A stretch of DNA of 64,000 bases from Microcoleaceae cyanobacterium (GTDB lineage Bacteria; Cyanobacteriota; Cyanobacteriia; Cyanobacteriales; Microcoleaceae): contig JBOFUV010000034.1 of NCBI GenBank assembly GCA_051652765.1, positions 96,001-160,000 on the forward strand. Reading direction: 5' to 3'. Shown here piece by piece: positions 1 through 64,000 of this stretch. A program made the translations under genes and the position numbers. The notes beneath the pieces are model-generated. The model made no database searches and was not told the origin of the DNA. It saw nothing but the letters and a program-made list of their open reading frames with translations. Each line of letters opens with the position of its first letter. Positions within the stretch are counted from its first letter, which is position 1.

Positions 1-8
1 GACAAGAA

Positions 9-3000
9 TTGCAAGAATATCAAGATATGGGAGCTAATAAGATACTGTTTATTGAAGCAAACCCTTCCATCTTTCAACGATTGAAAAGAAAAATCAGTGA
101 TTCTTCTAATGTTTTTGCAGTGAACTGTGCGGTTAGTAACCACAATGGAGAAACAATACTTCGTGTTAATGCCCATGATATGAGCAGCAGTATTTTACCT
201 CTGAAGCGTCACAAAGACATTTACCCAGGAATGCTGGAAGTTGAGCAAGTTACTGTCACATCGAGAAAACTCGACTCTCTGCTACTAGAAAATAAATTTG
301 ATCCTGCTGATTTTAATATCATTACCGTTGATATTCAAGGAGCTGAACTTCTGGCTTTTCAAGGTGCTACAGAAACTCTTCCCTATATTGAGGCTATCTG
401 TACAGAAGTTAATTATGAAGAACTCTATGAAGGATGCGCCTTAATTGATCAACTCGATCATTTTCTCGGACAATACGGATTTGAAAGAGTAGCAATTTCC
501 ATTCCGTCTCATCCTTCTTGGGGCGATGCTTTTTATGTCAAGAAATCATATTCTGACCTAAATGTTTCTCCTGTAAGAGTAAAATCTTTTTCATTATCTG
601 ATTCTCCTGATATCAAGATTATTACCAGTATTGCACCTGAGAATTTAGAAAAACAAAGAGTAGCGATATCGACTTGGAAAAAATTAGGATTTTCAGTTAT
701 TTCTTTGAATTCTGCTTTAGAAATTGAAAAATTAGAACCCCACTATGCTGATATTACATTGCAAATCGTTAGTCGAGATGCTCAAGCAGAAGTAGGCAAA
801 CCCTTAATTTATCTGGATGATATGTTTTGCTATTTTCAAGATCATCCTTCAAAAATCTGTGCTGTTGTTAACTCAGATATCCAGCTACAAGCAGATGAAA
901 ACTTTTCTAAATGGGTTTTAAAGGAAGCAGAAGATGCAATTATTTTTGGTTCCCGTATTGAAATTGAAACTCTGGAACAACGACAAGGAGAGTTGTATAA
1001 CAAGGGGTTCGATTTCTTCTTTTTTGATTCTAAGTATCTAAAAGATTTTCCGCCTTCTAAATTTTGCTTAGGCTTACCTTGGTGGGATTTTTATTTGCCT
1101 TTGATGGCTTTGCAACAGGGATGGACATTAAAACATCTGGTAACCCCAGTTGCTTATCATCTCAAACATTCTGTTAACTACAATAATCAGAATTGGCAAA
1201 AATATGGAATTGAGTTTACAAAATTTTTCAATATTCAGTTATCTCAATCTCTCCAACAACTCCAATTGACTCATTCAAATCAATTACAGAAACAGTTGAT
1301 TCAAGTAGCGAATCATTTTTTAGAAGAAGTTCATCAAAAATCAGTTCCTGTAGAATATCAAACAAAGATAATAGATACTCAATCAGTTTCAACTTGCCTT
1401 TCTCCATCTCTGTGGAAATCCCTAGAAATTCTCCCGATCAATTTTAATCTCAAGCGACCATTTTGGTCAGTGATGATTCCCACTTTTAATAAGGTTAAGT
1501 ATCTGGAACAGACCCTCAAAAGTGTTCTGAGTCAAGCACCTCATGAATGTGAAATGCAAATTGAAGTCGTGAACGATCATCCCGATCCAGCGATTCAGTC
1601 TGAACTAGAGAATATTGTGCAGAAAGTTGGCGCCGGAAGAATCAAGTTTTATCGTCATTCCTCGCAGGATATTGGTCAAACCGCCATTTTTAATCTGTGT
1701 TTGAATCGCGCTCAAGGACATTGGATTCACTTACTGCATGATGATGATTGGGTGTTGCCAGGATTTTATCAAGCGTTAGAACGGGTCATTTCCCAAGGGC
1801 CAAATGTTGGAGCTGCTTTTTGTCGTCACTACTATATTGATGAAAAAAATCGTCAACGTTCGGTTTCTTTTCTTGAACAAGAAACATCAGGAATCTTAGA
1901 AAATTGGTTAGAAAAAATTGCTATTTCTCAACGGATTCAACCTTCTGCAATTGTAGTGAAACGTAAGGTTTACGAACAACTAGGAGGGTTTAATCCTGAA
2001 GCTTCTTCTGCCGCCGATTGGGAAATGTGGAAGCGAATTTCAGTTCATTGCTCGATTGGGTACGAACCTCAACCCCTAGCTTGTTATCGTTTGCATTCCA
2101 TCTCCTGGACATCTCGCTTGATTCAAACCGGAGAAAATATTGCAGACACTCGCAAAGCCATTGAAATTTCTCAAGCTTACTTACCCTCAGAACAATCTGA
2201 ATTCCTATCACAACAGGCCAGGGAACATTATGCAATTTATGCTGTAAATACTGCAAAACAATTACTCGCTCAGGGAGAAGAAAAACCTGCAATCTCTCAA
2301 GTTCAAGAAGCTTTAAAATGTAGCCACTCTGCACAGGTAAAACAAGCAGTTATTCAACTTTTTGATAGGAGTGTAGAGCAAGAGGAAACTCATCGCCAAA
2401 AACCTGAACAGACTGCACTGAAGCAACCCGAAGTCTTAGAGCCTGCAATACTTTTGTCTGAAGTTTCTCGAAATACCGAACGATACCGTCAGGACGCGGG
2501 CAATGTTCAAGGAATTGAAAGGTTAAGACAATTGCGTCAGGCGATCGCCCAATTCTGGCTTAATACTCCTCTACAACATCTTCAACAAGCTTATGTTGCT
2601 GAAGTCGGTCAAGCTCATCAACTGCTATCAAATAGTGGATTAAAGAATGAACCCCTTACTAAAGCTGAACAAATCTCAGTTAATCAGTCATTAAGTTACC
2701 TGTCTCAAGGTATGAATCAAGCCAATGCCTTGCAACATTTATTGGCGGTGATATTGTACATATATCCTCATCAATTCCATTCACAGTGGTATCAGAAAGC
2801 TCCTATCCCAAAATGGTTTGTGCCGGATTATTTACAATTTATGCTATCTGCTCCTGACTTTTTCCAGAATGTTGGAGAAGTTCAGCAATATTATCAATAT
2901 TTTAAGAACTGGGTCGGCTATTTGCACGGTCGTATCTTTAGTGATCCAGACTCTAAAATCTGGCAGGAAATTGCCAATATTTTCTCAAAACGGGCTAACT

Positions 3001-5270
3001 TTATTCCCTTGTATTTTAATACTGAAAACTTGAAAGATCTCTATATTCAACGAGCTGATATTCTTCAACTCGCATTGAACAGCCAGGGATATTCCCCGGA
3101 ATATTCTTTTCCAGACAGATCTCAAGATCGTACTAAAATTCGTCTAGGAATTCTCAGTAGTCACTTCAATCCTCAGACTGAAACCTACGCAACCCTTCCT
3201 GTTTTTGAATATCTTGACCACAATCAGTTTGAAATTATCTTATATGCGTCTAATGTCAATGGCCACATTTTAGAACAATATTGTCAGAACTGTTCTGATC
3301 GATTAGTTAAGCTGCCTCAGAACTTATCAGAACAAGTGAAAACGATCCGAACTGATGATTTAGATATTCTTTTAATTGCCACCAATGTAACTGCTGTCAC
3401 CCATGGAATTACATTATTAGCTCTACATCGATTGGCTCGAATTCAGGTTGCTTCAACGCCATCCTGTGTGACGACTGGAATAAAAAATATTGACTACTAT
3501 ATTTCTGGCAATTTAACAGAACCTCCAGAAATTGCCCCAAGTCAATATCGAGAGCAGTTACTAACTCTTGCAGGGCCAGCTCATTGCTTTAGTTTTGCTC
3601 AGATTGATGAGTTGGCAAAGGTCAATCCTCAGCGTTCCGATTTAGGAATTAATCAACAAACCATTGTGTTCATTTCTGGAGCAAACTTCTATAAAATCAT
3701 TCCAGAACTGCGAGAAACCTGGGCGAAGATCCTGGCTCAAGTACCCAATTCAAGGTTGGTTTTATATCCTTTCAATCCAAACTGGACATCAAGATATGCA
3801 AAAGTTCCTTTTATTAAAAACTTAAACCAAGCATTTGCCAAGCATGGAATTGAACAGAGTCGATTAATTATACTTGATACTCAATCGAGCCGTGCTGACA
3901 TCAAAGAATATTTAAAATTAGCGGATGTCTATTTAGACTCTTTCCCTTTTTCTGGAGTGACTTCCCTAGTTGACCCCTTAGAAATTGGGTTAGTTCCGGT
4001 TACAAAAGATGGTCACTCATTTCGATCCTCCATGGGCGCTGCATTGTTGCGATCGCTCTCCCTTCCTGAATTGATTACTGATACTGAAGAAAGTTATATT
4101 CAGCTTGCGATTCAACTCGCAAAAGATCAACAAAAACGGGATCAATTTCAGGAAGAAATTCGGCAAAAGATGGGGAGAAATCCAAGTTTTCTGGATAGCC
4201 GAGCTTATTCTGAAAAGATAGGAGTTGCTTTTAGAACCCTTTTTCAGACCTGGCAGCAGAATCACAAACGCTCTACTTCATTCGCTTTAAATACCCCTGG
4301 AGAATGGCAAAGTTTCTTGACAGAATTAGTTAATGCTGTCAACCTCTATGATTTAGATAATTCCCAGCAAACCGTCGTTGATCAGTTACGTCAGTTACGG
4401 AGAGCTATGGCTGATTTCTGGTTAAGAATTCCAACTCAACAGCTAGAACTCTTTTACCAAAGAGATATGGGGAAAGGATATCAAATTTTGCTCAACCGAG
4501 GGATTCAAAGGGAATCATTAGCAGATGTAGAAAGCCAGTTTGTCGATCAACTAACACGGATTGCTACAGGGTTACTGCAGCCCAATTCCTTGAACTGTTT
4601 GATGGCAGCAATGCTTTATTATGTTCCGGGAAAAATGTTGGTGCGGGATGCAGAGAAACGTTTGCCTTCATGGTTATTAACAGATTATCAAAAAGTATTT
4701 GAAAGTCAATCTATTGTACAGGGAATTCAACAGCAAGAGATCCAAAAAACTTCAACTCAATTTTCACAGTCTGAGACTAGGGCTGAAACAATTGCTGAAA
4801 CCATAACTGATTCTTCCACTCCGAAAGTCCAAGTGCTGAAAGGCTCAAAGCCAACTGCCCAGGCGTTTTATAACCGTTTGGCTGGATGCCTGAACTTGTA
4901 TGATATTGATCCGTCAGAACAGTCTGTCCTTCAGGATTTACGTCATCTACGACACAGACTAGCAGAATTCTGGGTCAATGCTGCGGAAAGTGAATTGGAA
5001 TCCCTCTACTATGGAATTGTCGGAGAAGAACAGCAACTTCTACTCAAAAGTCAATTGATTCAAGAACCTTTAACTGAGGTGGAACAGAAATTTTTACAAC
5101 AACTTGTCCGTCAGTTAAATCAAGGGCTAAATACACCAAGATCAATCAATTCTTTACTTGCAGTTATGTTGTATTGTCACCCAAAACAGTTAAATATCCA
5201 GGATATTAAACAATTACCAATTTGGTTGCAAACAAGTTATCAACAGTTCACAAATCAAGTTGAGAATTAA
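9..5270 (+). CDS. Multidomain protein: FkbM-family methyltransferase + glycosyltransferase-like domain + GT2 + O-GlcNAc-transferase (GT41/SPINDLY-like) catalytic region; probably starts upstream of the window
   Basis: FIEANP / DIQGAEL (FkbM); WSVMIPTFN, LLHDDD, ADWEMW (GT2); IRTDDLDIL, RLARIQ, TTGIKNIDYYIS, ADVYLDSFPFSG (GT41). Frame is open to the window edge. Confidence 0.8.
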   Translation: MQEYQDMGANKILFIEANPSIFQRLKRKISDSSNVFAVNCAVSNHNGETILRVNAHDMSSSILPLKRHKDIYPGMLEVEQVTVTSRKLDSLLLENKFDPADFNIITVDIQGAELLAFQGATETLPYIEAICTEVNYEELYEGCALIDQLDHFLGQYGFERVAISIPSHPSWGDAFYVKKSYSDLNVSPVRVKSFSLSDSPDIKIITSIAPENLEKQRVAISTWKKLGFSVISLNSALEIEKLEPHYADITLQIVSRDAQAEVGKPLIYLDDMFCYFQDHPSKICAVVNSDIQLQADENFSKWVLKEAEDAIIFGSRIEIETLEQRQGELYNKGFDFFFFDSKYLKDFPPSKFCLGLPWWDFYLPLMALQQGWTLKHLVTPVAYHLKHSVNYNNQNWQKYGIEFTKFFNIQLSQSLQQLQLTHSNQLQKQLIQVANHFLEEVHQKSVPVEYQTKIIDTQSVSTCLSPSLWKSLEILPINFNLKRPFWSVMIPTFNKVKYLEQTLKSVLSQAPHECEMQIEVVNDHPDPAIQSELENIVQKVGAGRIKFYRHSSQDIGQTAIFNLCLNRAQGHWIHLLHDDDWVLPGFYQALERVISQGPNVGAAFCRHYYIDEKNRQRSVSFLEQETSGILENWLEKIAISQRIQPSAIVVKRKVYEQLGGFNPEASSAADWEMWKRISVHCSIGYEPQPLACYRLHSISWTSRLIQTGENIADTRKAIEISQAYLPSEQSEFLSQQAREHYAIYAVNTAKQLLAQGEEKPAISQVQEALKCSHSAQVKQAVIQLFDRSVEQEETHRQKPEQTALKQPEVLEPAILLSEVSRNTERYRQDAGNVQGIERLRQLRQAIAQFWLNTPLQHLQQAYVAEVGQAHQLLSNSGLKNEPLTKAEQISVNQSLSYLSQGMNQANALQHLLAVILYIYPHQFHSQWYQKAPIPKWFVPDYLQFMLSAPDFFQNVGEVQQYYQYFKNWVGYLHGRIFSDPDSKIWQEIANIFSKRANFIPLYFNTENLKDLYIQRADILQLALNSQGYSPEYSFPDRSQDRTKIRLGILSSHFNPQTETYATLPVFEYLDHNQFEIILYASNVNGHILEQYCQNCSDRLVKLPQNLSEQVKTIRTDDLDILLIATNVTAVTHGITLLALHRLARIQVASTPSCVTTGIKNIDYYISGNLTEPPEIAPSQYREQLLTLAGPAHCFSFAQIDELAKVNPQRSDLGINQQTIVFISGANFYKIIPELRETWAKILAQVPNSRLVLYPFNPNWTSRYAKVPFIKNLNQAFAKHGIEQSRLIILDTQSSRADIKEYLKLADVYLDSFPFSGVTSLVDPLEIGLVPVTKDGHSFRSSMGAALLRSLSLPELITDTEESYIQLAIQLAKDQQKRDQFQEEIRQKMGRNPSFLDSRAYSEKIGVAFRTLFQTWQQNHKRSTSFALNTPGEWQSFLTELVNAVNLYDLDNSQQTVVDQLRQLRRAMADFWLRIPTQQLELFYQRDMGKGYQILLNRGIQRESLADVESQFVDQLTRIATGLLQPNSLNCLMAAMLYYVPGKMLVRDAEKRLPSWLLTDYQKVFESQSIVQGIQQQEIQKTSTQFSQSETRAETIAETITDSSTPKVQVLKGSKPTAQAFYNRLAGCLNLYDIDPSEQSVLQDLRHLRHRLAEFWVNAAESELESLYYGIVGEEQQLLLKSQLIQEPLTEVEQKFLQQLVRQLNQGLNTPRSINSLLAVMLYCHPKQLNIQDIKQLPIWLQTSYQQFTNQVEN

Positions 5271-5288
5271 CTCGCCTTAATTGCACTT

Positions 5289-5903
5289 CTATAGTGACCA
5301 GATTGTATTCAAGTCCAAACTGAATCCCGGTAATACTGGATCACCACTCATTGTCACTGGTTTTTCTAAACATTCAACCTCAACTTCAGGACGGTAGACA
5401 TACACTTCTTTTTGGACTGGATCGATGAGCCAGCCTAATTTTGTCCCGTTTTTAATATACTCTTGCATTTTCTCTTGCAACACTTTTAAGCGATCGCTTG
5501 GCGACCTTAACTCCACTACAAAATCTGGACAAATTGGGGCAAACTTCTGGCGTTGTTCTGGGGGAATTTTTTCCCAGCGGGACTTTTCAATCCAGGCTGC
5601 ATCGGGCGATCGCACTGAACCATCAGGGAGAGTAAATCCACCGCTAGAACCAAATCCGATTCCAGTGCCATCTTGCTTTGCCCACATCCACAACTGCCCA
5701 ATCAAATCAAAGTTGCGTTCTTCAGTTTCTGAGCCTGTGGGTGACATAATAGCAATTTCTCCGATTCCAGTGCGTTCAATCCTGAGTTCACGGTTAATTT
5801 GACAAAACTCAAAAAATTGATCATTTGTCATTTCAATCACAGGATGAAAGTTGACCATTAAGGGCAGAATTTCTGCTGAGATGATCAGGGGGGTTGTCAT
5901 CAC
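5289..5903 (-). CDS. Uma2 family endonuclease (DUF820)
   Basis: RSPDAAWI, PICPDFVVELRSPSD, LGWLIDP, DPVLPGFSLDL. Confidence 0.92.
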   Translation of the reverse strand: MMTTPLIISAEILPLMVNFHPVIEMTNDQFFEFCQINRELRIERTGIGEIAIMSPTGSETEERNFDLIGQLWMWAKQDGTGIGFGSSGGFTLPDGSVRSPDAAWIEKSRWEKIPPEQRQKFAPICPDFVVELRSPSDRLKVLQEKMQEYIKNGTKLGWLIDPVQKEVYVYRPEVEVECLEKPVTMSGDPVLPGFSLDLNTIWSL

Positions 5904-5964
5904 AAAGTTACCTGAGATAATACCTGAAAAATCGTTTTTATCTTCATGATCGATCCTGCCAAAA

Positions 5965-7566
5965 CTACCATCCTAAACGCCGTTTACTGCCCTTTGGCAA
6001 GATTGTCCGCCAGTTGATTTTAGCAACAGCCAATTGTTGATCGGAGACCATCGCATCGGTTAAGTTGGCCCCACACAAATTGGCTCCGCGCAAGTTAGCA
6101 TTACTCAGGCTAACTCCGGTTAAATTGGCCCCTCTCAGATCTGCCTCTTCCAAATTCGCCAAACTCAGCCTAGCGTTGGTCAAGTTGGCATCCCGCAATA
6201 TCGCATGGCTCAGGGTTGCCCGACCAAAATCTACCCCCGAGAGGTCAGCCTGTTGTAAATTCGTTCTAACCAGACGCGACTCAGAAAAGTAGGCTCCAGC
6301 TAGTTTTTCTGACTGCAAGTTCCAACCACTCAAATCACAGTCTGTAAAGTAACGCTCTCCTTTGAGATAAGCCATCTTCAGGCTGGCCTCATCCCAACGA
6401 CCTGAACTAATGGAGGTCGGCGGAGCCAAAGCCGAAGGAGCCCCTTGAGATGAACTCAACCCTGCCGGGGATGAAGGCAGGGGCGGAGACTGACGACGAG
6501 TATTGCGTTGCCGGATTTGCTCAGCCTCCTTGGCATAGGGGCGCAAATGCAACGTGGCATCTTCCTCATGCACTGGCACAGCCTGAACCGGTTCTACTGC
6601 TGAGGGAAAATCAAGTTCTATAACCGTTGTGTGAGGGTCTAGTGTTGTGACTGCTGATGGGAGAAGATAAACCTCCTGGGTTAAAGCCTCCAACATTTCT
6701 TGGGCTGAAGCATAGCGATTGCCCACGAACATCTCTAGGGACTTTTGTAAAATCTGAGCAAAGGCATCACTCACACCAACCAGCGATCGCCACTGAACGA
6801 CTCCAGTGGTCGGATCATGCTCCAGAACATTAGGGGATTTGCCTGTTAACAAGTAAATACAGGTCATGCCCAAGGCGTAAATGTCACTGGCATAGACCGG
6901 TCTCAGGGCCATTTGCTCTGGGGGGGCAAACCCGGAGGTACCGATTGCAAAGTTAGTAAACGCGGTCTCCCCTGAACTGGCTTGGGTCACCTGATGGACT
7001 TGATCCTTGACGGCCCCAAAATCAATCAGCACCAACTGATGATCTTGCTGCCGTCGTAAAATATTAGCGGGTTTAATATCCCGATGAATCACCTCTTGAG
7101 AGTGAACATAGCTCAAAACAGGGAGAATCTCCTGCAAAAATTCCCGAGCCTGTTGCTCAGTGTAGGGGCCAGACTGTTGAACATCCTGTTTCAGATTGAC
7201 CCCATCGACAAACTCTTGAACCAGGTAAAATTGATGCTTGCCCGCAAAGTAATCGAGTAATCGCGGAATCTGAGGGTGATCTCCAATCTTGCCTAAGGTC
7301 TTAGCTTCCCGCTGAAATAATTCCCGCGCCATCTCTAACATCCGTTTCGACTGACTAGACGGACGAAGCTGCTTGACCACACACTTTGGATTACCGGGCA
7401 GGGACAAGTCTGTTGCGAGAAACGTTGCCCCAAACCCCCCTCTGCCCAGGGATTTAACAATTCGATAGCGATTCCGCAGCACTAACCTCGAACCACAAGC
7501 TTGACACTGTGAAGCATCCTCTGGATTTTCAGGATGGGAACATGCTGGGTTAAGACAATAGGTCAT
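5965..7566 (-). CDS. Ser/Thr protein kinase with C-terminal pentapeptide repeats (SpkB-like)
   Basis: N-terminal CLNPxC zinc ribbon, GRGGFG, HRDIKPAN, DFG, A(D/N)Lxx repeats. Confidence 0.9.
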   Translation of the reverse strand: MTYCLNPACSHPENPEDASQCQACGSRLVLRNRYRIVKSLGRGGFGATFLATDLSLPGNPKCVVKQLRPSSQSKRMLEMARELFQREAKTLGKIGDHPQIPRLLDYFAGKHQFYLVQEFVDGVNLKQDVQQSGPYTEQQAREFLQEILPVLSYVHSQEVIHRDIKPANILRRQQDHQLVLIDFGAVKDQVHQVTQASSGETAFTNFAIGTSGFAPPEQMALRPVYASDIYALGMTCIYLLTGKSPNVLEHDPTTGVVQWRSLVGVSDAFAQILQKSLEMFVGNRYASAQEMLEALTQEVYLLPSAVTTLDPHTTVIELDFPSAVEPVQAVPVHEEDATLHLRPYAKEAEQIRQRNTRRQSPPLPSSPAGLSSSQGAPSALAPPTSISSGRWDEASLKMAYLKGERYFTDCDLSGWNLQSEKLAGAYFSESRLVRTNLQQADLSGVDFGRATLSHAILRDANLTNARLSLANLEEADLRGANLTGVSLSNANLRGANLCGANLTDAMVSDQQLAVAKINWRTILPKGSKRRLGW

Positions 7567-8168
7567 AGTGCTTGAGAATGCTCTAAAAGTCAGTTTACTA
7601 AAAACCTGTCAGGCGCTGACGCTCACAAAACCAACCCGGAGTTGGCCTTGTTAATTCCTAAATGATTGATCCAGACAGTGAGTCTAGATTAGTCATCTAG
7701 ATCAGTGATCCAGATTGATTCTGTAGGCAACTGTTTTGCTGATCATTTCTGAATACGAATCGATCCATCCTCCCCTATCTCTATTATTCACAAATTCATC
7801 TCGGTTTTTTACTAGAACCCTCCTCAGGTTTATGAATCAAACCATAAAGGATAGTTTTCCGGCTGGCTGAGTTAGGCAAGATGCCTAACCGACAGAATCT
7901 TAGGGGTTATTTAATGCTGATCCCTAAGTTCTAATCATCCGTTCTGATCGTCTTCTTAAAGTTGGCGCTACAGTTCTCCATAGTGTGTGGTCTTTGTTGT
8001 ATCGTCCCTGGGTATAAAGTCTGGTTTTGCAGGTGACCAAAGCCTCTAGAATAGATAGAGTCATCCACGCCTGCCTGAAGACTTTAACTCAGACGTTAAT
8101 CTAGACCTGAATCTAGACGTTTTGCCATTGACCTAGTACTTTCTGATTATAGAAAACTTGACAAGCGA

Positions 8169-10646
8169 ATGCGTATTTCTCTCAACTGGCTCCGAGAACT
8201 TGTTGACCTCCATCTAACTCCGGAACAACTGGCAGAAACCCTGACTGTAGCGGGCTTTGAAGTTGAGGAGATTGAAGATCGCAGAACCTGGGCAGATGGG
8301 GTTGTGCTGGGTAAAATCCTAGAGACTGAAAAACATCCCAACGCTGACAAACTTAAGGTTTGTCAAGTGGATATTGGGGCAACTGCACCCTTGAATATTG
8401 TCTGCGGCGCTGCCAACGCCAAAGTTGGGATGGTGGTTCCCGTGGCCACAATCGGCACCCATCTGCCGATTGTGGATTTGACCCTGAAAAAGAGTAAATT
8501 GCGGGGGGTTCCTTCAGAAGGAATGATCTGTTCCCTCGCGGAACTGGGCTTGGAAAAGGACTCCTCTGGGATTCATGGCTTTAATCTGGCCAACCCTGAA
8601 CTCGGCAGCGATGTCCGACCGTTGTTGGGTCTAGACGATGTCATTTTAGACTTGACTGCTACAGCAAACCGGGCTGATGGCCTAAGCATGGTGGGCATTG
8701 CCAGGGAAGTTGCCGCCCTGACAGGAGCACCGTTGAGAATTCCTGAAGTCAACAACATTTCAATTCCAGAGGCATCCGGCGCTGAGTCTTCGGCTATTCT
8801 AACCGTGGCGATCGCCGATCCCTTACCGTGCCCGATCTACATCGGTACAGTGATAACTGGGATTACAATTGCCCCCTCCCCAGATTGGTTACAACGACGA
8901 TTGCAAGCCGCAGGAGTCCGACCCATCAACAATGTTGTCGATGTCACCAACTACATAATGTTGGAATGGGGCCAACCTTTGCATGGGTTTGATTGCGATC
9001 GCCTCCAACACGTTACAGGTTCTCAGGCGTTGACCTTTGGGGTACATTTGGCTCAATCCGGCGAGTCTTTGAAAACCCTAGATGGTCAAACCCGCCAACT
9101 TCAGCCTGAAACCCTTTTAATCACAGCAAATGATCAGCCTGTTGCCTTGGCCGGAGTCATAGGCGGTGAGGACACAGAAGTTCACCAAGGCACTCAGAAT
9201 TTGATCTTGGAAGCGGCAATTTTTAACCCCGTGTTCATTCGTAGATCGGCCCGTAGTCAGGGCATTCGCACCGAAGCCTCGACTCGATACGAACGGGGCG
9301 TGAATCCGATAGAGTTGCCCCTAGCCTGTCGGCGAGCGGTTCAACTGATCACTGAATTAACTGGAGGAACCGCCATTGTCCAAGCCTCGGCCAGCAGTTT
9401 GGCCAGTGAACCGACAGCCTCTCCAGTCTCCCTCAGGCTCCACCGAGTCAATGAAATCCTAGGCCCCCTCAAGCGAGGTGAAGTAACCTCAGGACAATCC
9501 TCCCTCCAGCCCGAAGAAATTGAGAAAATTTTAACGGCTTTGGGATGTCGGTTAGTGCGAGCAGATAAAGCGGGTTCGGTTGTGTGGGCTGTTACCGTGC
9601 CTCCCTATCGGGCTAAAGACCTAGAGCGGGAAATTGACTTGATTGAGGAAGTGGCTCGGCTCTACGGCTACGACAACTTCTGTGATACCCTCCCCAGCAA
9701 AAATTTACCGGGTTACCTGCCCCTAGACCAACAAGCCCTCCGTCAATTGCGGGCGGTATTCCGGGCTGAAGGGTTAACCGAGTTGATGCACTATTCCCTG
9801 GTCAAAACTGAAGGGCAACATCAAGTCACCCTATCCAATCCCCTGTTTGTGGAGTATTCTGCCCTGCGAACTGAGATGTTTTCTGGGTTGATCGATGCCT
9901 TTGTCTACAATCTAGAAAATGGCAATGGTGCGTTAAATGGCTTTGAAATTGGTCGAATTTTTTCAAAGACTGCGGACAAGACTGCAGATCAATTCACAGA
10001 ACAAGAGGTAATCGCCGGAATTCTGGGGGGGGATGTCACTCAGGGTCGCTGGGTGAGGGGAGGACAGCCCCAGCCCATGACCTGGTATGAAGCAAAAGGA
10101 ATTCTAGAAGGCATCTTTCGTCAATTGAACCTCACCGTTGATTGCAGACCAGATAGCACTGTTCCTCAACTCCATCCAGGACGAACGGCTGGTCTTTGGC
10201 AAGGAGACACCTATCTGGGAGTCTTGGGTCAACTGCACCCCCAGTTGAGGCAACAGCGAGAGCTACCAGATGACGTGTATGCCTTCAGTTTGAACCTGCC
10301 GGTGCTAATTGCAGCCGTGACCCAGATGGAAAATCGGGTGCGGCAATTTCAAGGGTTCTCTCTCCTACCGCCTTCAGACCGAGATATTGCCTTCTTTGTG
10401 CCGTTGGAAGCTCCCGTTGCCGAGATTTTACGCACCATCCAACAGGCTGGAGGAGCGTTGCTGGAGTCTGTAGAATTGTTTGATGACTATCGCGGTCAGG
10501 GGGTTCCTGAAGATCAGCGGAGTTTGGCCTTCCGACTGGTCTATCGGGCAGGCGATCGCACCTTAACCGATGAAGATATTGAACCCTTCCAGCAAAAAGT
10601 GCGGAAATCTCTCGTGGAGCAGTTTAATGCTTGCCTCAGAAGTTAA
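8169..10646 (+). CDS. pheT: Phenylalanine--tRNA ligase beta subunit
   Basis: [43 protein letters not shown]-terminal FDX-ACB domain. Confidence 0.97.
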
Positions 10647-10722
10647 GGTTTTTCAGTCGCTTTCTTCGGAGTGACTAGACATCAACCACTAAAAACTATT
10701 CACTCAGAACCAACGATAAACT

Positions 10723-10992
10723 ATGCCAAAGTACGTCATGTTTGGAACTTACTGTGAGAACGTTTTAGAAAAGCGTGAACCTTATCGCCAAGCTCACCTG
10801 GCAGGGTTGCAACAACAGAAAGACGCAGGCGTTTTGATTACCCTTGGCCCAACTAAAGATGTCACTAAAGTCTTTGGCCTTTATGAAGCCGAGGATGAAG
10901 CAACCGTTAGGGAACTTGTTGAGGCTGATCCTTACTGGCAACACCGGGTCTGGACAGATTATGAAGTCAAGGAGTGGATTCAAGCCTTCTGA
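10723..10992 (+). CDS. YciI family protein
   Basis: REPYRQAHL, GPT, DPYW motifs; 89 aa. Confidence 0.85.
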   Translation: MPKYVMFGTYCENVLEKREPYRQAHLAGLQQQKDAGVLITLGPTKDVTKVFGLYEAEDEATVRELVEADPYWQHRVWTDYEVKEWIQAF

Positions 10993-11744
10993 GGATGATG
11001 GTTTTGCAGGTGGGCCTGAATAGCGGCTTCCTCAGTTGTTGAGAGGGGCTGAACTACAAATTCAGCCTGAAAACAACGACTTGCAGCGGTTGTGAGGACA
11101 TTAACCAAGTGCTGCATAAAGTCGGGTTGGGCAATTAGATCCGCAACTGATGGCGGTGGACTAGCTAATTCCTCACCAAAAACCTGTGAATATAGCCCAG
11201 GATCAGGAAATAGACGGATAGAACCCTGCTGCAAAATGCTGCGATCGCGTTTTAGTTGGGCACTGCCAATCAGTTTATAACCGTTGGTTAGCACTAAGTC
11301 AGCTCCAGTTGCAAGGCTGAAGCAGTTTGCTTTTCTCGAATAGTCCCAACCTGCCGAACCGTAATCGAGAAGCACATCCAAGGATTGCCAACCCTCAATC
11401 AAAAACTGACAAATCGCTGCATAGGTTTTGAGTCGAGGGCCAGGTAATGTGGGGGCAATCACTGCATACGTTAAGTCTCCTTGATGCAACACAGCCCTGC
11501 CCCCCGTCGGTCGCCGTACCAAGTTAATCGCTTTGTCTTGCCAAGTCAGTTTCTGCCAAAAATCAGGCCATCGTTGCTGATGATAGCCCAAAGAAATTGC
11601 AGTCGGTTCCCAGGTGTAGAATCTGAGAACGGCGGGAGACTTTCCCAGTTTATGCTGCTCTAGGAGCCACTCATCGATTGCCATCTGAATGAAACCGTTG
11701 GCCTTGAGCAGAGGAATCAAGCGCCAATTGGAATCAGCAACCAT
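10980..11744 (-). CDS. Lipoate--protein ligase family protein
   Basis: MAIDEWLL, LRFYTW, VRRPTGGRAVLH, KLIGSAQ. Confidence 0.9.
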   Translation of the reverse strand: MVADSNWRLIPLLKANGFIQMAIDEWLLEQHKLGKSPAVLRFYTWEPTAISLGYHQQRWPDFWQKLTWQDKAINLVRRPTGGRAVLHQGDLTYAVIAPTLPGPRLKTYAAICQFLIEGWQSLDVLLDYGSAGWDYSRKANCFSLATGADLVLTNGYKLIGSAQLKRDRSILQQGSIRLFPDPGLYSQVFGEELASPPPSVADLIAQPDFMQHLVNVLTTAASRCFQAEFVVQPLSTTEEAAIQAHLQNHHPQKA

Positions 11745-11801
11745 TGAAATGTGCTCAAAAACGCTAATTCAACTCATTCAAAACTGTTTAAGTTCAGTGA
11801 C

Positions 11802-12275
11802 TTACTGACCAAATTCTGCTTGTAAGGCATCGTCGTTATCATCAGCGATCGTTGCAACGATGGTAATGATTCGGGAGATTTCACCCGGACTAATTTCAGC
11901 AAGGGTTCGAGTTGAGAGCACAACAACTTGATCGCTTGTGATTGCAAAATGGGACTCAAGGGTGCTCAGCCAGTTCATTTCCATAAGTTTCCGCATGAGC
12001 TGATCTTCATTTTTGGCTGGGAGTTGCAGCACAGAAGACCATACTGTTAAGCAGTCGTCATCGGTTGACCCTGTGAGTTGGACAAACACTTCAGCACTAC
12101 CATAGTTAAACTTCCAGAGATAACCCTCATCACTCTGACCTACCATGGCTTTCTGATCTTGAGCAAGGCCAGCAATTATCGTTTCAATCTCCTCAGGGTA
12201 AGTGATCAGGTGGCCATCCGTTAGGACTTCAGTCGTAGTTTCTTCATTAGACTGGCTAGTGGTGGTAGTCATCAC
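11802..12275 (-). CDS. YbjN domain / T3SS-chaperone-fold protein, conserved in cyanobacteria
   Basis: WKFNYGS.EVFVQLTG...LMEMNW...ATIADDND pattern. Confidence 0.7.
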   Translation of the reverse strand: MMTTTTSQSNEETTTEVLTDGHLITYPEEIETIIAGLAQDQKAMVGQSDEGYLWKFNYGSAEVFVQLTGSTDDDCLTVWSSVLQLPAKNEDQLMRKLMEMNWLSTLESHFAITSDQVVVLSTRTLAEISPGEISRIITIVATIADDNDDALQAEFGQ

Positions 12276-12490
12276 AATTTACCGTAACTTAGAGTAGATT
12301 TTGGTTTGCACCAATAGTATCGCTTGTTATGGAACAATTGAACACTCTATTTCCAGGGATTTCAGCTTAACCTTGGCTTAAAGGTTCTACCCTCAGCCGC
12401 TCAAGTAGGAACGAGCTGCCTCGGCACGGTGACGGGCAACTCTGAGCGGTGAATGAACTTTTTTGTTGAAACAAAATTAGCATTTAAAAA

Positions 12491-12598
12491 TTAGCATTTA
12501 ATCCAGTAAACGTAAGTTTCCTCAGTTCGGTAGGGATAATGCTTGAGCCGAATCAGATCACGCACCTGATCCAACAGCTTTTTCGGGCGTTGTTCCAT
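12491..12598 (-). pseudogene. intI: Integron integrase 5' remnant A (35 aa, N-terminal SAM-like region only)
   Basis: MEQRPKKLLDQVRDLIRLKHYPYRTEETYVYWIKC* matches the IntI N-terminus pattern (LLDQVR..IR.KHYS.RTE..Y..WI); no catalytic domain follows. Confidence 0.85.
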
Positions 12599-12606
12599 TT
12601 GGGGTT

Positions 12607-12839
12607 TATACAGAAAATTGCAAGGTAATCCTCCGAATAAATCGATGCTAGGCAGAACATTGCTGTGTTTCATCGGAGAATATACGGAAAGTTTTGGGAT
12701 AATCCTCAAATTTAGGATGTATACCCAGAAAGTTTCAGTACAATTGCAGTATTAGGGTGGACTATCTGGAAAGTTTCAGGGTAATCATCCCAAAAGCGTT
12801 GGTTATGCAGAAAATTTCAATATTAATAACTAGTTTGCT
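12607..12839 (+). promoter_or_regulatory. attI-like region A: six phased TAnncrGAAAgTTtc boxes plus core TAATAACTAG|TT (crossover G at 12833)
   Basis: Upstream of and divergent from the intI stump; the same core and box spacing recur at 51737-51926 on the minus strand. Confidence 0.7.
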
Positions 12840-12935
12840 GTCTTTAGGTTATCTGTGAGAATGGTACTTTCAGCTTTTTTGTGAGAGTACAATTTTTCAT
12901 AACTGAAGAACAATCACATATAGTTTGAGAGCAAT

Positions 12936-13415
12936 TTAAAGCATATCCTCTATAGACATCTGTCTTTCAATGCTGGGTAACGGTCTAACATCAATATAGT
13001 CTTGGGCAAACTTTTTAAGACCTGCATCTTCGCTATATATACACTTTGCGCCTCTTGCCATTGCTGTAGCAGTAATCATGAAATCAGCTTTCATTTCTGC
13101 TCTTGATATTCCACTCTCATTTTTAAGTTGCTTTTTGTTTCTCCACATCTCTGCAAAGTAAAGAGCAGCTTGTGTGTCAAAAGGTGGAACGATAAATCGG
13201 CGGTGCATTAGTTCACTAAATGCATTAAGCAACCCTGGCTCCAAAGTACACAGAAGTTCTGCAACAACCACTGCCGGAACCATAATATCGATTCCATCTC
13301 TTTCGCAAGTACCGATCAAATATTTAGCTTTATCTATGTTGTCCTCCTGCCCAGGAGTTGCTTGCTTCTTAACACCCCAAATAATTATCTGTGTATCAAA
13401 GCAAACTAGATCCAT
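12936..13415 (-). CDS. PIN domain protein (VapC-like nuclease)
   Basis: CFDTQIIIW, PAVVVAEL, ADFMITATA, IYSEDAGL: acidic PIN tetrad. Confidence 0.85.
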   Translation of the reverse strand: MDLVCFDTQIIIWGVKKQATPGQEDNIDKAKYLIGTCERDGIDIMVPAVVVAELLCTLEPGLLNAFSELMHRRFIVPPFDTQAALYFAEMWRNKKQLKNESGISRAEMKADFMITATAMARGAKCIYSEDAGLKKFAQDYIDVRPLPSIERQMSIEDML

Positions 13416-14216
13416 TTACGCCTCCGACAGTCCATAGCGTATTTCAGAGACAAAAAGATCCACATTTTCTATATTGTCAAATGAATCTCCAATTAAGTTA
13501 GCTAATTCTTCAAAAGCTTCTGATGGCGAAGTTTTCTCATAATCAGAAATGTCGATTACGTGAAAGTTTTCAATTTCAAATGTTTCAGAATTCCATTCCG
13601 CAAGACCACGCAACTCTACTTTTGCGTAAAGCTTTGCACCTGCTTTCTTAGCTATTGCCTTACTTGTACTACAGTAGATGATTTGACTGTCCAAAGTCTT
13701 GAACTGAATTTTAGGTTCTGCCCCACCCACACGAGTTATTTCTCCATGTATGGTTGTCTCCCCTGACAACGGATAAATGTCAGGTATCTGGGTTTCAGGA
13801 GTAAGAACAGCTAATGATTCCAGTCTGCCATTCTGCGTAAAAAACTCAGCATTACATTGATAACGTCGTGTAAAAGCAGACAGTTTCCTCAGAGAATTGA
13901 TGGCACCACTTGGTAGTACGCCAAAATCATTCTCTGCAATTGACTTTGTTATACGACGTGTGGCAGGCAAAGTTAGCTCCAATAAATTTGGGGAAAACTC
14001 TAAACCAATACTTCCTTGTCGAATACTCTTTAAGCCGATTACTATAGTCTCTTTCTTTAACTCTGGGTGGTCACGAATCACCATAGAGGCTATCATATCT
14101 TCAACAGATTCAATGACTTCCGCAATCTCCTTAGACCGAACTTTGCCTGGTGACATACCTTCACCAGTCAGTAATATTTCTACAGTTATATCGTGAGCCA
14201 TAAATGATCTCACCAC
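13416..14216 (-). CDS. Uncharacterised ~260-aa protein coupled to the PIN gene (ATG at 14201 also plausible)
   Basis: Long ORF; its stop codon directly abuts the PIN start codon. Confidence 0.75.
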   Translation of the reverse strand: MVRSFMAHDITVEILLTGEGMSPGKVRSKEIAEVIESVEDMIASMVIRDHPELKKETIVIGLKSIRQGSIGLEFSPNLLELTLPATRRITKSIAENDFGVLPSGAINSLRKLSAFTRRYQCNAEFFTQNGRLESLAVLTPETQIPDIYPLSGETTIHGEITRVGGAEPKIQFKTLDSQIIYCSTSKAIAKKAGAKLYAKVELRGLAEWNSETFEIENFHVIDISDYEKTSPSEAFEELANLIGDSFDNIENVDLFVSEIRYGLSEA

Positions 14217-14328
14217 CTTCAGACATAAGAAGAGTCTATAATTATATCACGCTTGAGAACGAAGATAGTCGCCATTTCGGTTTTTTTCAACTAATTCGTA
14301 CAAGTCATAGTGCTGTGAGTTCCTAGCA

Positions 14329-14414
14329 GCCCAACACTGCGTTGGTGCGGGCGGCACATAGGTTACTGGTGAGTATCAAAAGCTACCTGCCGCCGCACAA
14401 CTTCACCGTTAGTT
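14329..14414 (+). other. attC recombination site (86 bp)
   Basis: R'' GCCCAAC ... R' GTTAGTT; imperfect inverted arms GTTGGTGCGGGCGGCA / TGCCGCCGCACAAC; closely similar to the attC at 45398-45483 read on the minus strand. Confidence 0.8.
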
Positions 14415-14531
14415 TGCCAGCGCAGCAGAGAGTGTTGGCGAGGCTGAACTGCAAGGGTTATGCTACGTTGAAAGTAGTTTTGTCGGGTTCGCGCTGGCTG
14501 GGTGGTGTAGGATGTTAGAGAGGAGGGCAGT

Positions 14532-14759
14532 ATGAACATTCCTATCATTGACGAAGTAGTTGAACAGTTGAAGGTGATGCCACAGCATTTACAATGGCAG
14601 GTACTTGAATTTGTTCGGACGTTGGTAAAAGCGGAAGTGCGAGGTACGCCAGGATCGCAATTGTTGCGCTTTGCAGGTTCAATCCCTATCGACGATCTCC
14701 AGTTAATGCGTGAGGCGATCGAGCAAGACTGTGAACGGTTAGATATTAATGAGTGGTAG
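14532..14759 (+). CDS. Putative antitoxin (DUF2281-like)
   Basis: 75 aa, QVLEFVRTL...GTPGSQLLRFAG; overlaps the start of the downstream PIN gene; GGAGG RBS. Confidence 0.7.
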   Translation: MNIPIIDEVVEQLKVMPQHLQWQVLEFVRTLVKAEVRGTPGSQLLRFAGSIPIDDLQLMREAIEQDCERLDINEW

Positions 14760-15138
14760 GTATTTTCTTGATACCAATATCATCATTGCTCTCTTTGCAG
14801 ATGAAGCGATCGTCAAAAATAATCTTGCTCAAGCCAACGAAGTTTTCATTCCAAGTTTTGTGATTGGCGAGTTGTATTATGGGGCAAGAAAGTCAGGGCG
14901 AGTTCAAGCAAATTTAGCAAGAGTTGATGAGTTGGTTGCTAGCAGCATGATATTGGGGTGTGATGCTGAAACTGCACGGCAATACGGTGAAGTCAAGAAT
15001 GAGTTGAGACTCAAGGGTCGTCCGTTGCCTGAGAATGATGTTTGGATTGCGGCTCTTGTATTACAACATGACTTGATTCTGGTGACACACGATGCTCATT
15101 TTCAGGAGGTGGAGAGTTTACAAACGGTAACATGGTAA
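14749..15138 (+). CDS. vapC: VapC-family PIN toxin
   Basis: LDTNIII, IGELYYGA, PENDVWIAA, VTHDAHF. Confidence 0.9.
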   Translation: MSGRYFLDTNIIIALFADEAIVKNNLAQANEVFIPSFVIGELYYGARKSGRVQANLARVDELVASSMILGCDAETARQYGEVKNELRLKGRPLPENDVWIAALVLQHDLILVTHDAHFQEVESLQTVTW

Positions 15139-15140
15139 GT

Positions 15141-15169
15141 ACTGCCGCTGCTCACTTTAGCCGTTAGCT
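15141..15169 (+). other. Right half of a deleted attC site
   Basis: CTGCCGCTGCTCACTTTAGCCGTTAGCT resembles the 3' arm of attC 14329-14414 (CTGCCGCCGCACAACTTCACCGTTAGTT); no left arm present. Confidence 0.55.
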
Positions 15170-15201
15170 GGCTTCGTTTTTGGCTTAGAGCGTACAGAAA
15201 G

Positions 15202-15330
15202 CTAAAACGATCGCAAAATAGCTGCGATCACTTGCTTCAGGCTCGGTAATTCCTGCTCGATAGCTAACCAAACAATATCGAGGTCAATCTCAAAGTAGTT
15301 GTGAGCCAAAATATTTCGCACGTCTCTCAT
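15202..15330 (-). pseudogene. HepT/DUF86 HEPN toxin with large internal in-frame deletion (42 aa)
   Basis: ATGA overlap with the MNT stop; MRD joined directly to VRNILAHNYFEIDLDIVW (RX4H motif). Confidence 0.8.
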
Positions 15331-15617
15331 AGGGGTATCGCTTCGCTCAAGACGTGATCGCGGATTCTGGGTCGCAGCCCTTTTTCTGTGACGACATCCA
15401 CCGGGCAATTCAGCAGGTCTTGTAGTTCCATCAGCAAACCACCGAGGTCAAACAGGCTACGTTCTGCCTCCATTTCCACCAGAAAATCCACATCACTTTC
15501 TGAGTCGGCTTCGCCCCGTGCCACAGAGCCAAAGACGCGAACGTTGTAGGCACCATATTTTGATGCTGTTGCTAAAATCACGTCCCGTTTTTCCTGCAAC
15601 TGTGCCCCAATGTTCAT
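15327..15617 (-). CDS. Minimal nucleotidyltransferase (MntA-type antitoxin)
   Basis: [22 protein letters not shown]; 96 aa. Confidence 0.92.
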
Positions 15618-15866
15618 AAGCAACTTTCCATTTTGTCTTATTATCCCATCATCCTACTGCGATCGCCCTATCCTTTGACCCAACTGGGTTTGAGAGCGTG
15701 CGATCGCATTTGTCGTCTCGCAGAAAATCGCCTGTATCAAAAACATGAGTATTGCGATTGTAGGTGCGATCGCTCTCACCTACAATCGCAGTGTTTTCAC
15801 CAAAAGTACAATCGCACCTGATTAAAACCACGATCGCAGCCGTCCTAGCCATGATCGCCGTGCTTT

Positions 15867-16781
15867 CTAAGTTGACCGGCTCATCATTCGCCGCAGGACT
15901 GCCAAACTCTGCTGTGTGCTGACTGTATCTGGATGCTGGTTGAAAAGTTGCTGACGCATTGTTAACGCTTGCACCAACAATGGCTCTGCTGCAGTTAATC
16001 GCCCCTGGTTGGCATACAGCACGGCCAAATTCTTGAGGCTGGTGGCCACATCCGGATGCTGCTCGCCCAACAGCGATCGCGCCACGGTCAAACAAGTCTC
16101 TAACCAAGGCTCCGCTTCTGCATAGAGTCCCTGACTTTCATAGAAGCGACCGATTCCGGTAAACGTCCATGGCAAATCACCTTCATCGGGAAGATATAGC
16201 TCCTCCCGCGTTTGCAGTTTCAGCAAGTCAGTGGCGACTTCCTTCAGGTGCGGAATCACTGCCTCCACCGACTGAATCTGTGCCAACGTCGGTGTTTGGG
16301 GAATGTGTTGTGCGACGGCAATCATCGTTGTTGCCACTGCTGTTTTCAGCGTCTGTCGTTCCTCGCTGGCTAGCTTCGCCGCAAAAAACTCCCGCAGCAG
16401 TTGATGCAGTTGATACAGTCCTTGCCCAACTCTAGATAGCAAACTGCGCCCCAGCAGTTGCTCAACCCGGCAATCCTCTAAGTCCTCCTTGTCCCAATCT
16501 GGCAGACATTGTTCCACCAAATTCCAGGGAATCGGCGCTAGAGCAAACAAACTCAACAGCCCACAGAGCCTCTTGGCTTCATCGGGGAATTGCTCATCTT
16601 CCCAAGTTAATTGGAAAGCCGCTGCTACACCCAGTTGAGCCGCCATCTGCTTCGTTTGCACCAATGCCTGAGCCGCCAACTTTTTTGCTTCCAACCGCTC
16701 CAACATTTCCACCAAGTTCAAGTCCTCCCTCCGAGCCAGGTAGCGACCCACCAGTTCCAATCCCAAGGGCAAATAGCCCAA
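15867..16781 (-). pseudogene. C-terminal remnant of an NB-ARC + TPR protein (P-loop missing)
   Basis: Starts at the (W)LGYLPLGLELVG GxP motif; LHQLLREF MHD-like motif; HPDVATSL TPR_12 repeats; no Walker A. Confidence 0.75.
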
Positions 16782-17025
16782 CCATTTCCAAGAACTCTCA
16801 GACTGATTGGCAGCGACTCGACATGGCTGCAGAACACCGAGTCAGATGCAACTTTTGAGAAGTTACCTAACGCGATTTCCAGTAAATCGTCTGTACAGCA
16901 AAAGACCGCAATGATAAACTCCTAGATAAAAAATATAGTCCAACTCCATGCTCAGTATCTTGCACTCCTAGCACCGATCCAGTTGGGCCTTCTTATTTAG
17001 ACCTTAGTCATACATCGTGTTACTT

Positions 17026-17231
17026 ATGATCAACCCATCACAGAGTGCAACCTAATCCGATGCCACGCGCCAATTTCCACCAGGATTTCTATGGGGCACA
17101 GCTACCGCTGCATATTCGTCGGGATCAACGTCTATTTAGCCTCGCATTACGTGCAGGCAACTGAGGCAGATCCAGGTTATGCGTTTGTACCGTTCAATGC
17201 TTCACAACCCAATGCTCAAGCAGATTTCTAA
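17026..17231 (+). pseudogene. GH1 beta-glucosidase remnant
   Basis: FPPGFLWGTATAAY at 17074, followed at once in another frame by FVGINVY (DFxGxNxY-like motif); in-frame stop at 17053. Confidence 0.7.
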
Positions 17232-17469
17232 AGGCTGTTGCTCAATTCTACGTTAGGCAGAATTTCTTACAGAAGTTCTGCTTTTTGTTTCTGGTTGTTA
17301 TCCCTCCAGATTGCAATGGACAATCTGCTCTGGCTCTATTTTGATAGGATTTGCTGGCTTCACAACATTGATTTTTTAGAAAATTTTTGGGGCTTTCCGA
17401 AATTAATTTGTGAGGAAGAGTAGTTTTTAATATCAAACAAAAAACACAAAAATATTAAGAGTAGAATCA

Positions 17470-18009
17470 ATGCATCAGGGAATTGTTATGGGTTTATTTG
17501 ACCATCGCCAACTCTTTCTAAAAGCCTTAAAAGAAGCAGAGTATCATGTCATTATCACTTGTCCTTGGGTTGGGCAATCTGGCTTAGATGAGGAAATGCT
17601 GCTAGAGATGAATAATGCCTTAAGTCGAGGAGTAACCATTGAAATTGGCTGGGGATGGCATCGGGACATTGGCAGAGAGATTATTACTGGCAATAAATCC
17701 TGGAGCGTTCGTCCTGCTTATAATTGGAAATATAACGGGCTCTTTAAACTTCAAGAACTACGCAGAAAGTATCCTCATACTTTTAAGCTAAAACTAATGG
17801 GAACTCATGCTAAATACTGGGTCTGTGATCATACTTTTGCAGTGGTAGGTAGTGCTAATATTCTGAATGTATCCTCTACTTCTGTGGCCCAACCTCATGA
17901 AGAAATCGGAAGCTATGTTACTGATTTTAAAAGCATTCAAACCTTGATTAATTCCTTCAAGTTTGCTGCTGACTTGGCTGCAGAGAGAAATCACTGGGAC
18001 GCTGCATAA
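17470..18009 (+). CDS. Stand-alone phospholipase D-like (HKD) domain protein
   Basis: IITCPWV and THAKYWVCD...VVGSAN. Confidence 0.75.
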   Translation: MHQGIVMGLFDHRQLFLKALKEAEYHVIITCPWVGQSGLDEEMLLEMNNALSRGVTIEIGWGWHRDIGREIITGNKSWSVRPAYNWKYNGLFKLQELRRKYPHTFKLKLMGTHAKYWVCDHTFAVVGSANILNVSSTSVAQPHEEIGSYVTDFKSIQTLINSFKFAADLAAERNHWDAA

Positions 18010-18065
18010 TCGAGTTGAGTCAACACCTTGATCATCCTGATGTCACTGACTGACTCCAATTTCTA

Positions 18066-18095
18066 AAAATAAGGGACACAACATCGTTGTGTCCC
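18066..18095 (-). terminator. Intrinsic terminator downstream of tkt
   Basis: GGGACACAAC-ATC-GTTGTGTCCC hairpin followed by a T-rich tract on the minus strand. Confidence 0.7.
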
Positions 18096-18137
18096 AGCCA
18101 ACTTATTACCAGCCATTTATCAAATGATCAATTGCTG

Positions 18138-20150
18138 TTAACCTAGAACAGCCTTAGCTTTAGCAACGACATTCTCAAGGGTGAAGCCAAACTTCTCCAT
18201 GCAAGTGCCACCGGGCGCTGAAGCACCAAAACTGTCAACACTTAAGCTTGTGCCTTCATCAGTCACATAACGACACCAGCCCATGCTAATTCCAGCTTCC
18301 ACAGAAACCCGCTTCCTTACGGCTTTGGGCAAAACGGATTCCCGATAAGCAGCCTCTTGCGCTTCAAACAGTTCCCAACTGGGCATGGACACGACCCGAA
18401 CCTTTTTGCCTTCACGGGTCAGTTGTTCTGCCGCTTGAACACACAGCCCAACTTCAGACCCTGTACCAATTAGGATTAAATCGGGTGTGCCATCGCAATC
18501 AATGACTGGGTAAGCCCCTTTGCTCACCCCTGCGATAGAACTGCCCGCCAAATTGGGCAAGCCTTGACGGGATAAACAGAGCAACGTCGGACGGTTTTGA
18601 GCGGCCTGCTCAATGGCAACCTTGTAAGCACCGGAGGTCTCTGTCCCATCTGCCGGACGGAACACCGTAAGCTGGGGAATCGCCCGGAGAGACATGATGG
18701 TTTCTACCGGTTGGTGGGTTGGGCCATCTTCACCCAGGGCAATGGAATCATGGGTCATCACCCAAATCACCCCAACCTGAGACAAGGCACTCAAACGAAT
18801 GGCTGCCCGCATGTAATCCGTGAACACCAAGAACGTTGCTCCGTAAGGAATCAGGCCCGAACCATGAAGGGCGATGCCATTGCAAATTGCACCCATGCCA
18901 TGTTCTCGCACCCCGAATCGAAGGTTGCGATTTTCGTACTGATTTTTCTGAAAGCTACCGCTCAGTTTTAACTCAGTTAAATTGGAGTGGGTCAGGTCAG
19001 CAGAACCGCCAATTAACTCCGGCAAAACGGGAGCAAGAGCATTGAGGCAAATCTCAGAATGCTTGCGGGAAGCCAACGCCTTATCTTCAGGGGTATAAGT
19101 CGGCAACACCTTGTCCCAACCTTCAGGCAGTTGACGATGGATCATCCGATCCAACAAAGCAGCATCCTCGGGATACTGAGTTTTATACTGAGCCCAGGCT
19201 TTGTTCCACTCCGCTTCGGTGCTGGCTCCCCGCTCCACTGCTTTGCGGAAATGGTTCAACGCATCATCAGGAACCTCAAAGTCGCCACAGGGCCACCCTA
19301 AGTTTTCACGGGTCGCTTTAATTTCGTCTCCGCCCAAGGGCGTACCGTGGGCAGCACCTGTTCCAGCAACCTTGGGTGAACCGTAACCAATCGTTGTTGT
19401 CACCTTAATCATCGTCGGTTTATCAGTGACCGACTTGGCGACTTCAATGGCTTTGTGCAGGGCTTCTAAGTCGGTATCCCCGTTCTCAACGTGGAGAGTA
19501 TGCCAGCCATAGGCTTCAAACCGTTTGCTCACGTCTTCCGTGAAGGAGATTTCAGTAGAGCCATCAATAGAAATATGATTATCGTCGTAGAGCGCGATTA
19601 ACTTACCCAAGCCCAGGTGACCCGCCAAGGAGCAGGCTTCCCCAGAAACCCCTTCCATATTGCAACCATCTCCCAGGATCACATAGGTGTAATGATCTAC
19701 AAGGGTTAGGTCAGACTTGTTAAATCGGGCAGCCATATGGGCTTCTGCCATAGCCAAACCCACTGCATTGGCAATCCCTTGTCCCAAGGGGCCAGTAGTC
19801 ACTTCTACCCCTGCGGTCTCAAAATTTTCGGGGTGGCCAGGAGTTCTAGAATCCCATTGGCGGAATTGTTTGATGTCATCCAGGCTGACGCTGTCATAAC
19901 CCGTCAGGTACAGCAAGGCATACTGCAACATACAGCCATGACCGGCAGAAAGGACGAAGCGATCGCGATTAAACCACTTAGGATTCTTTGGATTGAACCG
20001 CAGGAAGCGATCCCACAATACAAATGCCATCGGTGCTGCTCCCATCGGCAGTCCAGGATGGCCAGAGTTGGCTTTCTGTACCGCATCAACAGCCAGGAAG
20101 CGGATTGAATTGATGCAGAGTTCCTCTAGAGATTGAGTAGCAACAGCCAT
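18138..20150 (-). CDS. tkt: Transketolase
   Basis: [44 protein letters not shown]. Confidence 0.97.
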
Positions 20151-20384
20151 AGTTATCGTTTCTATAGTTCAGATGGTAATTTGCGAGTGCCACAGCGCAG
20201 CAACCAGAACACTCAGGAGTTTAGCCCTAAAGTCGCGCTCAAGCTTCTTGCCCCCATCATCTCATCTGTTGGGATCGACAAGCAAGGGAGTTAAAACAAT
20301 TTTGCAGGGCAGATATGAAGGCGGAATCAATATGTTAAACTCCTGATTGACCAAGGAAATTGCTGATCATAGAAACATAGAGTC

Positions 20385-20849
20385 ATGGATTCTCAAGCTC
20401 CCAAATTCGAAGTGCCCGAAGAAATACAAGCCCTCCTTTCAGCCGAAAAATTAGAAAAGGTGGTTCGTTCTTTCACCAAGATTGATGGCAACCAAGATGG
20501 CAAAATTGAACTTGAAGAATATCTCGATCATCTTTTGGAAAAAGAGAGAGAGAAACTCGCAAAGCAGTTTAGATACTTGGATGCAAATCAAGACGGTTAT
20601 ATTGAATTTGAAGAGTTTCTTGCTGTTACAGAGCCCCACTATCTGATTCTGAAAAAGTTTCGTAGATTTGATCAGGAACGCAATGGATTCTTGACATTTG
20701 CACAAGCAATTCAGATTGCGGAAGAATTATCTCTTCCCTATGATCATAGTCAAATTGAAAGAGTGCTGCAAGAAATTGATCAAGATCAAGATGGGCAAGT
20801 GACTTACTACGAATACTTGGGCGCAATGATTCACTTTGGGTTCCAATAG
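20385..20849 (+). CDS. EF-hand calcium-binding protein (4 EF-hand-like loops)
   Basis: DGNQDGKIELEE, DANQDGYIEFEE, DQERNGFLTFAQ, DQDQDGQVTYYE. Confidence 0.88.
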   Translation: MDSQAPKFEVPEEIQALLSAEKLEKVVRSFTKIDGNQDGKIELEEYLDHLLEKEREKLAKQFRYLDANQDGYIEFEEFLAVTEPHYLILKKFRRFDQERNGFLTFAQAIQIAEELSLPYDHSQIERVLQEIDQDQDGQVTYYEYLGAMIHFGFQ

Positions 20850-21131
20850 TGAGTATTGAATGAATTGCAGGATAGGCAATGTCCAACTGCAATTTATTTG
20901 AAGTTGGTCTTTAGGACTTGACTGGCATCCTCAGATGTGGAGCGTTCAACCTGTAGTGGCTTTCTGTTTTAACCTTGTGCCAATGTGAAAATCTGTAACA
21001 TTTGAAATAGCATATCTTTGGTTTTCCCTTATACTGTCTCGTGAGTTGAGCGTTTGATGAACCTTCAGCTAGTTTAATGGCCTTGCGTTTCAAGAAATAG
21101 ATAATTTATTTCCATACTGTCGGTGGCTTTC

Positions 21132-21174
21132 CTACGGTAGAAACAGTGTTCTTGTATCACTGTTTCTACCGTAG
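21132..21174. repeat. Perfect 17-bp inverted repeat with 9-nt loop
   Basis: CTACGGTAGAAACAGTG / CACTGTTTCTACCGTAG. Confidence 0.85.
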
Positions 21175-21288
21175 AATCCAGAGATCAGCGTTGTTTAGTT
21201 TTCATCAAGGTTCCCTCAGAAGTAATGCTTTTTATTTCAACTCAAAGCTCCAAGGGTAATTGGTAAAAGTCTTCAGGAATGAGCTTAA

Positions 21289-22116
21289 ATGAATTACATC
21301 AAATGTGCGGTCTATCTATCAAGTTCAGTAATCTTGACTTTTTTTAGCTTAAGTCAAGCGGTTCTAGGGCAAGAATCATCGGCAAGAGTTGTTGAAAATT
21401 CTAATTTTTCCTTACAAAAGCAGCCCAAAGAGTTAATAGATTCAAGGGACTTACCTTCTAGGTTACTGACGGAAGAATTGCCAGAAAAAAGCCCTTCCCG
21501 TTTATCAGAGGTTGAGTTATTCATCCCTTCAGTAAGAGCCACAGATTTGCTCGAAGGCCAAGATAGAAATCAAACTTTCATCACTGCTCAAGAGTCAGAA
21601 GAAAAGCAAGAGTCGGAAGAAGAAGTAGAGGAGGAAGATCCTCGGAAAGCAGCGGATGCTTCAGGGCGACGGTTGAGCAACAACTACAGCTATTTTGCCA
21701 TTGGAGGCAATACTGGTCTGACTGGAGATGGCTCAGGCGTTTCAGAGATAGGATTCTCTACCTTGGGTAAAGCCGGGTTTTCTGAGAATTTATCCCTCCA
21801 TTCTGCAGGAGTGCTGTTTACGGAAAGGGGAGCAAGTTTGACTGCCCTGACATACGAGTTTCCTATTCGGAGTGAAACGGAAGCAGTTGTATTTTCGCCG
21901 TTTTTAGGCGGAGGAATCATCTATCGTGATTTATTCAACGAAGACTTCAGCATTGGGGGAGTGATTATGGGAGGAGTGGATGTGCCAATCTCCTACAGTT
22001 TTGTGTTTACAAGCCGAATCAATGTAGCTTTTATTCGAGATAGTACAGATACCAGTATTTCTTTCGGAATTGGGTACATTTATACGAAAGGTTTACTGGG
22101 ATTAATTTTTGATTAG
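21289..22116 (+). CDS. Secreted protein with a probable C-terminal outer-membrane beta-barrel
   Basis: Signal peptide, acidic linker, amphipathic strands SPFLGGG / GGVDVPIS / SFGIGY. Confidence 0.6.
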   Translation: MNYIKCAVYLSSSVILTFFSLSQAVLGQESSARVVENSNFSLQKQPKELIDSRDLPSRLLTEELPEKSPSRLSEVELFIPSVRATDLLEGQDRNQTFITAQESEEKQESEEEVEEEDPRKAADASGRRLSNNYSYFAIGGNTGLTGDGSGVSEIGFSTLGKAGFSENLSLHSAGVLFTERGASLTALTYEFPIRSETEAVVFSPFLGGGIIYRDLFNEDFSIGGVIMGGVDVPISYSFVFTSRINVAFIRDSTDTSISFGIGYIYTKGLLGLIFD

Positions 22117-22143
22117 CTTGGGTTTTTCAGAAAAGCTTAATCA

Positions 22144-24480
22144 TTAAAGTCGCTGTAGGGGAGCAATGTTTGGATCAAGGACTTTAGAACTCGATCCTTC
22201 AAATTTGACCCCTAGGGAGAGCTTACTCTTACTCCCAAAAATGTGAGTGACTTTTCCTATCCCAAAAGAGTCGTGCAAAACGCGATCGCCCACTTGCCAA
22301 TTTTCGACGACATTAACCTGAGATCGGGTTATTGATTGCCTCTGAGTTGAACTTTGACTTGACTTTCTCGAGGTCTTTTGGGGAGAGTAACCTTCAATTA
22401 ATTCTTCGGGTAACTCTTTCAAAAAAATGGATGGAATACAAGGTTCAGGTGCTCCCCATAATCGACGTTGACAAGCATGGCTAATAAACAATTGTTCCTG
22501 GGCACGGGTGATGCCCACATAGCATAATCGTCGTTCTTCTTCGAGGGCTAAAGGATCATCAAAGCTGCGAAAGTTAGGAAACAAGCCCTGCTCTAATCCC
22601 ACCAAAAAAACAATGGGAAATTCCAATCCTTTTGCCGAATGCAAGGTCATTAAAGCAGTTGCATTTTGACCCTCTTTAACATTGTCAATTTCTGAGGCGA
22701 GGGCTGCGCTAGCAAGAAAGCCTGGTAAGGTTGTATCCTCATAATCTTCTTGGAACTGAGAGACCGCATTACTAAGTTCTTTCAGGTTTTCCAAGCGATT
22801 TTCAGCTTCATCTGTTCCCTGAATTTTGTAGTCTTGAACATAGCCTGAATCTTTCAGGATGCCGTCTAAAATTTCCAATGCTGAAGCTGTTTCAACCCGA
22901 TTTTGCCAAACTTTAATGATCTCAGCAAACTGATTTACTGACTTAGCAGAACGGCCTGCTAGAGTATTAACTGAATCAGCGTCACTAGTGATTTCCCATA
23001 GAGGAATTCCTAACTGTTGAGATGCATTGACAAGGGCATCAATCGTTGATTTTCCAATGCCCCTTCGAGGAGTATTAATAATCCGGAGCAAGCTGACTGT
23101 ATCAGCAGGATTGGCAATGACTCGGAGGTAAGAAAGGGCATCTTTGATTTCTTTGCGATCATAGAATTTTAACCCCCCAACAATTGTGTAAGGAACTTCG
23201 GTTCTTAACACATCTTCCAAAGCACGAGACTGAGCATTGGTACGATACAATACAGCAAAATCTCCATAACCCAATTCAGGATTTTTTTGCATCAGTCCTT
23301 GAATTTGACTCAGCACAAATCGGGCTTCATCCATCTCATCCCCAGAACGATAACAGTAGATAGGCGAGCCTTCTCCTCGGGTTGGACGCAGGATCTTATC
23401 AATGCGTTCAGTATTATTTTGAATCAGATGATTAGCGGCTTGAAGAATATTCGCTCTGGAACGATAGTTTTCTTCCAATTTGATCATTGTCTGGGTATCT
23501 TCATCGGATAGACCATCTCCAAAATCATCCTGAAATTCTAACAAAATTTTGTAGTCCGCCATGCGAAAGGAGTAGATCGACTGATCCACGTCTCCAACCA
23601 CAAAAACAGAGCGATTGTTCCAATTTTTAAACTGTTTAGCAGTTTCCCCATTAGTGACTAACAATCGAATCAAGTCATATTGCGTTCGATTTGTATCTTG
23701 ATATTCATCCACTAAGATATGACCAAATTTTTCATGCCAATAGGTTAAAACTTGCTCATTCTGCTGAAAGAGATCAACAGTTATGCGAATCAAATCATCA
23801 AAATCCAAACCATTATTTGCTGCCAAAGCATCCTGGTAAAGTCCGTAAACTTCAGCAATGGTTCGACCTTGGTAATTAGAATTTTCTTGCAAGAACTGTT
23901 GAGGTGATAGTCCTTGATTTTTGGCATTACTAATTCTGTATCGAACTTTGCGAGGATCAAACTTTTTATCATCTAAATTAAGCTGCCGGGTGACAATTTG
24001 CTTGACTAAACCATGGACATCAGATTCATCAAAAATTGTAAAATTACGTTCCCATTGACGATTACTTTCATCCTTATATTTATTAATATCAAATCTTAAA
24101 ATCCTGGCACAAAGACTGTGAAAGGTTCCCATCCACAACTGTTTAGTTGTCCGGCGGTAAATGTGCGATCGCAGTTTGACTTGTTCCTCAGCAGTCAGGG
24201 CTGAAAAGGGCTTGCTATATTGAAGTTCTGCCTGTTGCTGAGTAAAAATCGATTCTACCCTTTCCTTGATTTCTCGGGCGGCCTTATTCGTAAAGGTGAC
24301 CGCTAGAATACTCTCCGGATCGACTTGGTGGGTGTGAATTAAATTGGCAATCCGATAAGTGAGTGCCCGAGTTTTTCCCGATCCCGCCCCTGCAACGACT
24401 AGCATCGGCCCACAGAAATGTTCAACCGCTTGGCGTTGGGCAGAGTTGAGATGGCTGAGGAAATCAATGGTCTGAGTCAT
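22144..24480 (-). CDS. pcrA: ATP-dependent DNA helicase PcrA/UvrD
   Basis: AGAGSGKT, VDEYQDTN, VGDVDQSIY, LEENYRS, TLHSAKGLEF, EERRLCYVGITRA. Confidence 0.96.
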   Translation of the reverse strand: MTQTIDFLSHLNSAQRQAVEHFCGPMLVVAGAGSGKTRALTYRIANLIHTHQVDPESILAVTFTNKAAREIKERVESIFTQQQAELQYSKPFSALTAEEQVKLRSHIYRRTTKQLWMGTFHSLCARILRFDINKYKDESNRQWERNFTIFDESDVHGLVKQIVTRQLNLDDKKFDPRKVRYRISNAKNQGLSPQQFLQENSNYQGRTIAEVYGLYQDALAANNGLDFDDLIRITVDLFQQNEQVLTYWHEKFGHILVDEYQDTNRTQYDLIRLLVTNGETAKQFKNWNNRSVFVVGDVDQSIYSFRMADYKILLEFQDDFGDGLSDEDTQTMIKLEENYRSRANILQAANHLIQNNTERIDKILRPTRGEGSPIYCYRSGDEMDEARFVLSQIQGLMQKNPELGYGDFAVLYRTNAQSRALEDVLRTEVPYTIVGGLKFYDRKEIKDALSYLRVIANPADTVSLLRIINTPRRGIGKSTIDALVNASQQLGIPLWEITSDADSVNTLAGRSAKSVNQFAEIIKVWQNRVETASALEILDGILKDSGYVQDYKIQGTDEAENRLENLKELSNAVSQFQEDYEDTTLPGFLASAALASEIDNVKEGQNATALMTLHSAKGLEFPIVFLVGLEQGLFPNFRSFDDPLALEEERRLCYVGITRAQEQLFISHACQRRLWGAPEPCIPSIFLKELPEELIEGYSPQKTSRKSSQSSTQRQSITRSQVNVVENWQVGDRVLHDSFGIGKVTHIFGSKSKLSLGVKFEGSSSKVLDPNIAPLQRL

Positions 24481-24615
24481 GGTGATGGAGGAGACAGGTT
24501 AAGTTGAATTTATGATCTAAGCTACCATATTTGTAAAATGAGCTAGAGATCAATAACATACTAGGATAGCAATAATTTTTGCTGCCGAGATTCTTTACTG
24601 GAAATCTGAGATTTC

Positions 24616-25596
24616 ATGACTCTTCTAGAGGTCAAAAACTTAACCACTCATTTCTTCACACCGGGCGGTGTAGTTCATGCTGTCAATAGAATTTCTTATC
24701 AGGTTAATTCTGGAGAAACAGTTGGCATTGTAGGAGAATCCGGTTCTGGAAAAAGTATCAGTGTACTCTCCATTTTACAGTTGATTCCTTCACCTCCAGG
24801 CAAAATAATGGCAGGGGAAGTATGGTTTGAGGGGCAAGATTTATTGCTGTTAAATGCCAGGGCTATTCAACAGATTCGAGGCAATCAAATCGCCATGATT
24901 TTTCAAGACCCGCTGACAGCCTTGAACCCAGTTCTAACCATTGAAACTCAGTTAACAGAATCCATGAAATTGCACTTGGGGTTAACTCAAACTCAAGCCA
25001 GAATTCAAGCGATTGAACTGTTAAAACAAGTGGGAATTCCTGATGCAGAACGGCGTATTTCGAACTATCCTCATCAATTTTCTGGGGGAATGCGGCAGCG
25101 GGTGATGATTGCAATAGGCTTAGCTTGTCATCCCAAATTACTCATTGCTGACGAGCCAACTACTGCGTTAGATGTGACGATTCAAGCCCAAGTTATTGAG
25201 TTAATTAAACAACTCCGGCAAGACATTGGCATGACCATTCTTTGGATTACCCACGATTTAGCGTTGTTAGCCGGACTCGCCGATCGAATTCTGGTAATGT
25301 ATGCAGGGCAAATTGTGGAACAAGCAACAGTTCATCAACTCTATAAAACGCCTCGTCATCCCTACACAATGGGTTTATTGAATAGTCTGCCCCGCTTAGA
25401 TCGCGATCGCCCTCAACTTTTAACCATTGAAGGAACCCCTCCAGATTTAATCCATTACCCCCTAGGGTGTCCGTTTGCCCCGCGATGTCCGTTTGCTTTA
25501 GAACACTGTTTTACCGAAAATCCTGGTTTAGAACAGATCGAAACCAATCATCAAGTTGCCTGTTGGGTGAAGCCAGAGTTTAGTTTAAGTCAATAG
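24616..25596 (+). CDS. oppD: Oligopeptide/dipeptide ABC transporter ATP-binding protein
   Basis: GESGSGKS, YPHQFSGGMRQR, ADEPTTALD, C-terminal Cys cluster. Confidence 0.9.
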   Translation: MTLLEVKNLTTHFFTPGGVVHAVNRISYQVNSGETVGIVGESGSGKSISVLSILQLIPSPPGKIMAGEVWFEGQDLLLLNARAIQQIRGNQIAMIFQDPLTALNPVLTIETQLTESMKLHLGLTQTQARIQAIELLKQVGIPDAERRISNYPHQFSGGMRQRVMIAIGLACHPKLLIADEPTTALDVTIQAQVIELIKQLRQDIGMTILWITHDLALLAGLADRILVMYAGQIVEQATVHQLYKTPRHPYTMGLLNSLPRLDRDRPQLLTIEGTPPDLIHYPLGCPFAPRCPFALEHCFTENPGLEQIETNHQVACWVKPEFSLSQ

Positions 25597-25619
25597 TTCA
25601 AACCTACGATACCAAATTC

Positions 25620-25715
25620 TACAGCCTTTCCTGGACTAGTGAGGTATGCTGCACTCTTGTCCACACAAGAGATTTCGAATCTTTACACATACCTCACTGA
25701 CTTAAGAAATGCTAT
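25620..25715. repeat. ~95-bp palindromic dispersed element (MITE/REP-like)
   Basis: Nested arms: ACAGCCTTTC/GAAATGCTAT, AGTGAGGTATG/CATACCTCACT, CTCTTGT/ACAAGAG. Confidence 0.6.
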
Positions 25716-25876
25716 GTTACTAAAGCAGTGTTAAACTACCTCCGCTTGTAACACTACGACTGAACCTACTTAGACAAAGTTTCAATCAAATACCTTGGTC
25801 AACCTAAATGACCTGCAGATGAGAGTAGAAATTACAATTAGACTTGAGTAGCCTGTAGCTATAGAAATCGAAGACT

Positions 25877-27235
25877 ATGAAAATTCAGCAAATATCTGTT
25901 AATGGGCTATTTGGAATTTTTGATCATGTGATTCCATTAAACGTGGATGAGAAAATCACAATTATTCATGGTCCTAATGGCTTTGGAAAAACAGCGATGC
26001 TCAGGATGCTAAATGGCTTCTTCAATTCTCGATACCCAATGTTTCGTAGTATTCCATTTAACAGGTTTCGAGTTGAATTTGATAATGGCAATAGTGTTGA
26101 GGTTGTAAAACTTTCTGACAGCTCAGGTAAAACAAAGAAGAAAGAACGAATAGATATTGAGTTTCACGAAACTGGCTTGGAAAAGAAAATCTATACTCTA
26201 AAGGAAACGAAAAATTCTCCAGATATCGACTTCCCAATTAGTGTTTTGGAGGATATGGTTCCAGGATTAGAACGAGTAGCAATTAAAAGATGGGTTTATC
26301 TTCCAACTGGTGAATCCCTTTCTATAGGAGAGGTGATCGATCGATTTGAAGATGTTCTTCCTTCAAAGGCAAGATTACGAGAAGAACCTGAATGGCTAGA
26401 GAGCCTAAAGCAGGATATTCATGTCCGTCTCATTGAGTCGCAGCGTCTACTGAACTTTGTTCCTAGTCGTTCCTCAAGGGTGTACTCTGGAACACCTTCA
26501 ATGCTACCAACTGTTTCTGCCTATTCTGAGGAGATTGCACAACTTATTCAATCTAAACTTGCTGAATATGGTACTACTTCTCAAGCTTTGGATAGGACAT
26601 TTCCTGCAAGAGTAGTACAACAGCAGCTATCCCCTGATTTGACAGATGAAGAGCTTCGCCGTCAGCTCAATGAGCTTGAAGCAACCCGCTCTCGTCTTAT
26701 AGAAGTAGGTTTATTAGATAAGGATGAAAATTCGGATTTTCAAATCCAGCCACAATCTATAGACGAAAGCACAAAAAATATTTTGTCGGTATATGTTGAG
26801 GATGTAGAAAAGAAGCTTAGTGTTTTTAGTGAAATTGCAAGTAAAATTGATCTTCTGAGAAGAATCGTTAATAGTAAATTTGCTTATTCTTATAAAGAGA
26901 TGAGTTTTAATAAGGAGAAAGGATTTGTCTTTAGAACACTTTACAATCATTCTTCTTTCAATAGAGATACTCTTTCTCCAACAGATTTATCATCCGGTGA
27001 GCAACATGAGTTAGTTCTTCTCTATGAATTACTATTTAAGGTTCAACCTAATTCTCTAGTTTTGATTGATGAACCTGAACTATCGCTTCACGTAGGATGG
27101 CAGGCTCAGTTTTTGAAGGACTTGAAAGAAATCACAGAGCTTGCAGATTTAGATGTTTTGATGGCTACTCACTCTCCAGATATCATTCAAGATCGCTGGG
27201 ATTTGACCGTGGAGCTGAAAGGTTCAGAAAAATGA
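25877..27235 (+). CDS. ABC-type AAA_15/AAA_21 ATPase, PARIS AriA-like
   Basis: HGPNGFGKT, LSSGEQH, LIDEPELSLH, ATHSP; coupled to a DUF4435 gene. Confidence 0.8.
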   Translation: MKIQQISVNGLFGIFDHVIPLNVDEKITIIHGPNGFGKTAMLRMLNGFFNSRYPMFRSIPFNRFRVEFDNGNSVEVVKLSDSSGKTKKKERIDIEFHETGLEKKIYTLKETKNSPDIDFPISVLEDMVPGLERVAIKRWVYLPTGESLSIGEVIDRFEDVLPSKARLREEPEWLESLKQDIHVRLIESQRLLNFVPSRSSRVYSGTPSMLPTVSAYSEEIAQLIQSKLAEYGTTSQALDRTFPARVVQQQLSPDLTDEELRRQLNELEATRSRLIEVGLLDKDENSDFQIQPQSIDESTKNILSVYVEDVEKKLSVFSEIASKIDLLRRIVNSKFAYSYKEMSFNKEKGFVFRTLYNHSSFNRDTLSPTDLSSGEQHELVLLYELLFKVQPNSLVLIDEPELSLHVGWQAQFLKDLKEITELADLDVLMATHSPDIIQDRWDLTVELKGSEK

Positions 27236-28095
27236 GGGAGCACCTTTCAGTTGACCGTGATGCTAACGCAATTCGACTACGACGCAGTACCTTTTCGGGT
27301 ACTTTTCTATTAGTTGAGGGCTGCTCAGATAGAATCTTCTATGAACGCTTTGTTGACAAATTGACGTGTGTATTAGTCAGTATTTCCGGCAAACCATCTA
27401 GTAAACTTCGGGTTATTGAAGTTCTGTGCATCTTGGAAAAATCAGATTTTCAAGGAGTCTTAGCTATTGTTGATGCAGATTTTGATCATCTCGAAGTTTC
27501 TTTACATAGTAGTCCTAACCTGATTCGGACAGATACTCATGACCTTGAAACTATATTGCTCAACTCATCTGCTCTTGAGAAGGTGATTGCTGAGTTCGGC
27601 TCAGAGGAGAAAATCGCCAAGTTTGGTCGAGGTGTTAGAACAGTATTGCTTGAAGCTGGAATGCCGATTGGATACCTTCTTTGGATTTCTCAACTTGACG
27701 AACTAAACCTAACCTTTGACGGCATTACATTTAGTAAGTTTATTAACGATCAAACCCTGCAAATTGATGAATTCAAGCTTATCCAAGAAGTAAAGAATAA
27801 ATCCCAAGCTTTTGTGCTGAAAAACGAAGATTTACAACAACGTTTAATAAAGCAAAAAAGTGACACCCGTGATCCCTGGCAGGTTTGCTGTGGTCACGAT
27901 CTAGTAAAGATATTATCTCTTGGTTTACGTAAGGCAATTGGCTCCGCTAAAGCTTCTGATGTTGAACCGAATAATCTTGAACGCATTTTACGACTTGCTT
28001 ATGAGGAAACGTACTTTTACAAGACACAAATTTACTCGTCTGTTTGCTCATGGGAAAGTAACAATCCCCCTTTTAAGGTTTTGTACAGATTGTAA
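27232..28095 (+). CDS. DUF4435 TOPRIM-like nuclease, PARIS AriB-like
   Basis: ATGA overlap with the ATPase stop; LLVEGCSD, IVDADFD, HDLE, CCGHD. Confidence 0.8.
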   Translation: MREHLSVDRDANAIRLRRSTFSGTFLLVEGCSDRIFYERFVDKLTCVLVSISGKPSSKLRVIEVLCILEKSDFQGVLAIVDADFDHLEVSLHSSPNLIRTDTHDLETILLNSSALEKVIAEFGSEEKIAKFGRGVRTVLLEAGMPIGYLLWISQLDELNLTFDGITFSKFINDQTLQIDEFKLIQEVKNKSQAFVLKNEDLQQRLIKQKSDTRDPWQVCCGHDLVKILSLGLRKAIGSAKASDVEPNNLERILRLAYEETYFYKTQIYSSVCSWESNNPPFKVLYRL

Positions 28096-28101
28096 ATTGT
28101 T

Positions 28102-29127
28102 ATGACTGTAATTCCAACTGATTCTAACCTGTTAAATTCCCAACTCAAAACTTTAATTTCCGTTGAGAATTTACAAGTTCATTTTCCAATTTACAAAGGG
28201 ATTTTAATCCAAAAACAAGTTGATACAGTCAAAGCAGTTGATAATATCTCATTCAAAGTTTTCAAAGGTGAAACCCTCAGTTTGGTTGGAGAATCTGGGT
28301 GTGGAAAGAGTACAACCGGCCGAGCTATTCTTCAACTGGAACCTTTAACTCAAGGCAAAATTTTCTTTGAGAATATTGATCTGATGACTTTAAATGCAGC
28401 AACCTTGCGACAGATGCGTCATCGAATGCAGATTATTTTTCAAGATCCCTACGCATCTTTAAACCCTCGAATGACTGTGGAAAAGATCATTAGTGAACCA
28501 TTAGTCATTCATCAACTTGTTGAGCCGCAAAAAATTAGAGAACGAGTCCAAAATCTGCTAGAGCTAGTTGGTCTGAACCCAAGGTTTATTCAGCGCTATC
28601 CCCATGAATTTTCCGGGGGTCAACGTCAACGGATTGGGATTGCTAGAGCCTTGGCGGCTGAGCCAGAATTTATTCTTTGTGATGAACCGATTGCTGCATT
28701 AGATGTTTCAATTCAAGCTCAAATTATTAATTTAATGCAATCTTTGCAGCAACAGTTAGGATTAACCTATCTGTTTATTGCCCATGATTTGAGTGTTGTT
28801 CGTCATATTTCCCATCGCATTGCCGTGATGTATTTGGGCAAGATTGTTGAACTGGCGAATCGAACTGACTTATATACAAATCCACTGCATCCCTATACCC
28901 AAGCGCTTCTTTCTGCTGTTCCCATTCCTGATCCTGAACTGGAGAAAAAGCGTCAGCGGATCATCTTGAGCGGGGACATTCCAAGCCCTATCAATCCACC
29001 CATCGGTTGCCGCTTTCACACTCGCTGTCCCCTCGCCTTTGATCGGTGTCATCATGAAGAGCCAGAATTGCAATCAATGGGTCAAGGGCATTTTGTCTCC
29101 TGCCATCTGAACGAACCCTCCCCCTGA
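28102..29127 (+). CDS. oppF: Oligopeptide/dipeptide ABC transporter ATP-binding protein
   Basis: GESGCGKST, YPHEFSGGQRQRIGIARAL, GCRFHTRCP. Confidence 0.9.
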   Translation: MTVIPTDSNLLNSQLKTLISVENLQVHFPIYKGILIQKQVDTVKAVDNISFKVFKGETLSLVGESGCGKSTTGRAILQLEPLTQGKIFFENIDLMTLNAATLRQMRHRMQIIFQDPYASLNPRMTVEKIISEPLVIHQLVEPQKIRERVQNLLELVGLNPRFIQRYPHEFSGGQRQRIGIARALAAEPEFILCDEPIAALDVSIQAQIINLMQSLQQQLGLTYLFIAHDLSVVRHISHRIAVMYLGKIVELANRTDLYTNPLHPYTQALLSAVPIPDPELEKKRQRIILSGDIPSPINPPIGCRFHTRCPLAFDRCHHEEPELQSMGQGHFVSCHLNEPSP

Positions 29128-29200
29128 ACCCATTGGCCATAGTACACATAGGTTACAATCAAGGTCACCCCAGAAGTAGCTAAAAGGGCGACAACAAGGG

Positions 29201-30097
29201 TTATAACAGAACTGCGCTCAGGTGAACTAACATCTCACAACTTGTTCCCGGTTTGAGACAAGTGAGGAGTTTCCCCAGATTCAGAGCGTTGCGAGGCGCT
29301 GTCCACGGCTCTAAACAGTAGTAGTCCTTGTCTTTTACCGTCCAGAACACCAAGTTAGAATAGGCAGAACTATAACTCAGAAAAATCCTCAGATTGCGAC
29401 TATAGTCCGTGGCGATCGCTGCCAAACTGGTCAGGGGAGAATTGAAAATAATATCCACTTCCTCTAACTTTGGATCAAACTGTCCCGTAAAATCGTGGAG
29501 CTTTTTAGTGTCTTGATCCTGATACTGCATGGCCGGAATCTCAAACTGCAGTTTAGATTTGTCTTGGGCCAGAAAATAGGGATGCAATCCTGTGGAAAAC
29601 GGCATGACTTGAGGGGGAATTTCATCTGACAATCCACAGAGGTTTGTAAACCGCTGAAAAATTTCCAAATGATTCCCTTTTAAGGTGTAAGTAAACTCGA
29701 GTTCAAAGTCAAAAGGATACATCGCTCGAGTTTGGACATTACTTCTCAGCACTAAAGTAATAGAGGCCCAACTCTCCACGCTTTGCTGAGTCACAGTCCA
29801 GGGAAGGTCTCTGGCAAATCCATGCTGCTTTAGGGTGTATTGTTTCCCCTGATATTCATAAGTGTCGTTGGGTAAGTTCCCACAAATTGGAAATAGAATC
29901 GGAATCCCGCCCCGCACAGTCAAGCCGGGATCACTGAACCGGTCTTCATCAAGATAAAGCAATTCCTTACCCTGGACTCGCCAGCGCGTAATTAGGCCGC
30001 CCCGCTCAGGGACAACTTCCAAACTGGACTGGGCGGCATGATCAAACAGACAATAAGTCTTATACTGTTTTTCAGAGTCGAGGGTGATCGCAAACAC
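29201..30097 (-). CDS. Aldose 1-epimerase family protein
   Basis: RGGIPILFP, QHGFAR, GLHPYF, CLEPW. Confidence 0.9.
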   Translation of the reverse strand: MFAITLDSEKQYKTYCLFDHAAQSSLEVVPERGGLITRWRVQGKELLYLDEDRFSDPGLTVRGGIPILFPICGNLPNDTYEYQGKQYTLKQHGFARDLPWTVTQQSVESWASITLVLRSNVQTRAMYPFDFELEFTYTLKGNHLEIFQRFTNLCGLSDEIPPQVMPFSTGLHPYFLAQDKSKLQFEIPAMQYQDQDTKKLHDFTGQFDPKLEEVDIIFNSPLTSLAAIATDYSRNLRIFLSYSSAYSNLVFWTVKDKDYYCLEPWTAPRNALNLGKLLTCLKPGTSCEMLVHLSAVLL

Positions 30098-30175
30098 AAT
30101 AGTTTTAGGTCATCTACGGGTGAGCAAGAACCTCTGAGACTCTGGCAGAGAGTTGGAATTTTCTCTTTGCCCAAT

Positions 30176-32152
30176 TTAAAAGGGCAACTCTACCCGATTG
30201 AGGGGCTTGAAGCCTTTTGAGTCTAGATTAAGTCTTTCCTTCGTTAGACTTTGACGTTGGGGCCGAGACCCGAAACGAGGGAGAGAGAGAGTAAACGAAA
30301 TCGGAGAGTTGTCATTATTGTAACCTTGAGGTGTTAATTTTGACTGTTGTTGAGGGTGAGGGAGAGGAACAAATGGATCGACAATAAAAGGCTCTTGAAT
30401 ATAAGGTTTTAAAACTTCAGCTTCTGATTGGGGTTGCTGTGGCTGAGTTTGACCGGACTGATTTGGCGGAGGAACCTGAGACGTTGCGGGATCAGTGAGC
30501 AGAATTTGAGAGCCTGAAAGGGGAGATCGGACTTGAAAGGGGGCCGTACTTTGCTGATCCTGGGACGGTTGTGCTTCAAGTGTGGGGCTTTCCCCGGTGA
30601 CTGATTTTGCCGGGATTTGTGGGCTGTTCAGCACAACAGGGGACTGCATCGGTTGGTCAAAAATCCGGGAGAGCTTCTCAATTCGTTGCAAGATTTCATC
30701 GCCTTGTTTCCCCTGAGCAACTGCCGCTTGATACTGTCTAACTTCGATGGGCAAAAATTCAACCTTCATCTGATGATCCGCCCGCAAGGCAACTTTCAAG
30801 ACGGCTGTGTCATAATTGCTGCGGCGATTGCCTCCAAAGATAAAGTTCCCCAAGGAATAAATAATCGGGCGACCTCGATAAACTTCTGCCCCCTGCAATA
30901 CATGGGGATGATGGCCAACCACCAGATCAGCCCCTTGATCAACCGTAAACCGAGCCAATTCAATTTGCCAATCCCCTGGATATTCTGCCAGTTCAACGCC
31001 CCAGTGAAAGTTCACAATCACCCAATCCACCTGATCCCGCACTGCCTTAATATCTTCAGCAATGCGGTTGTTGTGGCGAGGATTTGTGCCCGCTATGCCT
31101 GCCTCTGCCGCATGAAAGTCGGCATCATAGTATCCAAAGTAAGCGATGCGTTGACCTTTCACCTCAATGATTTCAGGTCGCCGAGCCTCTGTAATTTCTC
31201 GACCTGCACCTACGGCATGAATGCCCGCCTTCTCCAGAGTTTTTAGGGTCTCAACTAACCCTGGTTCCTCATAATCCATGGCGTGATTATTGGCCAGGTT
31301 AACAATATCGATGCCTCCTTCTTTAAGGACTTGAACTGCTTCAGGAGCTGCTTTGAAGTTAAACTGCTTGTTGGGACGACGTAATGTTGAGCGAGTCAGG
31401 GGATTTTCCAGGTTAACCATGGCAAGATCAGCATCCCGGTACTCCTGTAATTTTTGAAAGGCCCAGGGATAATCTTTTCCCACGGTTTCCTCGAAGGAGT
31501 TAGATAGGGTGACATCTCCACCAAACATCAAGGTCACAGTTGGATCTTGTGGCTTCTGAACGGCTGTATGTTGAATCACAGGCACAGATTCTAAGGCCGC
31601 CTGGATTTGGTTAGATCGTTTAGGCGGCGGGGTAGAAATGATTGCTTCTGGCTCAGCCTGAACTGGGATTTGGGCAGACGGAACACTAATGGCGGCATAA
31701 CTGACCCAACACCCCAACACAAAAGTCATGACGGATGAACCTACCATCATCAAAGTTCGTAGGGTTTTGAACTGTAGTTTGTCTAAAAACCTATGGTAGA
31801 AGCTCTGTTGAGTTCGCTGGGTCGGAGTCAATAGCCGAACGGATTGCTTCCAAAGGATGTTGGGTTGACCTCGAAATCGACCTGCAATTTTTACCCCTTC
31901 AACGGTAGGTGCATTGACCTCCCACAGAAGATGACAAATAAACTGAATGATCCGTTCAGCAGCAGGTTCTTGGTGAAACTCCACTAAAACTTGCAGACAT
32001 CCTTTGCGATTCGCAGCAACCCTGGCAGAAATTCCCTGGGGGCGCAAATAGCGATTGAGTAAATGACCAATGGCTCGAAAGTCACCTGTCCGGGCCAACT
32101 CAAGTAATGATGAGATCGATGAAGGCTGAGCTAAGGTCTCCGCATACACCAT
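30176..32152 (-). CDS. CapA family metallophosphoesterase-like protein with N-terminal extension and a membrane anchor
   Basis: GGDVTL, VNLE, LANNHAMDY, HWGVE, GHHPHV, YSLGNF. Confidence 0.88.
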   Translation of the reverse strand: MVYAETLAQPSSISSLLELARTGDFRAIGHLLNRYLRPQGISARVAANRKGCLQVLVEFHQEPAAERIIQFICHLLWEVNAPTVEGVKIAGRFRGQPNILWKQSVRLLTPTQRTQQSFYHRFLDKLQFKTLRTLMMVGSSVMTFVLGCWVSYAAISVPSAQIPVQAEPEAIISTPPPKRSNQIQAALESVPVIQHTAVQKPQDPTVTLMFGGDVTLSNSFEETVGKDYPWAFQKLQEYRDADLAMVNLENPLTRSTLRRPNKQFNFKAAPEAVQVLKEGGIDIVNLANNHAMDYEEPGLVETLKTLEKAGIHAVGAGREITEARRPEIIEVKGQRIAYFGYYDADFHAAEAGIAGTNPRHNNRIAEDIKAVRDQVDWVIVNFHWGVELAEYPGDWQIELARFTVDQGADLVVGHHPHVLQGAEVYRGRPIIYSLGNFIFGGNRRSNYDTAVLKVALRADHQMKVEFLPIEVRQYQAAVAQGKQGDEILQRIEKLSRIFDQPMQSPVVLNSPQIPAKSVTGESPTLEAQPSQDQQSTAPFQVRSPLSGSQILLTDPATSQVPPPNQSGQTQPQQPQSEAEVLKPYIQEPFIVDPFVPLPHPQQQSKLTPQGYNNDNSPISFTLSLPRFGSRPQRQSLTKERLNLDSKGFKPLNRVELPF

Positions 32153-32360
32153 ACAACCACGTTCCTCTGTACCTTCTGAAATTATTGCAAGTCTTACTGC
32201 TGTGTCAGTTTACTCCAGGGACAAGGCGGAAGTAAATACCAGATCCATTTCAGTAAACAATCAGATAGAATTAAGAGTATGTAAAATCTACACCGCACCC
32301 CCTAACTTAACGGTTAGATCGCCTCTGGTAGTCAGTAAACCCCCTAGAGTGATGCTAAAT

Positions 32361-32672
32361 ATGCTACATCGCAAGGTATATCAACTGTGTTGTGATGGTC
32401 GTGAGGTTTGTATCTTCTTGCGAGACCAACAGCGCTGGATCGAGAAAGCTCGTATCTTGGACATAGAAGGGGATTTAGTGACGTTGCGCTACGAGACAGA
32501 AGAAGACGATGAAGTCTCCTCCTGGGAAGAGATGGTGCGCTTAGAAAGTATCGGAGCAATTAGTCAAAAGTTAGCCTCAGTTCCTAGGGGATACTTTGAG
32601 ATTCAGGTATCTGACGACTGCCCTGAGGCAGAACAGATTCACAATCCTTCTTCTGACAAAAATCAGGACTAA
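32361..32672 (+). CDS. Conserved cyanobacterial protein (DUF6679-like)
   Basis: MLHRKVYQLCCDGREVCIFLRDQQRWIE; start placed at ATG 32361. Confidence 0.7.
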   Translation: MLHRKVYQLCCDGREVCIFLRDQQRWIEKARILDIEGDLVTLRYETEEDDEVSSWEEMVRLESIGAISQKLASVPRGYFEIQVSDDCPEAEQIHNPSSDKNQD

Positions 32673-32691
32673 CTTTGCTGGGCCTACTGTT

Positions 32692-34308
32692 TTACTCCAG
32701 TTTCTCGGTTTCTCGATACTCAAACACAGGGCAGTAGCCGTCTAGGGTTACCCTGTAGGTATAGAGAGCCGAACCAGGGTTCCAACACCGAGAGCTGCGA
32801 TAGTGATGACAGTTTCCACAGCATTCTAGCTCCGGTGCTGGAAGGCCATCTCCACTTTGACTAATCAGTTCCCGCTGAGAAATACCCCGCAAAACCAGTT
32901 CCTCTCCTTGCCAACGGGCTTCGACTAAGCCTGTATCGGCAAGGCTTTGCCAGCGTGGATCAGTAATGATGGTGTTGGGAAGCAGGATATTAATCTCTGA
33001 AGTATGCTCCGTTAACTCTCCAGAATAGTAGGTTTCTGGGAGCGGAGGTTGCAGAAATATTTCTCCAAGGGGCAGTTCGACTAAGGTTCCAACCACTGGG
33101 GAATGAAGTTGATATCGATTGCGAAGTTCTTCAAGATTGGTCAAATCTGCAAGATAGAGCGGAGAACCGTGAACAAAAATTACATGCTGGGGTCGAATAT
33201 TGTGGATGAATTGGGTTGTACCCACCCCATCACAATGTTCAGAGAGGAAATAGGTTTCAGTCCGAACGGTTTCAGCTTGAACGGCTTCAGTCCAAGCATT
33301 CAAATCTAGCTTAAGCCCTGGATGTTCAGGCAACAGAGCGATCCAGTCTCCATTAAACCCTGGAATATACTGGCTTAAGTTCGCTGTTTTATCGGTCAGA
33401 ATAATACAAGGCGAGGAGTGGCTCTGTTGTGGCCCTGGGTAGCGACGTACCCTCGGACGAATGCGCTCATCCCAGAATAGCGGTTGATGTTGGGCAAAAT
33501 TCTGAACACTATCCGGAAAGTGGGGCAAGAGATCCAGATAGCGATCGCACCCCTGAGCCACAGTACCATCCACCCAGATATCCACATCCTGACCTGTAAA
33601 GTAGTGGTGACTCCGGAGCAACATTAGCAACTCCTGACCCAAGCCCAATGCCGGGGTTGGCAGCAGGATAGAGCAACCGGACGTAATCCCTTGACAAATT
33701 CGCTCTGCCAACTGATTTTCCAATTGCCGCCGATGGGGATGGCGTGCCGTTCCATAACTGCCTTCAACAATCAGAACATCGGGCTTGAGACCCCGTAAGC
33801 TTCCCAGGGGCAACCCTTCAACCAAGCGGGAATTGGAGAGAAAAAAATCTCCCGTGTAGAACAGAGTGTAGAACCGTTCTCCGGCAATGTATTTCAGTAA
33901 AAGGGCTGCGGCTCCCGGCAGATGACCTGCTGGAAACAGGGTAATACTGAGTCCCGGCTGAACTTCAACCTCGGACTGCCAAGGCAACGTTCGACAAAAT
34001 GCCAAGATCTGCTCTGGCGAAACTTCTGGCCAGTTTAGGGCCAACAGGTGAGCTGTGACTATACTCGTGTAAATCGGAATTTTGGGAAAGGTTTGGTGAA
34101 ATGAAAGTAATCCTCTCGCATGGTCAGCGTGAGCATGACTACAAAACACAAGGTCAGCAGGCTGCGATCGCATCAGATCAACGGTGAGTTCGGATAGATC
34201 CAGCAAGCCACAGTCCAGTAAGATCCGATAAGTGCCCATCCTCACTAACAAGCAGATGCCCTCGTTACCATGGCCAACCCCATAGGAGAAGCAGTCTAGA
34301 TTAGTCAC
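32692..34308 (-). CDS. MBL-fold metallo-hydrolase (beta-CASP RNA-processing type)
   Basis: LLDCG, SHAHADH, AGHLPGAA, YTGDF, EGSYG, VHG. Confidence 0.88.
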   Translation of the reverse strand: MTNLDCFSYGVGHGNEGICLLVRMGTYRILLDCGLLDLSELTVDLMRSQPADLVFCSHAHADHARGLLSFHQTFPKIPIYTSIVTAHLLALNWPEVSPEQILAFCRTLPWQSEVEVQPGLSITLFPAGHLPGAAALLLKYIAGERFYTLFYTGDFFLSNSRLVEGLPLGSLRGLKPDVLIVEGSYGTARHPHRRQLENQLAERICQGITSGCSILLPTPALGLGQELLMLLRSHHYFTGQDVDIWVDGTVAQGCDRYLDLLPHFPDSVQNFAQHQPLFWDERIRPRVRRYPGPQQSHSSPCIILTDKTANLSQYIPGFNGDWIALLPEHPGLKLDLNAWTEAVQAETVRTETYFLSEHCDGVGTTQFIHNIRPQHVIFVHGSPLYLADLTNLEELRNRYQLHSPVVGTLVELPLGEIFLQPPLPETYYSGELTEHTSEINILLPNTIITDPRWQSLADTGLVEARWQGEELVLRGISQRELISQSGDGLPAPELECCGNCHHYRSSRCWNPGSALYTYRVTLDGYCPVFEYRETEKLE

Positions 34309-34414
34309 AGGGATTTACTCTAGAGGGTAAGATTGTAGTTAAATTTTAGGTTCGGGTAAGAACTTTTCTTAGAAAATGTTGAGAATCGTATCATAAGTGA
34401 GAGGGCAAATTCAA

Positions 34415-34987
34415 ATGACCGCAATTCCTCAATTTCAAGCTTTTTTTGACCACTGTGTCGGACAATGGGCCACCGAACGCACTTACCACTATCTCATGGA
34501 ACAGGAGGTAGAGCGATCGCACACGGACTTTGTGATTCAAACGATTGATGTAGACCGCAAAGCGAAAGTTTTAGAAGACAATCAACGGTCTACTGATCTG
34601 GATTTAGAGAGTTTGCCGGGATATCAACTCGCTTTTCAGACAGTGTCTGAACATGGCGATCAGGTTTCTCAACAGTTGAACCTTCTGTTTGTCCCTAAAA
34701 TCGTTGAACTCTCTTGGCTTGAAGGAGACTATCTTCGGGACAAAGCCTATGAAGAAGCAAAGCCCATGGTGTCTCATTTTCATTACGATATCAACACTCG
34801 GGAATTGTTAATGACCACAACCTATACGCGAGTGATTGCCATTGATTCAATCACCTTAATTAACCCAACCCTACGAATTCGCAAAATTCTGAATTATCTA
34901 CGCCCTGAAGATAATCAGCCTTTAGAAACAGTTTTGCTCGCTGGATTTGGCGTAGAACAGAAGCAGCCAGCACCATCACTTTCCTAA
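34415..34987 (+). CDS. CpcS/CpeS-family phycobiliprotein lyase (CpcV-like)
   Basis: FFDHCVGQWATERTYHY, YLRD, GFGVEQK. Confidence 0.8.
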   Translation: MTAIPQFQAFFDHCVGQWATERTYHYLMEQEVERSHTDFVIQTIDVDRKAKVLEDNQRSTDLDLESLPGYQLAFQTVSEHGDQVSQQLNLLFVPKIVELSWLEGDYLRDKAYEEAKPMVSHFHYDINTRELLMTTTYTRVIAIDSITLINPTLRIRKILNYLRPEDNQPLETVLLAGFGVEQKQPAPSLS

Positions 34988-35192
34988 TCAATTTCCTAAC
35001 GTTCTGCCTGTGTTGTCATTGGCTTTTGCGGCTTTTTCCCTGTTCACTGTTCACAAAGAGGGTGAGCAGGGATGGGCTCGACTTACAGCAGTTCTAAGCC
35101 ATCAAACTGAGGATTATGGCAACAGATTCATGAGGATTAAATTGCTTCTGAACGAGATTGGATATTCCTTAACTCAAGACCCAACTCAACCC

Positions 35193-35975
35193 TTAGCTTG
35201 AGGCACTGGTATAAAACCGAAGCGCAAATCTCCAAAGCTGTGACGAGAGCCAGAACAGCAAGATTGCCAACCCGGCGGCGGCTACAATCCAGGGAGCGGT
35301 GGCTCTCCCCAGAAATGTTTCAGCGGGAACGGTTGTTAGAAATGCCACAGGCACAATGAAAGTGAAGAAAAACCGATAGGCAACGGGATAGGCCGCCATT
35401 GGAAAACGACCTGCGTCTAATAACCCTCTCAAGACTTCAGTCACATTGTAAATTTTGACAAACCAAATACTCATCGCCCCCAGCATAAACCAAAGGCTAT
35501 AGAGAATTGTCATGCCAAATAGTATGGGGATTAAACTAGCAATATAACGAGTGATGTCTAACCCCAATTGATGCCCCGCATAGCCGAGAATAACACTTCC
35601 AAATATCAAGTCCGGCAGTCCCCAAGGAGAAATAGCCCGAGTTGAAAGCCAGAACTGACTACTAATCGGCTTTAATAAAATAAAATCCAAAGTTCCTTGT
35701 TGCACATGCTCCACAATTCGATTCAGATTTGGCGCTAAAAATGTTGCTGAAAATCCTTGTAAGATTGTAAAAATCCCCAGAATTGTCATGGCTTCCGGCC
35801 AACTCCACTGATCGAATTCATAGCCTGTACGATAGAACAGAAATAGCCCAAAAATACTGCCAATCAAGTTGCCTAAGCTGCTCAACAGGGCAAAAATGAA
35901 ATTGATTCGATATTCAAGTTCGGCGGCGATCGCCGTTCCCCAAAATAAACGGAGAATGCCAAAGTAGCGTTGCAT
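35193..35975 (-). CDS. ABC-2 type transporter permease (DUF990 family)
   Basis: LEYRINF, GTLDFILLKP, YTSASS C-terminus; multiple TM helices. Confidence 0.88.
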   Translation of the reverse strand: MQRYFGILRLFWGTAIAAELEYRINFIFALLSSLGNLIGSIFGLFLFYRTGYEFDQWSWPEAMTILGIFTILQGFSATFLAPNLNRIVEHVQQGTLDFILLKPISSQFWLSTRAISPWGLPDLIFGSVILGYAGHQLGLDITRYIASLIPILFGMTILYSLWFMLGAMSIWFVKIYNVTEVLRGLLDAGRFPMAAYPVAYRFFFTFIVPVAFLTTVPAETFLGRATAPWIVAAAGLAILLFWLSSQLWRFALRFYTSASS

Positions 35976-35978
35976 AAC

Positions 35979-36521
35979 TTAGCCTGGAATTAGCGTGCCC
36001 ACAATCCTAACAACAACTGCAAAAACTGCAACACTCAGCACAGCGACTAAAAGAATCAGCAGAACCAATCCACTCACCAGCAAGAAAATAAATCCCCGAT
36101 CTGCCTTTTGACCTGCTTGAGGAGAATCGACATGGGCTTCTAACATCTCAACATTTCTAACATTGGCTTTCCAAGCTACATCAAACATATCTCCAAAGAC
36201 GGGAACTGTTCCAACCAGGGTTTCCGTTACGATATTGGAAGCCATGCGGACTAACGTTTCCTTGGGAACGTCAAGCTGAAAAGCCTTGAAGACGATATAA
36301 GTTGAGAGCGCACCCCCAATCATATCTCCTCCCCCCGGAATCAAGCCAATAATCGGGTCTATCCCAACGCCATGGGACGTTCCCGGTACTCGAATCAGGT
36401 TATCGAGTAAGTTACTAAGCTGTCGCAGTTGCTTAACGGTAGCAGCCCTAGCAGCAGGAGTAATTGAGGAGATGGATCTAGGAGAAGGCATAGGAAAATA
36501 AGATTTCTGTCCAAACGTCAA
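35979..36521 (-). CDS. DUF4112 domain membrane protein
   Basis: LLDN.IRVPGT, GIDPIIGLIP..GD, GDMFDVAWKAN.RN. Confidence 0.88.
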   Translation of the reverse strand: MTFGQKSYFPMPSPRSISSITPAARAATVKQLRQLSNLLDNLIRVPGTSHGVGIDPIIGLIPGGGDMIGGALSTYIVFKAFQLDVPKETLVRMASNIVTETLVGTVPVFGDMFDVAWKANVRNVEMLEAHVDSPQAGQKADRGFIFLLVSGLVLLILLVAVLSVAVFAVVVRIVGTLIPG

Positions 36522-36811
36522 CCTTGAATTCCTTGTATTCTACAGTCCAAACCCATCAACCAAACTGACAATCCTGAGTGTTCACCTTAAAAGTTCACCT
36601 TAAAACTTGTTGTCGCCCCTGTCATTGTCTGTTTCAGTTGCACTTATTTAAATCAGTCAGGGAGATCTCAGTCACTCAAGTCCTCTTGTTCCAGGAGGAT
36701 TTTGGGCGATCGCTCGACATCACCGTTGAACAAAAACTACAGTAGGCAATTCTGCGATCGCCCTTGCCCAGTTGTAACGTTTTCTGAATTGCTAAAGTTC
36801 TGCTGGAAGTG

Positions 36812-36841
36812 TTGACAAAAGGATGTATCGTTAGCTAGAGT
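36812..36841 (+). promoter_or_regulatory. sigma70-type promoter (TTGACA-18-TAGAGT) for the sRNA
   Basis: Perfect -35 hexamer; -10 element ends ~6 nt before the candidate sRNA start. Confidence 0.6.
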
Positions 36842-36846
36842 TATGA

Positions 36847-36910
36847 GTGTGTGAGGAGCGAACCAGAGAGGACACCGAGACGAAACACGGCCAGTCGTCG
36901 GTGTCCTTCC
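36847..36910 (+). ncRNA. Probable Yfr2-family (Cyano-1) small RNA
   Basis: 5' GTGTGAGGAG leader, then stem GGACACCGA/TCGGTGTCC enclosing GAAACACGG; promoter directly upstream. Confidence 0.6.
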
Positions 36911-37078
36911 TGAAGAAAGAAAGTTTTCCCTCCCGAAGAATAGATTTCAAAGTAAATTTTGCGGTATGGTGTGAGTCTGCTGAACAACTGAGTTCATTAG
37001 GTGCTTTGACACCATAAAGCTCTACATTGATAAACTGTTCATTTGCTGTGTTAGAAAAATCACTCTCCGGTACGTAGG

Positions 37079-38203
37079 ATGGCCAGTTATTTTGCAACGG
37101 TGGCACGGGGGTTGGAGTTAGTTGCAGCAGCAGAGCTTGAACGGTTAGAAGCGGAGAATATTCAACCTGATTTTGCTGGGGTTCACTTTACAGGAAATCG
37201 AACCTTACTCTACCGGGTAAATCTTTGGGCAAGGACATTGTTTCGGGTACTGGTTCCCATTCATCAATTTTCCTGCTCTGATGCTCAACAGCTTTATCAG
37301 GCTGTTCAGGAGATTGAGTGGCAGGAGTATTTGACCCCAGACATGACGTTTGCAGTGGATTGCACTGGAAGCAATGCTGGATTGAATCACACTCACTTCA
37401 CAGCCCTGCAAGTTAAAAATGCCATCGTTGACCAACAACGCCAGAAATGGGGTGAGCGCTCAGATATCGACCCAAAAACCCCAGGGATTTTGATCAATCT
37501 TCACATTCATCACGATCAGGGAATCTTAAGCTTAGATAGTTCAGGGGCTAGTCTTCATCGTCGGGGATACCGACCTGCAGTGGGCCAAGCTCCCTTGAAG
37601 GAAACTTTGGCTGCTGCCCTCTTGGACTTGGCTGAGTGGAACCCTAACTTGCCCTTCTTAGACCCTATGTGTGGTTCAGGGACGTTGCCCCTCGAAGCCA
37701 GTTTGAAAGCGTTAAACATTGCGCCAGGTGTATTTCGTGAGCGTTTTGGGTTTATGACTTGGTTAGATTTTGACCCGGATCTTTGGCAGCAGTTGTACCA
37801 GCAGGCTGAGGCGGGGGAACAGTCAGAGCTTCCAACCCCCATTGTCGGCTGTGATCGCGATCCAGAGATGTTAGCCCAAGCTCGGTTTAATGCAGAACAG
37901 TGCGGCGTTTCTGATCAGCTAAAATTTTTCCAACAGGAGTTGACCACGTTAGAAGCACCAACCGATCAGGGCATCCTGATTTGCAATCCACCCTACGGAG
38001 AACGGCTAGGAGATGCGAAAGAATTGGGAAGTTTGTACAAACTCTTGGGCGATACGTTTAAACAACGATTTAAAGGGTGGACGGCTTTTGTTTTAACCGG
38101 AAATAAAACCTTAGCAAAACAAGTTGGACTCCGAACCGCCCAGCGGATTCCCGTCTACAATGGCGCATTACCCTGCACCCTGTTGAAGTATGAACTGTAT
38201 TAG
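37079..38203 (+). CDS. THUMP-domain RNA methyltransferase (RlmL-like)
   Basis: SLHRRGYR, APLKETLAAA, DPMCGSGT, CNPPYGER. Confidence 0.9.
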   Translation: MASYFATVARGLELVAAAELERLEAENIQPDFAGVHFTGNRTLLYRVNLWARTLFRVLVPIHQFSCSDAQQLYQAVQEIEWQEYLTPDMTFAVDCTGSNAGLNHTHFTALQVKNAIVDQQRQKWGERSDIDPKTPGILINLHIHHDQGILSLDSSGASLHRRGYRPAVGQAPLKETLAAALLDLAEWNPNLPFLDPMCGSGTLPLEASLKALNIAPGVFRERFGFMTWLDFDPDLWQQLYQQAEAGEQSELPTPIVGCDRDPEMLAQARFNAEQCGVSDQLKFFQQELTTLEAPTDQGILICNPPYGERLGDAKELGSLYKLLGDTFKQRFKGWTAFVLTGNKTLAKQVGLRTAQRIPVYNGALPCTLLKYELY

Positions 38204-38302
38204 AAGATCCTTTGCTCTGCTTAGCTTCAGTTGAATCCAAGTCTCATCAGCCTTAGTATTAAGAAACATTACTCAAACACACAACTCAACTCCTGAATTC
38301 CT

Positions 38303-38563
38303 ATGGCTACTCAAATTGAGATTTATACCTGGAGTACCTGTCCTTTCTGCATCCGAGCTAAGGCGCTTTTGAACCAGAAAGGGGTAAGCTTCACTGAATA
38401 TGTCATTGATGGAGATGAAAACGCCCGTGAGAAAATGGCCCAACGAGCCAATGGTCGTCGCTCTGTCCCCCAAGTCTTCATTGATGACCACCACATTGGC
38501 GGTTGTGACGATCTCTATGATTTAAACGCTCAAGGTAAGCTTGATCCACTGTTAGCGGCTTAA
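38303..38563 (+). CDS. grxC: Glutaredoxin 3
   Basis: CPFC, SVPQVFI, GGCDD. Confidence 0.95.
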   Translation: MATQIEIYTWSTCPFCIRAKALLNQKGVSFTEYVIDGDENAREKMAQRANGRRSVPQVFIDDHHIGGCDDLYDLNAQGKLDPLLAA

Positions 38564-38785
38564 ATTCAGTCAATTAAGCTGTATGTTAAAAATTGTGAAT
38601 TAAATATTGTGAATTAAATTTGGACAGATCAAGTTCTGAAGGTCGGGTTTAAACGCAACAGGTAATATACAGGAATTGGAGAACTAGGGAATGACTCTTT
38701 GAGAAGTCCCTAGTTCTAGTGGAGAGCAAGTGTATAACTCCCAAATCCATTAAAAATTCACCAAAAATCAGTACCAAAAATCAGA

Positions 38786-39766
38786 ATGAAATTTGCCTTT
38801 ATTGTTGACCCCATTGAAACGTTAAATCCCAGCCATGACAGTAGTGTTGCCCTGATGGAAGCTGCCCATAAATTGGGTCATGATGTTTGGGTGACCCAAA
38901 TTTATCAACTCACGGTCATTCAAGGGAAAGCTTGGTCAACTTTAACTCCGATTGATCTGACTCCGATTGAACGAGAGGGCGATCGCTGGCGGGTGATTCA
39001 ACCCTGGTTTTCTCTGGGTGAACCGACCTTTCAAGCCTTAGAAACTATGGATGCAGTGTTCATGCGACCCGATCCTCCTGTTACCGTTCCTTATCTCTAC
39101 GCCACTTACTTGCTGGATTATGTCAACCCCGAGAAAACCTGGGTGATCAACTCTCCCCAGGGCATTCGGGCCGCCAATGAAAAAATGTATGCCCTACAAT
39201 TTACGGCTGTTATTCCAGAAACTATTGTCAGCCAAAATAAGCAAGTGATTCGAGACTTTGTTGAACAAAAAGGAGCCGCTGTCCTCAAACCATTGGGTGG
39301 TAAAGGGGGGGAGGGAATTTTATTTTTAGAACCCGGCGATCGCAACTTAAATTCATTAGTTGAAGTTAGTACTCGGCAAGGATCAGAACCTGTGATGATC
39401 CAAACCTATTTGCCGGAAGCCAAGGATGGCGATAAGCGGATTATTTTATTGAATGGGAAACCGATTGGGGCGGTAAATCGTATCCCCACAGGCAAAGAGT
39501 TTCGAGGGAATATGGCCGTTGGCGGACGAGTAGCTCAGACCCATATTACTGAACGGGAGCTGGAAATCTGTGCAACGGTGGCTCCGGCCCTGCAAAAAGA
39601 TGGCTTATATTTTGTGGGCATTGACGTGATTGGAGGCTATCTGACGGAGGTCAATGTCACCAGTCCCACGGGCATCCGCGAGATTGACTTGTTGGATCAA
39701 ACCGATTTGGGTCAGACGGTCATGCAGTGGATTGCAGGACTTCCAACCAATCCTGGCCAATCATGA
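38786..39766 (+). CDS. gshB: Glutathione synthetase
   Basis: MRPDPP, NEKM, GDKRII, FRGNMAVGG, EVNVTSPTG. Confidence 0.96.
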   Translation: MKFAFIVDPIETLNPSHDSSVALMEAAHKLGHDVWVTQIYQLTVIQGKAWSTLTPIDLTPIEREGDRWRVIQPWFSLGEPTFQALETMDAVFMRPDPPVTVPYLYATYLLDYVNPEKTWVINSPQGIRAANEKMYALQFTAVIPETIVSQNKQVIRDFVEQKGAAVLKPLGGKGGEGILFLEPGDRNLNSLVEVSTRQGSEPVMIQTYLPEAKDGDKRIILLNGKPIGAVNRIPTGKEFRGNMAVGGRVAQTHITERELEICATVAPALQKDGLYFVGIDVIGGYLTEVNVTSPTGIREIDLLDQTDLGQTVMQWIAGLPTNPGQS

Positions 39767-40471
39767 CCGCCCAACAATTTTCAGGCCATCTTTGTAGTGG
39801 GCAATGGCGGTGATGATGGCGATCGCAAAGTAGAACAACCGAATTCCCCAAAAGCAAATGCCCATGAGGATCGTGACTAGGGCTGGAGGAATCCCACTAA
39901 CCTTAACAAACCTGGAATTCACCTGTTTTTGGAGTTTTTCCAAATCTTGCATTTGTTCGGCGCGGGTGGGAATCATTGGAAATTGCCCCGTATAGAGATA
40001 GAATCCAAACACTCCACCATGGCCCATTTGCTGCTCCAAAAATGAATCTGCCAGGTCAATGGCTTGAGGTTTTGGCAATCCATCATCTTCAACAATATCC
40101 CCAATCCAAAGGTCATATTTGACAATCTGGGACACGGCAATAATGAAGGGAATCGAAGCGATCAAGAATGCGGTGCTGATTTTTTGTCCCGCTTCACTGG
40201 GTAATAATCCCGTCGTTAATCCAAACCCCATCCCAACAATGGCAAAGACGAGTAAGTTGATTAAATCAATCAGCTCCAAGCCCCGGAGTAAATCTCCAAA
40301 GATAAAGATGGGATACAAGTAATGGTGAGCTAATACCAGGGCAGAGACCTTCATTGCTAGGGCGATCGCCACAATAATTGCCGCACAAGCAACAAAAGCA
40401 ATGGCACTAATGATGTAGAGACCAAATCGTCCTACCTTCTTGAAAACTGGCATTGAATTAGCATTCATCAT
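39761..40471 (-). CDS. Hypothetical membrane protein
   Basis: Long ORF with about 4 hydrophobic segments, co-oriented with and overlapping tlyA. Confidence 0.65.
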   Translation of the reverse strand: MMNANSMPVFKKVGRFGLYIISAIAFVACAAIIVAIALAMKVSALVLAHHYLYPIFIFGDLLRGLELIDLINLLVFAIVGMGFGLTTGLLPSEAGQKISTAFLIASIPFIIAVSQIVKYDLWIGDIVEDDGLPKPQAIDLADSFLEQQMGHGGVFGFYLYTGQFPMIPTRAEQMQDLEKLQKQVNSRFVKVSGIPPALVTILMGICFWGIRLFYFAIAIITAIAHYKDGLKIVGRS

Positions 40472-41345
40472 GGTTAAGGGCCGTTTGGGTCAAGTCCTGC
40501 TGGGCGGCTTGGGTCACCGAGGTAATGGCTTCAAGGGCAGGGAAAGATTGACCTGTTATTCCCAGCCACAAAAGATATTCAATATTTCCTGCGGGGCCTA
40601 GGAGTGGCGACCAGGTTAATCCTTGATACTGCCACCCCAATGCTTCAGCCCCACAACCCACTTGAAAAATTGCCTGAGCGTGATCAGCCGGATTTCGAAC
40701 AACTCCCTTTTTCCCCACCCGTTCTCTTCCCACCTCAAACTGAGGTTTGACGAGCAAAATCAACTCACGCGGGGACTGGAGCAACGACCAAAGTGCCGCA
40801 AGAACTTTTGTTAGGGAAATGAAAGACACGTCAACAACCCCTAGGTTTGCATATCTGCACCCAGTATTATCTGCGGTTGAATTCTTGGCAAGGGGATCAA
40901 ATTCGCCATCCTCAAACTCACCATAGAGCTGTTCTGGGGTGAGGTAGCGTAAATTCGTGCGTTCCTTCAAAATCACCCGTTCATCGTTTCGCAATCCCCA
41001 ATCCACTTGGCCATACCCAACGTCAATGCCATATACCCGCTCTGCCCCTGCCTGTAGCAAACAATCCGTAAAGCCTCCAGTTGAAATACCGCCATCCAGA
41101 CAAACTCTACCGACCACAGAAATCTGGAATACCTTAAGGGCCTTTGCTAATTTCTCTCCCCCTCTGGACACATAGGGCGATCGCGCCTTGACTTCAATCT
41201 CGGCATTCGGGTCAATTAGAGTACCGGGTTTGTCCAGCCGCTGGTGATTCACTTTGACAACCCCCGCTTGAATCAACCGTTGTGCCTGTTGACGGGAATT
41301 ACATAAATTGCGCTCAACTAGAACCACATCTAATCGTTGTTTCAC
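40458..41345 (-). CDS. tlyA: TlyA family RNA methyltransferase
   Basis: S4 domain, YVSRGGEKL, DGGISTGGFTD, DVSFISL, LVKPQFE, GNIEYL. Confidence 0.93.
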   Translation of the reverse strand: MKQRLDVVLVERNLCNSRQQAQRLIQAGVVKVNHQRLDKPGTLIDPNAEIEVKARSPYVSRGGEKLAKALKVFQISVVGRVCLDGGISTGGFTDCLLQAGAERVYGIDVGYGQVDWGLRNDERVILKERTNLRYLTPEQLYGEFEDGEFDPLAKNSTADNTGCRYANLGVVDVSFISLTKVLAALWSLLQSPRELILLVKPQFEVGRERVGKKGVVRNPADHAQAIFQVGCGAEALGWQYQGLTWSPLLGPAGNIEYLLWLGITGQSFPALEAITSVTQAAQQDLTQTALNHDEC

Positions 41346-41388
41346 ATTTCACAGAGTTGTTTCACGAAGGTTAAAACTGCTAAGAGTA

Positions 41389-41590
41389 CCGTGAGTTCTG
41401 ATTCAGAAAAGGCAGGGGAAGGAATTAGTATTCTATGTTTAGTTTAGAAGAACTTGTTTGCAGCGTCGATAACTTTTGCCAGACCTTTGAACTGTAGCAG
41501 CGACAGCAACTCTTTAAAGCAGGGCTGCAAACTCGTGAGCGACTATAACAACTGAGTCTGAAGGAGACATAACGAGTCTGATGGCTTTCA
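41389..41590 (+). mobile_element. Degenerate IS982-family remnant (left end + transposase N-terminus)
   Basis: From ATG 41435: MFSLEELVCSVDNFCQTFEL*QRQQL...QLSL with stops; resembles the IS982 LFC.VDDFC N-terminus; CCGTGAGTTC end-like sequence. Confidence 0.65.
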
Positions 41591-41814
41591 CTACGGACGC
41601 AGTCACTAACATGTGAGTACCAATTGGCGCTTTTCTACCGTTGCTGTGTTAATTTTGATGGGTAGGGGTGAGGTTGCCTCGCTCTTGTACAAAAGTCTAT
41701 TGCATCAAAAATCCCTTGAGGGTTCAGCCAAATCAACTTCTAGGCGCAACGGCTTGAATTAGAGAATGTTGGCCTGCATAATTTTAGTTAGAAGGTTTCA
41801 GCAATTTAACTGCG

Positions 41815-42564
41815 GTGGCTCAACAGACGAAACAACTGGAAAAATCTGCTCTACCCAGCTACATTGTCCATGTGAGTTTGAGAGCGAAGCATGTCCGTCT
41901 CAAGGTTTCTGTTGAGTATGGGGTAGAGGTTGTTGTCCCCCATGATTTTGATCATAGTCAAATTCCAGAAATTCTTCAGAAAAAACAGACTTGGTTGAAG
42001 GCGGCAAATGACAGAATTGCTCAGTATCGCCAGCTCTTTTTGACTGAATCATCGACTCAACTCCCGGAGTCAATTGCGTTACGAGCTTTAGATGAGGAGT
42101 GGACAGTTCGCTATCAAACAACCTCATCAGCTCGAATTTCAACGACGCAACAGTTCAGTTATCAGTTGACGGTGCAAGGGCTAGTTGAAGATGAGGCTGC
42201 CTGTCGATTGTCTCTCAGGCGATGGATGAGCCGAAAGGCCCAAGAACATTTGTTTCCTTGGTTACAGGAACTCAGTACTGCCCACAACTTATCATTCGAG
42301 AAAGCCTTGATTAGGGGCCAAAAAACGCGGTGGGCCAGTTGTTCTTGTTTAAAAACCATTAGCCTCAACTATAAACTGCTATTTTTACCCCCCCATTTGG
42401 TTCGTTATGTTCTGATTCATGAACTCAGCCATACCGTTCACCTCAATCACTCCAAACAGTTCTGGGCCTTTGTCGCAACCCTCGACCCCGATTACAAAGC
42501 ATCTGATCAAGAGCTAAAAGAGGCTTGGCGCTATGTACCCCTTTGGGTAGAACATTTGAAGTAG
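41815..42564 (+). CDS. YgjP/DUF45-like M48-family metallopeptidase-fold protein
   Basis: QKTRWASCS, YVLIHELSH, NHSKQFW. Confidence 0.88.
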   Translation: MAQQTKQLEKSALPSYIVHVSLRAKHVRLKVSVEYGVEVVVPHDFDHSQIPEILQKKQTWLKAANDRIAQYRQLFLTESSTQLPESIALRALDEEWTVRYQTTSSARISTTQQFSYQLTVQGLVEDEAACRLSLRRWMSRKAQEHLFPWLQELSTAHNLSFEKALIRGQKTRWASCSCLKTISLNYKLLFLPPHLVRYVLIHELSHTVHLNHSKQFWAFVATLDPDYKASDQELKEAWRYVPLWVEHLK

Positions 42565-42678
42565 TGACTCAAAAACCCCCACGTCTAGATCAAGAATGAG
42601 GGCTTTTTGAATTGAAACAGTCAATTGAAACAGTCACTATAAACAATGCGTGCAGGAGGAGAATTATCTCTCTAGAGA

Positions 42679-43098
42679 TTACTGCCCTAAAACTTGATCT
42701 TTGTAAACTTGGAACTCTTTAGCGAGTTCCTGACGGTTAGAAGCCCGCAACAAGTAGCGATAGACAAACCAAGCAGCAAATCCTATTCCAATGAGTTCAA
42801 ACATTGGAGCAAGGAGAGGAATATCGTTCAATGCATCAACCATTGCGAACAAAAGCTTCAGAGCAACAAATAACGTTACGATCAAAATAACCGTAACGAT
42901 TGGCTTTTGATATTCTCCAAAGAAATTGGAAACGTAACCGGGTAACTCCGATAGCACGGCAACAACCTTTTGCTTGATCTCATCTACCTGGCTAGAGACC
43001 TGATCTGAAACTGAATCCTGAGTGAGATTCCCAACTGATTCAACATTCAAGTCCACTGGAGAGAGAGGGGTCGGGCTTGGGGTATTTGACTCTGACAT
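42679..43098 (-). CDS. CAAD domain thylakoid curvature protein (CurT-like)
   Basis: LNDIPLLAPMFELIGIG..AWFVYRYLL...RQEL. Confidence 0.88.
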   Translation of the reverse strand: MSESNTPSPTPLSPVDLNVESVGNLTQDSVSDQVSSQVDEIKQKVVAVLSELPGYVSNFFGEYQKPIVTVILIVTLFVALKLLFAMVDALNDIPLLAPMFELIGIGFAAWFVYRYLLRASNRQELAKEFQVYKDQVLGQ

Positions 43099-43600
43099 TG
43101 TGGTCTCCTTTTCTCGAAATGCAATTGAAACTCAGGACAGCAAGCTAACGAAAACAATGCTTTGCTAGCAGTAAAAACCAGAGTAGCAGTCTTTCAGGTC
43201 TCATTACTACTGACTTTTGTTAAGTTGTGTAAACTTTGCCGATGCAAATCCGTTGACCTGTCCTAAAATCAACCAGGCTACTACCTTAATCTAAAACAGC
43301 CATGTTGAGTAATGGTGTTAAAGAAACGTTAAAGTAAACTGACAAATCTTTAATCAATTCATAGATTTGGGCAAAGATTTTCATAAAATCACCCAGTACT
43401 CTCTCTATTTTTAGCAATTCATTCTGTAGCTAAACCTATAGATTTCTGCTCCGAGGATCTCTAATTCTTGTTAACTAATTCTTGCTAAGTGACTAGGTAT
43501 AATTAGGGAGTCGAACCCTGTAATGCTACACTGCCCCCTAAACCAGGAAGGAGCGGTCTCCAGTCGCTTTTTTGTCGAGGGGATGAAGATCTTAACTACA

Positions 43601-43780
43601 TCATAAAACATCAGCGATTGCCTCCTGAGCAAACGTCTCCAATTTACCGTTTTCGATGTCTTGCTCGATCTGCTTGTCCCAGCGTTCGTAGTCTAAATCA
43701 AGAAACCACAGCCTCAATTTTTCAAACTCATTCGATGGCAAGGAAAGGATTGCCGCTTCAATTTGCTCAACGTTTGACAT
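43601..43780 (-). pseudogene. Small antitoxin-like protein (59 aa), apparently 3'-truncated; last cassette of array B
   Basis: MSNVEQIEAAILSLPSNEFEKLRLWFLDLDYERWDKQIEQDIENGKLETFAQEAIADVL*; below the ORF-track size cutoff; GAGG RBS. Confidence 0.6.
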
Positions 43781-43930
43781 AGCTGCTTCTACCTCTTTGC
43801 TCTTGAGAAAATTATAGCCTTCCCGAAAAGGCGGTGTACTTTTGTATCTGAAACTGCCGAGCTTTGCTCTCGAAAAACTCTTGAACCCTGCCAGTAAAGC
43901 GTGCGGTTACACCCCCACTCAGGATCTGCG

Positions 43931-44013
43931 GCATAACGTTCCTGGTCAGCGGCGGCTAATAACTTTGCATCCCCACTGAGATCTCAATACCGTCCGCACC
44001 AGGGTTGTTAGCC
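43931..44013 (-). other. attC site (83 bp)
   Basis: Minus strand GGCTAAC...GTTATGC; arms CCTGGTGCGGACGG / CCGCCGCTGACCAGG; the upstream gene's TAA lies inside R''. Confidence 0.88.
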
Positions 44014-45253
44014 CGCCGCTTCAACACCTGCATTGAAACGATATTCAGCCAAAAGCCTCCGCAAATAGCGAAGTGCTAATAAGCACAGAGGAAAAACATA
44101 ATCATCAGGTGGCGTAAAGTTCCCATGCACAATTTTGTTTCTCCCGGTAATTATTTCACCACCACTAGACACATCAATAGGTATAATTTCTTGCTGCTCA
44201 AGCCACTGGAGTTTACGAGTCAGCCCATTAAAATCTCCTGGCTGCTTCTTTGCTCTAATTAACATCATGTTCACAATTGCTTCAATAGAAGGATACATAA
44301 CCCGTAGTGAATCTTGGCACTTGCCATCTTGGTAAAGCTTTATACTCGTTTCAATAGATTGTCGGTTTGCGTCATCAATTAACTCGTGTTTATTCACAAC
44401 CTCCAATACTTCGTCAAGCTCTGATGATGAACCTTTATAGGTATCACCGATTTCCTCTGATTCAATTAGTGATTTGGCAGCATCGCGCAGAGGATTATCT
44501 TCGGACAATATTCGTTCAACTACAACCTTACCTAGAGGCGTAAGCCTAATTTTCTCTGGATCATCTTCGTTCCGCTCTTTAAGAACACCTAGACGAAACA
44601 AAATGTCTTGCTGAGGCGGCATCAATTGTGGAATATTTTGACCACTAGGTTGTAGGTTAAACTCTTCTCTCAGTAAATCTAGATTTATGTGGCGGAAATC
44701 ATACCTGCTAGTGCTAAACAGAGAATCAACACCTAATAAAAAAGTAACAGCCTGTACAGGAGATAGCTCAAGAAACAGCCTTCCAAGTCCCGTAACATTC
44801 CAATGAGAATCTTGATAATCCCATGAAATTAACCAACGATCCTTAGCAAAGGTATATGCTTATTGTCTGTTCGTCACCGTTACGCTCCCATACCTCAACA
44901 AGTGCCGCTATTAAGTTTCCCTCAAAGTTGCGAGCCTGATAAATTGGTCTGTCTTCATCGGAGAGCCTAATATCAATACCTTCCGTGACAAGCTTGAAAA
45001 CAGTACTTTCATCTACTATTCCTATCTTTCTGAGATATACACCACATACTCGAACATACTCATCAAATAGCCCTTCATTGAACCATTCGAGCAAGGTGTA
45101 ATTATCACTATCAACTTCGCGTAACTTCTGAGCAGCATACTCTCGTAAGCGCTGAGTTAAAGCAGGTGCAACTGAACTATGCTCAATAATTGTGCCACCA
45201 CTCACTTGAATGTCAGCAATGATTTGCTTAATTGCGTCAATAAAACTCAGCAT
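44008..45253 (-). pseudogene. ~414-codon gene with C-terminal HEPN (DUF4145-like) domain, split by one frameshift near 44845-44862
   Basis: The frame of ORF 44008-44625 stays open up to 44859 and overlaps the end of ORF 44843-45253; RNKIVH = RX4H. Confidence 0.75.
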
Positions 45254-45397
45254 TGATAAAAATTTTAGTCTTAAATTCAGAATCTACCTGCTATTCTAAT
45301 CGATCGCCCTGTTTACCATCTTATAAGTGACTTACGGCAACTTGGCATTGAGCACAAACAGATAACCTCGCGCTCATGTCCTCATCAACAATTTGAG

Positions 45398-45483
45398 GGC
45401 TAACGATTGAGTTGAGCCGCCGCAGATAACCTTTGGTTCCAACAGATAACCTCTCGGCGGTCGGCTCCAACGACTTGTTATAC
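45398..45483 (-). other. attC site (86 bp)
   Basis: Minus strand GTATAAC...GTTAGCC; arms GTTGGAGCCGACCGC / GCGGCGGCTCAAC with bulged bases; 7 bp after a stop codon. Confidence 0.9.
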
Positions 45484-45490
45484 CGCCGTG

Positions 45491-45832
45491 TTAATCTCCA
45501 CTAATTTCCACTAACTTTTCACCAGAACGTAGTAGCTCTAGTGCTTCTGGTAAAACCGAATTCAAAATCTCTCGTAGCCGAGCATTTGACGTATTTCCGC
45601 AAGTCAACCAAATGATTTGCGGGGGTGCTCCCAATCGATCGACTAAATCCACGAAATCACTGTCTTTGGTCATGAAAATAACTCCTTGAGCTTGTGCAGC
45701 CTCAAAGATTTCCGGATCTTCGGCATCTCGCAACCCAAGATCACGTAAAGCTAGTGCTGTCACCCCAAATGTATCTGTAATCCAAGTTGCGATTGCGGGT
45801 GACAAGTGTGCATCAATCCAAATCGTTGTCAT
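45491..45832 (-). CDS. DUF5615 PIN-like toxin (VapC45 type)
   Basis: IWIDAHLSP, DPEIF, MTKDSDF, WLTCGNTSN. Confidence 0.88.
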   Translation of the reverse strand: MTTIWIDAHLSPAIATWITDTFGVTALALRDLGLRDAEDPEIFEAAQAQGVIFMTKDSDFVDLVDRLGAPPQIIWLTCGNTSNARLREILNSVLPEALELLRSGEKLVEISGD

Positions 45833-46053
45833 GCAACTAAAACAGGATGATTGAGTTTACGTGAAGCGTAGACAAGTGCCGCTCTCAAATCATCCATTTC
45901 TAGATCGGGTAGTTCCTCTAAAATCTCTTCGGAACTTAGCCCTGCTGCGAACAAATCCAAAACATCAGACACTCGAATCCTCATACCACGAATACAGGGG
46001 CGACCACCACACTGTCTGGGATTTACTGTAATTCGTTCAAGTAGCTTTGACAT
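45829..46053 (-). CDS. DUF433 antitoxin
   Basis: ITVNPRQCGGRPCIRGMRIRVSDVL; ATGA overlap with DUF5615. Confidence 0.92.
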   Translation of the reverse strand: MSKLLERITVNPRQCGGRPCIRGMRIRVSDVLDLFAAGLSSEEILEELPDLEMDDLRAALVYASRKLNHPVLVA

Positions 46054-46080
46054 TTGAAGCAACCTCCATAAGATTAGCGT

Positions 46081-47133
46081 CTATCGAAAAGCACGTTCGT
46101 TCATCTCCTCGAAAAATAGCTCCTCGCTTTGAGTTGCCATTCGTAATGCTATGCGGTCTTGTAGAATTCTTGAATTAAAGTTTCTACGAACCTCTTCGTC
46201 AACACGATTGAGCAAAAATGGTATTTCGTGTCCAGCATGATTCATCTGACAGTCAGCCGTCATGATGCGAAGCATATTCTCTAGATGATCTTCATGTACT
46301 TCAAAACCAAACACTTTGTTTCTTGGCTTGAAAATACCCCTTAGAATGCGAGTAGCGTCGCCGTTCAGAAAGGAGGATAATGTTCCTCTAGAACTCTCGC
46401 CCTGATTTCTGTTAGGAACATTGCTATTTGACAGGTGATCGTGAAGCGTTTCTACGATGAAGAGTTCTCCTGTTCTCAAGGCACGGGCAAAGGTTGAAAA
46501 TACTACATTTGCCTTGATGTTTTTCATGACCCCAATGCATTGCTTACCACTGGAAAATAGGCTTTCATAAAGATCCACACCTTCCTGGGTAGCTACGAGC
46601 CACTCATACACCAGCGTCCCATCAAAAAATATGTAAGGTTCCTCAAGCTCTAAGCCGTGTCTGACCTCAAAGTATCTGAGATAAGCGGTTGAAGAAATAC
46701 CAAAGAGAGCCTGTTCTTGTCGAGCGATGAAATCATTGGTATCTCTAGAATCACCAAGATAGGCTCTACTAGACCAATAATGTAGTGAATCCTGTAGAGG
46801 GCGGCGGTGAGAGATACTCCCAATTCCTACGCACAAGGCTTGTCCTGATGAGTACATTTGCAAAGGAAGCGCAGGGGTGCCATCAACGGAAGCAACTTGC
46901 CCTTGCTCTAATTCCGGTGCATTACTAAACAACCCAAACTCAATCTGACGTAGCCTCGGTCTACCTCCCGACAGCGAACTTGATGACTCCATTGCTTCTC
47001 TTGCTTCGCGAGTGATTTGCCTTGCTTGCTCACTATCCAGCATTTCGACGACATCATCAGCTACGCCTCCAAAAGTTGTAGCAAATTCGTCGCGAGTGAT
47101 GCGTCTTGAGCGTCTGACTAACTCACTAAACAT
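46081..47133 (-). CDS. NurA-like nuclease (RNase H fold)
   Basis: ASVDGT, FFDGTL, IGVMKN, EIPFLL..VD: spacing typical of NurA motifs. Confidence 0.65.
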   Translation of the reverse strand: MFSELVRRSRRITRDEFATTFGGVADDVVEMLDSEQARQITREAREAMESSSSLSGGRPRLRQIEFGLFSNAPELEQGQVASVDGTPALPLQMYSSGQALCVGIGSISHRRPLQDSLHYWSSRAYLGDSRDTNDFIARQEQALFGISSTAYLRYFEVRHGLELEEPYIFFDGTLVYEWLVATQEGVDLYESLFSSGKQCIGVMKNIKANVVFSTFARALRTGELFIVETLHDHLSNSNVPNRNQGESSRGTLSSFLNGDATRILRGIFKPRNKVFGFEVHEDHLENMLRIMTADCQMNHAGHEIPFLLNRVDEEVRRNFNSRILQDRIALRMATQSEELFFEEMNERAFR

Positions 47134-47138
47134 AGTCT

Positions 47139-47644
47139 CTAGTTTCCCATTTTTTCAAATACATTAAGAACACAGGTATCCGATCTCATTCTACGATCGC
47201 GCTTTGCCATATTGTTTTTTGTCGCACTACCAGGCTCCTGTTGCCGACCGCGAGAAACATAGGTCGTGTCAAGCCAACTTAAGCCACAAGCGATCGCCAT
47301 CGAAGAAACATCTGACGGAACATCATGATTTGGGTTTTCGGGTCTAAGCCCACTCCACTTAGGTAAAAAGATGCATAGCCTCCCGCTAGGGTTCAAGGAT
47401 TCAGCTAATGCGGCTATTACTTCTTTCATTATAGAAAGATAGTTATCATAACTCTTAGCAGATGCTAGCTGATCATCAAATAAGTGACTAGACTGTCCGT
47501 AGTACGACGGATCGATAAAGATCCAATCAGCTTTAATTGGCAGAGGATTTCGCGCATCGTGCTTTTTAATAAAGCGACGACGGGGGTACAAATCAAACAA
47601 CTTGATTTTTAACTGAAAGTTAGAGTCTTTCTGCCAGCGATCGC
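47139..47644 (-). pseudogene. 5'-truncated amino-(N4/N6) methyltransferase
   Basis: FDLYP, HDAR.PLP, DWIFIDPSYY (DPPY-like), L.PSGRL; SAM-binding motif I absent; frame open up to the HIP1 site at 47637-47644. Confidence 0.65.
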
Positions 47645-47728
47645 TCTCCTAAATGTTTCTGAGTCAAGTTTAGCATTCACTCCTAACCGATAACCTCGCT
47701 GGCACTGTCCTAGCCCAAAAACGAAGCT

Positions 47729-47815
47729 AGCTAACGATTGAGTTCACCCACTACTGATAGCTTTGGGACTAATCCAGTAATGCTATTGCAGGTCGGGTGC
47801 AGTGATTGGTTAGCT
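47729..47815 (-). other. attC site (87 bp)
   Basis: Minus strand AGCTAAC...GTTAGCT; shares the 3' end AACTCAATCGTTAG with attC 45398-45483. Confidence 0.8.
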
Positions 47816-47940
47816 CGACTTGGGCGAGCTGACTGTCTCTTGACTCAGCAAAACGACCAGCGCAGATGATGCAAACCCTCTCTCAACATAGTCAGTCGCC
47901 CTTCGGTTTAACTCCACAGGGAAGCTGTGGTTCGCTGGCA

Positions 47941-48046
47941 AGATAACGACCAAGATAAGCAGATTTTGAGAGCGGCGATTGCTTTTGGGAGGAAACTAAA
48001 ACTTGCAAATCCGCTCTCAAAATTCCGCTGCAACGACTTGTTATAC
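47941..48046 (-). other. attC site (106 bp)
   Basis: Minus strand GTATAAC...GTTATCT; inner stem TTTTGAGAGCGG/CCGCTCTCAAAA; shares GTATAACAAGTCGTTG with attC 45398-45483; 4 bp after a stop codon. Confidence 0.85.
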
Positions 48047-48050
48047 GGCT

Positions 48051-49925
48051 TTACAGAGGAATTAGCTTACTCTCATCATTAAACTCAGCAAATATGTATT
48101 CATGAGCGCTTTCTGGAACGGTGTTATCAGACACAATAATTTGCAAACGATTCTGATACTCCTGACCAACTCGGATTATATAACTATAAATAGCTTCAAT
48201 ACGTTCACGATCCAATCCCTCATAGCCGATATTGCCAGATAGACCATCAATTAACAAGATATTGGGAAGTTGTAAGTCAAAATGAATGCAGGTTAGTTGG
48301 TGTGCTAAGGCATGGGCAGTATTAACCATCACCTTGAGACCTTGAGACTCCAATTCATCAAAACGTCTTCCCTCAAAGCGTGGTAAGTACGTTTTGCGAT
48401 CAATAATTGATGGTCCCGGATCTGAAAAAGATGGTACTCGAATTTCCCGTAAAATCGCTTGATAAGTGTTGTCCAGAAAAATCAGATAGCTCTCAAAATC
48501 TGAAACTCGGCTATTAGCTAGATCAATAGCCACATCTAACTCTTCAAGACGAGATTCAAGTTGTTCAATAGTGCTGATAGCCTGATCTTGCCGATTATAC
48601 AGTCCGAGATATTCTTCTAGACGCTGCTTCTGCTCCTGTAATTGGGTACGATGTTGTTCCACCTGTGCTATCTGCTCTGCTTGTTCGGAGACGTAGCGGT
48701 GAGTCCGGTGGTTTATCTCGGAGGATAAAGCTTGGCGTTGTGCATCCAATCGAGCGATTTCCTGTTCGATGCCAGTAGTTGCAGTTCGATGTGCATCAAC
48801 TAGTTCAAAAGTTTCAGTGATTTGTTGTTCTAAGCGATCTTGTTCCTTGATCAAATCATCTTGGGTTATTTGCGGTTCTGGTTGTTGCAAGCACAGATAA
48901 CATATTTCTGATTCAGTTCGGGATGGTTGAATAGAAGAGCCACAGCGTGGGCAAGAAAGGAAATCGAAATCAAGCAAATAGTTTCCTGCCACAATCGACT
49001 TGGTAAGTCTGGCACTTTGAGTCTGTAGTTGGGCAATGAGACTCTGTTTCTGTTCAAGGCTATATTGCTCATACTGAAGATTCTGATGAAATTCATCTAA
49101 TTGTCGCTGCACTACTAAGAGGCTGCTTCGTAACTCGTCCGTATTTGTATAACTTCTAATTTCCTGTCCTAGATTTTCCGAATCTGAATGTGCAGTTTCT
49201 AGTTCTCTAGTCACATTATTAAGATTATGGACAATAGCTGCTCGATTCTCAAAAGGTGTTCCAGTAAGAAATTCTTCAATTGTTTTAGTGTAATTCTGCA
49301 AACGCCGAATTTCACTGACTGTTTCACGGCGTTTCATCTGTAGCTGAGCTATTTCAACATCATATTTGCCATAAATAACTTCAAAGACGTACTTACGCTT
49401 GTTGTTTTTGTGAGGATTGGTATGTTCAAAAACGCTACTATCAATTTCATCTTGACGGAGATGGCAATACATCATGTAATCATTGATAGATAAAGGTGAT
49501 GTATCACTGTCATCTTGAGTTGGCGCTGTAGGAACTCTCAAAGTTGGCAGGTTGAGTTTTTCCAGCAACCACGTTCCGTAGGTCTCTTCATCGGACTTAC
49601 CACGCAAAGCTGGTAAACGTTTCGCCTCATTCTCACCAGCAATAGAAACCATTGCATCACTTGTCGTAACGAAAGGTCTGATAATCTCATATGCATTGTC
49701 GCCAATGAGAATCTCTCCAGCAAGATTGGTGATGTTCTCACGAGCTTCTCTTGAAAAATCTTTGAGCACTGAACCCAGCAACCCACGAAAGCACTTAATT
49801 AGGGTTGTCTTTCCAGTTGTGATCGAGCCAGTAATAACGTTTAATCCAGGTGCTAGAGAAAATTCACGCTCAATGCCCAACAAGTCGATTTTATTAATGT
49901 GGATTCTCATAACTTTTGGCCCCAA
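48051..49925 (-). CDS. SMC/Rad50-like ABC ATPase (Lamassu LmuB / ABC-3C)
   Basis: GSITTGKT Walker A, coiled coils, CPRC...CYLC hook, ESQG signature, LLIDG Walker B. Confidence 0.85.
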   Translation of the reverse strand: MGPKVMRIHINKIDLLGIEREFSLAPGLNVITGSITTGKTTLIKCFRGLLGSVLKDFSREARENITNLAGEILIGDNAYEIIRPFVTTSDAMVSIAGENEAKRLPALRGKSDEETYGTWLLEKLNLPTLRVPTAPTQDDSDTSPLSINDYMMYCHLRQDEIDSSVFEHTNPHKNNKRKYVFEVIYGKYDVEIAQLQMKRRETVSEIRRLQNYTKTIEEFLTGTPFENRAAIVHNLNNVTRELETAHSDSENLGQEIRSYTNTDELRSSLLVVQRQLDEFHQNLQYEQYSLEQKQSLIAQLQTQSARLTKSIVAGNYLLDFDFLSCPRCGSSIQPSRTESEICYLCLQQPEPQITQDDLIKEQDRLEQQITETFELVDAHRTATTGIEQEIARLDAQRQALSSEINHRTHRYVSEQAEQIAQVEQHRTQLQEQKQRLEEYLGLYNRQDQAISTIEQLESRLEELDVAIDLANSRVSDFESYLIFLDNTYQAILREIRVPSFSDPGPSIIDRKTYLPRFEGRRFDELESQGLKVMVNTAHALAHQLTCIHFDLQLPNILLIDGLSGNIGYEGLDRERIEAIYSYIIRVGQEYQNRLQIIVSDNTVPESAHEYIFAEFNDESKLIPL

Positions 49926-50425
49926 GAAGCACTAGTAACCTCAGGAAAATGCTGGTAAATGAAGTCCTTAAGCTTACTACCAGTAAGATTAAAATTCTGT
50001 TTCAATAGTTTGATACGCACGTTGGTTTCTGACCAGCTTTGTTCTTTCGACAGGGCTTTGGCAATCTGACTACCACGCTCTGTAGTGCGATAGCTCAGAC
50101 CTCTTTGATTCGGAACCGTTTCGACTAAACCTTTACCAATAAGTCTGCCAAGTATAGCGTAGTATGCGGGATCCCAAGGACCGTATCGATAACGAATCAT
50201 ACGCCCTTCAATATTTTGTTGCTCCTCAGCAGCTACTTCCATAACTTGATTCGATGAGCGAATGGCTAGAGCACGTTGCATAAAGCTAGGATAACGTAGC
50301 AGAAAATCAAGTTTGGCTAACTTAGTTCTGCCTTCTAGAGATTTAGTCGATGTAGTAAACGCATTAATAAGCAGCAGGATGCGTGCTTCGCTTTCGATGG
50401 AAGGTTGAAATAGTTCCTTACGCAA
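49907..50425 (-). CDS. ABC-three-component middle component (LmuC-like, wHTH)
   Basis: EGRTKLAKLDFLLRYP, MIRYRYGPWD; overlaps both neighbours. Confidence 0.75.
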   Translation of the reverse strand: MRKELFQPSIESEARILLLINAFTTSTKSLEGRTKLAKLDFLLRYPSFMQRALAIRSSNQVMEVAAEEQQNIEGRMIRYRYGPWDPAYYAILGRLIGKGLVETVPNQRGLSYRTTERGSQIAKALSKEQSWSETNVRIKLLKQNFNLTGSKLKDFIYQHFPEVTSASWGQKL

Positions 50426-51569
50426 TTTTCACCCCCCAATCGATGCGACATTCATCAGAAATCCCGCAGACTGCACCAAGTAGCAGATAGGGATCTTGCT
50501 TATATACTCGATGAGGATCGACCGATTCTTTTTTTTGGGTTAGTTCATTAATTACAGCTCGCCAGATAATCTTGGCCGGTTTCTCTGACTCATCATGCTC
50601 TTCCACAATTGAATTTGTGAGTGTTTGAATTCGGATCTGCACATCTACAAATTTTTCTTCTTCCATGAAGAAGCCTGATGATAAAATTTCGGCTTCACGG
50701 ATAGAAGCATTTGCTCGTAGCTCTTTGGCATTTTTAATAATGCGTTCAGTAGCTCCGCCTGCTATGAGTTTCTTTTCTAGCTTAGTTGGGGTAGGTGCAT
50801 TGAGGTCAGTAATTCGCAACAGCAAGGGATAATCACCACTTATAAGGGAGCCAATGATATCAGTGATATTGTTGGCAGTAAGGCGTTTTGCATCTATCCT
50901 GGCTTTGGTTTCATCTTCAAGCTCTTCTACTTTTGCAATATAGTAGTATAAAAGATTATCCAAGCGATCGCAGGACATTGCTCGAAGAATTTCATCAGTA
51001 AGCTTTTCTTCGAGAGACTTAATTTCACGAATTGATGTGCTTGCTGAGACTTCCCCCATTAGGTGAATATTATGTGATGTAACGTGCGCTCTGGGAGGCT
51101 GGTTAGGATGAACAGTAACAGCTTCAAGAAAAGTGTTGCACTCAGAGTCTTCAATCTCAAGTTTTTTAGATATCTTCTGTACAAGCTCGTCTGACATACC
51201 GCGCTTAGAGTGAGTTAAGGCATTGAGATCATCCTTGGCAGATATTGCACCTTCGATAAAGAGGCTGTATTTAGCTACTAAAGAGGATGTTTCAGTAAAA
51301 GCCCGGTATAAACTTTTCAACCCGTCCATAGCAGCAGTCAATGTCCATTGACCCAGATCTGCATTCCGGGTTTTGACTTGAATAAAGTGCCAGTAATCAT
51401 CATATTCAACAACAATATCTTCAAAGTGCTCCATGATGACAGAGCGTACTTTTTCTTTGCGCGCACATGCTAGGCAGAAAGGCAAAGCAAGTTGTGCCTG
51501 ATAGCGAAACCGCTTCAGTGTATCGGTACCTGTATCATCGGGCGGTGTTTGATTGAGAGGATTTTTCAT
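50418..51569 (-). CDS. DUF4297/Cap4-type dsDNA endonuclease effector with ABC-3C C-terminal domain (LmuA-like)
   Basis: DTG.DT..RFRYQ, EHFEDIVV, FIQVKT (PD-(D/E)xK-like), C-terminal G...SDECRIDW. Confidence 0.8.
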   Translation of the reverse strand: MKNPLNQTPPDDTGTDTLKRFRYQAQLALPFCLACARKEKVRSVIMEHFEDIVVEYDDYWHFIQVKTRNADLGQWTLTAAMDGLKSLYRAFTETSSLVAKYSLFIEGAISAKDDLNALTHSKRGMSDELVQKISKKLEIEDSECNTFLEAVTVHPNQPPRAHVTSHNIHLMGEVSASTSIREIKSLEEKLTDEILRAMSCDRLDNLLYYYIAKVEELEDETKARIDAKRLTANNITDIIGSLISGDYPLLLRITDLNAPTPTKLEKKLIAGGATERIIKNAKELRANASIREAEILSSGFFMEEEKFVDVQIRIQTLTNSIVEEHDESEKPAKIIWRAVINELTQKKESVDPHRVYKQDPYLLLGAVCGISDECRIDWGVKIA

Positions 51570-51736
51570 TGTGTGCTGCTATGGAAGCTTCGGACAAAGC
51601 TATATACTTCATTGATGGAATATCTATACCCATAATGTCAAGGAACAAATATCTGTACCACCATTAGCTTTCAATTTTTGCCTTTAAGCAGCGGAAATAG
51701 AAGCCTTACAGTAACTCCTTTATCAATGGGTGAGCC

Positions 51737-51926
51737 GTATAACTAGTTATTAGGTTGAAACCTTTAGTCTAATCACCCTATTTGAGTACGTTAGGCTGAA
51801 ATTCGCAGTCTAATCCACCCAAAATAGTAGATTAGATAGAAACTTTCCGTATATTTCCGCAGGCCATCCAGATTTTTTCGGCTTAGCATCGATTTATGAA
51901 GCATTTAGACGGAAACTTTCCGTTTA
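51737..51926 (-). promoter_or_regulatory. attI-like region B: five phased boxes plus core TAATAACTAG|TTATAC (crossover G at 51743)
   Basis: GTTATACGGCT at the core is the exact 11-bp complement of the R'' end of attC 47941-48046; layout matches region A. Confidence 0.78.
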
Positions 51927-51933
51927 TCCCGCA

Positions 51934-52017
51934 ATGGAACAACGCCCCAAAAAGCCGTTGGAGCAGGTGCGCGATGTGATTCGGCTCAAACACTATGATG
52001 GAAGAAGCTATTTCTAG
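51934..52017 (+). pseudogene. intI: Integron integrase 5' remnant B (27 aa, homology ends after ~21 aa)
   Basis: MEQRPKKPLEQVRDVIRLKHY then DGRSYF*; paralogous to 12491-12598. Confidence 0.82.
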
Positions 52018-52062
52018 ATCAATAGTTGAATAAATCTGTGGCGGGTTACGCTTGAGTTCAGA

Positions 52063-52314
52063 TTGATTGCTCATCGAACCTACATTGATCTCACACTTAG
52101 ATAAAGTTGATCGTAGAGCATTTGCCCGTTGATCTCATACCAAACCCGCATTGATCTCAGACTAAACCCGCATTGATCTCAGACTAAACCCGCGTTGATC
52201 TCAGACTAAACCCGCATTGATCTCAGACTAAACCCGCGTTGATCTCAGACTAAACCCGCATTGATCTCACACCAAACCCGCGTTGATCTCGCACCAAACC
52301 CACGTTGATCTTGC
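52063..52314. repeat. 22-bp tandem repeat array (~11 units; 8 well conserved at 52129-52304), consensus TTGATCTCAGACTAAACCCGCR
   Basis: TTGAT(C) recurs exactly every 22 bp from 52063 to 52305. Confidence 0.95.
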
Positions 52315-52365
52315 ATTGTAAAGCTTTCTCTAAAATGAAGTTATTGAGCCTTCTAGTTTCCTGAT

Positions 52366-52474
52366 AAAGCCCCCAAACCCCTAAAATTGGGGGCTTTGAG
52401 CACTTTCCAATCCTTCCAGTCCCTCCAGAATTGGGGGGCAAAGGGGGAAGATTATACCGCTATTCAGCAACGCC
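52366..52474. repeat. Cyanobacterial short dispersed palindromic repeat element
   Basis: AAAGCCCCCAA...TTGGGGGCTTT hairpin, second CCCTCCAGAATTGGGGGG unit, ending ATTCAGCAACGCC. Confidence 0.55.
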
Positions 52475-52481
52475 AAGGAAC

Positions 52482-52880
52482 CTACTCTTTGGGGGGTTCA
52501 TCCTTGTCCCGAGGCTCAGTCAGAACGTGCCAAGCCGCTCGGGCTGCATCTGCAATGCGATCGCTAAAGTCCGCTAAATCTTCAACGAGGCTGTGCCAAT
52601 TTTGTTCGGCCTTGCTCTCTAAGTTTTGAAAGGAGGCTTCGATTTCAGTTTGATCAATGAGTCGGATTTTTTCAATCGTCTCCTTCGCCTGATTCACCGC
52701 TTTAATGTAAGTTTCACGGGTAAATTCCCCAGCAGATCGCATCTCAGCCTGAACCAATTTTTTGATCGCTTCAATCAGTTCATCGGTGCTCTGTTTTGGA
52801 TCGCTTGCGGTTGGATTGACGGGACTTACAGGCTCAATGGTAGACTCTTCGGGTAAATTTCTAGGCTCATTCTCATTCAT
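52482..52880 (-). CDS. Conserved helical hypothetical protein
   Basis: 132-aa ORF with AGGAG RBS; AGEFTRETY...AAW..LT pattern. Confidence 0.65.
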   Translation of the reverse strand: MNENEPRNLPEESTIEPVSPVNPTASDPKQSTDELIEAIKKLVQAEMRSAGEFTRETYIKAVNQAKETIEKIRLIDQTEIEASFQNLESKAEQNWHSLVEDLADFSDRIADAARAAWHVLTEPRDKDEPPKE

Positions 52881-52956
52881 CGCTGGGTCTCCTAATATAA
52901 AAAGTTACTGATTCAGATGCTTTGTGTTTCCCTGAAATTTTAAAGGTTTTTTGGGA

Positions 52957-53808
52957 TCACGTCGTGGAAAATGGCGGGTTCCCTGCTGCTTGTTCTAGGG
53001 CAAGTAATGCCTGAACTCTAGCGTTTGTCGCTGGGTGAGTCGAGAATAAACCAGCCAACGCCTGACCCGAAAACCCATGCATAATTAACAACGGTGCAAA
53101 TGCAGGATTTCCCTGCATTGGTATTTGTCTGGCATTGCTCTCCAACCGTTCTAAAGCTCTCGCCAAGGCACGAGGATTTCCAGTGAGTTTGGCGGCCCCA
53201 GCATCAGCAGAGAATTCACGGGTGCGAGAAATTGCCATCTGGATTACCGTTGCCGCCAGGGGGGCCAAAATCACAGTTAACAAGAGACTAATTGGATTTT
53301 GTCGATTCCGGGAGCCTCCAAACCAGAGGGCAAACTGAGCTAGGGAAGAAATTGCCCCGGCAACTGTTGCGGCCACAGCCTGAGTCAGGGTATCCCGATT
53401 TCTGATGTGACTCAGTTCGTGGGCAATCACCCCTTCAAGCTCGTCTTCCGGCAGGATACTCATAATGCCTTGGGTAACCGCCACCGCCGCATGTTCAGGA
53501 TCGCGACCTGTTGCAAACGCATTGGCGGACTGAGTCGGAATGATATAAACACCGGGCATCGGCAGGTTGGCGCGATCGCATAGTCGCCTTACCATGTCGT
53601 GGAGTTCTGGAGCTTGCTGCGCCGTGACAGGTTGAGCCTGATAAGCTTTTAAGGCAATCTGGTCGGAGAAAAACCAGGAACTAAAGTTGGTGACGGCAGC
53701 CAGGATCAGCCCAATAAATGCCCCGACGTTACCGCCTAACAAATAACCAATTCCAATGAGCAAACCTGTCAACACACCCAAAAGGGCAATGGTCTTGATT
53801 TGATTCAT
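52957..53808 (-). CDS. htpX: Zinc metalloprotease HtpX (M48)
   Basis: NAFATGR, AHELSH, ISRTREFSAD, LFSTHP; start placed at MNQIKT. Confidence 0.92.
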   Translation of the reverse strand: MNQIKTIALLGVLTGLLIGIGYLLGGNVGAFIGLILAAVTNFSSWFFSDQIALKAYQAQPVTAQQAPELHDMVRRLCDRANLPMPGVYIIPTQSANAFATGRDPEHAAVAVTQGIMSILPEDELEGVIAHELSHIRNRDTLTQAVAATVAGAISSLAQFALWFGGSRNRQNPISLLLTVILAPLAATVIQMAISRTREFSADAGAAKLTGNPRALARALERLESNARQIPMQGNPAFAPLLIMHGFSGQALAGLFSTHPATNARVQALLALEQAAGNPPFSTT

Positions 53809-53971
53809 AAATCTCCTGAGTTTTTCGTTAGAGGATGAAAAAAGTCCAGCCCTGTTCTTGTGAGGACAATAAATCAAAAGTTCTCTTCATTGTAGAATGC
53901 TTCCAACTACCGAACGATCGAAGAAAACTTTTTTAAGAGAAAACCAAAATTTAAGAGAAGATTAAAATAGG

Positions 53972-54889
53972 CTAAAGAATACAGAGAGCATCTGGATTCT
54001 GAGGACAAACTTGACTTTCAACTGGATTTTGGAAAAGATAAACCTCATTCAGATTTGGCAATTTTCTCAAAGGATTGACATTAGAAACATTATTTCCGTT
54101 CAGATTTAGTTCGGTTAAATTGTTCATTGAAGTCAAAGGATTGACATCAGAGATTTGATTAAAACTTAAGTTCAATTCAGTCATATTGGTCAGACTGGAC
54201 AAAGGATTCAGGTTTTTGATTTGATTCCGAGCCAGAGATAATTCTGTCAAGTTTATTAACGATGAAAGCGGATCTAAATTAGTAATTTGATTTTGTCCCA
54301 GGTTTAGATGTTGTAGTTTTCGAAGGGAACTCAATGGGCTAATATCTGAAATCTTATTATCAAATAAGATAAGTTGTTCCAATTGAGTCAGTCCAGCCAG
54401 AGGGGCTAGATCAGCAATTTGATTGCCTGCGATTTGCAAAATAGTTAACCGGTCTAAAGCTGCTAAGGGGCTCAAGTCGGAAATTTGATTTTTATGCAGG
54501 GTCAATCGTGTGAGATTTTTCAATGTTCCGAGGGGCTTGAGGTCAGAAACTTGACTCGCTGTTAGGCTCAATCCACTGGCAAAAGAGAGTACTTGATTAG
54601 CTTGTTTGCAATCCGTTGTGTTTGCCTTCTGTAATAAGACTTCGACCGTTTTTTTTGTCTCTGGTGGCAGTTGATCTTTAGCAGCACACCACTCTGCAAA
54701 ACTGTTAAAAGCTCGGCTAGAACCTTGGCTAATTTCCAGAGATTCTACAGGAGTTGCTAAATTGAACGTTAAATTTACAGTGAACCCTAGAACCAGAGCG
54801 ATCGCCTTGATTGGGATCTTTCTAGAAAATTCAAGATTAGAATGCAAAGGATTAGAATTAAAACTAGATTGTGACTCTCTGACTAACAT
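53972..54889 (-). CDS. Internalin-like leucine-rich repeat protein
   Basis: Repeated LxxLxLxxNQIxDLxPL; FAEWC cap. Confidence 0.9.
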   Translation of the reverse strand: MLVRESQSSFNSNPLHSNLEFSRKIPIKAIALVLGFTVNLTFNLATPVESLEISQGSSRAFNSFAEWCAAKDQLPPETKKTVEVLLQKANTTDCKQANQVLSFASGLSLTASQVSDLKPLGTLKNLTRLTLHKNQISDLSPLAALDRLTILQIAGNQIADLAPLAGLTQLEQLILFDNKISDISPLSSLRKLQHLNLGQNQITNLDPLSSLINLTELSLARNQIKNLNPLSSLTNMTELNLSFNQISDVNPLTSMNNLTELNLNGNNVSNVNPLRKLPNLNEVYLFQNPVESQVCPQNPDALCIL

Positions 54890-55229
54890 TACAAACCTCT
54901 AATCTAATGTTCAATTTGTTGTCAACTGATTCTCAACTGATAAAAGGTTACATTTCAAGAAACCTGATGCTACACCTATTCTTGGCTGTTCAGTGTTGCA
55001 GCTTCAGCATTTTACCCGACATTGGCACAGACTTCTTGACTCGACTTCCGACCGGAACCCCAGCTTCCTCCTGACAACAATTCTGGGGGCCAGGGTCTTC
55101 CTGCACCACAAATATACCCCCAAATTCTCGAGATACAAGGTTTGGGTTAATTCTAAGAAACTCAACAAGCCTTTGAGAGTATGGCTTAAGAGTATTGGGT
55201 CTTGTAAGTTTGACACCAGTCTATGCAAG

Positions 55230-56276
55230 TTAGGCTGGCCAAAGGGTCAAATCAATTGCATCTGCAAGCGGTAGAACCATTGGGGTGACGTGATATTGGG
55301 CTAGACGTTCCGCCATCGTTTGCCATCGTTCAGGTAGAATCTGGCCGATATGGTGTAGATCTTGATCGGGAGCCACATAGTTTGAAACTAGTTGTAAGGA
55401 TTGAATCTGATACGCTAAATTATTATATTTTCCTTCAGGACTAACGTAATTTTCTACAATAATCTTGGCAGCGTTTGGAATGTCAGAGAGGGCAATTTTC
55501 CAGCCTTCAAAGGTGGCCTGGAGAAACTTCTTCACCTGTTCAGGATTGTTTTCTAACAGCCGATGATGCACAAAAAAAGTTTGAACGTAAGCGTCATAGC
55601 CATAATCACTCAAGTTCAATAGGTTTGGGGAAATCCCAGTTCTATCTGCAAAACCAATGGGCTCATCCACAACATAACATTGGATGGCATCAACTTCCCT
55701 TGACAGTAATTTATCAAACTTTTCTCGATAAGAAATACTGACAACTTCCACATCATTGGGTGACAGTTGACTAAAGCCCATGACTAAATCCATCACCTTT
55801 TGGCTATCAGAATGAATGCCTACTTTTTTTCCCACTAAATCATAGAGAGAGTTGACGTTACAATCAGGCAGTGACATGAGTCCCAGGGGCGAGTGCTGAA
55901 ACATGGTTGCGATCGCTTTGATGGGTTTTCCTGCGTTTTGAGCCGTTAAAATCACATCCTGTTCTGAACAACCAATTATCAAAGGATTTTCAGCGACTAA
56001 ATCCGTCACTGACATCCCAAAATCCCAAGGTTTAATCTCTATAACCAAACCCTTTTGGGTGTAGAGATTGTAGTAATCTGCCAACAGAATTCCAGCAAAC
56101 TGAACATTAAATTTCCAGTCTAGTTGTAGAGTAAACTGAAAGTTTTTTTCAGGCAGTAAAACCTCAGGTGTTAACGTTGAAGCTAATGCTAAACTTTGAT
56201 TTAATCTCCAGCTTCCTAACGTCAAATAACACCCGAAGCAACCCGATGTCTGAAAAAAGTTTCGCCGATTGATCAT
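55230..56276 (-). CDS. NMT1/THI5-like ABC substrate-binding protein with Tat-like signal
   Basis: NRRNFF, LQLDW.FNVQFAG, DLVGKKVG. Confidence 0.8.
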   Translation of the reverse strand: MINRRNFFQTSGCFGCYLTLGSWRLNQSLALASTLTPEVLLPEKNFQFTLQLDWKFNVQFAGILLADYYNLYTQKGLVIEIKPWDFGMSVTDLVAENPLIIGCSEQDVILTAQNAGKPIKAIATMFQHSPLGLMSLPDCNVNSLYDLVGKKVGIHSDSQKVMDLVMGFSQLSPNDVEVVSISYREKFDKLLSREVDAIQCYVVDEPIGFADRTGISPNLLNLSDYGYDAYVQTFFVHHRLLENNPEQVKKFLQATFEGWKIALSDIPNAAKIIVENYVSPEGKYNNLAYQIQSLQLVSNYVAPDQDLHHIGQILPERWQTMAERLAQYHVTPMVLPLADAIDLTLWPA

Positions 56277-56400
56277 AATACAGTCAAACCCATCCCTTTA
56301 TTCTCACAGAATACTGACATAGCAATCGAATTGGAAGAACAAAAGTCCCCAAACAAAACACAATCACCCAAAAATTACAGAAACAAACTACAGAAACAAA

Positions 56401-57774
56401 TTACTGAGCAATCTCTGGAGAACGCCCCATCAAGCCAGTCATGATTCGTAGGGCGAGATAGCGGAGAACCTTCACATTTCTCAACCACCACAAACCCCAA
56501 CGCCGTATCGTAACCTGTGGTTGCCAGTCTCCAGAAAACATCCGATCTAAAATGTCTGTGAACGCTAAGATCACTAGATTTTCGGTGCTCCGCCAGCGTT
56601 CATAGCGGCGTAAAACCTTCAGACTCCCCAGATCCTCACCCCGTTGATGGGCTTCTCGGAGGACTTGAGCGATCGCGCCCGCATCTCGAATTCCCATATT
56701 TAATCCTTGGCCTCCGACTGGATGGCAGCAGTGGGCCGCATCTCCAACGAGCGCTAACCGGGGTTTGACATAACGATTACTCTGCATCAACTGCACCGGG
56801 AAAAGATAGCGATCGCCCAACAGTTCTAGCTTGCCAAATACACCTCCCGTGCGATATTCTAAAAGGCTCAAGAATTCCTGTTCCTCCATCTGCTGCAAGG
56901 CTTGGGCTTGGGCGTGGGGAGCCGTCAACACCACCTGGCAACGATTTCCAGTCAAAGGCAATACTCCCATGGGGCCACTCGGCCAGAATCTTTCAAATGC
57001 GACCTTGTTGTGAGGCTTCTCGGCTTGAATCGTAACAGCAATACAAGACTGCCAATAGTTCCAGCCCCGAGTTTGAATACCAACCGCTTGACGCAACTGG
57101 GATTTGGCCCCGTCTGCGGCAATGACTAACCCGGTTCGTAAAGTGCTCAGTTCTCCGCTTTGATCAAATTTCACCTCAGCACAGTTTGCCCAGTAATTAA
57201 CTTGAACAACTTGGGCTGGACAAAGCCAATGGACATGATCACAATCTTCCAAAAACCGATGTATCGCAGTCAGTATCACTTGATGCTCGCCGACGTAGCC
57301 TAGTTCTTCTGTTCCCAAGTCCTGAGGTTGAAACTCTACAACTCCTGGATGGTCACCATCACTTAAGCTAATTTGATAAAATGTGTTGATTCGGGGCAAA
57401 ATACCATCCCAAACCCCAATTTTGCTCAGAATTCGGCCCGTTTGTAAGGTTAGGGCGTAGGCTTGACGACGACTAGCAGCAATTGCCTTCAGTTGAGGCT
57501 CGACAATCAACACCTTCAGGCCAGTATTTTTCAAGCCGCAAGCCAATGTACCTCCTACAATCCCACCTCCCACAATCACTACATCGTAGTCCAGATCAGT
57601 CCGTGGATCAGGCTGGGAATTGGTTTGGAGTGAGGATTGGGTCAGTGTGTCTTTTATAAGTGGATCTTTTATAAGTAGATCTTTTATAAACATATCTTTC
57701 ATAAACATATCTTTTATAAACATATCTTTTAACAGACTCACGATGGCAGACTGGGCCTTCAAAAGCATGATCAA
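56401..57774 (-). CDS. FAD-dependent hydroxylase (UbiH/VisC family); start uncertain
   Basis: VGGGIVG, AADGAKS, LVGDAAHCCHPVGGQGLNMGIRD. Confidence 0.9.
   Translation of the reverse strand: MIMLLKAQSAIVSLLKDMFIKDMFMKDMFIKDLLIKDPLIKDTLTQSSLQTNSQPDPRTDLDYDVVIVGGGIVGGTLACGLKNTGLKVLIVEPQLKAIAASRRQAYALTLQTGRILSKIGVWDGILPRINTFYQISLSDGDHPGVVEFQPQDLGTEELGYVGEHQVILTAIHRFLEDCDHVHWLCPAQVVQVNYWANCAEVKFDQSGELSTLRTGLVIAADGAKSQLRQAVGIQTRGWNYWQSCIAVTIQAEKPHNKVAFERFWPSGPMGVLPLTGNRCQVVLTAPHAQAQALQQMEEQEFLSLLEYRTGGVFGKLELLGDRYLFPVQLMQSNRYVKPRLALVGDAAHCCHPVGGQGLNMGIRDAGAIAQVLREAHQRGEDLGSLKVLRRYERWRSTENLVILAFTDILDRMFSGDWQPQVTIRRWGLWWLRNVKVLRYLALRIMTGLMGRSPEIAQ
57647..57732. repeat. 15-bp in-frame tandem repeat at the 5' end of the hydroxylase gene
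   Basis: About 6 units encoding KDMFI KDMFM KDMFI KDLLI KDPLI KDTL. Confidence 0.85.
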
Positions 57775-58059
57775 GAACCTTTAAGTTAACCGTTAGAACT
57801 TGCACTTTTTTTATTGTGACGGAAAATCATAAATAATGGGAAGGCCAGACACGAAGTTGCAGGGACTTTCAGATGACACCTCTCAGACAAGCTGGGGCTC
57901 CATAAAAAACTGTTGCTGAATATTAAAGATTGCAACGTGCCGATGAGTCTTAGAGGGTTTCATGATATCTCTTAAGACACAGATTTTTGAGTTCAATCTT
58001 GTCAGCCTCTGATTGTTAAGTTTCTGATTGTAAATTTCTGGAAAATTAAGGAGAAATTA

Positions 58060-58317
58060 ATGATTTCAACACTGATTTTGGCAACTGCTACAACGGTATC
58101 TTGGAGTCCTAAAGTTGCCATAGTGATGATCATTTGTAATATTGTGGCGATTGCAATTGGCAAGTTCACTATCAAGTATCCTAGTGTTGGCCCCGCACTG
58201 CCCTCCTCTAACCTGTTTGGCGGAATGGGCCTAGGCGCTCTACTGGGTACAACCAGCTTGGGGCATATCCTCGGCGTTGGTGTGATTTTGGGCCTGTCTA
58301 ACGTCGGTGCCATTTAA
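58060..58317 (+). CDS. psaK: Photosystem I subunit PsaK
   Basis: WSPKVAIVMIICN, TTSLGHILGVGVILGL. Confidence 0.93.
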   Translation: MISTLILATATTVSWSPKVAIVMIICNIVAIAIGKFTIKYPSVGPALPSSNLFGGMGLGALLGTTSLGHILGVGVILGLSNVGAI

Positions 58318-58368
58318 GCCTTCGCCTGAAGCGTTTAGTCCTTGAATGGTATTCTATCGAAGCCTGGG

Positions 58369-58399
58369 AAACCTGACTCGTACAAAAGTCGGGTTTTTT
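58369..58399 (+). terminator. Intrinsic terminator after psaK
   Basis: AAACCTGACT...AGTCGGGTTT stem followed by a T tract. Confidence 0.6.
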
Positions 58400-58427
58400 G
58401 TTGTGTTCATGTTTATTCCGGGTCGCT

Positions 58428-59150
58428 TCACAGATTGATTTCTTCGCAGATGCGTTCCCACGCCAAAACTGGATGGTCTGAGGCGGTAATCGGTCGGCCA
58501 ATCACGAGATAATCAGCCCCAGCTTTGAGGGCTGCAGATGGGGTAAGCGATCGCTGTTGATCCTCAGATTCTGCCCAGGTAGGTCTCACACCGGGACAAA
58601 CCAACAAGAAGTCCGCGCCACAAACTCCTCTCAATTGAGCCACCTCTTGCGGCGAACAGACGGCTCCATCGAGGCCACAGTCTTTTGCCAATAGCGCCAT
58701 CTGTAGGGCATATTCAGGTAACTCCAAGGGAATTTTGAGGTCAAAAGCGAGTTCCCTTGGGTTAAGGCTGGTGAGTAAGGTAATGGCAATTAACTTCGGA
58801 GCAGGTTGGTTGAGATCCGCAGATCGGGCTTGAATGGCAGACTGAGCCGCTTTTAGGGCAACTTTTCCGGCAGTGGCATGAATTGTGATCAGTTCTACCC
58901 CGTCAAACACCGCAGATCGACACGCTCCAGCAACGGTATTAGGAATGTCATGGAACTTCAGGTCAAGGAAAATTCGCTTTTGGCGTTGGTGGAGCAGATT
59001 TAAAATTTCAGGGCCAGCACCGACAAACAGCTCTAGACCCACTTTCCAGAAATTAACCTGGGGGAGCTGATCAACTAAGGCGATCGCCTGTTCCAAGTCA
59101 GGAACATCCAGGGGAACAATAATGCGACGAGAAGCCCGATCAGAGTTCAT
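58428..59150 (-). CDS. pyrF: Orotidine-5'-phosphate decarboxylase
   Basis: [31 protein letters not shown]. Confidence 0.96.
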
Positions 59151-59380
59151 AAGTTGTGGGAAATCAAGGGATTTTGAGCTGCTCCAGCAACCCTAAACCA
59201 GAGCTTGCCGCTCCTAAAATCATAATAAGTTATAAATCTTCTCCAAGCCCCCAGTAGAAGGTTTTTTGTATATTGAAGGATCTAACCGTGATATTCTGAA
59301 TCTTGCAGCACAACTGTGTGTGAGTTGTTCTGAATTTTATTCTTATCGATTCAGCGTTTGCTTGAACGCAGTAAATTTTT

Positions 59381-59968
59381 ATGACCTATTCATCTTCATC
59401 TGCCAATGGCAGTAGTCAGTCACCAGAGGTCATCTTAACCCTTACGGATGAGCAGGGGCGATCGCTTGAGTGTCTAGTTCAATCTTCAATTCAGATTGAC
59501 GATCAAGATTATGCATTGCTTGTCCCGGCTGATATTCCAGTAGAGATCCTGACCTGGCCAGATGAAAATGCGGCTGATGAGGCTGCTATTTTTGTAGAAT
59601 CTGAGTCAGAAGTGGATGTCATTTTCCCGATTGCCAAAGTTGTGCTGGAAGAGCAGAACTTGATGCTAAAACGCACAGCAATTACTTTAACGGTTGAGGG
59701 AGAGCTGCCAGAAACTTCCGAAGAAGAGTCCGAAGACTTAGACGCAGAGGGGGATTCTGAGGAGTCGGAAACTGAAGAAATGTTATGGTTAGCCAGTTTC
59801 TACCATGAAGAACGGGAGTATGGAATTTATGTTCCGCTTGACCCATTTTTTATTTTGGTCAGAATTGATGAGGCAGGCAAACCACACCTGCTCTCCAGTG
59901 AGGAACTTGAGAGGTTAGAGCCCTATCTTTCTAAGATAGAGGATCAACTCTTTGACGATATCACTTGA
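59381..59968 (+). CDS. DUF3727 domain protein
   Basis: LTDEQGRSLEC, YALLVP.D.PVEI, LTVEGELP, YVPLDP; usual position before mltG. Confidence 0.8.
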   Translation: MTYSSSSANGSSQSPEVILTLTDEQGRSLECLVQSSIQIDDQDYALLVPADIPVEILTWPDENAADEAAIFVESESEVDVIFPIAKVVLEEQNLMLKRTAITLTVEGELPETSEEESEDLDAEGDSEESETEEMLWLASFYHEEREYGIYVPLDPFFILVRIDEAGKPHLLSSEELERLEPYLSKIEDQLFDDIT

Positions 59969-60091
59969 TTCTTTGAAAGGATCACTCTGACAGGTACTTA
60001 GACAGTACCGCTGAAGGGTGTAGGCATTGCCTTGAGACTGAACCCATGAAGGAAAGCGGTTTGTTCAATACTCGATAGGCATCTAGTACAT

Positions 60092-61189
60092 ATGGGACAA
60101 CTGACAAAGCGACTGTTTTATCTCGCCATTTTGCCTGTGATCTGGGCCATTGCAGGTTGGCAGGGTTGGTCATGGTGGAGTTGGGTGAGTTCTGCCCCAG
60201 TCGCCTCCAGCGCATCGTTGAATCCATCATCTCGTCCATCCGCAAACGCTCCAGCCAAAGATGACGCTGTTCAGATTACGATTCCTTCCGGAACCTCAAG
60301 CCAACAAATTGGCCAAGATCTAGAGGCAGCAGGACTCATCCGCTCTGCAAATGCTTGGCGATTGTGGTCACGATGGTTAATGTTTCAAGACCCGGAAGGG
60401 GAGTTTAAAGCTGGAACCTACCAGATGGTACCAACGCAGCCCCTAAGTGCGATCGCTGAGAAAGTCTGGAAGGGAGAAGTGATGCAATCGAGCTTTACGA
60501 TTCCAGAGGGTTGGTCAATTCAACAAATGGCTGAGTACTTTGAGCAACAAGGATTTTTCACGGCAGAAGAGTTTGTTGCCGCAGCGTCACGGGTTCCGGC
60601 TGATCAATTTCCCTGGCTCCCTCAAAAATTACCCCAGTTGGAAGGATTTCTTTACCCTGATACTTACCAGGTTGAATCTGAACAGATTACACCAGAGGGA
60701 GTAGTTAATCAGATGCTGAAGCGGTTTGAGGAAGTTGCTCTGCCTGTTTATCAACAAGCTCAAGACAAGCACAATCTAGATCTGAAAGAATGGGTGACTC
60801 TAGCCAGCATTGTTGAGAAAGAGTCCGTGGTTGATGAAGAACGCGGGGTGATCTCAGGGGTGTTCCATAACCGCCTCAAACAAGGGATTAATTTAGCGGC
60901 TGATCCAACGGTGGAGTATGGTCTGGGAATTCGTCAAACCGTTGAGCAGCCTTTGACGTTCAAACAAGTCAAGACCCCCTCTCCTTATAACACCTACCTC
61001 AACCCTGGTTTGCCTCCCACTGCGATTGCCAGTCCAGGGGTTGCAAGCCTAGAAGCGACTCTCAATCCAAAGGACACTGAGTTTCTCTATTTCATGGCCC
61101 GATACGATGGAACTCACATCTTTAGCAAAACTGAGGCTGAACATCAAGCCGCGATCGCCGAAGTCGAACGTCAACTCTCTACTCAATAA
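60092..61189 (+). CDS. mltG: Endolytic transglycosylase MltG
   Basis: TIPEG, LEGFLYPDTY, LASIVEKE, SPYNTY, GLPPTAIASPG. Confidence 0.94.
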   Translation: MGQLTKRLFYLAILPVIWAIAGWQGWSWWSWVSSAPVASSASLNPSSRPSANAPAKDDAVQITIPSGTSSQQIGQDLEAAGLIRSANAWRLWSRWLMFQDPEGEFKAGTYQMVPTQPLSAIAEKVWKGEVMQSSFTIPEGWSIQQMAEYFEQQGFFTAEEFVAAASRVPADQFPWLPQKLPQLEGFLYPDTYQVESEQITPEGVVNQMLKRFEEVALPVYQQAQDKHNLDLKEWVTLASIVEKESVVDEERGVISGVFHNRLKQGINLAADPTVEYGLGIRQTVEQPLTFKQVKTPSPYNTYLNPGLPPTAIASPGVASLEATLNPKDTEFLYFMARYDGTHIFSKTEAEHQAAIAEVERQLSTQ

Positions 61190-61256
61190 CTCTACTCAAT
61201 CACTCTTTAACTTGAGTCCTATTTCCCTAGACTGACCCAATTTCAGCTAAAATCAG

Positions 61257-61802
61257 ATGACTGAACACATGGGTCTTGCTATGTCTTGGGGGAAGCTTTT
61301 ACAGCCGGATTTGATTTTAGGGAGTTCAGTTCTGGATTTAACGCCTGACCTGCTCCAGACTCACCATCTCAAAGGGCTGGTGTTAGATGTGGATGAAACC
61401 CTTGTCCCTATTACTCAGAGTGGTGTATCTGATCTGCTCCAACATTGGGTAGAAACGATTAAGCCCGTTGCCACCCTGTGGTTGGTGAGTAACAATATTA
61501 GCCAACCGCGAATCAGTGGAATTGCTCAGGCCCTTGAATTGCCCTACATTAGTAGTGCGGGCAAGCCCTCACGGCGGAAACTGCGGCGGGCGGTTGAAGC
61601 GATCAATCTTCCGGTGGAGCAAGTGGGCATGGTGGGCGATCGCCTGTTTACGGATGTTCTGGCAGGAAATCGTCTGGGGATGTTTACGATTCTGGTCGAA
61701 CCCATGACTGATCCAGTTCTAGGAGATCAGCTCTTCCTGCATACGCGCACATTTGAAGTGTGGCTATCTAGGCTTTTAGGGGCCTCCCTCAAGTTCGATT
61801 GA
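61257..61802 (+). CDS. YqeG family HAD IIIA phosphatase
   Basis: DVDETL, VSNN, KP, VGDRLFTDVLAGNR. Confidence 0.9.
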   Translation: MTEHMGLAMSWGKLLQPDLILGSSVLDLTPDLLQTHHLKGLVLDVDETLVPITQSGVSDLLQHWVETIKPVATLWLVSNNISQPRISGIAQALELPYISSAGKPSRRKLRRAVEAINLPVEQVGMVGDRLFTDVLAGNRLGMFTILVEPMTDPVLGDQLFLHTRTFEVWLSRLLGASLKFD

Positions 61803-61817
61803 GAGTGTTCATTTCCG

Positions 61818-62936
61818 ATGCCCTTGACTATTGTTGTTAAAATTGGTACGTCTAGCCTGACTCAGGCTGCAACAGGGGATTTGGCCCTGTCTACCCTGGC
61901 CGCATTGGTTGAGACCCTCACCCATCTCCGTCGCCAGGAACACCGAGTCGTCCTGGTGTCTTCTGGGGCTGTGGGGGTTGGCAGCGCTCGGTTGGGCTTG
62001 AGTGAACGGCCTCGAACCATCGCATTAAAACAGGCCGTTGCTGCCGTGGGCCAAGGTCGTCTTATGCGAGTCTATGATGATCTATTTACCTCTCTTAACC
62101 AGCCCATTGCCCAAGTGTTGCTCACCCGAGGGGATCTCATTCAACGGGGTGGTTATGTCAACGCCTACAATACGTTTCAGCAACTCCTGCGCTTAAACGT
62201 AATTCCAATCGTGAATGAAAACGACACTGTGGCAGTGGATGAACTCAAATTTGGCGATAACGACACCCTTTCTGCCCTAGTCGCCAGTCTAGTTGAAGCG
62301 GATTGGCTATTTATCTTAACGGATGTTGATAAACTTTACTCTGCCGATCCTCGTCATAACCCTAACGCCCAACCTATTGACCTAGTAACCCACATAAAAC
62401 AACTGGAGGAATTGCAGGTCAATATGGGCAATTCCCAGAGTGGCTGGGGGACTGGAGGAATGATTACCAAAATTGAAGCGGCGCGGATTGCCACAGGTTC
62501 AGGGGTGCGAACTGTGATTACAGATGGCAAACAACCACATAATATCGAAAAAATTATTCAAGGAGAACCTTTAGGAACTCAGTTTGAACCCAGTTCACGA
62601 CCTGTCAATGCTCGCAAACATTGGATTGCCAATATTTTAATTCCGACAGGAAAGCTTGGCTTGGATGCAGGGGCAGTGAAGGCGATTTGTCAGAATGGAA
62701 AATCCCTCCTAGCTGCAGGGATTACCCAGGTGGAAGGCAGGTTTCAGGTACAGGACGCGGTTCAACTGTGTGATCCCAATGGGAGCGAAATTGCGAGGGG
62801 ACTGGTGAACTATAGCAGTCTTGAACTCGAACAAATTAAAGGCTGTCACTCCGAAACCATTCCTGAAGTCCTCGGATATGGGGGTGCAGAGACAGTGATT
62901 CATCGAGATAACTTGGTTATTCCCCAAGACCCATAG
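61818..62936 (+). CDS. proB: Glutamate 5-kinase
   Basis: [34 protein letters not shown] domain. Confidence 0.96.
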
Positions 62937-63024
62937 TCCCTAACACAGGTTTGAATGTTATGTTTTGAGCGTCACTTGCGGTAATGTAAAGGCAAATTAA
63001 ATGAGTTAAAAATTGAGTTAAATT

Positions 63025-63516
63025 ATGATGCGATCGCCCTTTCTCCTCAACACCGCTTTCACGAAAGCCATCCCCACTCAAGCGACTATTACTAGTGCTA
63101 CCCTGACTTGCGCTTTAATCAGTCTGATTAGCATTTTAACCTGGTTCTGGGCTCCTCCTGCTTGGGCCTTGATTCCGATTGAACTCTATGATTTGAATGT
63201 TCAGGACTGTCCACCCGAGCTAGCCGATGGCATGGTTGCTAGCTTTTCGTCCCAGGAAGCCAACTGCTTTATGGTGATGGGAAAAGCGAAGAACTCCTCC
63301 GGCAAGCTTGTTGTTGATGCAGATATCTTTGGTCGAATTTATGATGCCAACGATAACCCGGTGATGCAAAATCGAACTCGCTTGGGAAGTATTAGTGAAG
63401 TTCCTCCTGGAGCCAGTGATTTTGAACTAAGAATTTCTGTTCCAACTAATCTAAAAACGCCACTCAAACTGAAACAATTCAAAGCTTCTGGTTTTACAGG
63501 TCGGATTGGACGATAA
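63025..63516 (+). CDS. Conserved cyanobacterial secreted hypothetical protein
   Basis: Signal peptide ending AWA; DADIFGRIYDAN, NRTRLG. Confidence 0.65.
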   Translation: MMRSPFLLNTAFTKAIPTQATITSATLTCALISLISILTWFWAPPAWALIPIELYDLNVQDCPPELADGMVASFSSQEANCFMVMGKAKNSSGKLVVDADIFGRIYDANDNPVMQNRTRLGSISEVPPGASDFELRISVPTNLKTPLKLKQFKASGFTGRIGR

Positions 63517-63621
63517 CTATCTCAAAGAAAAGGAGACATCACTAAAAAGCCGAGATCTTTTTTGCCAACCTCGGCTCAATGTATTCAGTAGAGAAATAGA
63601 AAAAGCCTTGTCATTCAGGGA

Positions 63622-63924
63622 CTAGACAGACATAGAAGAGGCTGCATAGGCCAGACTAAATAAGAGCTGAGGAACTAACCCAGCCACAATCTGCAGCAAG
63701 AAAATTGCAATCATGGGCGAGAAATCTATTCCTCCCAAGGGTGGAATAAACTGTCGAAAAACGTTTAAGTAAGGATCGGTGAGCTGGCTCAGAATGGAAA
63801 AAGGAGGATCATACCAGTTAATGTTGGGAAACCAACTGAGTAAAATTCTGATAAAAATTAAGACTGTATAGATTTGAAAGAATGTGCTAACTGTCATTGC
63901 TAACAACTGTAGTACATTGCCCAT
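63622..63924 (-). CDS. YggT/YlmG family membrane protein
   Basis: RILLSWFP, LTDPYL, IPPLGGIDFSP. Confidence 0.9.
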   Translation of the reverse strand: MGNVLQLLAMTVSTFFQIYTVLIFIRILLSWFPNINWYDPPFSILSQLTDPYLNVFRQFIPPLGGIDFSPMIAIFLLQIVAGLVPQLLFSLAYAASSMSV

Positions 63925-64000
63925 AATTAATTCCTAATTCTTCAATTTATGTTTGAAACTATCTTACTGAGTAGTTTATCACACTTCCCCAAGGTCGTTT

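Follow-up and report, generated by a model that had tools for sequence, protein, structure and literature searches.

A family of truncated integron platforms with separate attI sites and different first cassettes in a Microcoleaceae cyanobacterium

In its textbook form, an integron offers a single attI and a single first position. In a sedentary chromosomal integron, intI and attI are divergent, attC hairpins are strand specific, single cassettes integrate at G|TT, and the cargo is of typical kinds. All of these features recur in the cyanobacterial genome described here, but this genome has no functional intI at any of its sites and carries 22 attI sites with short arrays rather than one attI with one long array. 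Clusters of attC sites without a nearby intact integrase are described as CALINs or SALINs (PMC4889954; 10.1101/2022.09.11.507474). Our arrays resemble them in lacking the integrase and differ in that 42 of the 83 attC sites are chained to an attI on their own contig and 17 of the 22 attI sites are chained to an intI 5' stump. The published screen for integrase pseudogenes near CALINs used C-terminal and PF00589 profiles with >50% coverage and attI classes 1-3 only (PMC4889954; 10.1101/2022.09.11.507474), and platforms of the present type would thus score as integrase-free CALINs.

Two further systems are close. According to a Xanthomonas preprint (10.1101/2025.06.18.660453), CALINs can be mobilized in trans, and intI has been killed by stops or deletions in integrons whose attI and cassettes persist, much as here. 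In the Xanthomonas case, as described there, the platform sits at one conserved locus and the same lesion usually goes with identical arrays (10.1101/2025.06.18.660453), whereas here one lesion is found at 12 loci with 12 first cassettes in a single genome. Recombination of attC with attG (10.1101/2022.09.11.507474) has a counterpart in one stump of the congener G002, which is cut exactly at an intI GTT and fused to attC; the left ends in the present genome, in contrast, lack such a signature and thus give no support to this route as the driver of dispersal.

Two truncated modules and their cassettes

The window (the whole 64,000-nucleotide stretch of DNA that was analyzed) holds two modules, each with an intI 5' stump, a spacer that ends in attI, and attC-bounded cassettes. 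The stump of module 1 is a 35-amino-acid open reading frame (ORF) on the minus strand (12491..12598) in which intI homology stops at nt 100 (position 12499), and that of module 2 is a 27-amino-acid ORF on the plus strand (51934..52017) in which homology stops at nt 63 (position 51996). Both translate as IntI N-termini, with 91/100 and 55/63 nt, respectively, identical to the full-length intI of a congener, and in both the codons past the end of homology are read-through. The module 1 spacer (12599..12835, plus strand) belongs to family A, consists of imperfect ~40-bp repeats, and ends in an attI with the crossover G|TT at 12833/12834. The module 2 spacer (51741..51933, minus strand; crossover at 51743) belongs to family B and is about one repeat unit shorter. 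The distance from ATG to crossover is 235 bp in module 1 and 191 bp in module 2. A common 13-mer lies at 12638 (plus) and 51884 (minus), and the core TAATAACTAGTT lies at 12824 (plus) and 51741 (minus). A sigma-70 consensus scan for promoters gave no match in either window spacer, and no transposase family was found among the 55 window ORFs scanned.

The initial annotation had placed these stumps, the 13-mer, the core, the spacers, and the attC cassettes where we recovered them. It had also read the two modules as one duplicated unit, which our comparison contradicts: they are 77% identical over 161 bp, and their spacer families and breaks differ. The module 1 spacer is 93 to 96% identical to eight other A-type copies and 84% identical to that on contig C97. 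Family B is that of the spacer of the congener's full-length intI, which is also preceded by an attI-bearing spacer of this type. Beyond the module 2 stump, a 67-bp junction (51997..52063, plus strand) is joined to intI nt 63 and is followed by an array of 22-bp imperfect tandem repeats (52077..52315, plus strand). The attI regions had been called intact, and this was borne out for module 2 (core/inverse-core match, 11/11) but not for module 1, whose junction is slightly decayed (6/11).

Cassette 1 of module 1 (12833..14407, plus strand) carries two opposite-strand genes, a PIN gene (12936-13415) and a 266-amino-acid ORF (13416-14216) with no Pfam or PADLOC match, and on that basis appears toxin-antitoxin (TA)-like rather than a recognized defense system. 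It ends in an attC (14329..14414, plus strand; E 8.5e-14; bottom-strand fold z -2.8). Cassette 2 (14408..15168, plus strand) contains a small upstream ORF, placed by eye, and a PIN gene (14749-15138), and it ends in a weak half attC (15142-15168; E 0.016). In module 2, all cassettes lie on the minus strand. The first (47948..51743) is a Lamassu-type operon of LmuA (Cap4 nuclease; 50418-51569), LmuC (49907-50425), and LmuB (48051-49925), with PADLOC values of 3e-26, 3e-10, and 2e-95. The set is complete, and the cassette is a predicted Lamassu defense system; its attC is at 47941..48046 (E 6.3e-9; fold z -4.9). Next come an ORF-less 212-bp cassette (47736..47947; attC 47729-47815), which is matched in full or in part 18 times across the genome and opens the array at two other attI sites, and cassette 3 (45405..47735; attC 45398-45483), with a partial methylase, a 350-amino-acid ORF, and a DUF433+DUF5615 pair. 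Because its core and inverse core disagree, cassette 3 probably represents fused cassettes. Cassette 4 (43938..45404; attC 43931-44013) has two family-less ORFs (44843-45253 and 44008-44625), and the array terminates in a truncated cassette (43600..43937; left limit approximate), whose cassette-like leader contains a short ORF and is not closed by an attC.

Full attC sites of both modules scored E-values of 4e-21 to 6e-9, and the window attC bottom strands folded with z -1.7 to -4.9. Counted as CALINs are (at least two attC sites without a nearby intact intI), module 2 has four attC sites, and module 1 has one full site and one half site. Both first cassettes had been taken for intact defense-like modules, of which the full Lamassu set of module 2, and not the TA-like pair of module 1, is a recognized defense system. 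Nor is defense loading the rule: 5 of the 22 first cassettes genome-wide are defense- or TA-like, and the defense cargo is local.

A genome-wide family of attI platforms

An initial strict attC pattern scan of the window failed to pick up the true sites. From the 89 candidates of a looser genome scan, 17 were retained as seeds, and the attC profile was made from the genome's own sites and is not the IntegronFinder model. With the genome reversed as a control, neither the attC nor the attI profile gave a match. The host genome is that of a HIP1-rich cyanobacterium.

In total, the genome holds 22 attI platforms spread over 20 contigs, 18 intI 5' stumps, and 83 attC sites, and the window modules are 2 of the 22. 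The distributed layout proposed in the initial annotation was thus underestimated, and the full-length IntI that it supposed to serve the sites now is missing from the assembly. The attC sites lie on one strand, form a bottom-strand hairpin, and match between core and inverse core; several are partial or partly deleted. Cargo is of types typical of integrons (TA pairs, restriction-modification, GNAT, and Lamassu), and in the first cassette on contig C22, a type IIG restriction-modification gene is interrupted by a PIN pair.

Each attI diverges from the intI start, and the copies are homologous up to the core, where the crossover is G|TT; from there on, the cassettes differ. Among the 22 first cassettes, no pair shares 150 bp or more, and the ORF-less cassette alone is first twice. 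Core and inverse core matched at a mean of 9.1/11 positions across the 17 first cassettes that are closed, versus 7.1 when shuffled, and 0 of 10,000 shuffles reached the observed value. These junction sequences indicate that recombination of the IntI type joined the first cassettes to attI.

Twelve of the 18 stumps break identically, at nt 63 with the 67-bp junction and the 22-bp repeats, whose array is the variable left end of this shared-break family. They hold 12 different first cassettes at IntI-type junctions, and their outer flanks are unrelated or have only nested short pieces in common. The near-twins C45 and the start of contig C68 (56/56 bases identical) also differ in first cassette. 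In 21 copies, with boundaries placed manually on previous alignments, the distances of the left ends from the crossover form a continuum between 81 and 942 bp; these ends are ragged and nested, and transposon-like constant ends are not present. Natural deletions down to ~80 bp keep a proper first-cassette junction.

The two spacer lineages have been mixed by recombination, with the shared junction on both families and one copy mosaic, and family A includes members that keep up to 117 intI codons. Trees were poorly resolved within family A and among the junctions. In the spacer tree, built from copies whose spacers exceed 170 bp, the shared-break copies did not group together, and the two closest copies (97%) break at different points.

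We looked for attG-type left ends among 12 distinct breakpoints (7 here and 5 in G002): 1 was unambiguous and 1 more compatible, about the chance level given 16 such sites in 360 nt. Inspected by eye, the ends of the repeat arrays carried no consistent signature of this type either. The idea that the ancestral intI always had this repeat on its 3' side was also considered, but the congener's full-length gene is not followed by it, and the partial junctions on C61, C71, C88, and C144 start at one short dispersed repeat.

No sequence of the cognate intI past codon 117 was found in the genome by tblastn with three IntI proteins, and TIGR02249 had no genome match above the cutoff, which indicates that a full-length intI with its catalytic domain beside attI is absent from the assembly. 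One of two congeners has a full-length intI, and that copy carries an internal stop. An intact cognate intI was found neither in these congeners nor among the best 80 metagenome loci (best, 78% amino acid identity). The five read runs checked shared 0.05 to 0.07 of words with the genome; four of these five, compared with the congener's intI, yielded short pieces only, except for one 239-bp contig (depth 3.2, run X2) with the module 1 truncation junction.

Loading and origin of the platforms

Were the platforms loaded by integrases of their own or by one encoded elsewhere? One break with 12 different first cassettes points to an integrase encoded elsewhere and suggests that one integrase once served many sites. 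The reading that we favor, with a little more confidence than doubt, is that satellite platforms multiplied already truncated and were loaded in trans by an IntI from a master locus since lost or unassembled. The window modules would then be members of a genome-wide family whose unit is the spacer, attI, and variable upstream DNA, usually ending within the 5' part of intI. Copying would have kept the attI end constant while the left end became ragged, so that most copies, above all the 12 with the shared break, may never have held a working integrase, and each attI would then have been loaded or reloaded in trans. An IntI-driven route and general illegitimate recombination, in a genome this heavily shuffled, are equally plausible as the copying mechanism.

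Dispersed stump-plus-attI copies recur in other cyanobacteria. The closed genomes G254 and G063 each have one intact intI and, far from it, a stump-plus-attI copy (98% and 94% identical, respectively) whose first cassette differs. The G254 satellite may nevertheless have been loaded in cis, since 25 kb separate the stump from the remainder of its split intI, which sits next to what looks by eye like the start of an IS transposase.

The strongest alternative, possible though doubtful, is that complete intI-attI units multiplied, were loaded in cis, and then lost intI, in six cases by separate deletions and in twelve through a deletion allele spread by recombination between 300-bp homologous copies. 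Duplication within genomes has been reported as a source of intI pseudogenes (PMC2426708). Recombination between copies is evident, family A has radiated with members that retain intI codons, and the tandem units of G016 include two intact intI genes and a broken third one, along with several stumps. The five stumps examined in G002 all break at different points, as independent decay predicts. Since the junction sits on both spacer families and on one mosaic copy, it may have spread onto already loaded integrons, and cis loading followed by decay stays compatible because copies have recombined. This route, however, requires about 12 replacements, each guided by homology on a single side, and no repeats flank the 3' end of the congener's full-length intI. 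In the shared-break family, the left ends are nested and ragged in the same manner as the intI breaks, and a single copying process, as in the trans-loading reading, is simpler.

It is improbable that the distributed integron is active now, with an intact intI absent only from the assembly. The smallest contig is 1,614 bp, so filtering could have removed a contig of <1.6 kb that carries an intI of ~1 kb between repeats; most attI cores are intact, and C68 begins inside a family-B spacer. The identity of the C68 start with C45, a shared-break copy, and the match of the C101 repeat flank to C45 (557/614 bases) argue, however, that the gap at C68 most likely hides another stump, and the split gene on C22 and the damaged attC sites are visible decay.

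Neither window site was syntenic with the congeners; the window flanks and three other platforms share 1 to 3 genes. A single filled/empty pair (G002 C127 versus G000 C124) was too diverged for junction placement. In favor of trans loading, the cassette that comes first at one family-A site here also comes first, 89% identical, at a family-B site elsewhere in G002, and shared cassettes (89 to 93% identical) are closer than housekeeping genes (about 65 to 80%). Least probable is that the islands arrived from relatives with their cassettes already in place, through transformation and illegitimate recombination, and that no attI was ever loaded in this lineage: platforms (~85%) as well as these cassettes differ less between congeners than do housekeeping genes and both island ends are ragged, but the shared junction was found in none of 60 relatives (the bare repeat array occurs once, in G002), and the problem of trans loading is merely shifted to the donors.

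Implications for cyanobacterial integrons

With the integrase absent from the assembly and the congener's only full-length copy carrying a nonsense codon, the integron system as assembled looks dormant; an incoming IntI could reload it. Twenty-two first positions would allow many cassettes to occupy a proximal slot at once without the cost of a resident recombinase per site. The 22 aligned copies define a cyanobacterial attI that is directly testable. Because standard tools miss such attI sites and 5' stumps, part of the published figure of 95% of CALINs without a nearby intI pseudogene may be a cyanobacterial detection limit. A more speculative proposal, which we consider rather unlikely, is that IntI mobilizes its own landing pad: attC x attG excision in or beyond intI would yield a circle of stump and attI, and hence new capture sites around the chromosome, all served by one transient or mobile integrase. 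If so, many cyanobacterial CALINs would be live attI satellites and not debris.

Two integron modules of the window

The source genome assembly (5.04 Mb in 158 contigs; completeness, 99.97%; GC, 46%) contains 3231 copies of the octamer GCGATCGC, which we take to be the cyanobacterial HIP1 signature. Both intI 5′ stumps of the window (module 1, 12491 to 12598, minus strand; module 2, 51934 to 52017, plus strand), the 13-mer, the attI core, and the attC-bounded cassettes were confirmed where the initial annotation had placed them. The further proposal that one module occurs twice did not hold, however: the two are only 77% identical over 161 bp, the tree places their spacers in separate families (A for module 1 and B for module 2), and intI breaks at nucleotide (nt) 100 in module 1 and at nt 63 in module 2. 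The exact truncation junction of module 1 is also present on a 239-bp contig from a public sequencing run that is not of the source strain, evidence against an assembly artifact. The first cassette of module 2 is a complete Lamassu-type operon with a core/inverse-core match of 11/11, and that of module 1 holds a PIN gene and an unknown ORF in reverse orientation (core match, 6/11).

Three other loci of the window were recorded. A PLD-domain gene (17240 to 18009) behind a cassette-like GTTAGGC leader, with no attC detected, may be a distal cassette of module 1 that has decayed. A defense-like pair of AAA_15 ATPase and DUF4435 genes (25877 to 28095; lower GC, no attC) lies between two ABC oligopeptide-transporter ATPase genes, and a 1753-aa glycosyltransferase fusion (FkbM, GT2, GT41; 9 to 5270) lies within a low-GC stretch.

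Platforms, cassettes, and cargo across the genome

tblastn detected 18 intI 5′ stumps in the genome, and profile searches located 22 attI sites spread over 20 contigs; 17 of these sites carry a stump, 5 do not, and 1 stump lacks its attI. The attC profile gave 91 matches at E ≤ 0.05 (83 at E < 1e-3) and none in the reversed genome, and 42 of these 83 sites form chains with an attI of their own contig. Cognate intI sequence beyond codon 117 was not found in the assembly by tblastn, and no match exceeded the cut-off of TIGR02249. A third attI on the window's contig (C34; L096:7774-13977), 32 kb past module 2, has neither stump nor spacer; the 6.2 kb behind it hold restriction-modification and TA genes, encoded on the opposite strand.

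A scan of 118 cassette ORFs, limited to closed cassettes and to open ones in first position, found many TA, restriction-modification, GNAT, or oxidoreductase genes. Defense loading of first cassettes, suggested from the window, is not a general trait: only 5 of the 22 are defense- or TA-like, compared with 8 that encode metabolic or stress enzymes and 9 that lack a family or an ORF. Integron cassettes with defense genes are described in accessible portions of 10.1101/2024.07.02.601686 and 10.1101/2024.07.02.601719. An ORF-less cassette of ∼210 bp (window 47736 to 47947 and 17 other places; 84 to 98% conserved), found at first and internal positions, is possibly a promoter or small-RNA cassette. 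On contig C22 (L095:7883-11691), a first-cassette type IIG restriction-modification gene is split by an inserted DUF2281-PIN pair, and a cassette gene on C156 (L241:2756-3622) encodes a penicillin-binding transpeptidase domain.

A shared intI break and the loading of first cassettes

In 12 of the 18 stumps, intI ends at nt 63 and runs into a common 67-bp junction (mean identity, 86%), which was detected in none of 60 relatives. Past the junction lies an array of 22-bp repeats of greatly varying length, and the flanks outside it either show no relationship or have nested segments of at most ∼270 bp in common. These GATC-containing repeats occupy 52077 to 52315 of the window; platform-free arrays occur at five loci (contigs C49, C63, C109, C134, and C145), and the congener G002 has one array.

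The 12 shared-break platforms carry 12 different first cassettes, and among all 22 platforms only the ORF-less cassette takes first position twice. In the 17 closed first cassettes, core and inverse core matched at 9.1 of 11 positions, versus 7.1 when shuffled (0 of 10000 shuffles reached 9.1), which indicates that these cassettes entered as circles at attI. The left ends of the platforms are ragged (81 to 942 bp). These ends suggest that copying of the platform came after the break, in which case loading must have been in trans; past loading in trans is the best reading, one that we consider somewhat probable.

The main rival, intI decay after loading in cis, we regard as doubtful. It draws on the presence of the junction on both spacer families, a mosaic copy, and a tree that does not resolve the 12 copies as a clade; copies thus recombine, and a deletion allele could have replaced intact intI genes after loading. 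A live hidden integrase is unlikely: intI could sit on a filtered contig shorter than the smallest one assembled (1614 bp), but the only spacer interrupted by a contig end, that of C68, matches the shared-break copy on C45 at all of 56 bases, which argues for one more stump in that gap.

Congeners, other cyanobacteria, and the origin of platforms

Platform matches in the congeners numbered 10 in G002, all at unrelated loci, and 1 in G001, a 50-bp attI remnant. G002 has one full-length intI, with an internal stop, and the five stumps examined there all break at different points. One of them, on contig C63 of that genome (L081:2614-2898), is cut precisely at an internal GTT and joined to attC; it is an IntI product, from recombination inside its own gene. 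Cassettes common to the source genome and G002 are 89 to 93% identical, versus about 65 to 80% for housekeeping genes. One of these cassettes takes first position in both species, with platform type and locus differing between the two.

Among 30 relatives, three further genomes have an intact intI above the family cut-off. The IntI N terminus was matched in 36 of 251 genomes of a phylum sample, most often in the source genome (8 matches), followed by two genomes with 5. Of five multi-match genomes checked, the closed genomes G254 and G063 have one intact intI each and the other three none above the cut-off. G254 and G063 each hold a distant stump-attI copy (98% and 94% identical, respectively) with a different first cassette, and G216 has five dispersed spacer matches. 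G016 carries tandem intI-attI units (C1:4440000-4520000; L053-L056), whose attI sites each have different cassettes; two of the intI genes are intact and one is broken, and several stumps are present. The same segment lies behind attC at six places, and a 3′ fragment that by eye resembles prfA precedes intI in the two units read. In G022 (L060:3373-7373), a stump is followed by four attC sites in a row, and the leaders behind these sites are almost identical, which suggests that a cassette was duplicated repeatedly. A second family of platforms in G063 (L207-L208) has a long spacer; it comprises at least two nearly identical copies, both with an internally broken intI.

Frequent intI pseudogenes, duplicated integrons, CALINs, the idea of a trans-acting IntI, and defense cassettes are already known. 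The comparison literature comprised accessible portions of PMC4889954, 10.1101/2025.06.18.660453, PMC2426708, PMC8618304, PMC9024848, and 10.1101/2022.09.11.507474; the genome tables supplementing PMC4889954 and PMC9024848 may contain many CALIN entries for genomes of this kind. In the accessible parts of the literature searched, which covers few subscription papers, we found no account of cyanobacterial satellite families with multiple attI sites, nor of some twenty attI platforms in a single chromosome that combine one inherited intI lesion with different cargo.

A circle formed by attC × attG recombination would carry a stump together with attI, and one G002 case fits; such sites are not enriched among breakpoints overall. 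Gene order between congeners is scrambled down to 1 to 3 genes, so a general illegitimate copying route is equally possible. The feature is real and of the integron kind, and its organization is unusual: many attI sites, IntI-type first-cassette junctions, and interspecies cassette traffic with no assembled integrase. Platform copies would have been made with ragged ends and their attI sites loaded in trans, in a system that is probably dormant at present.
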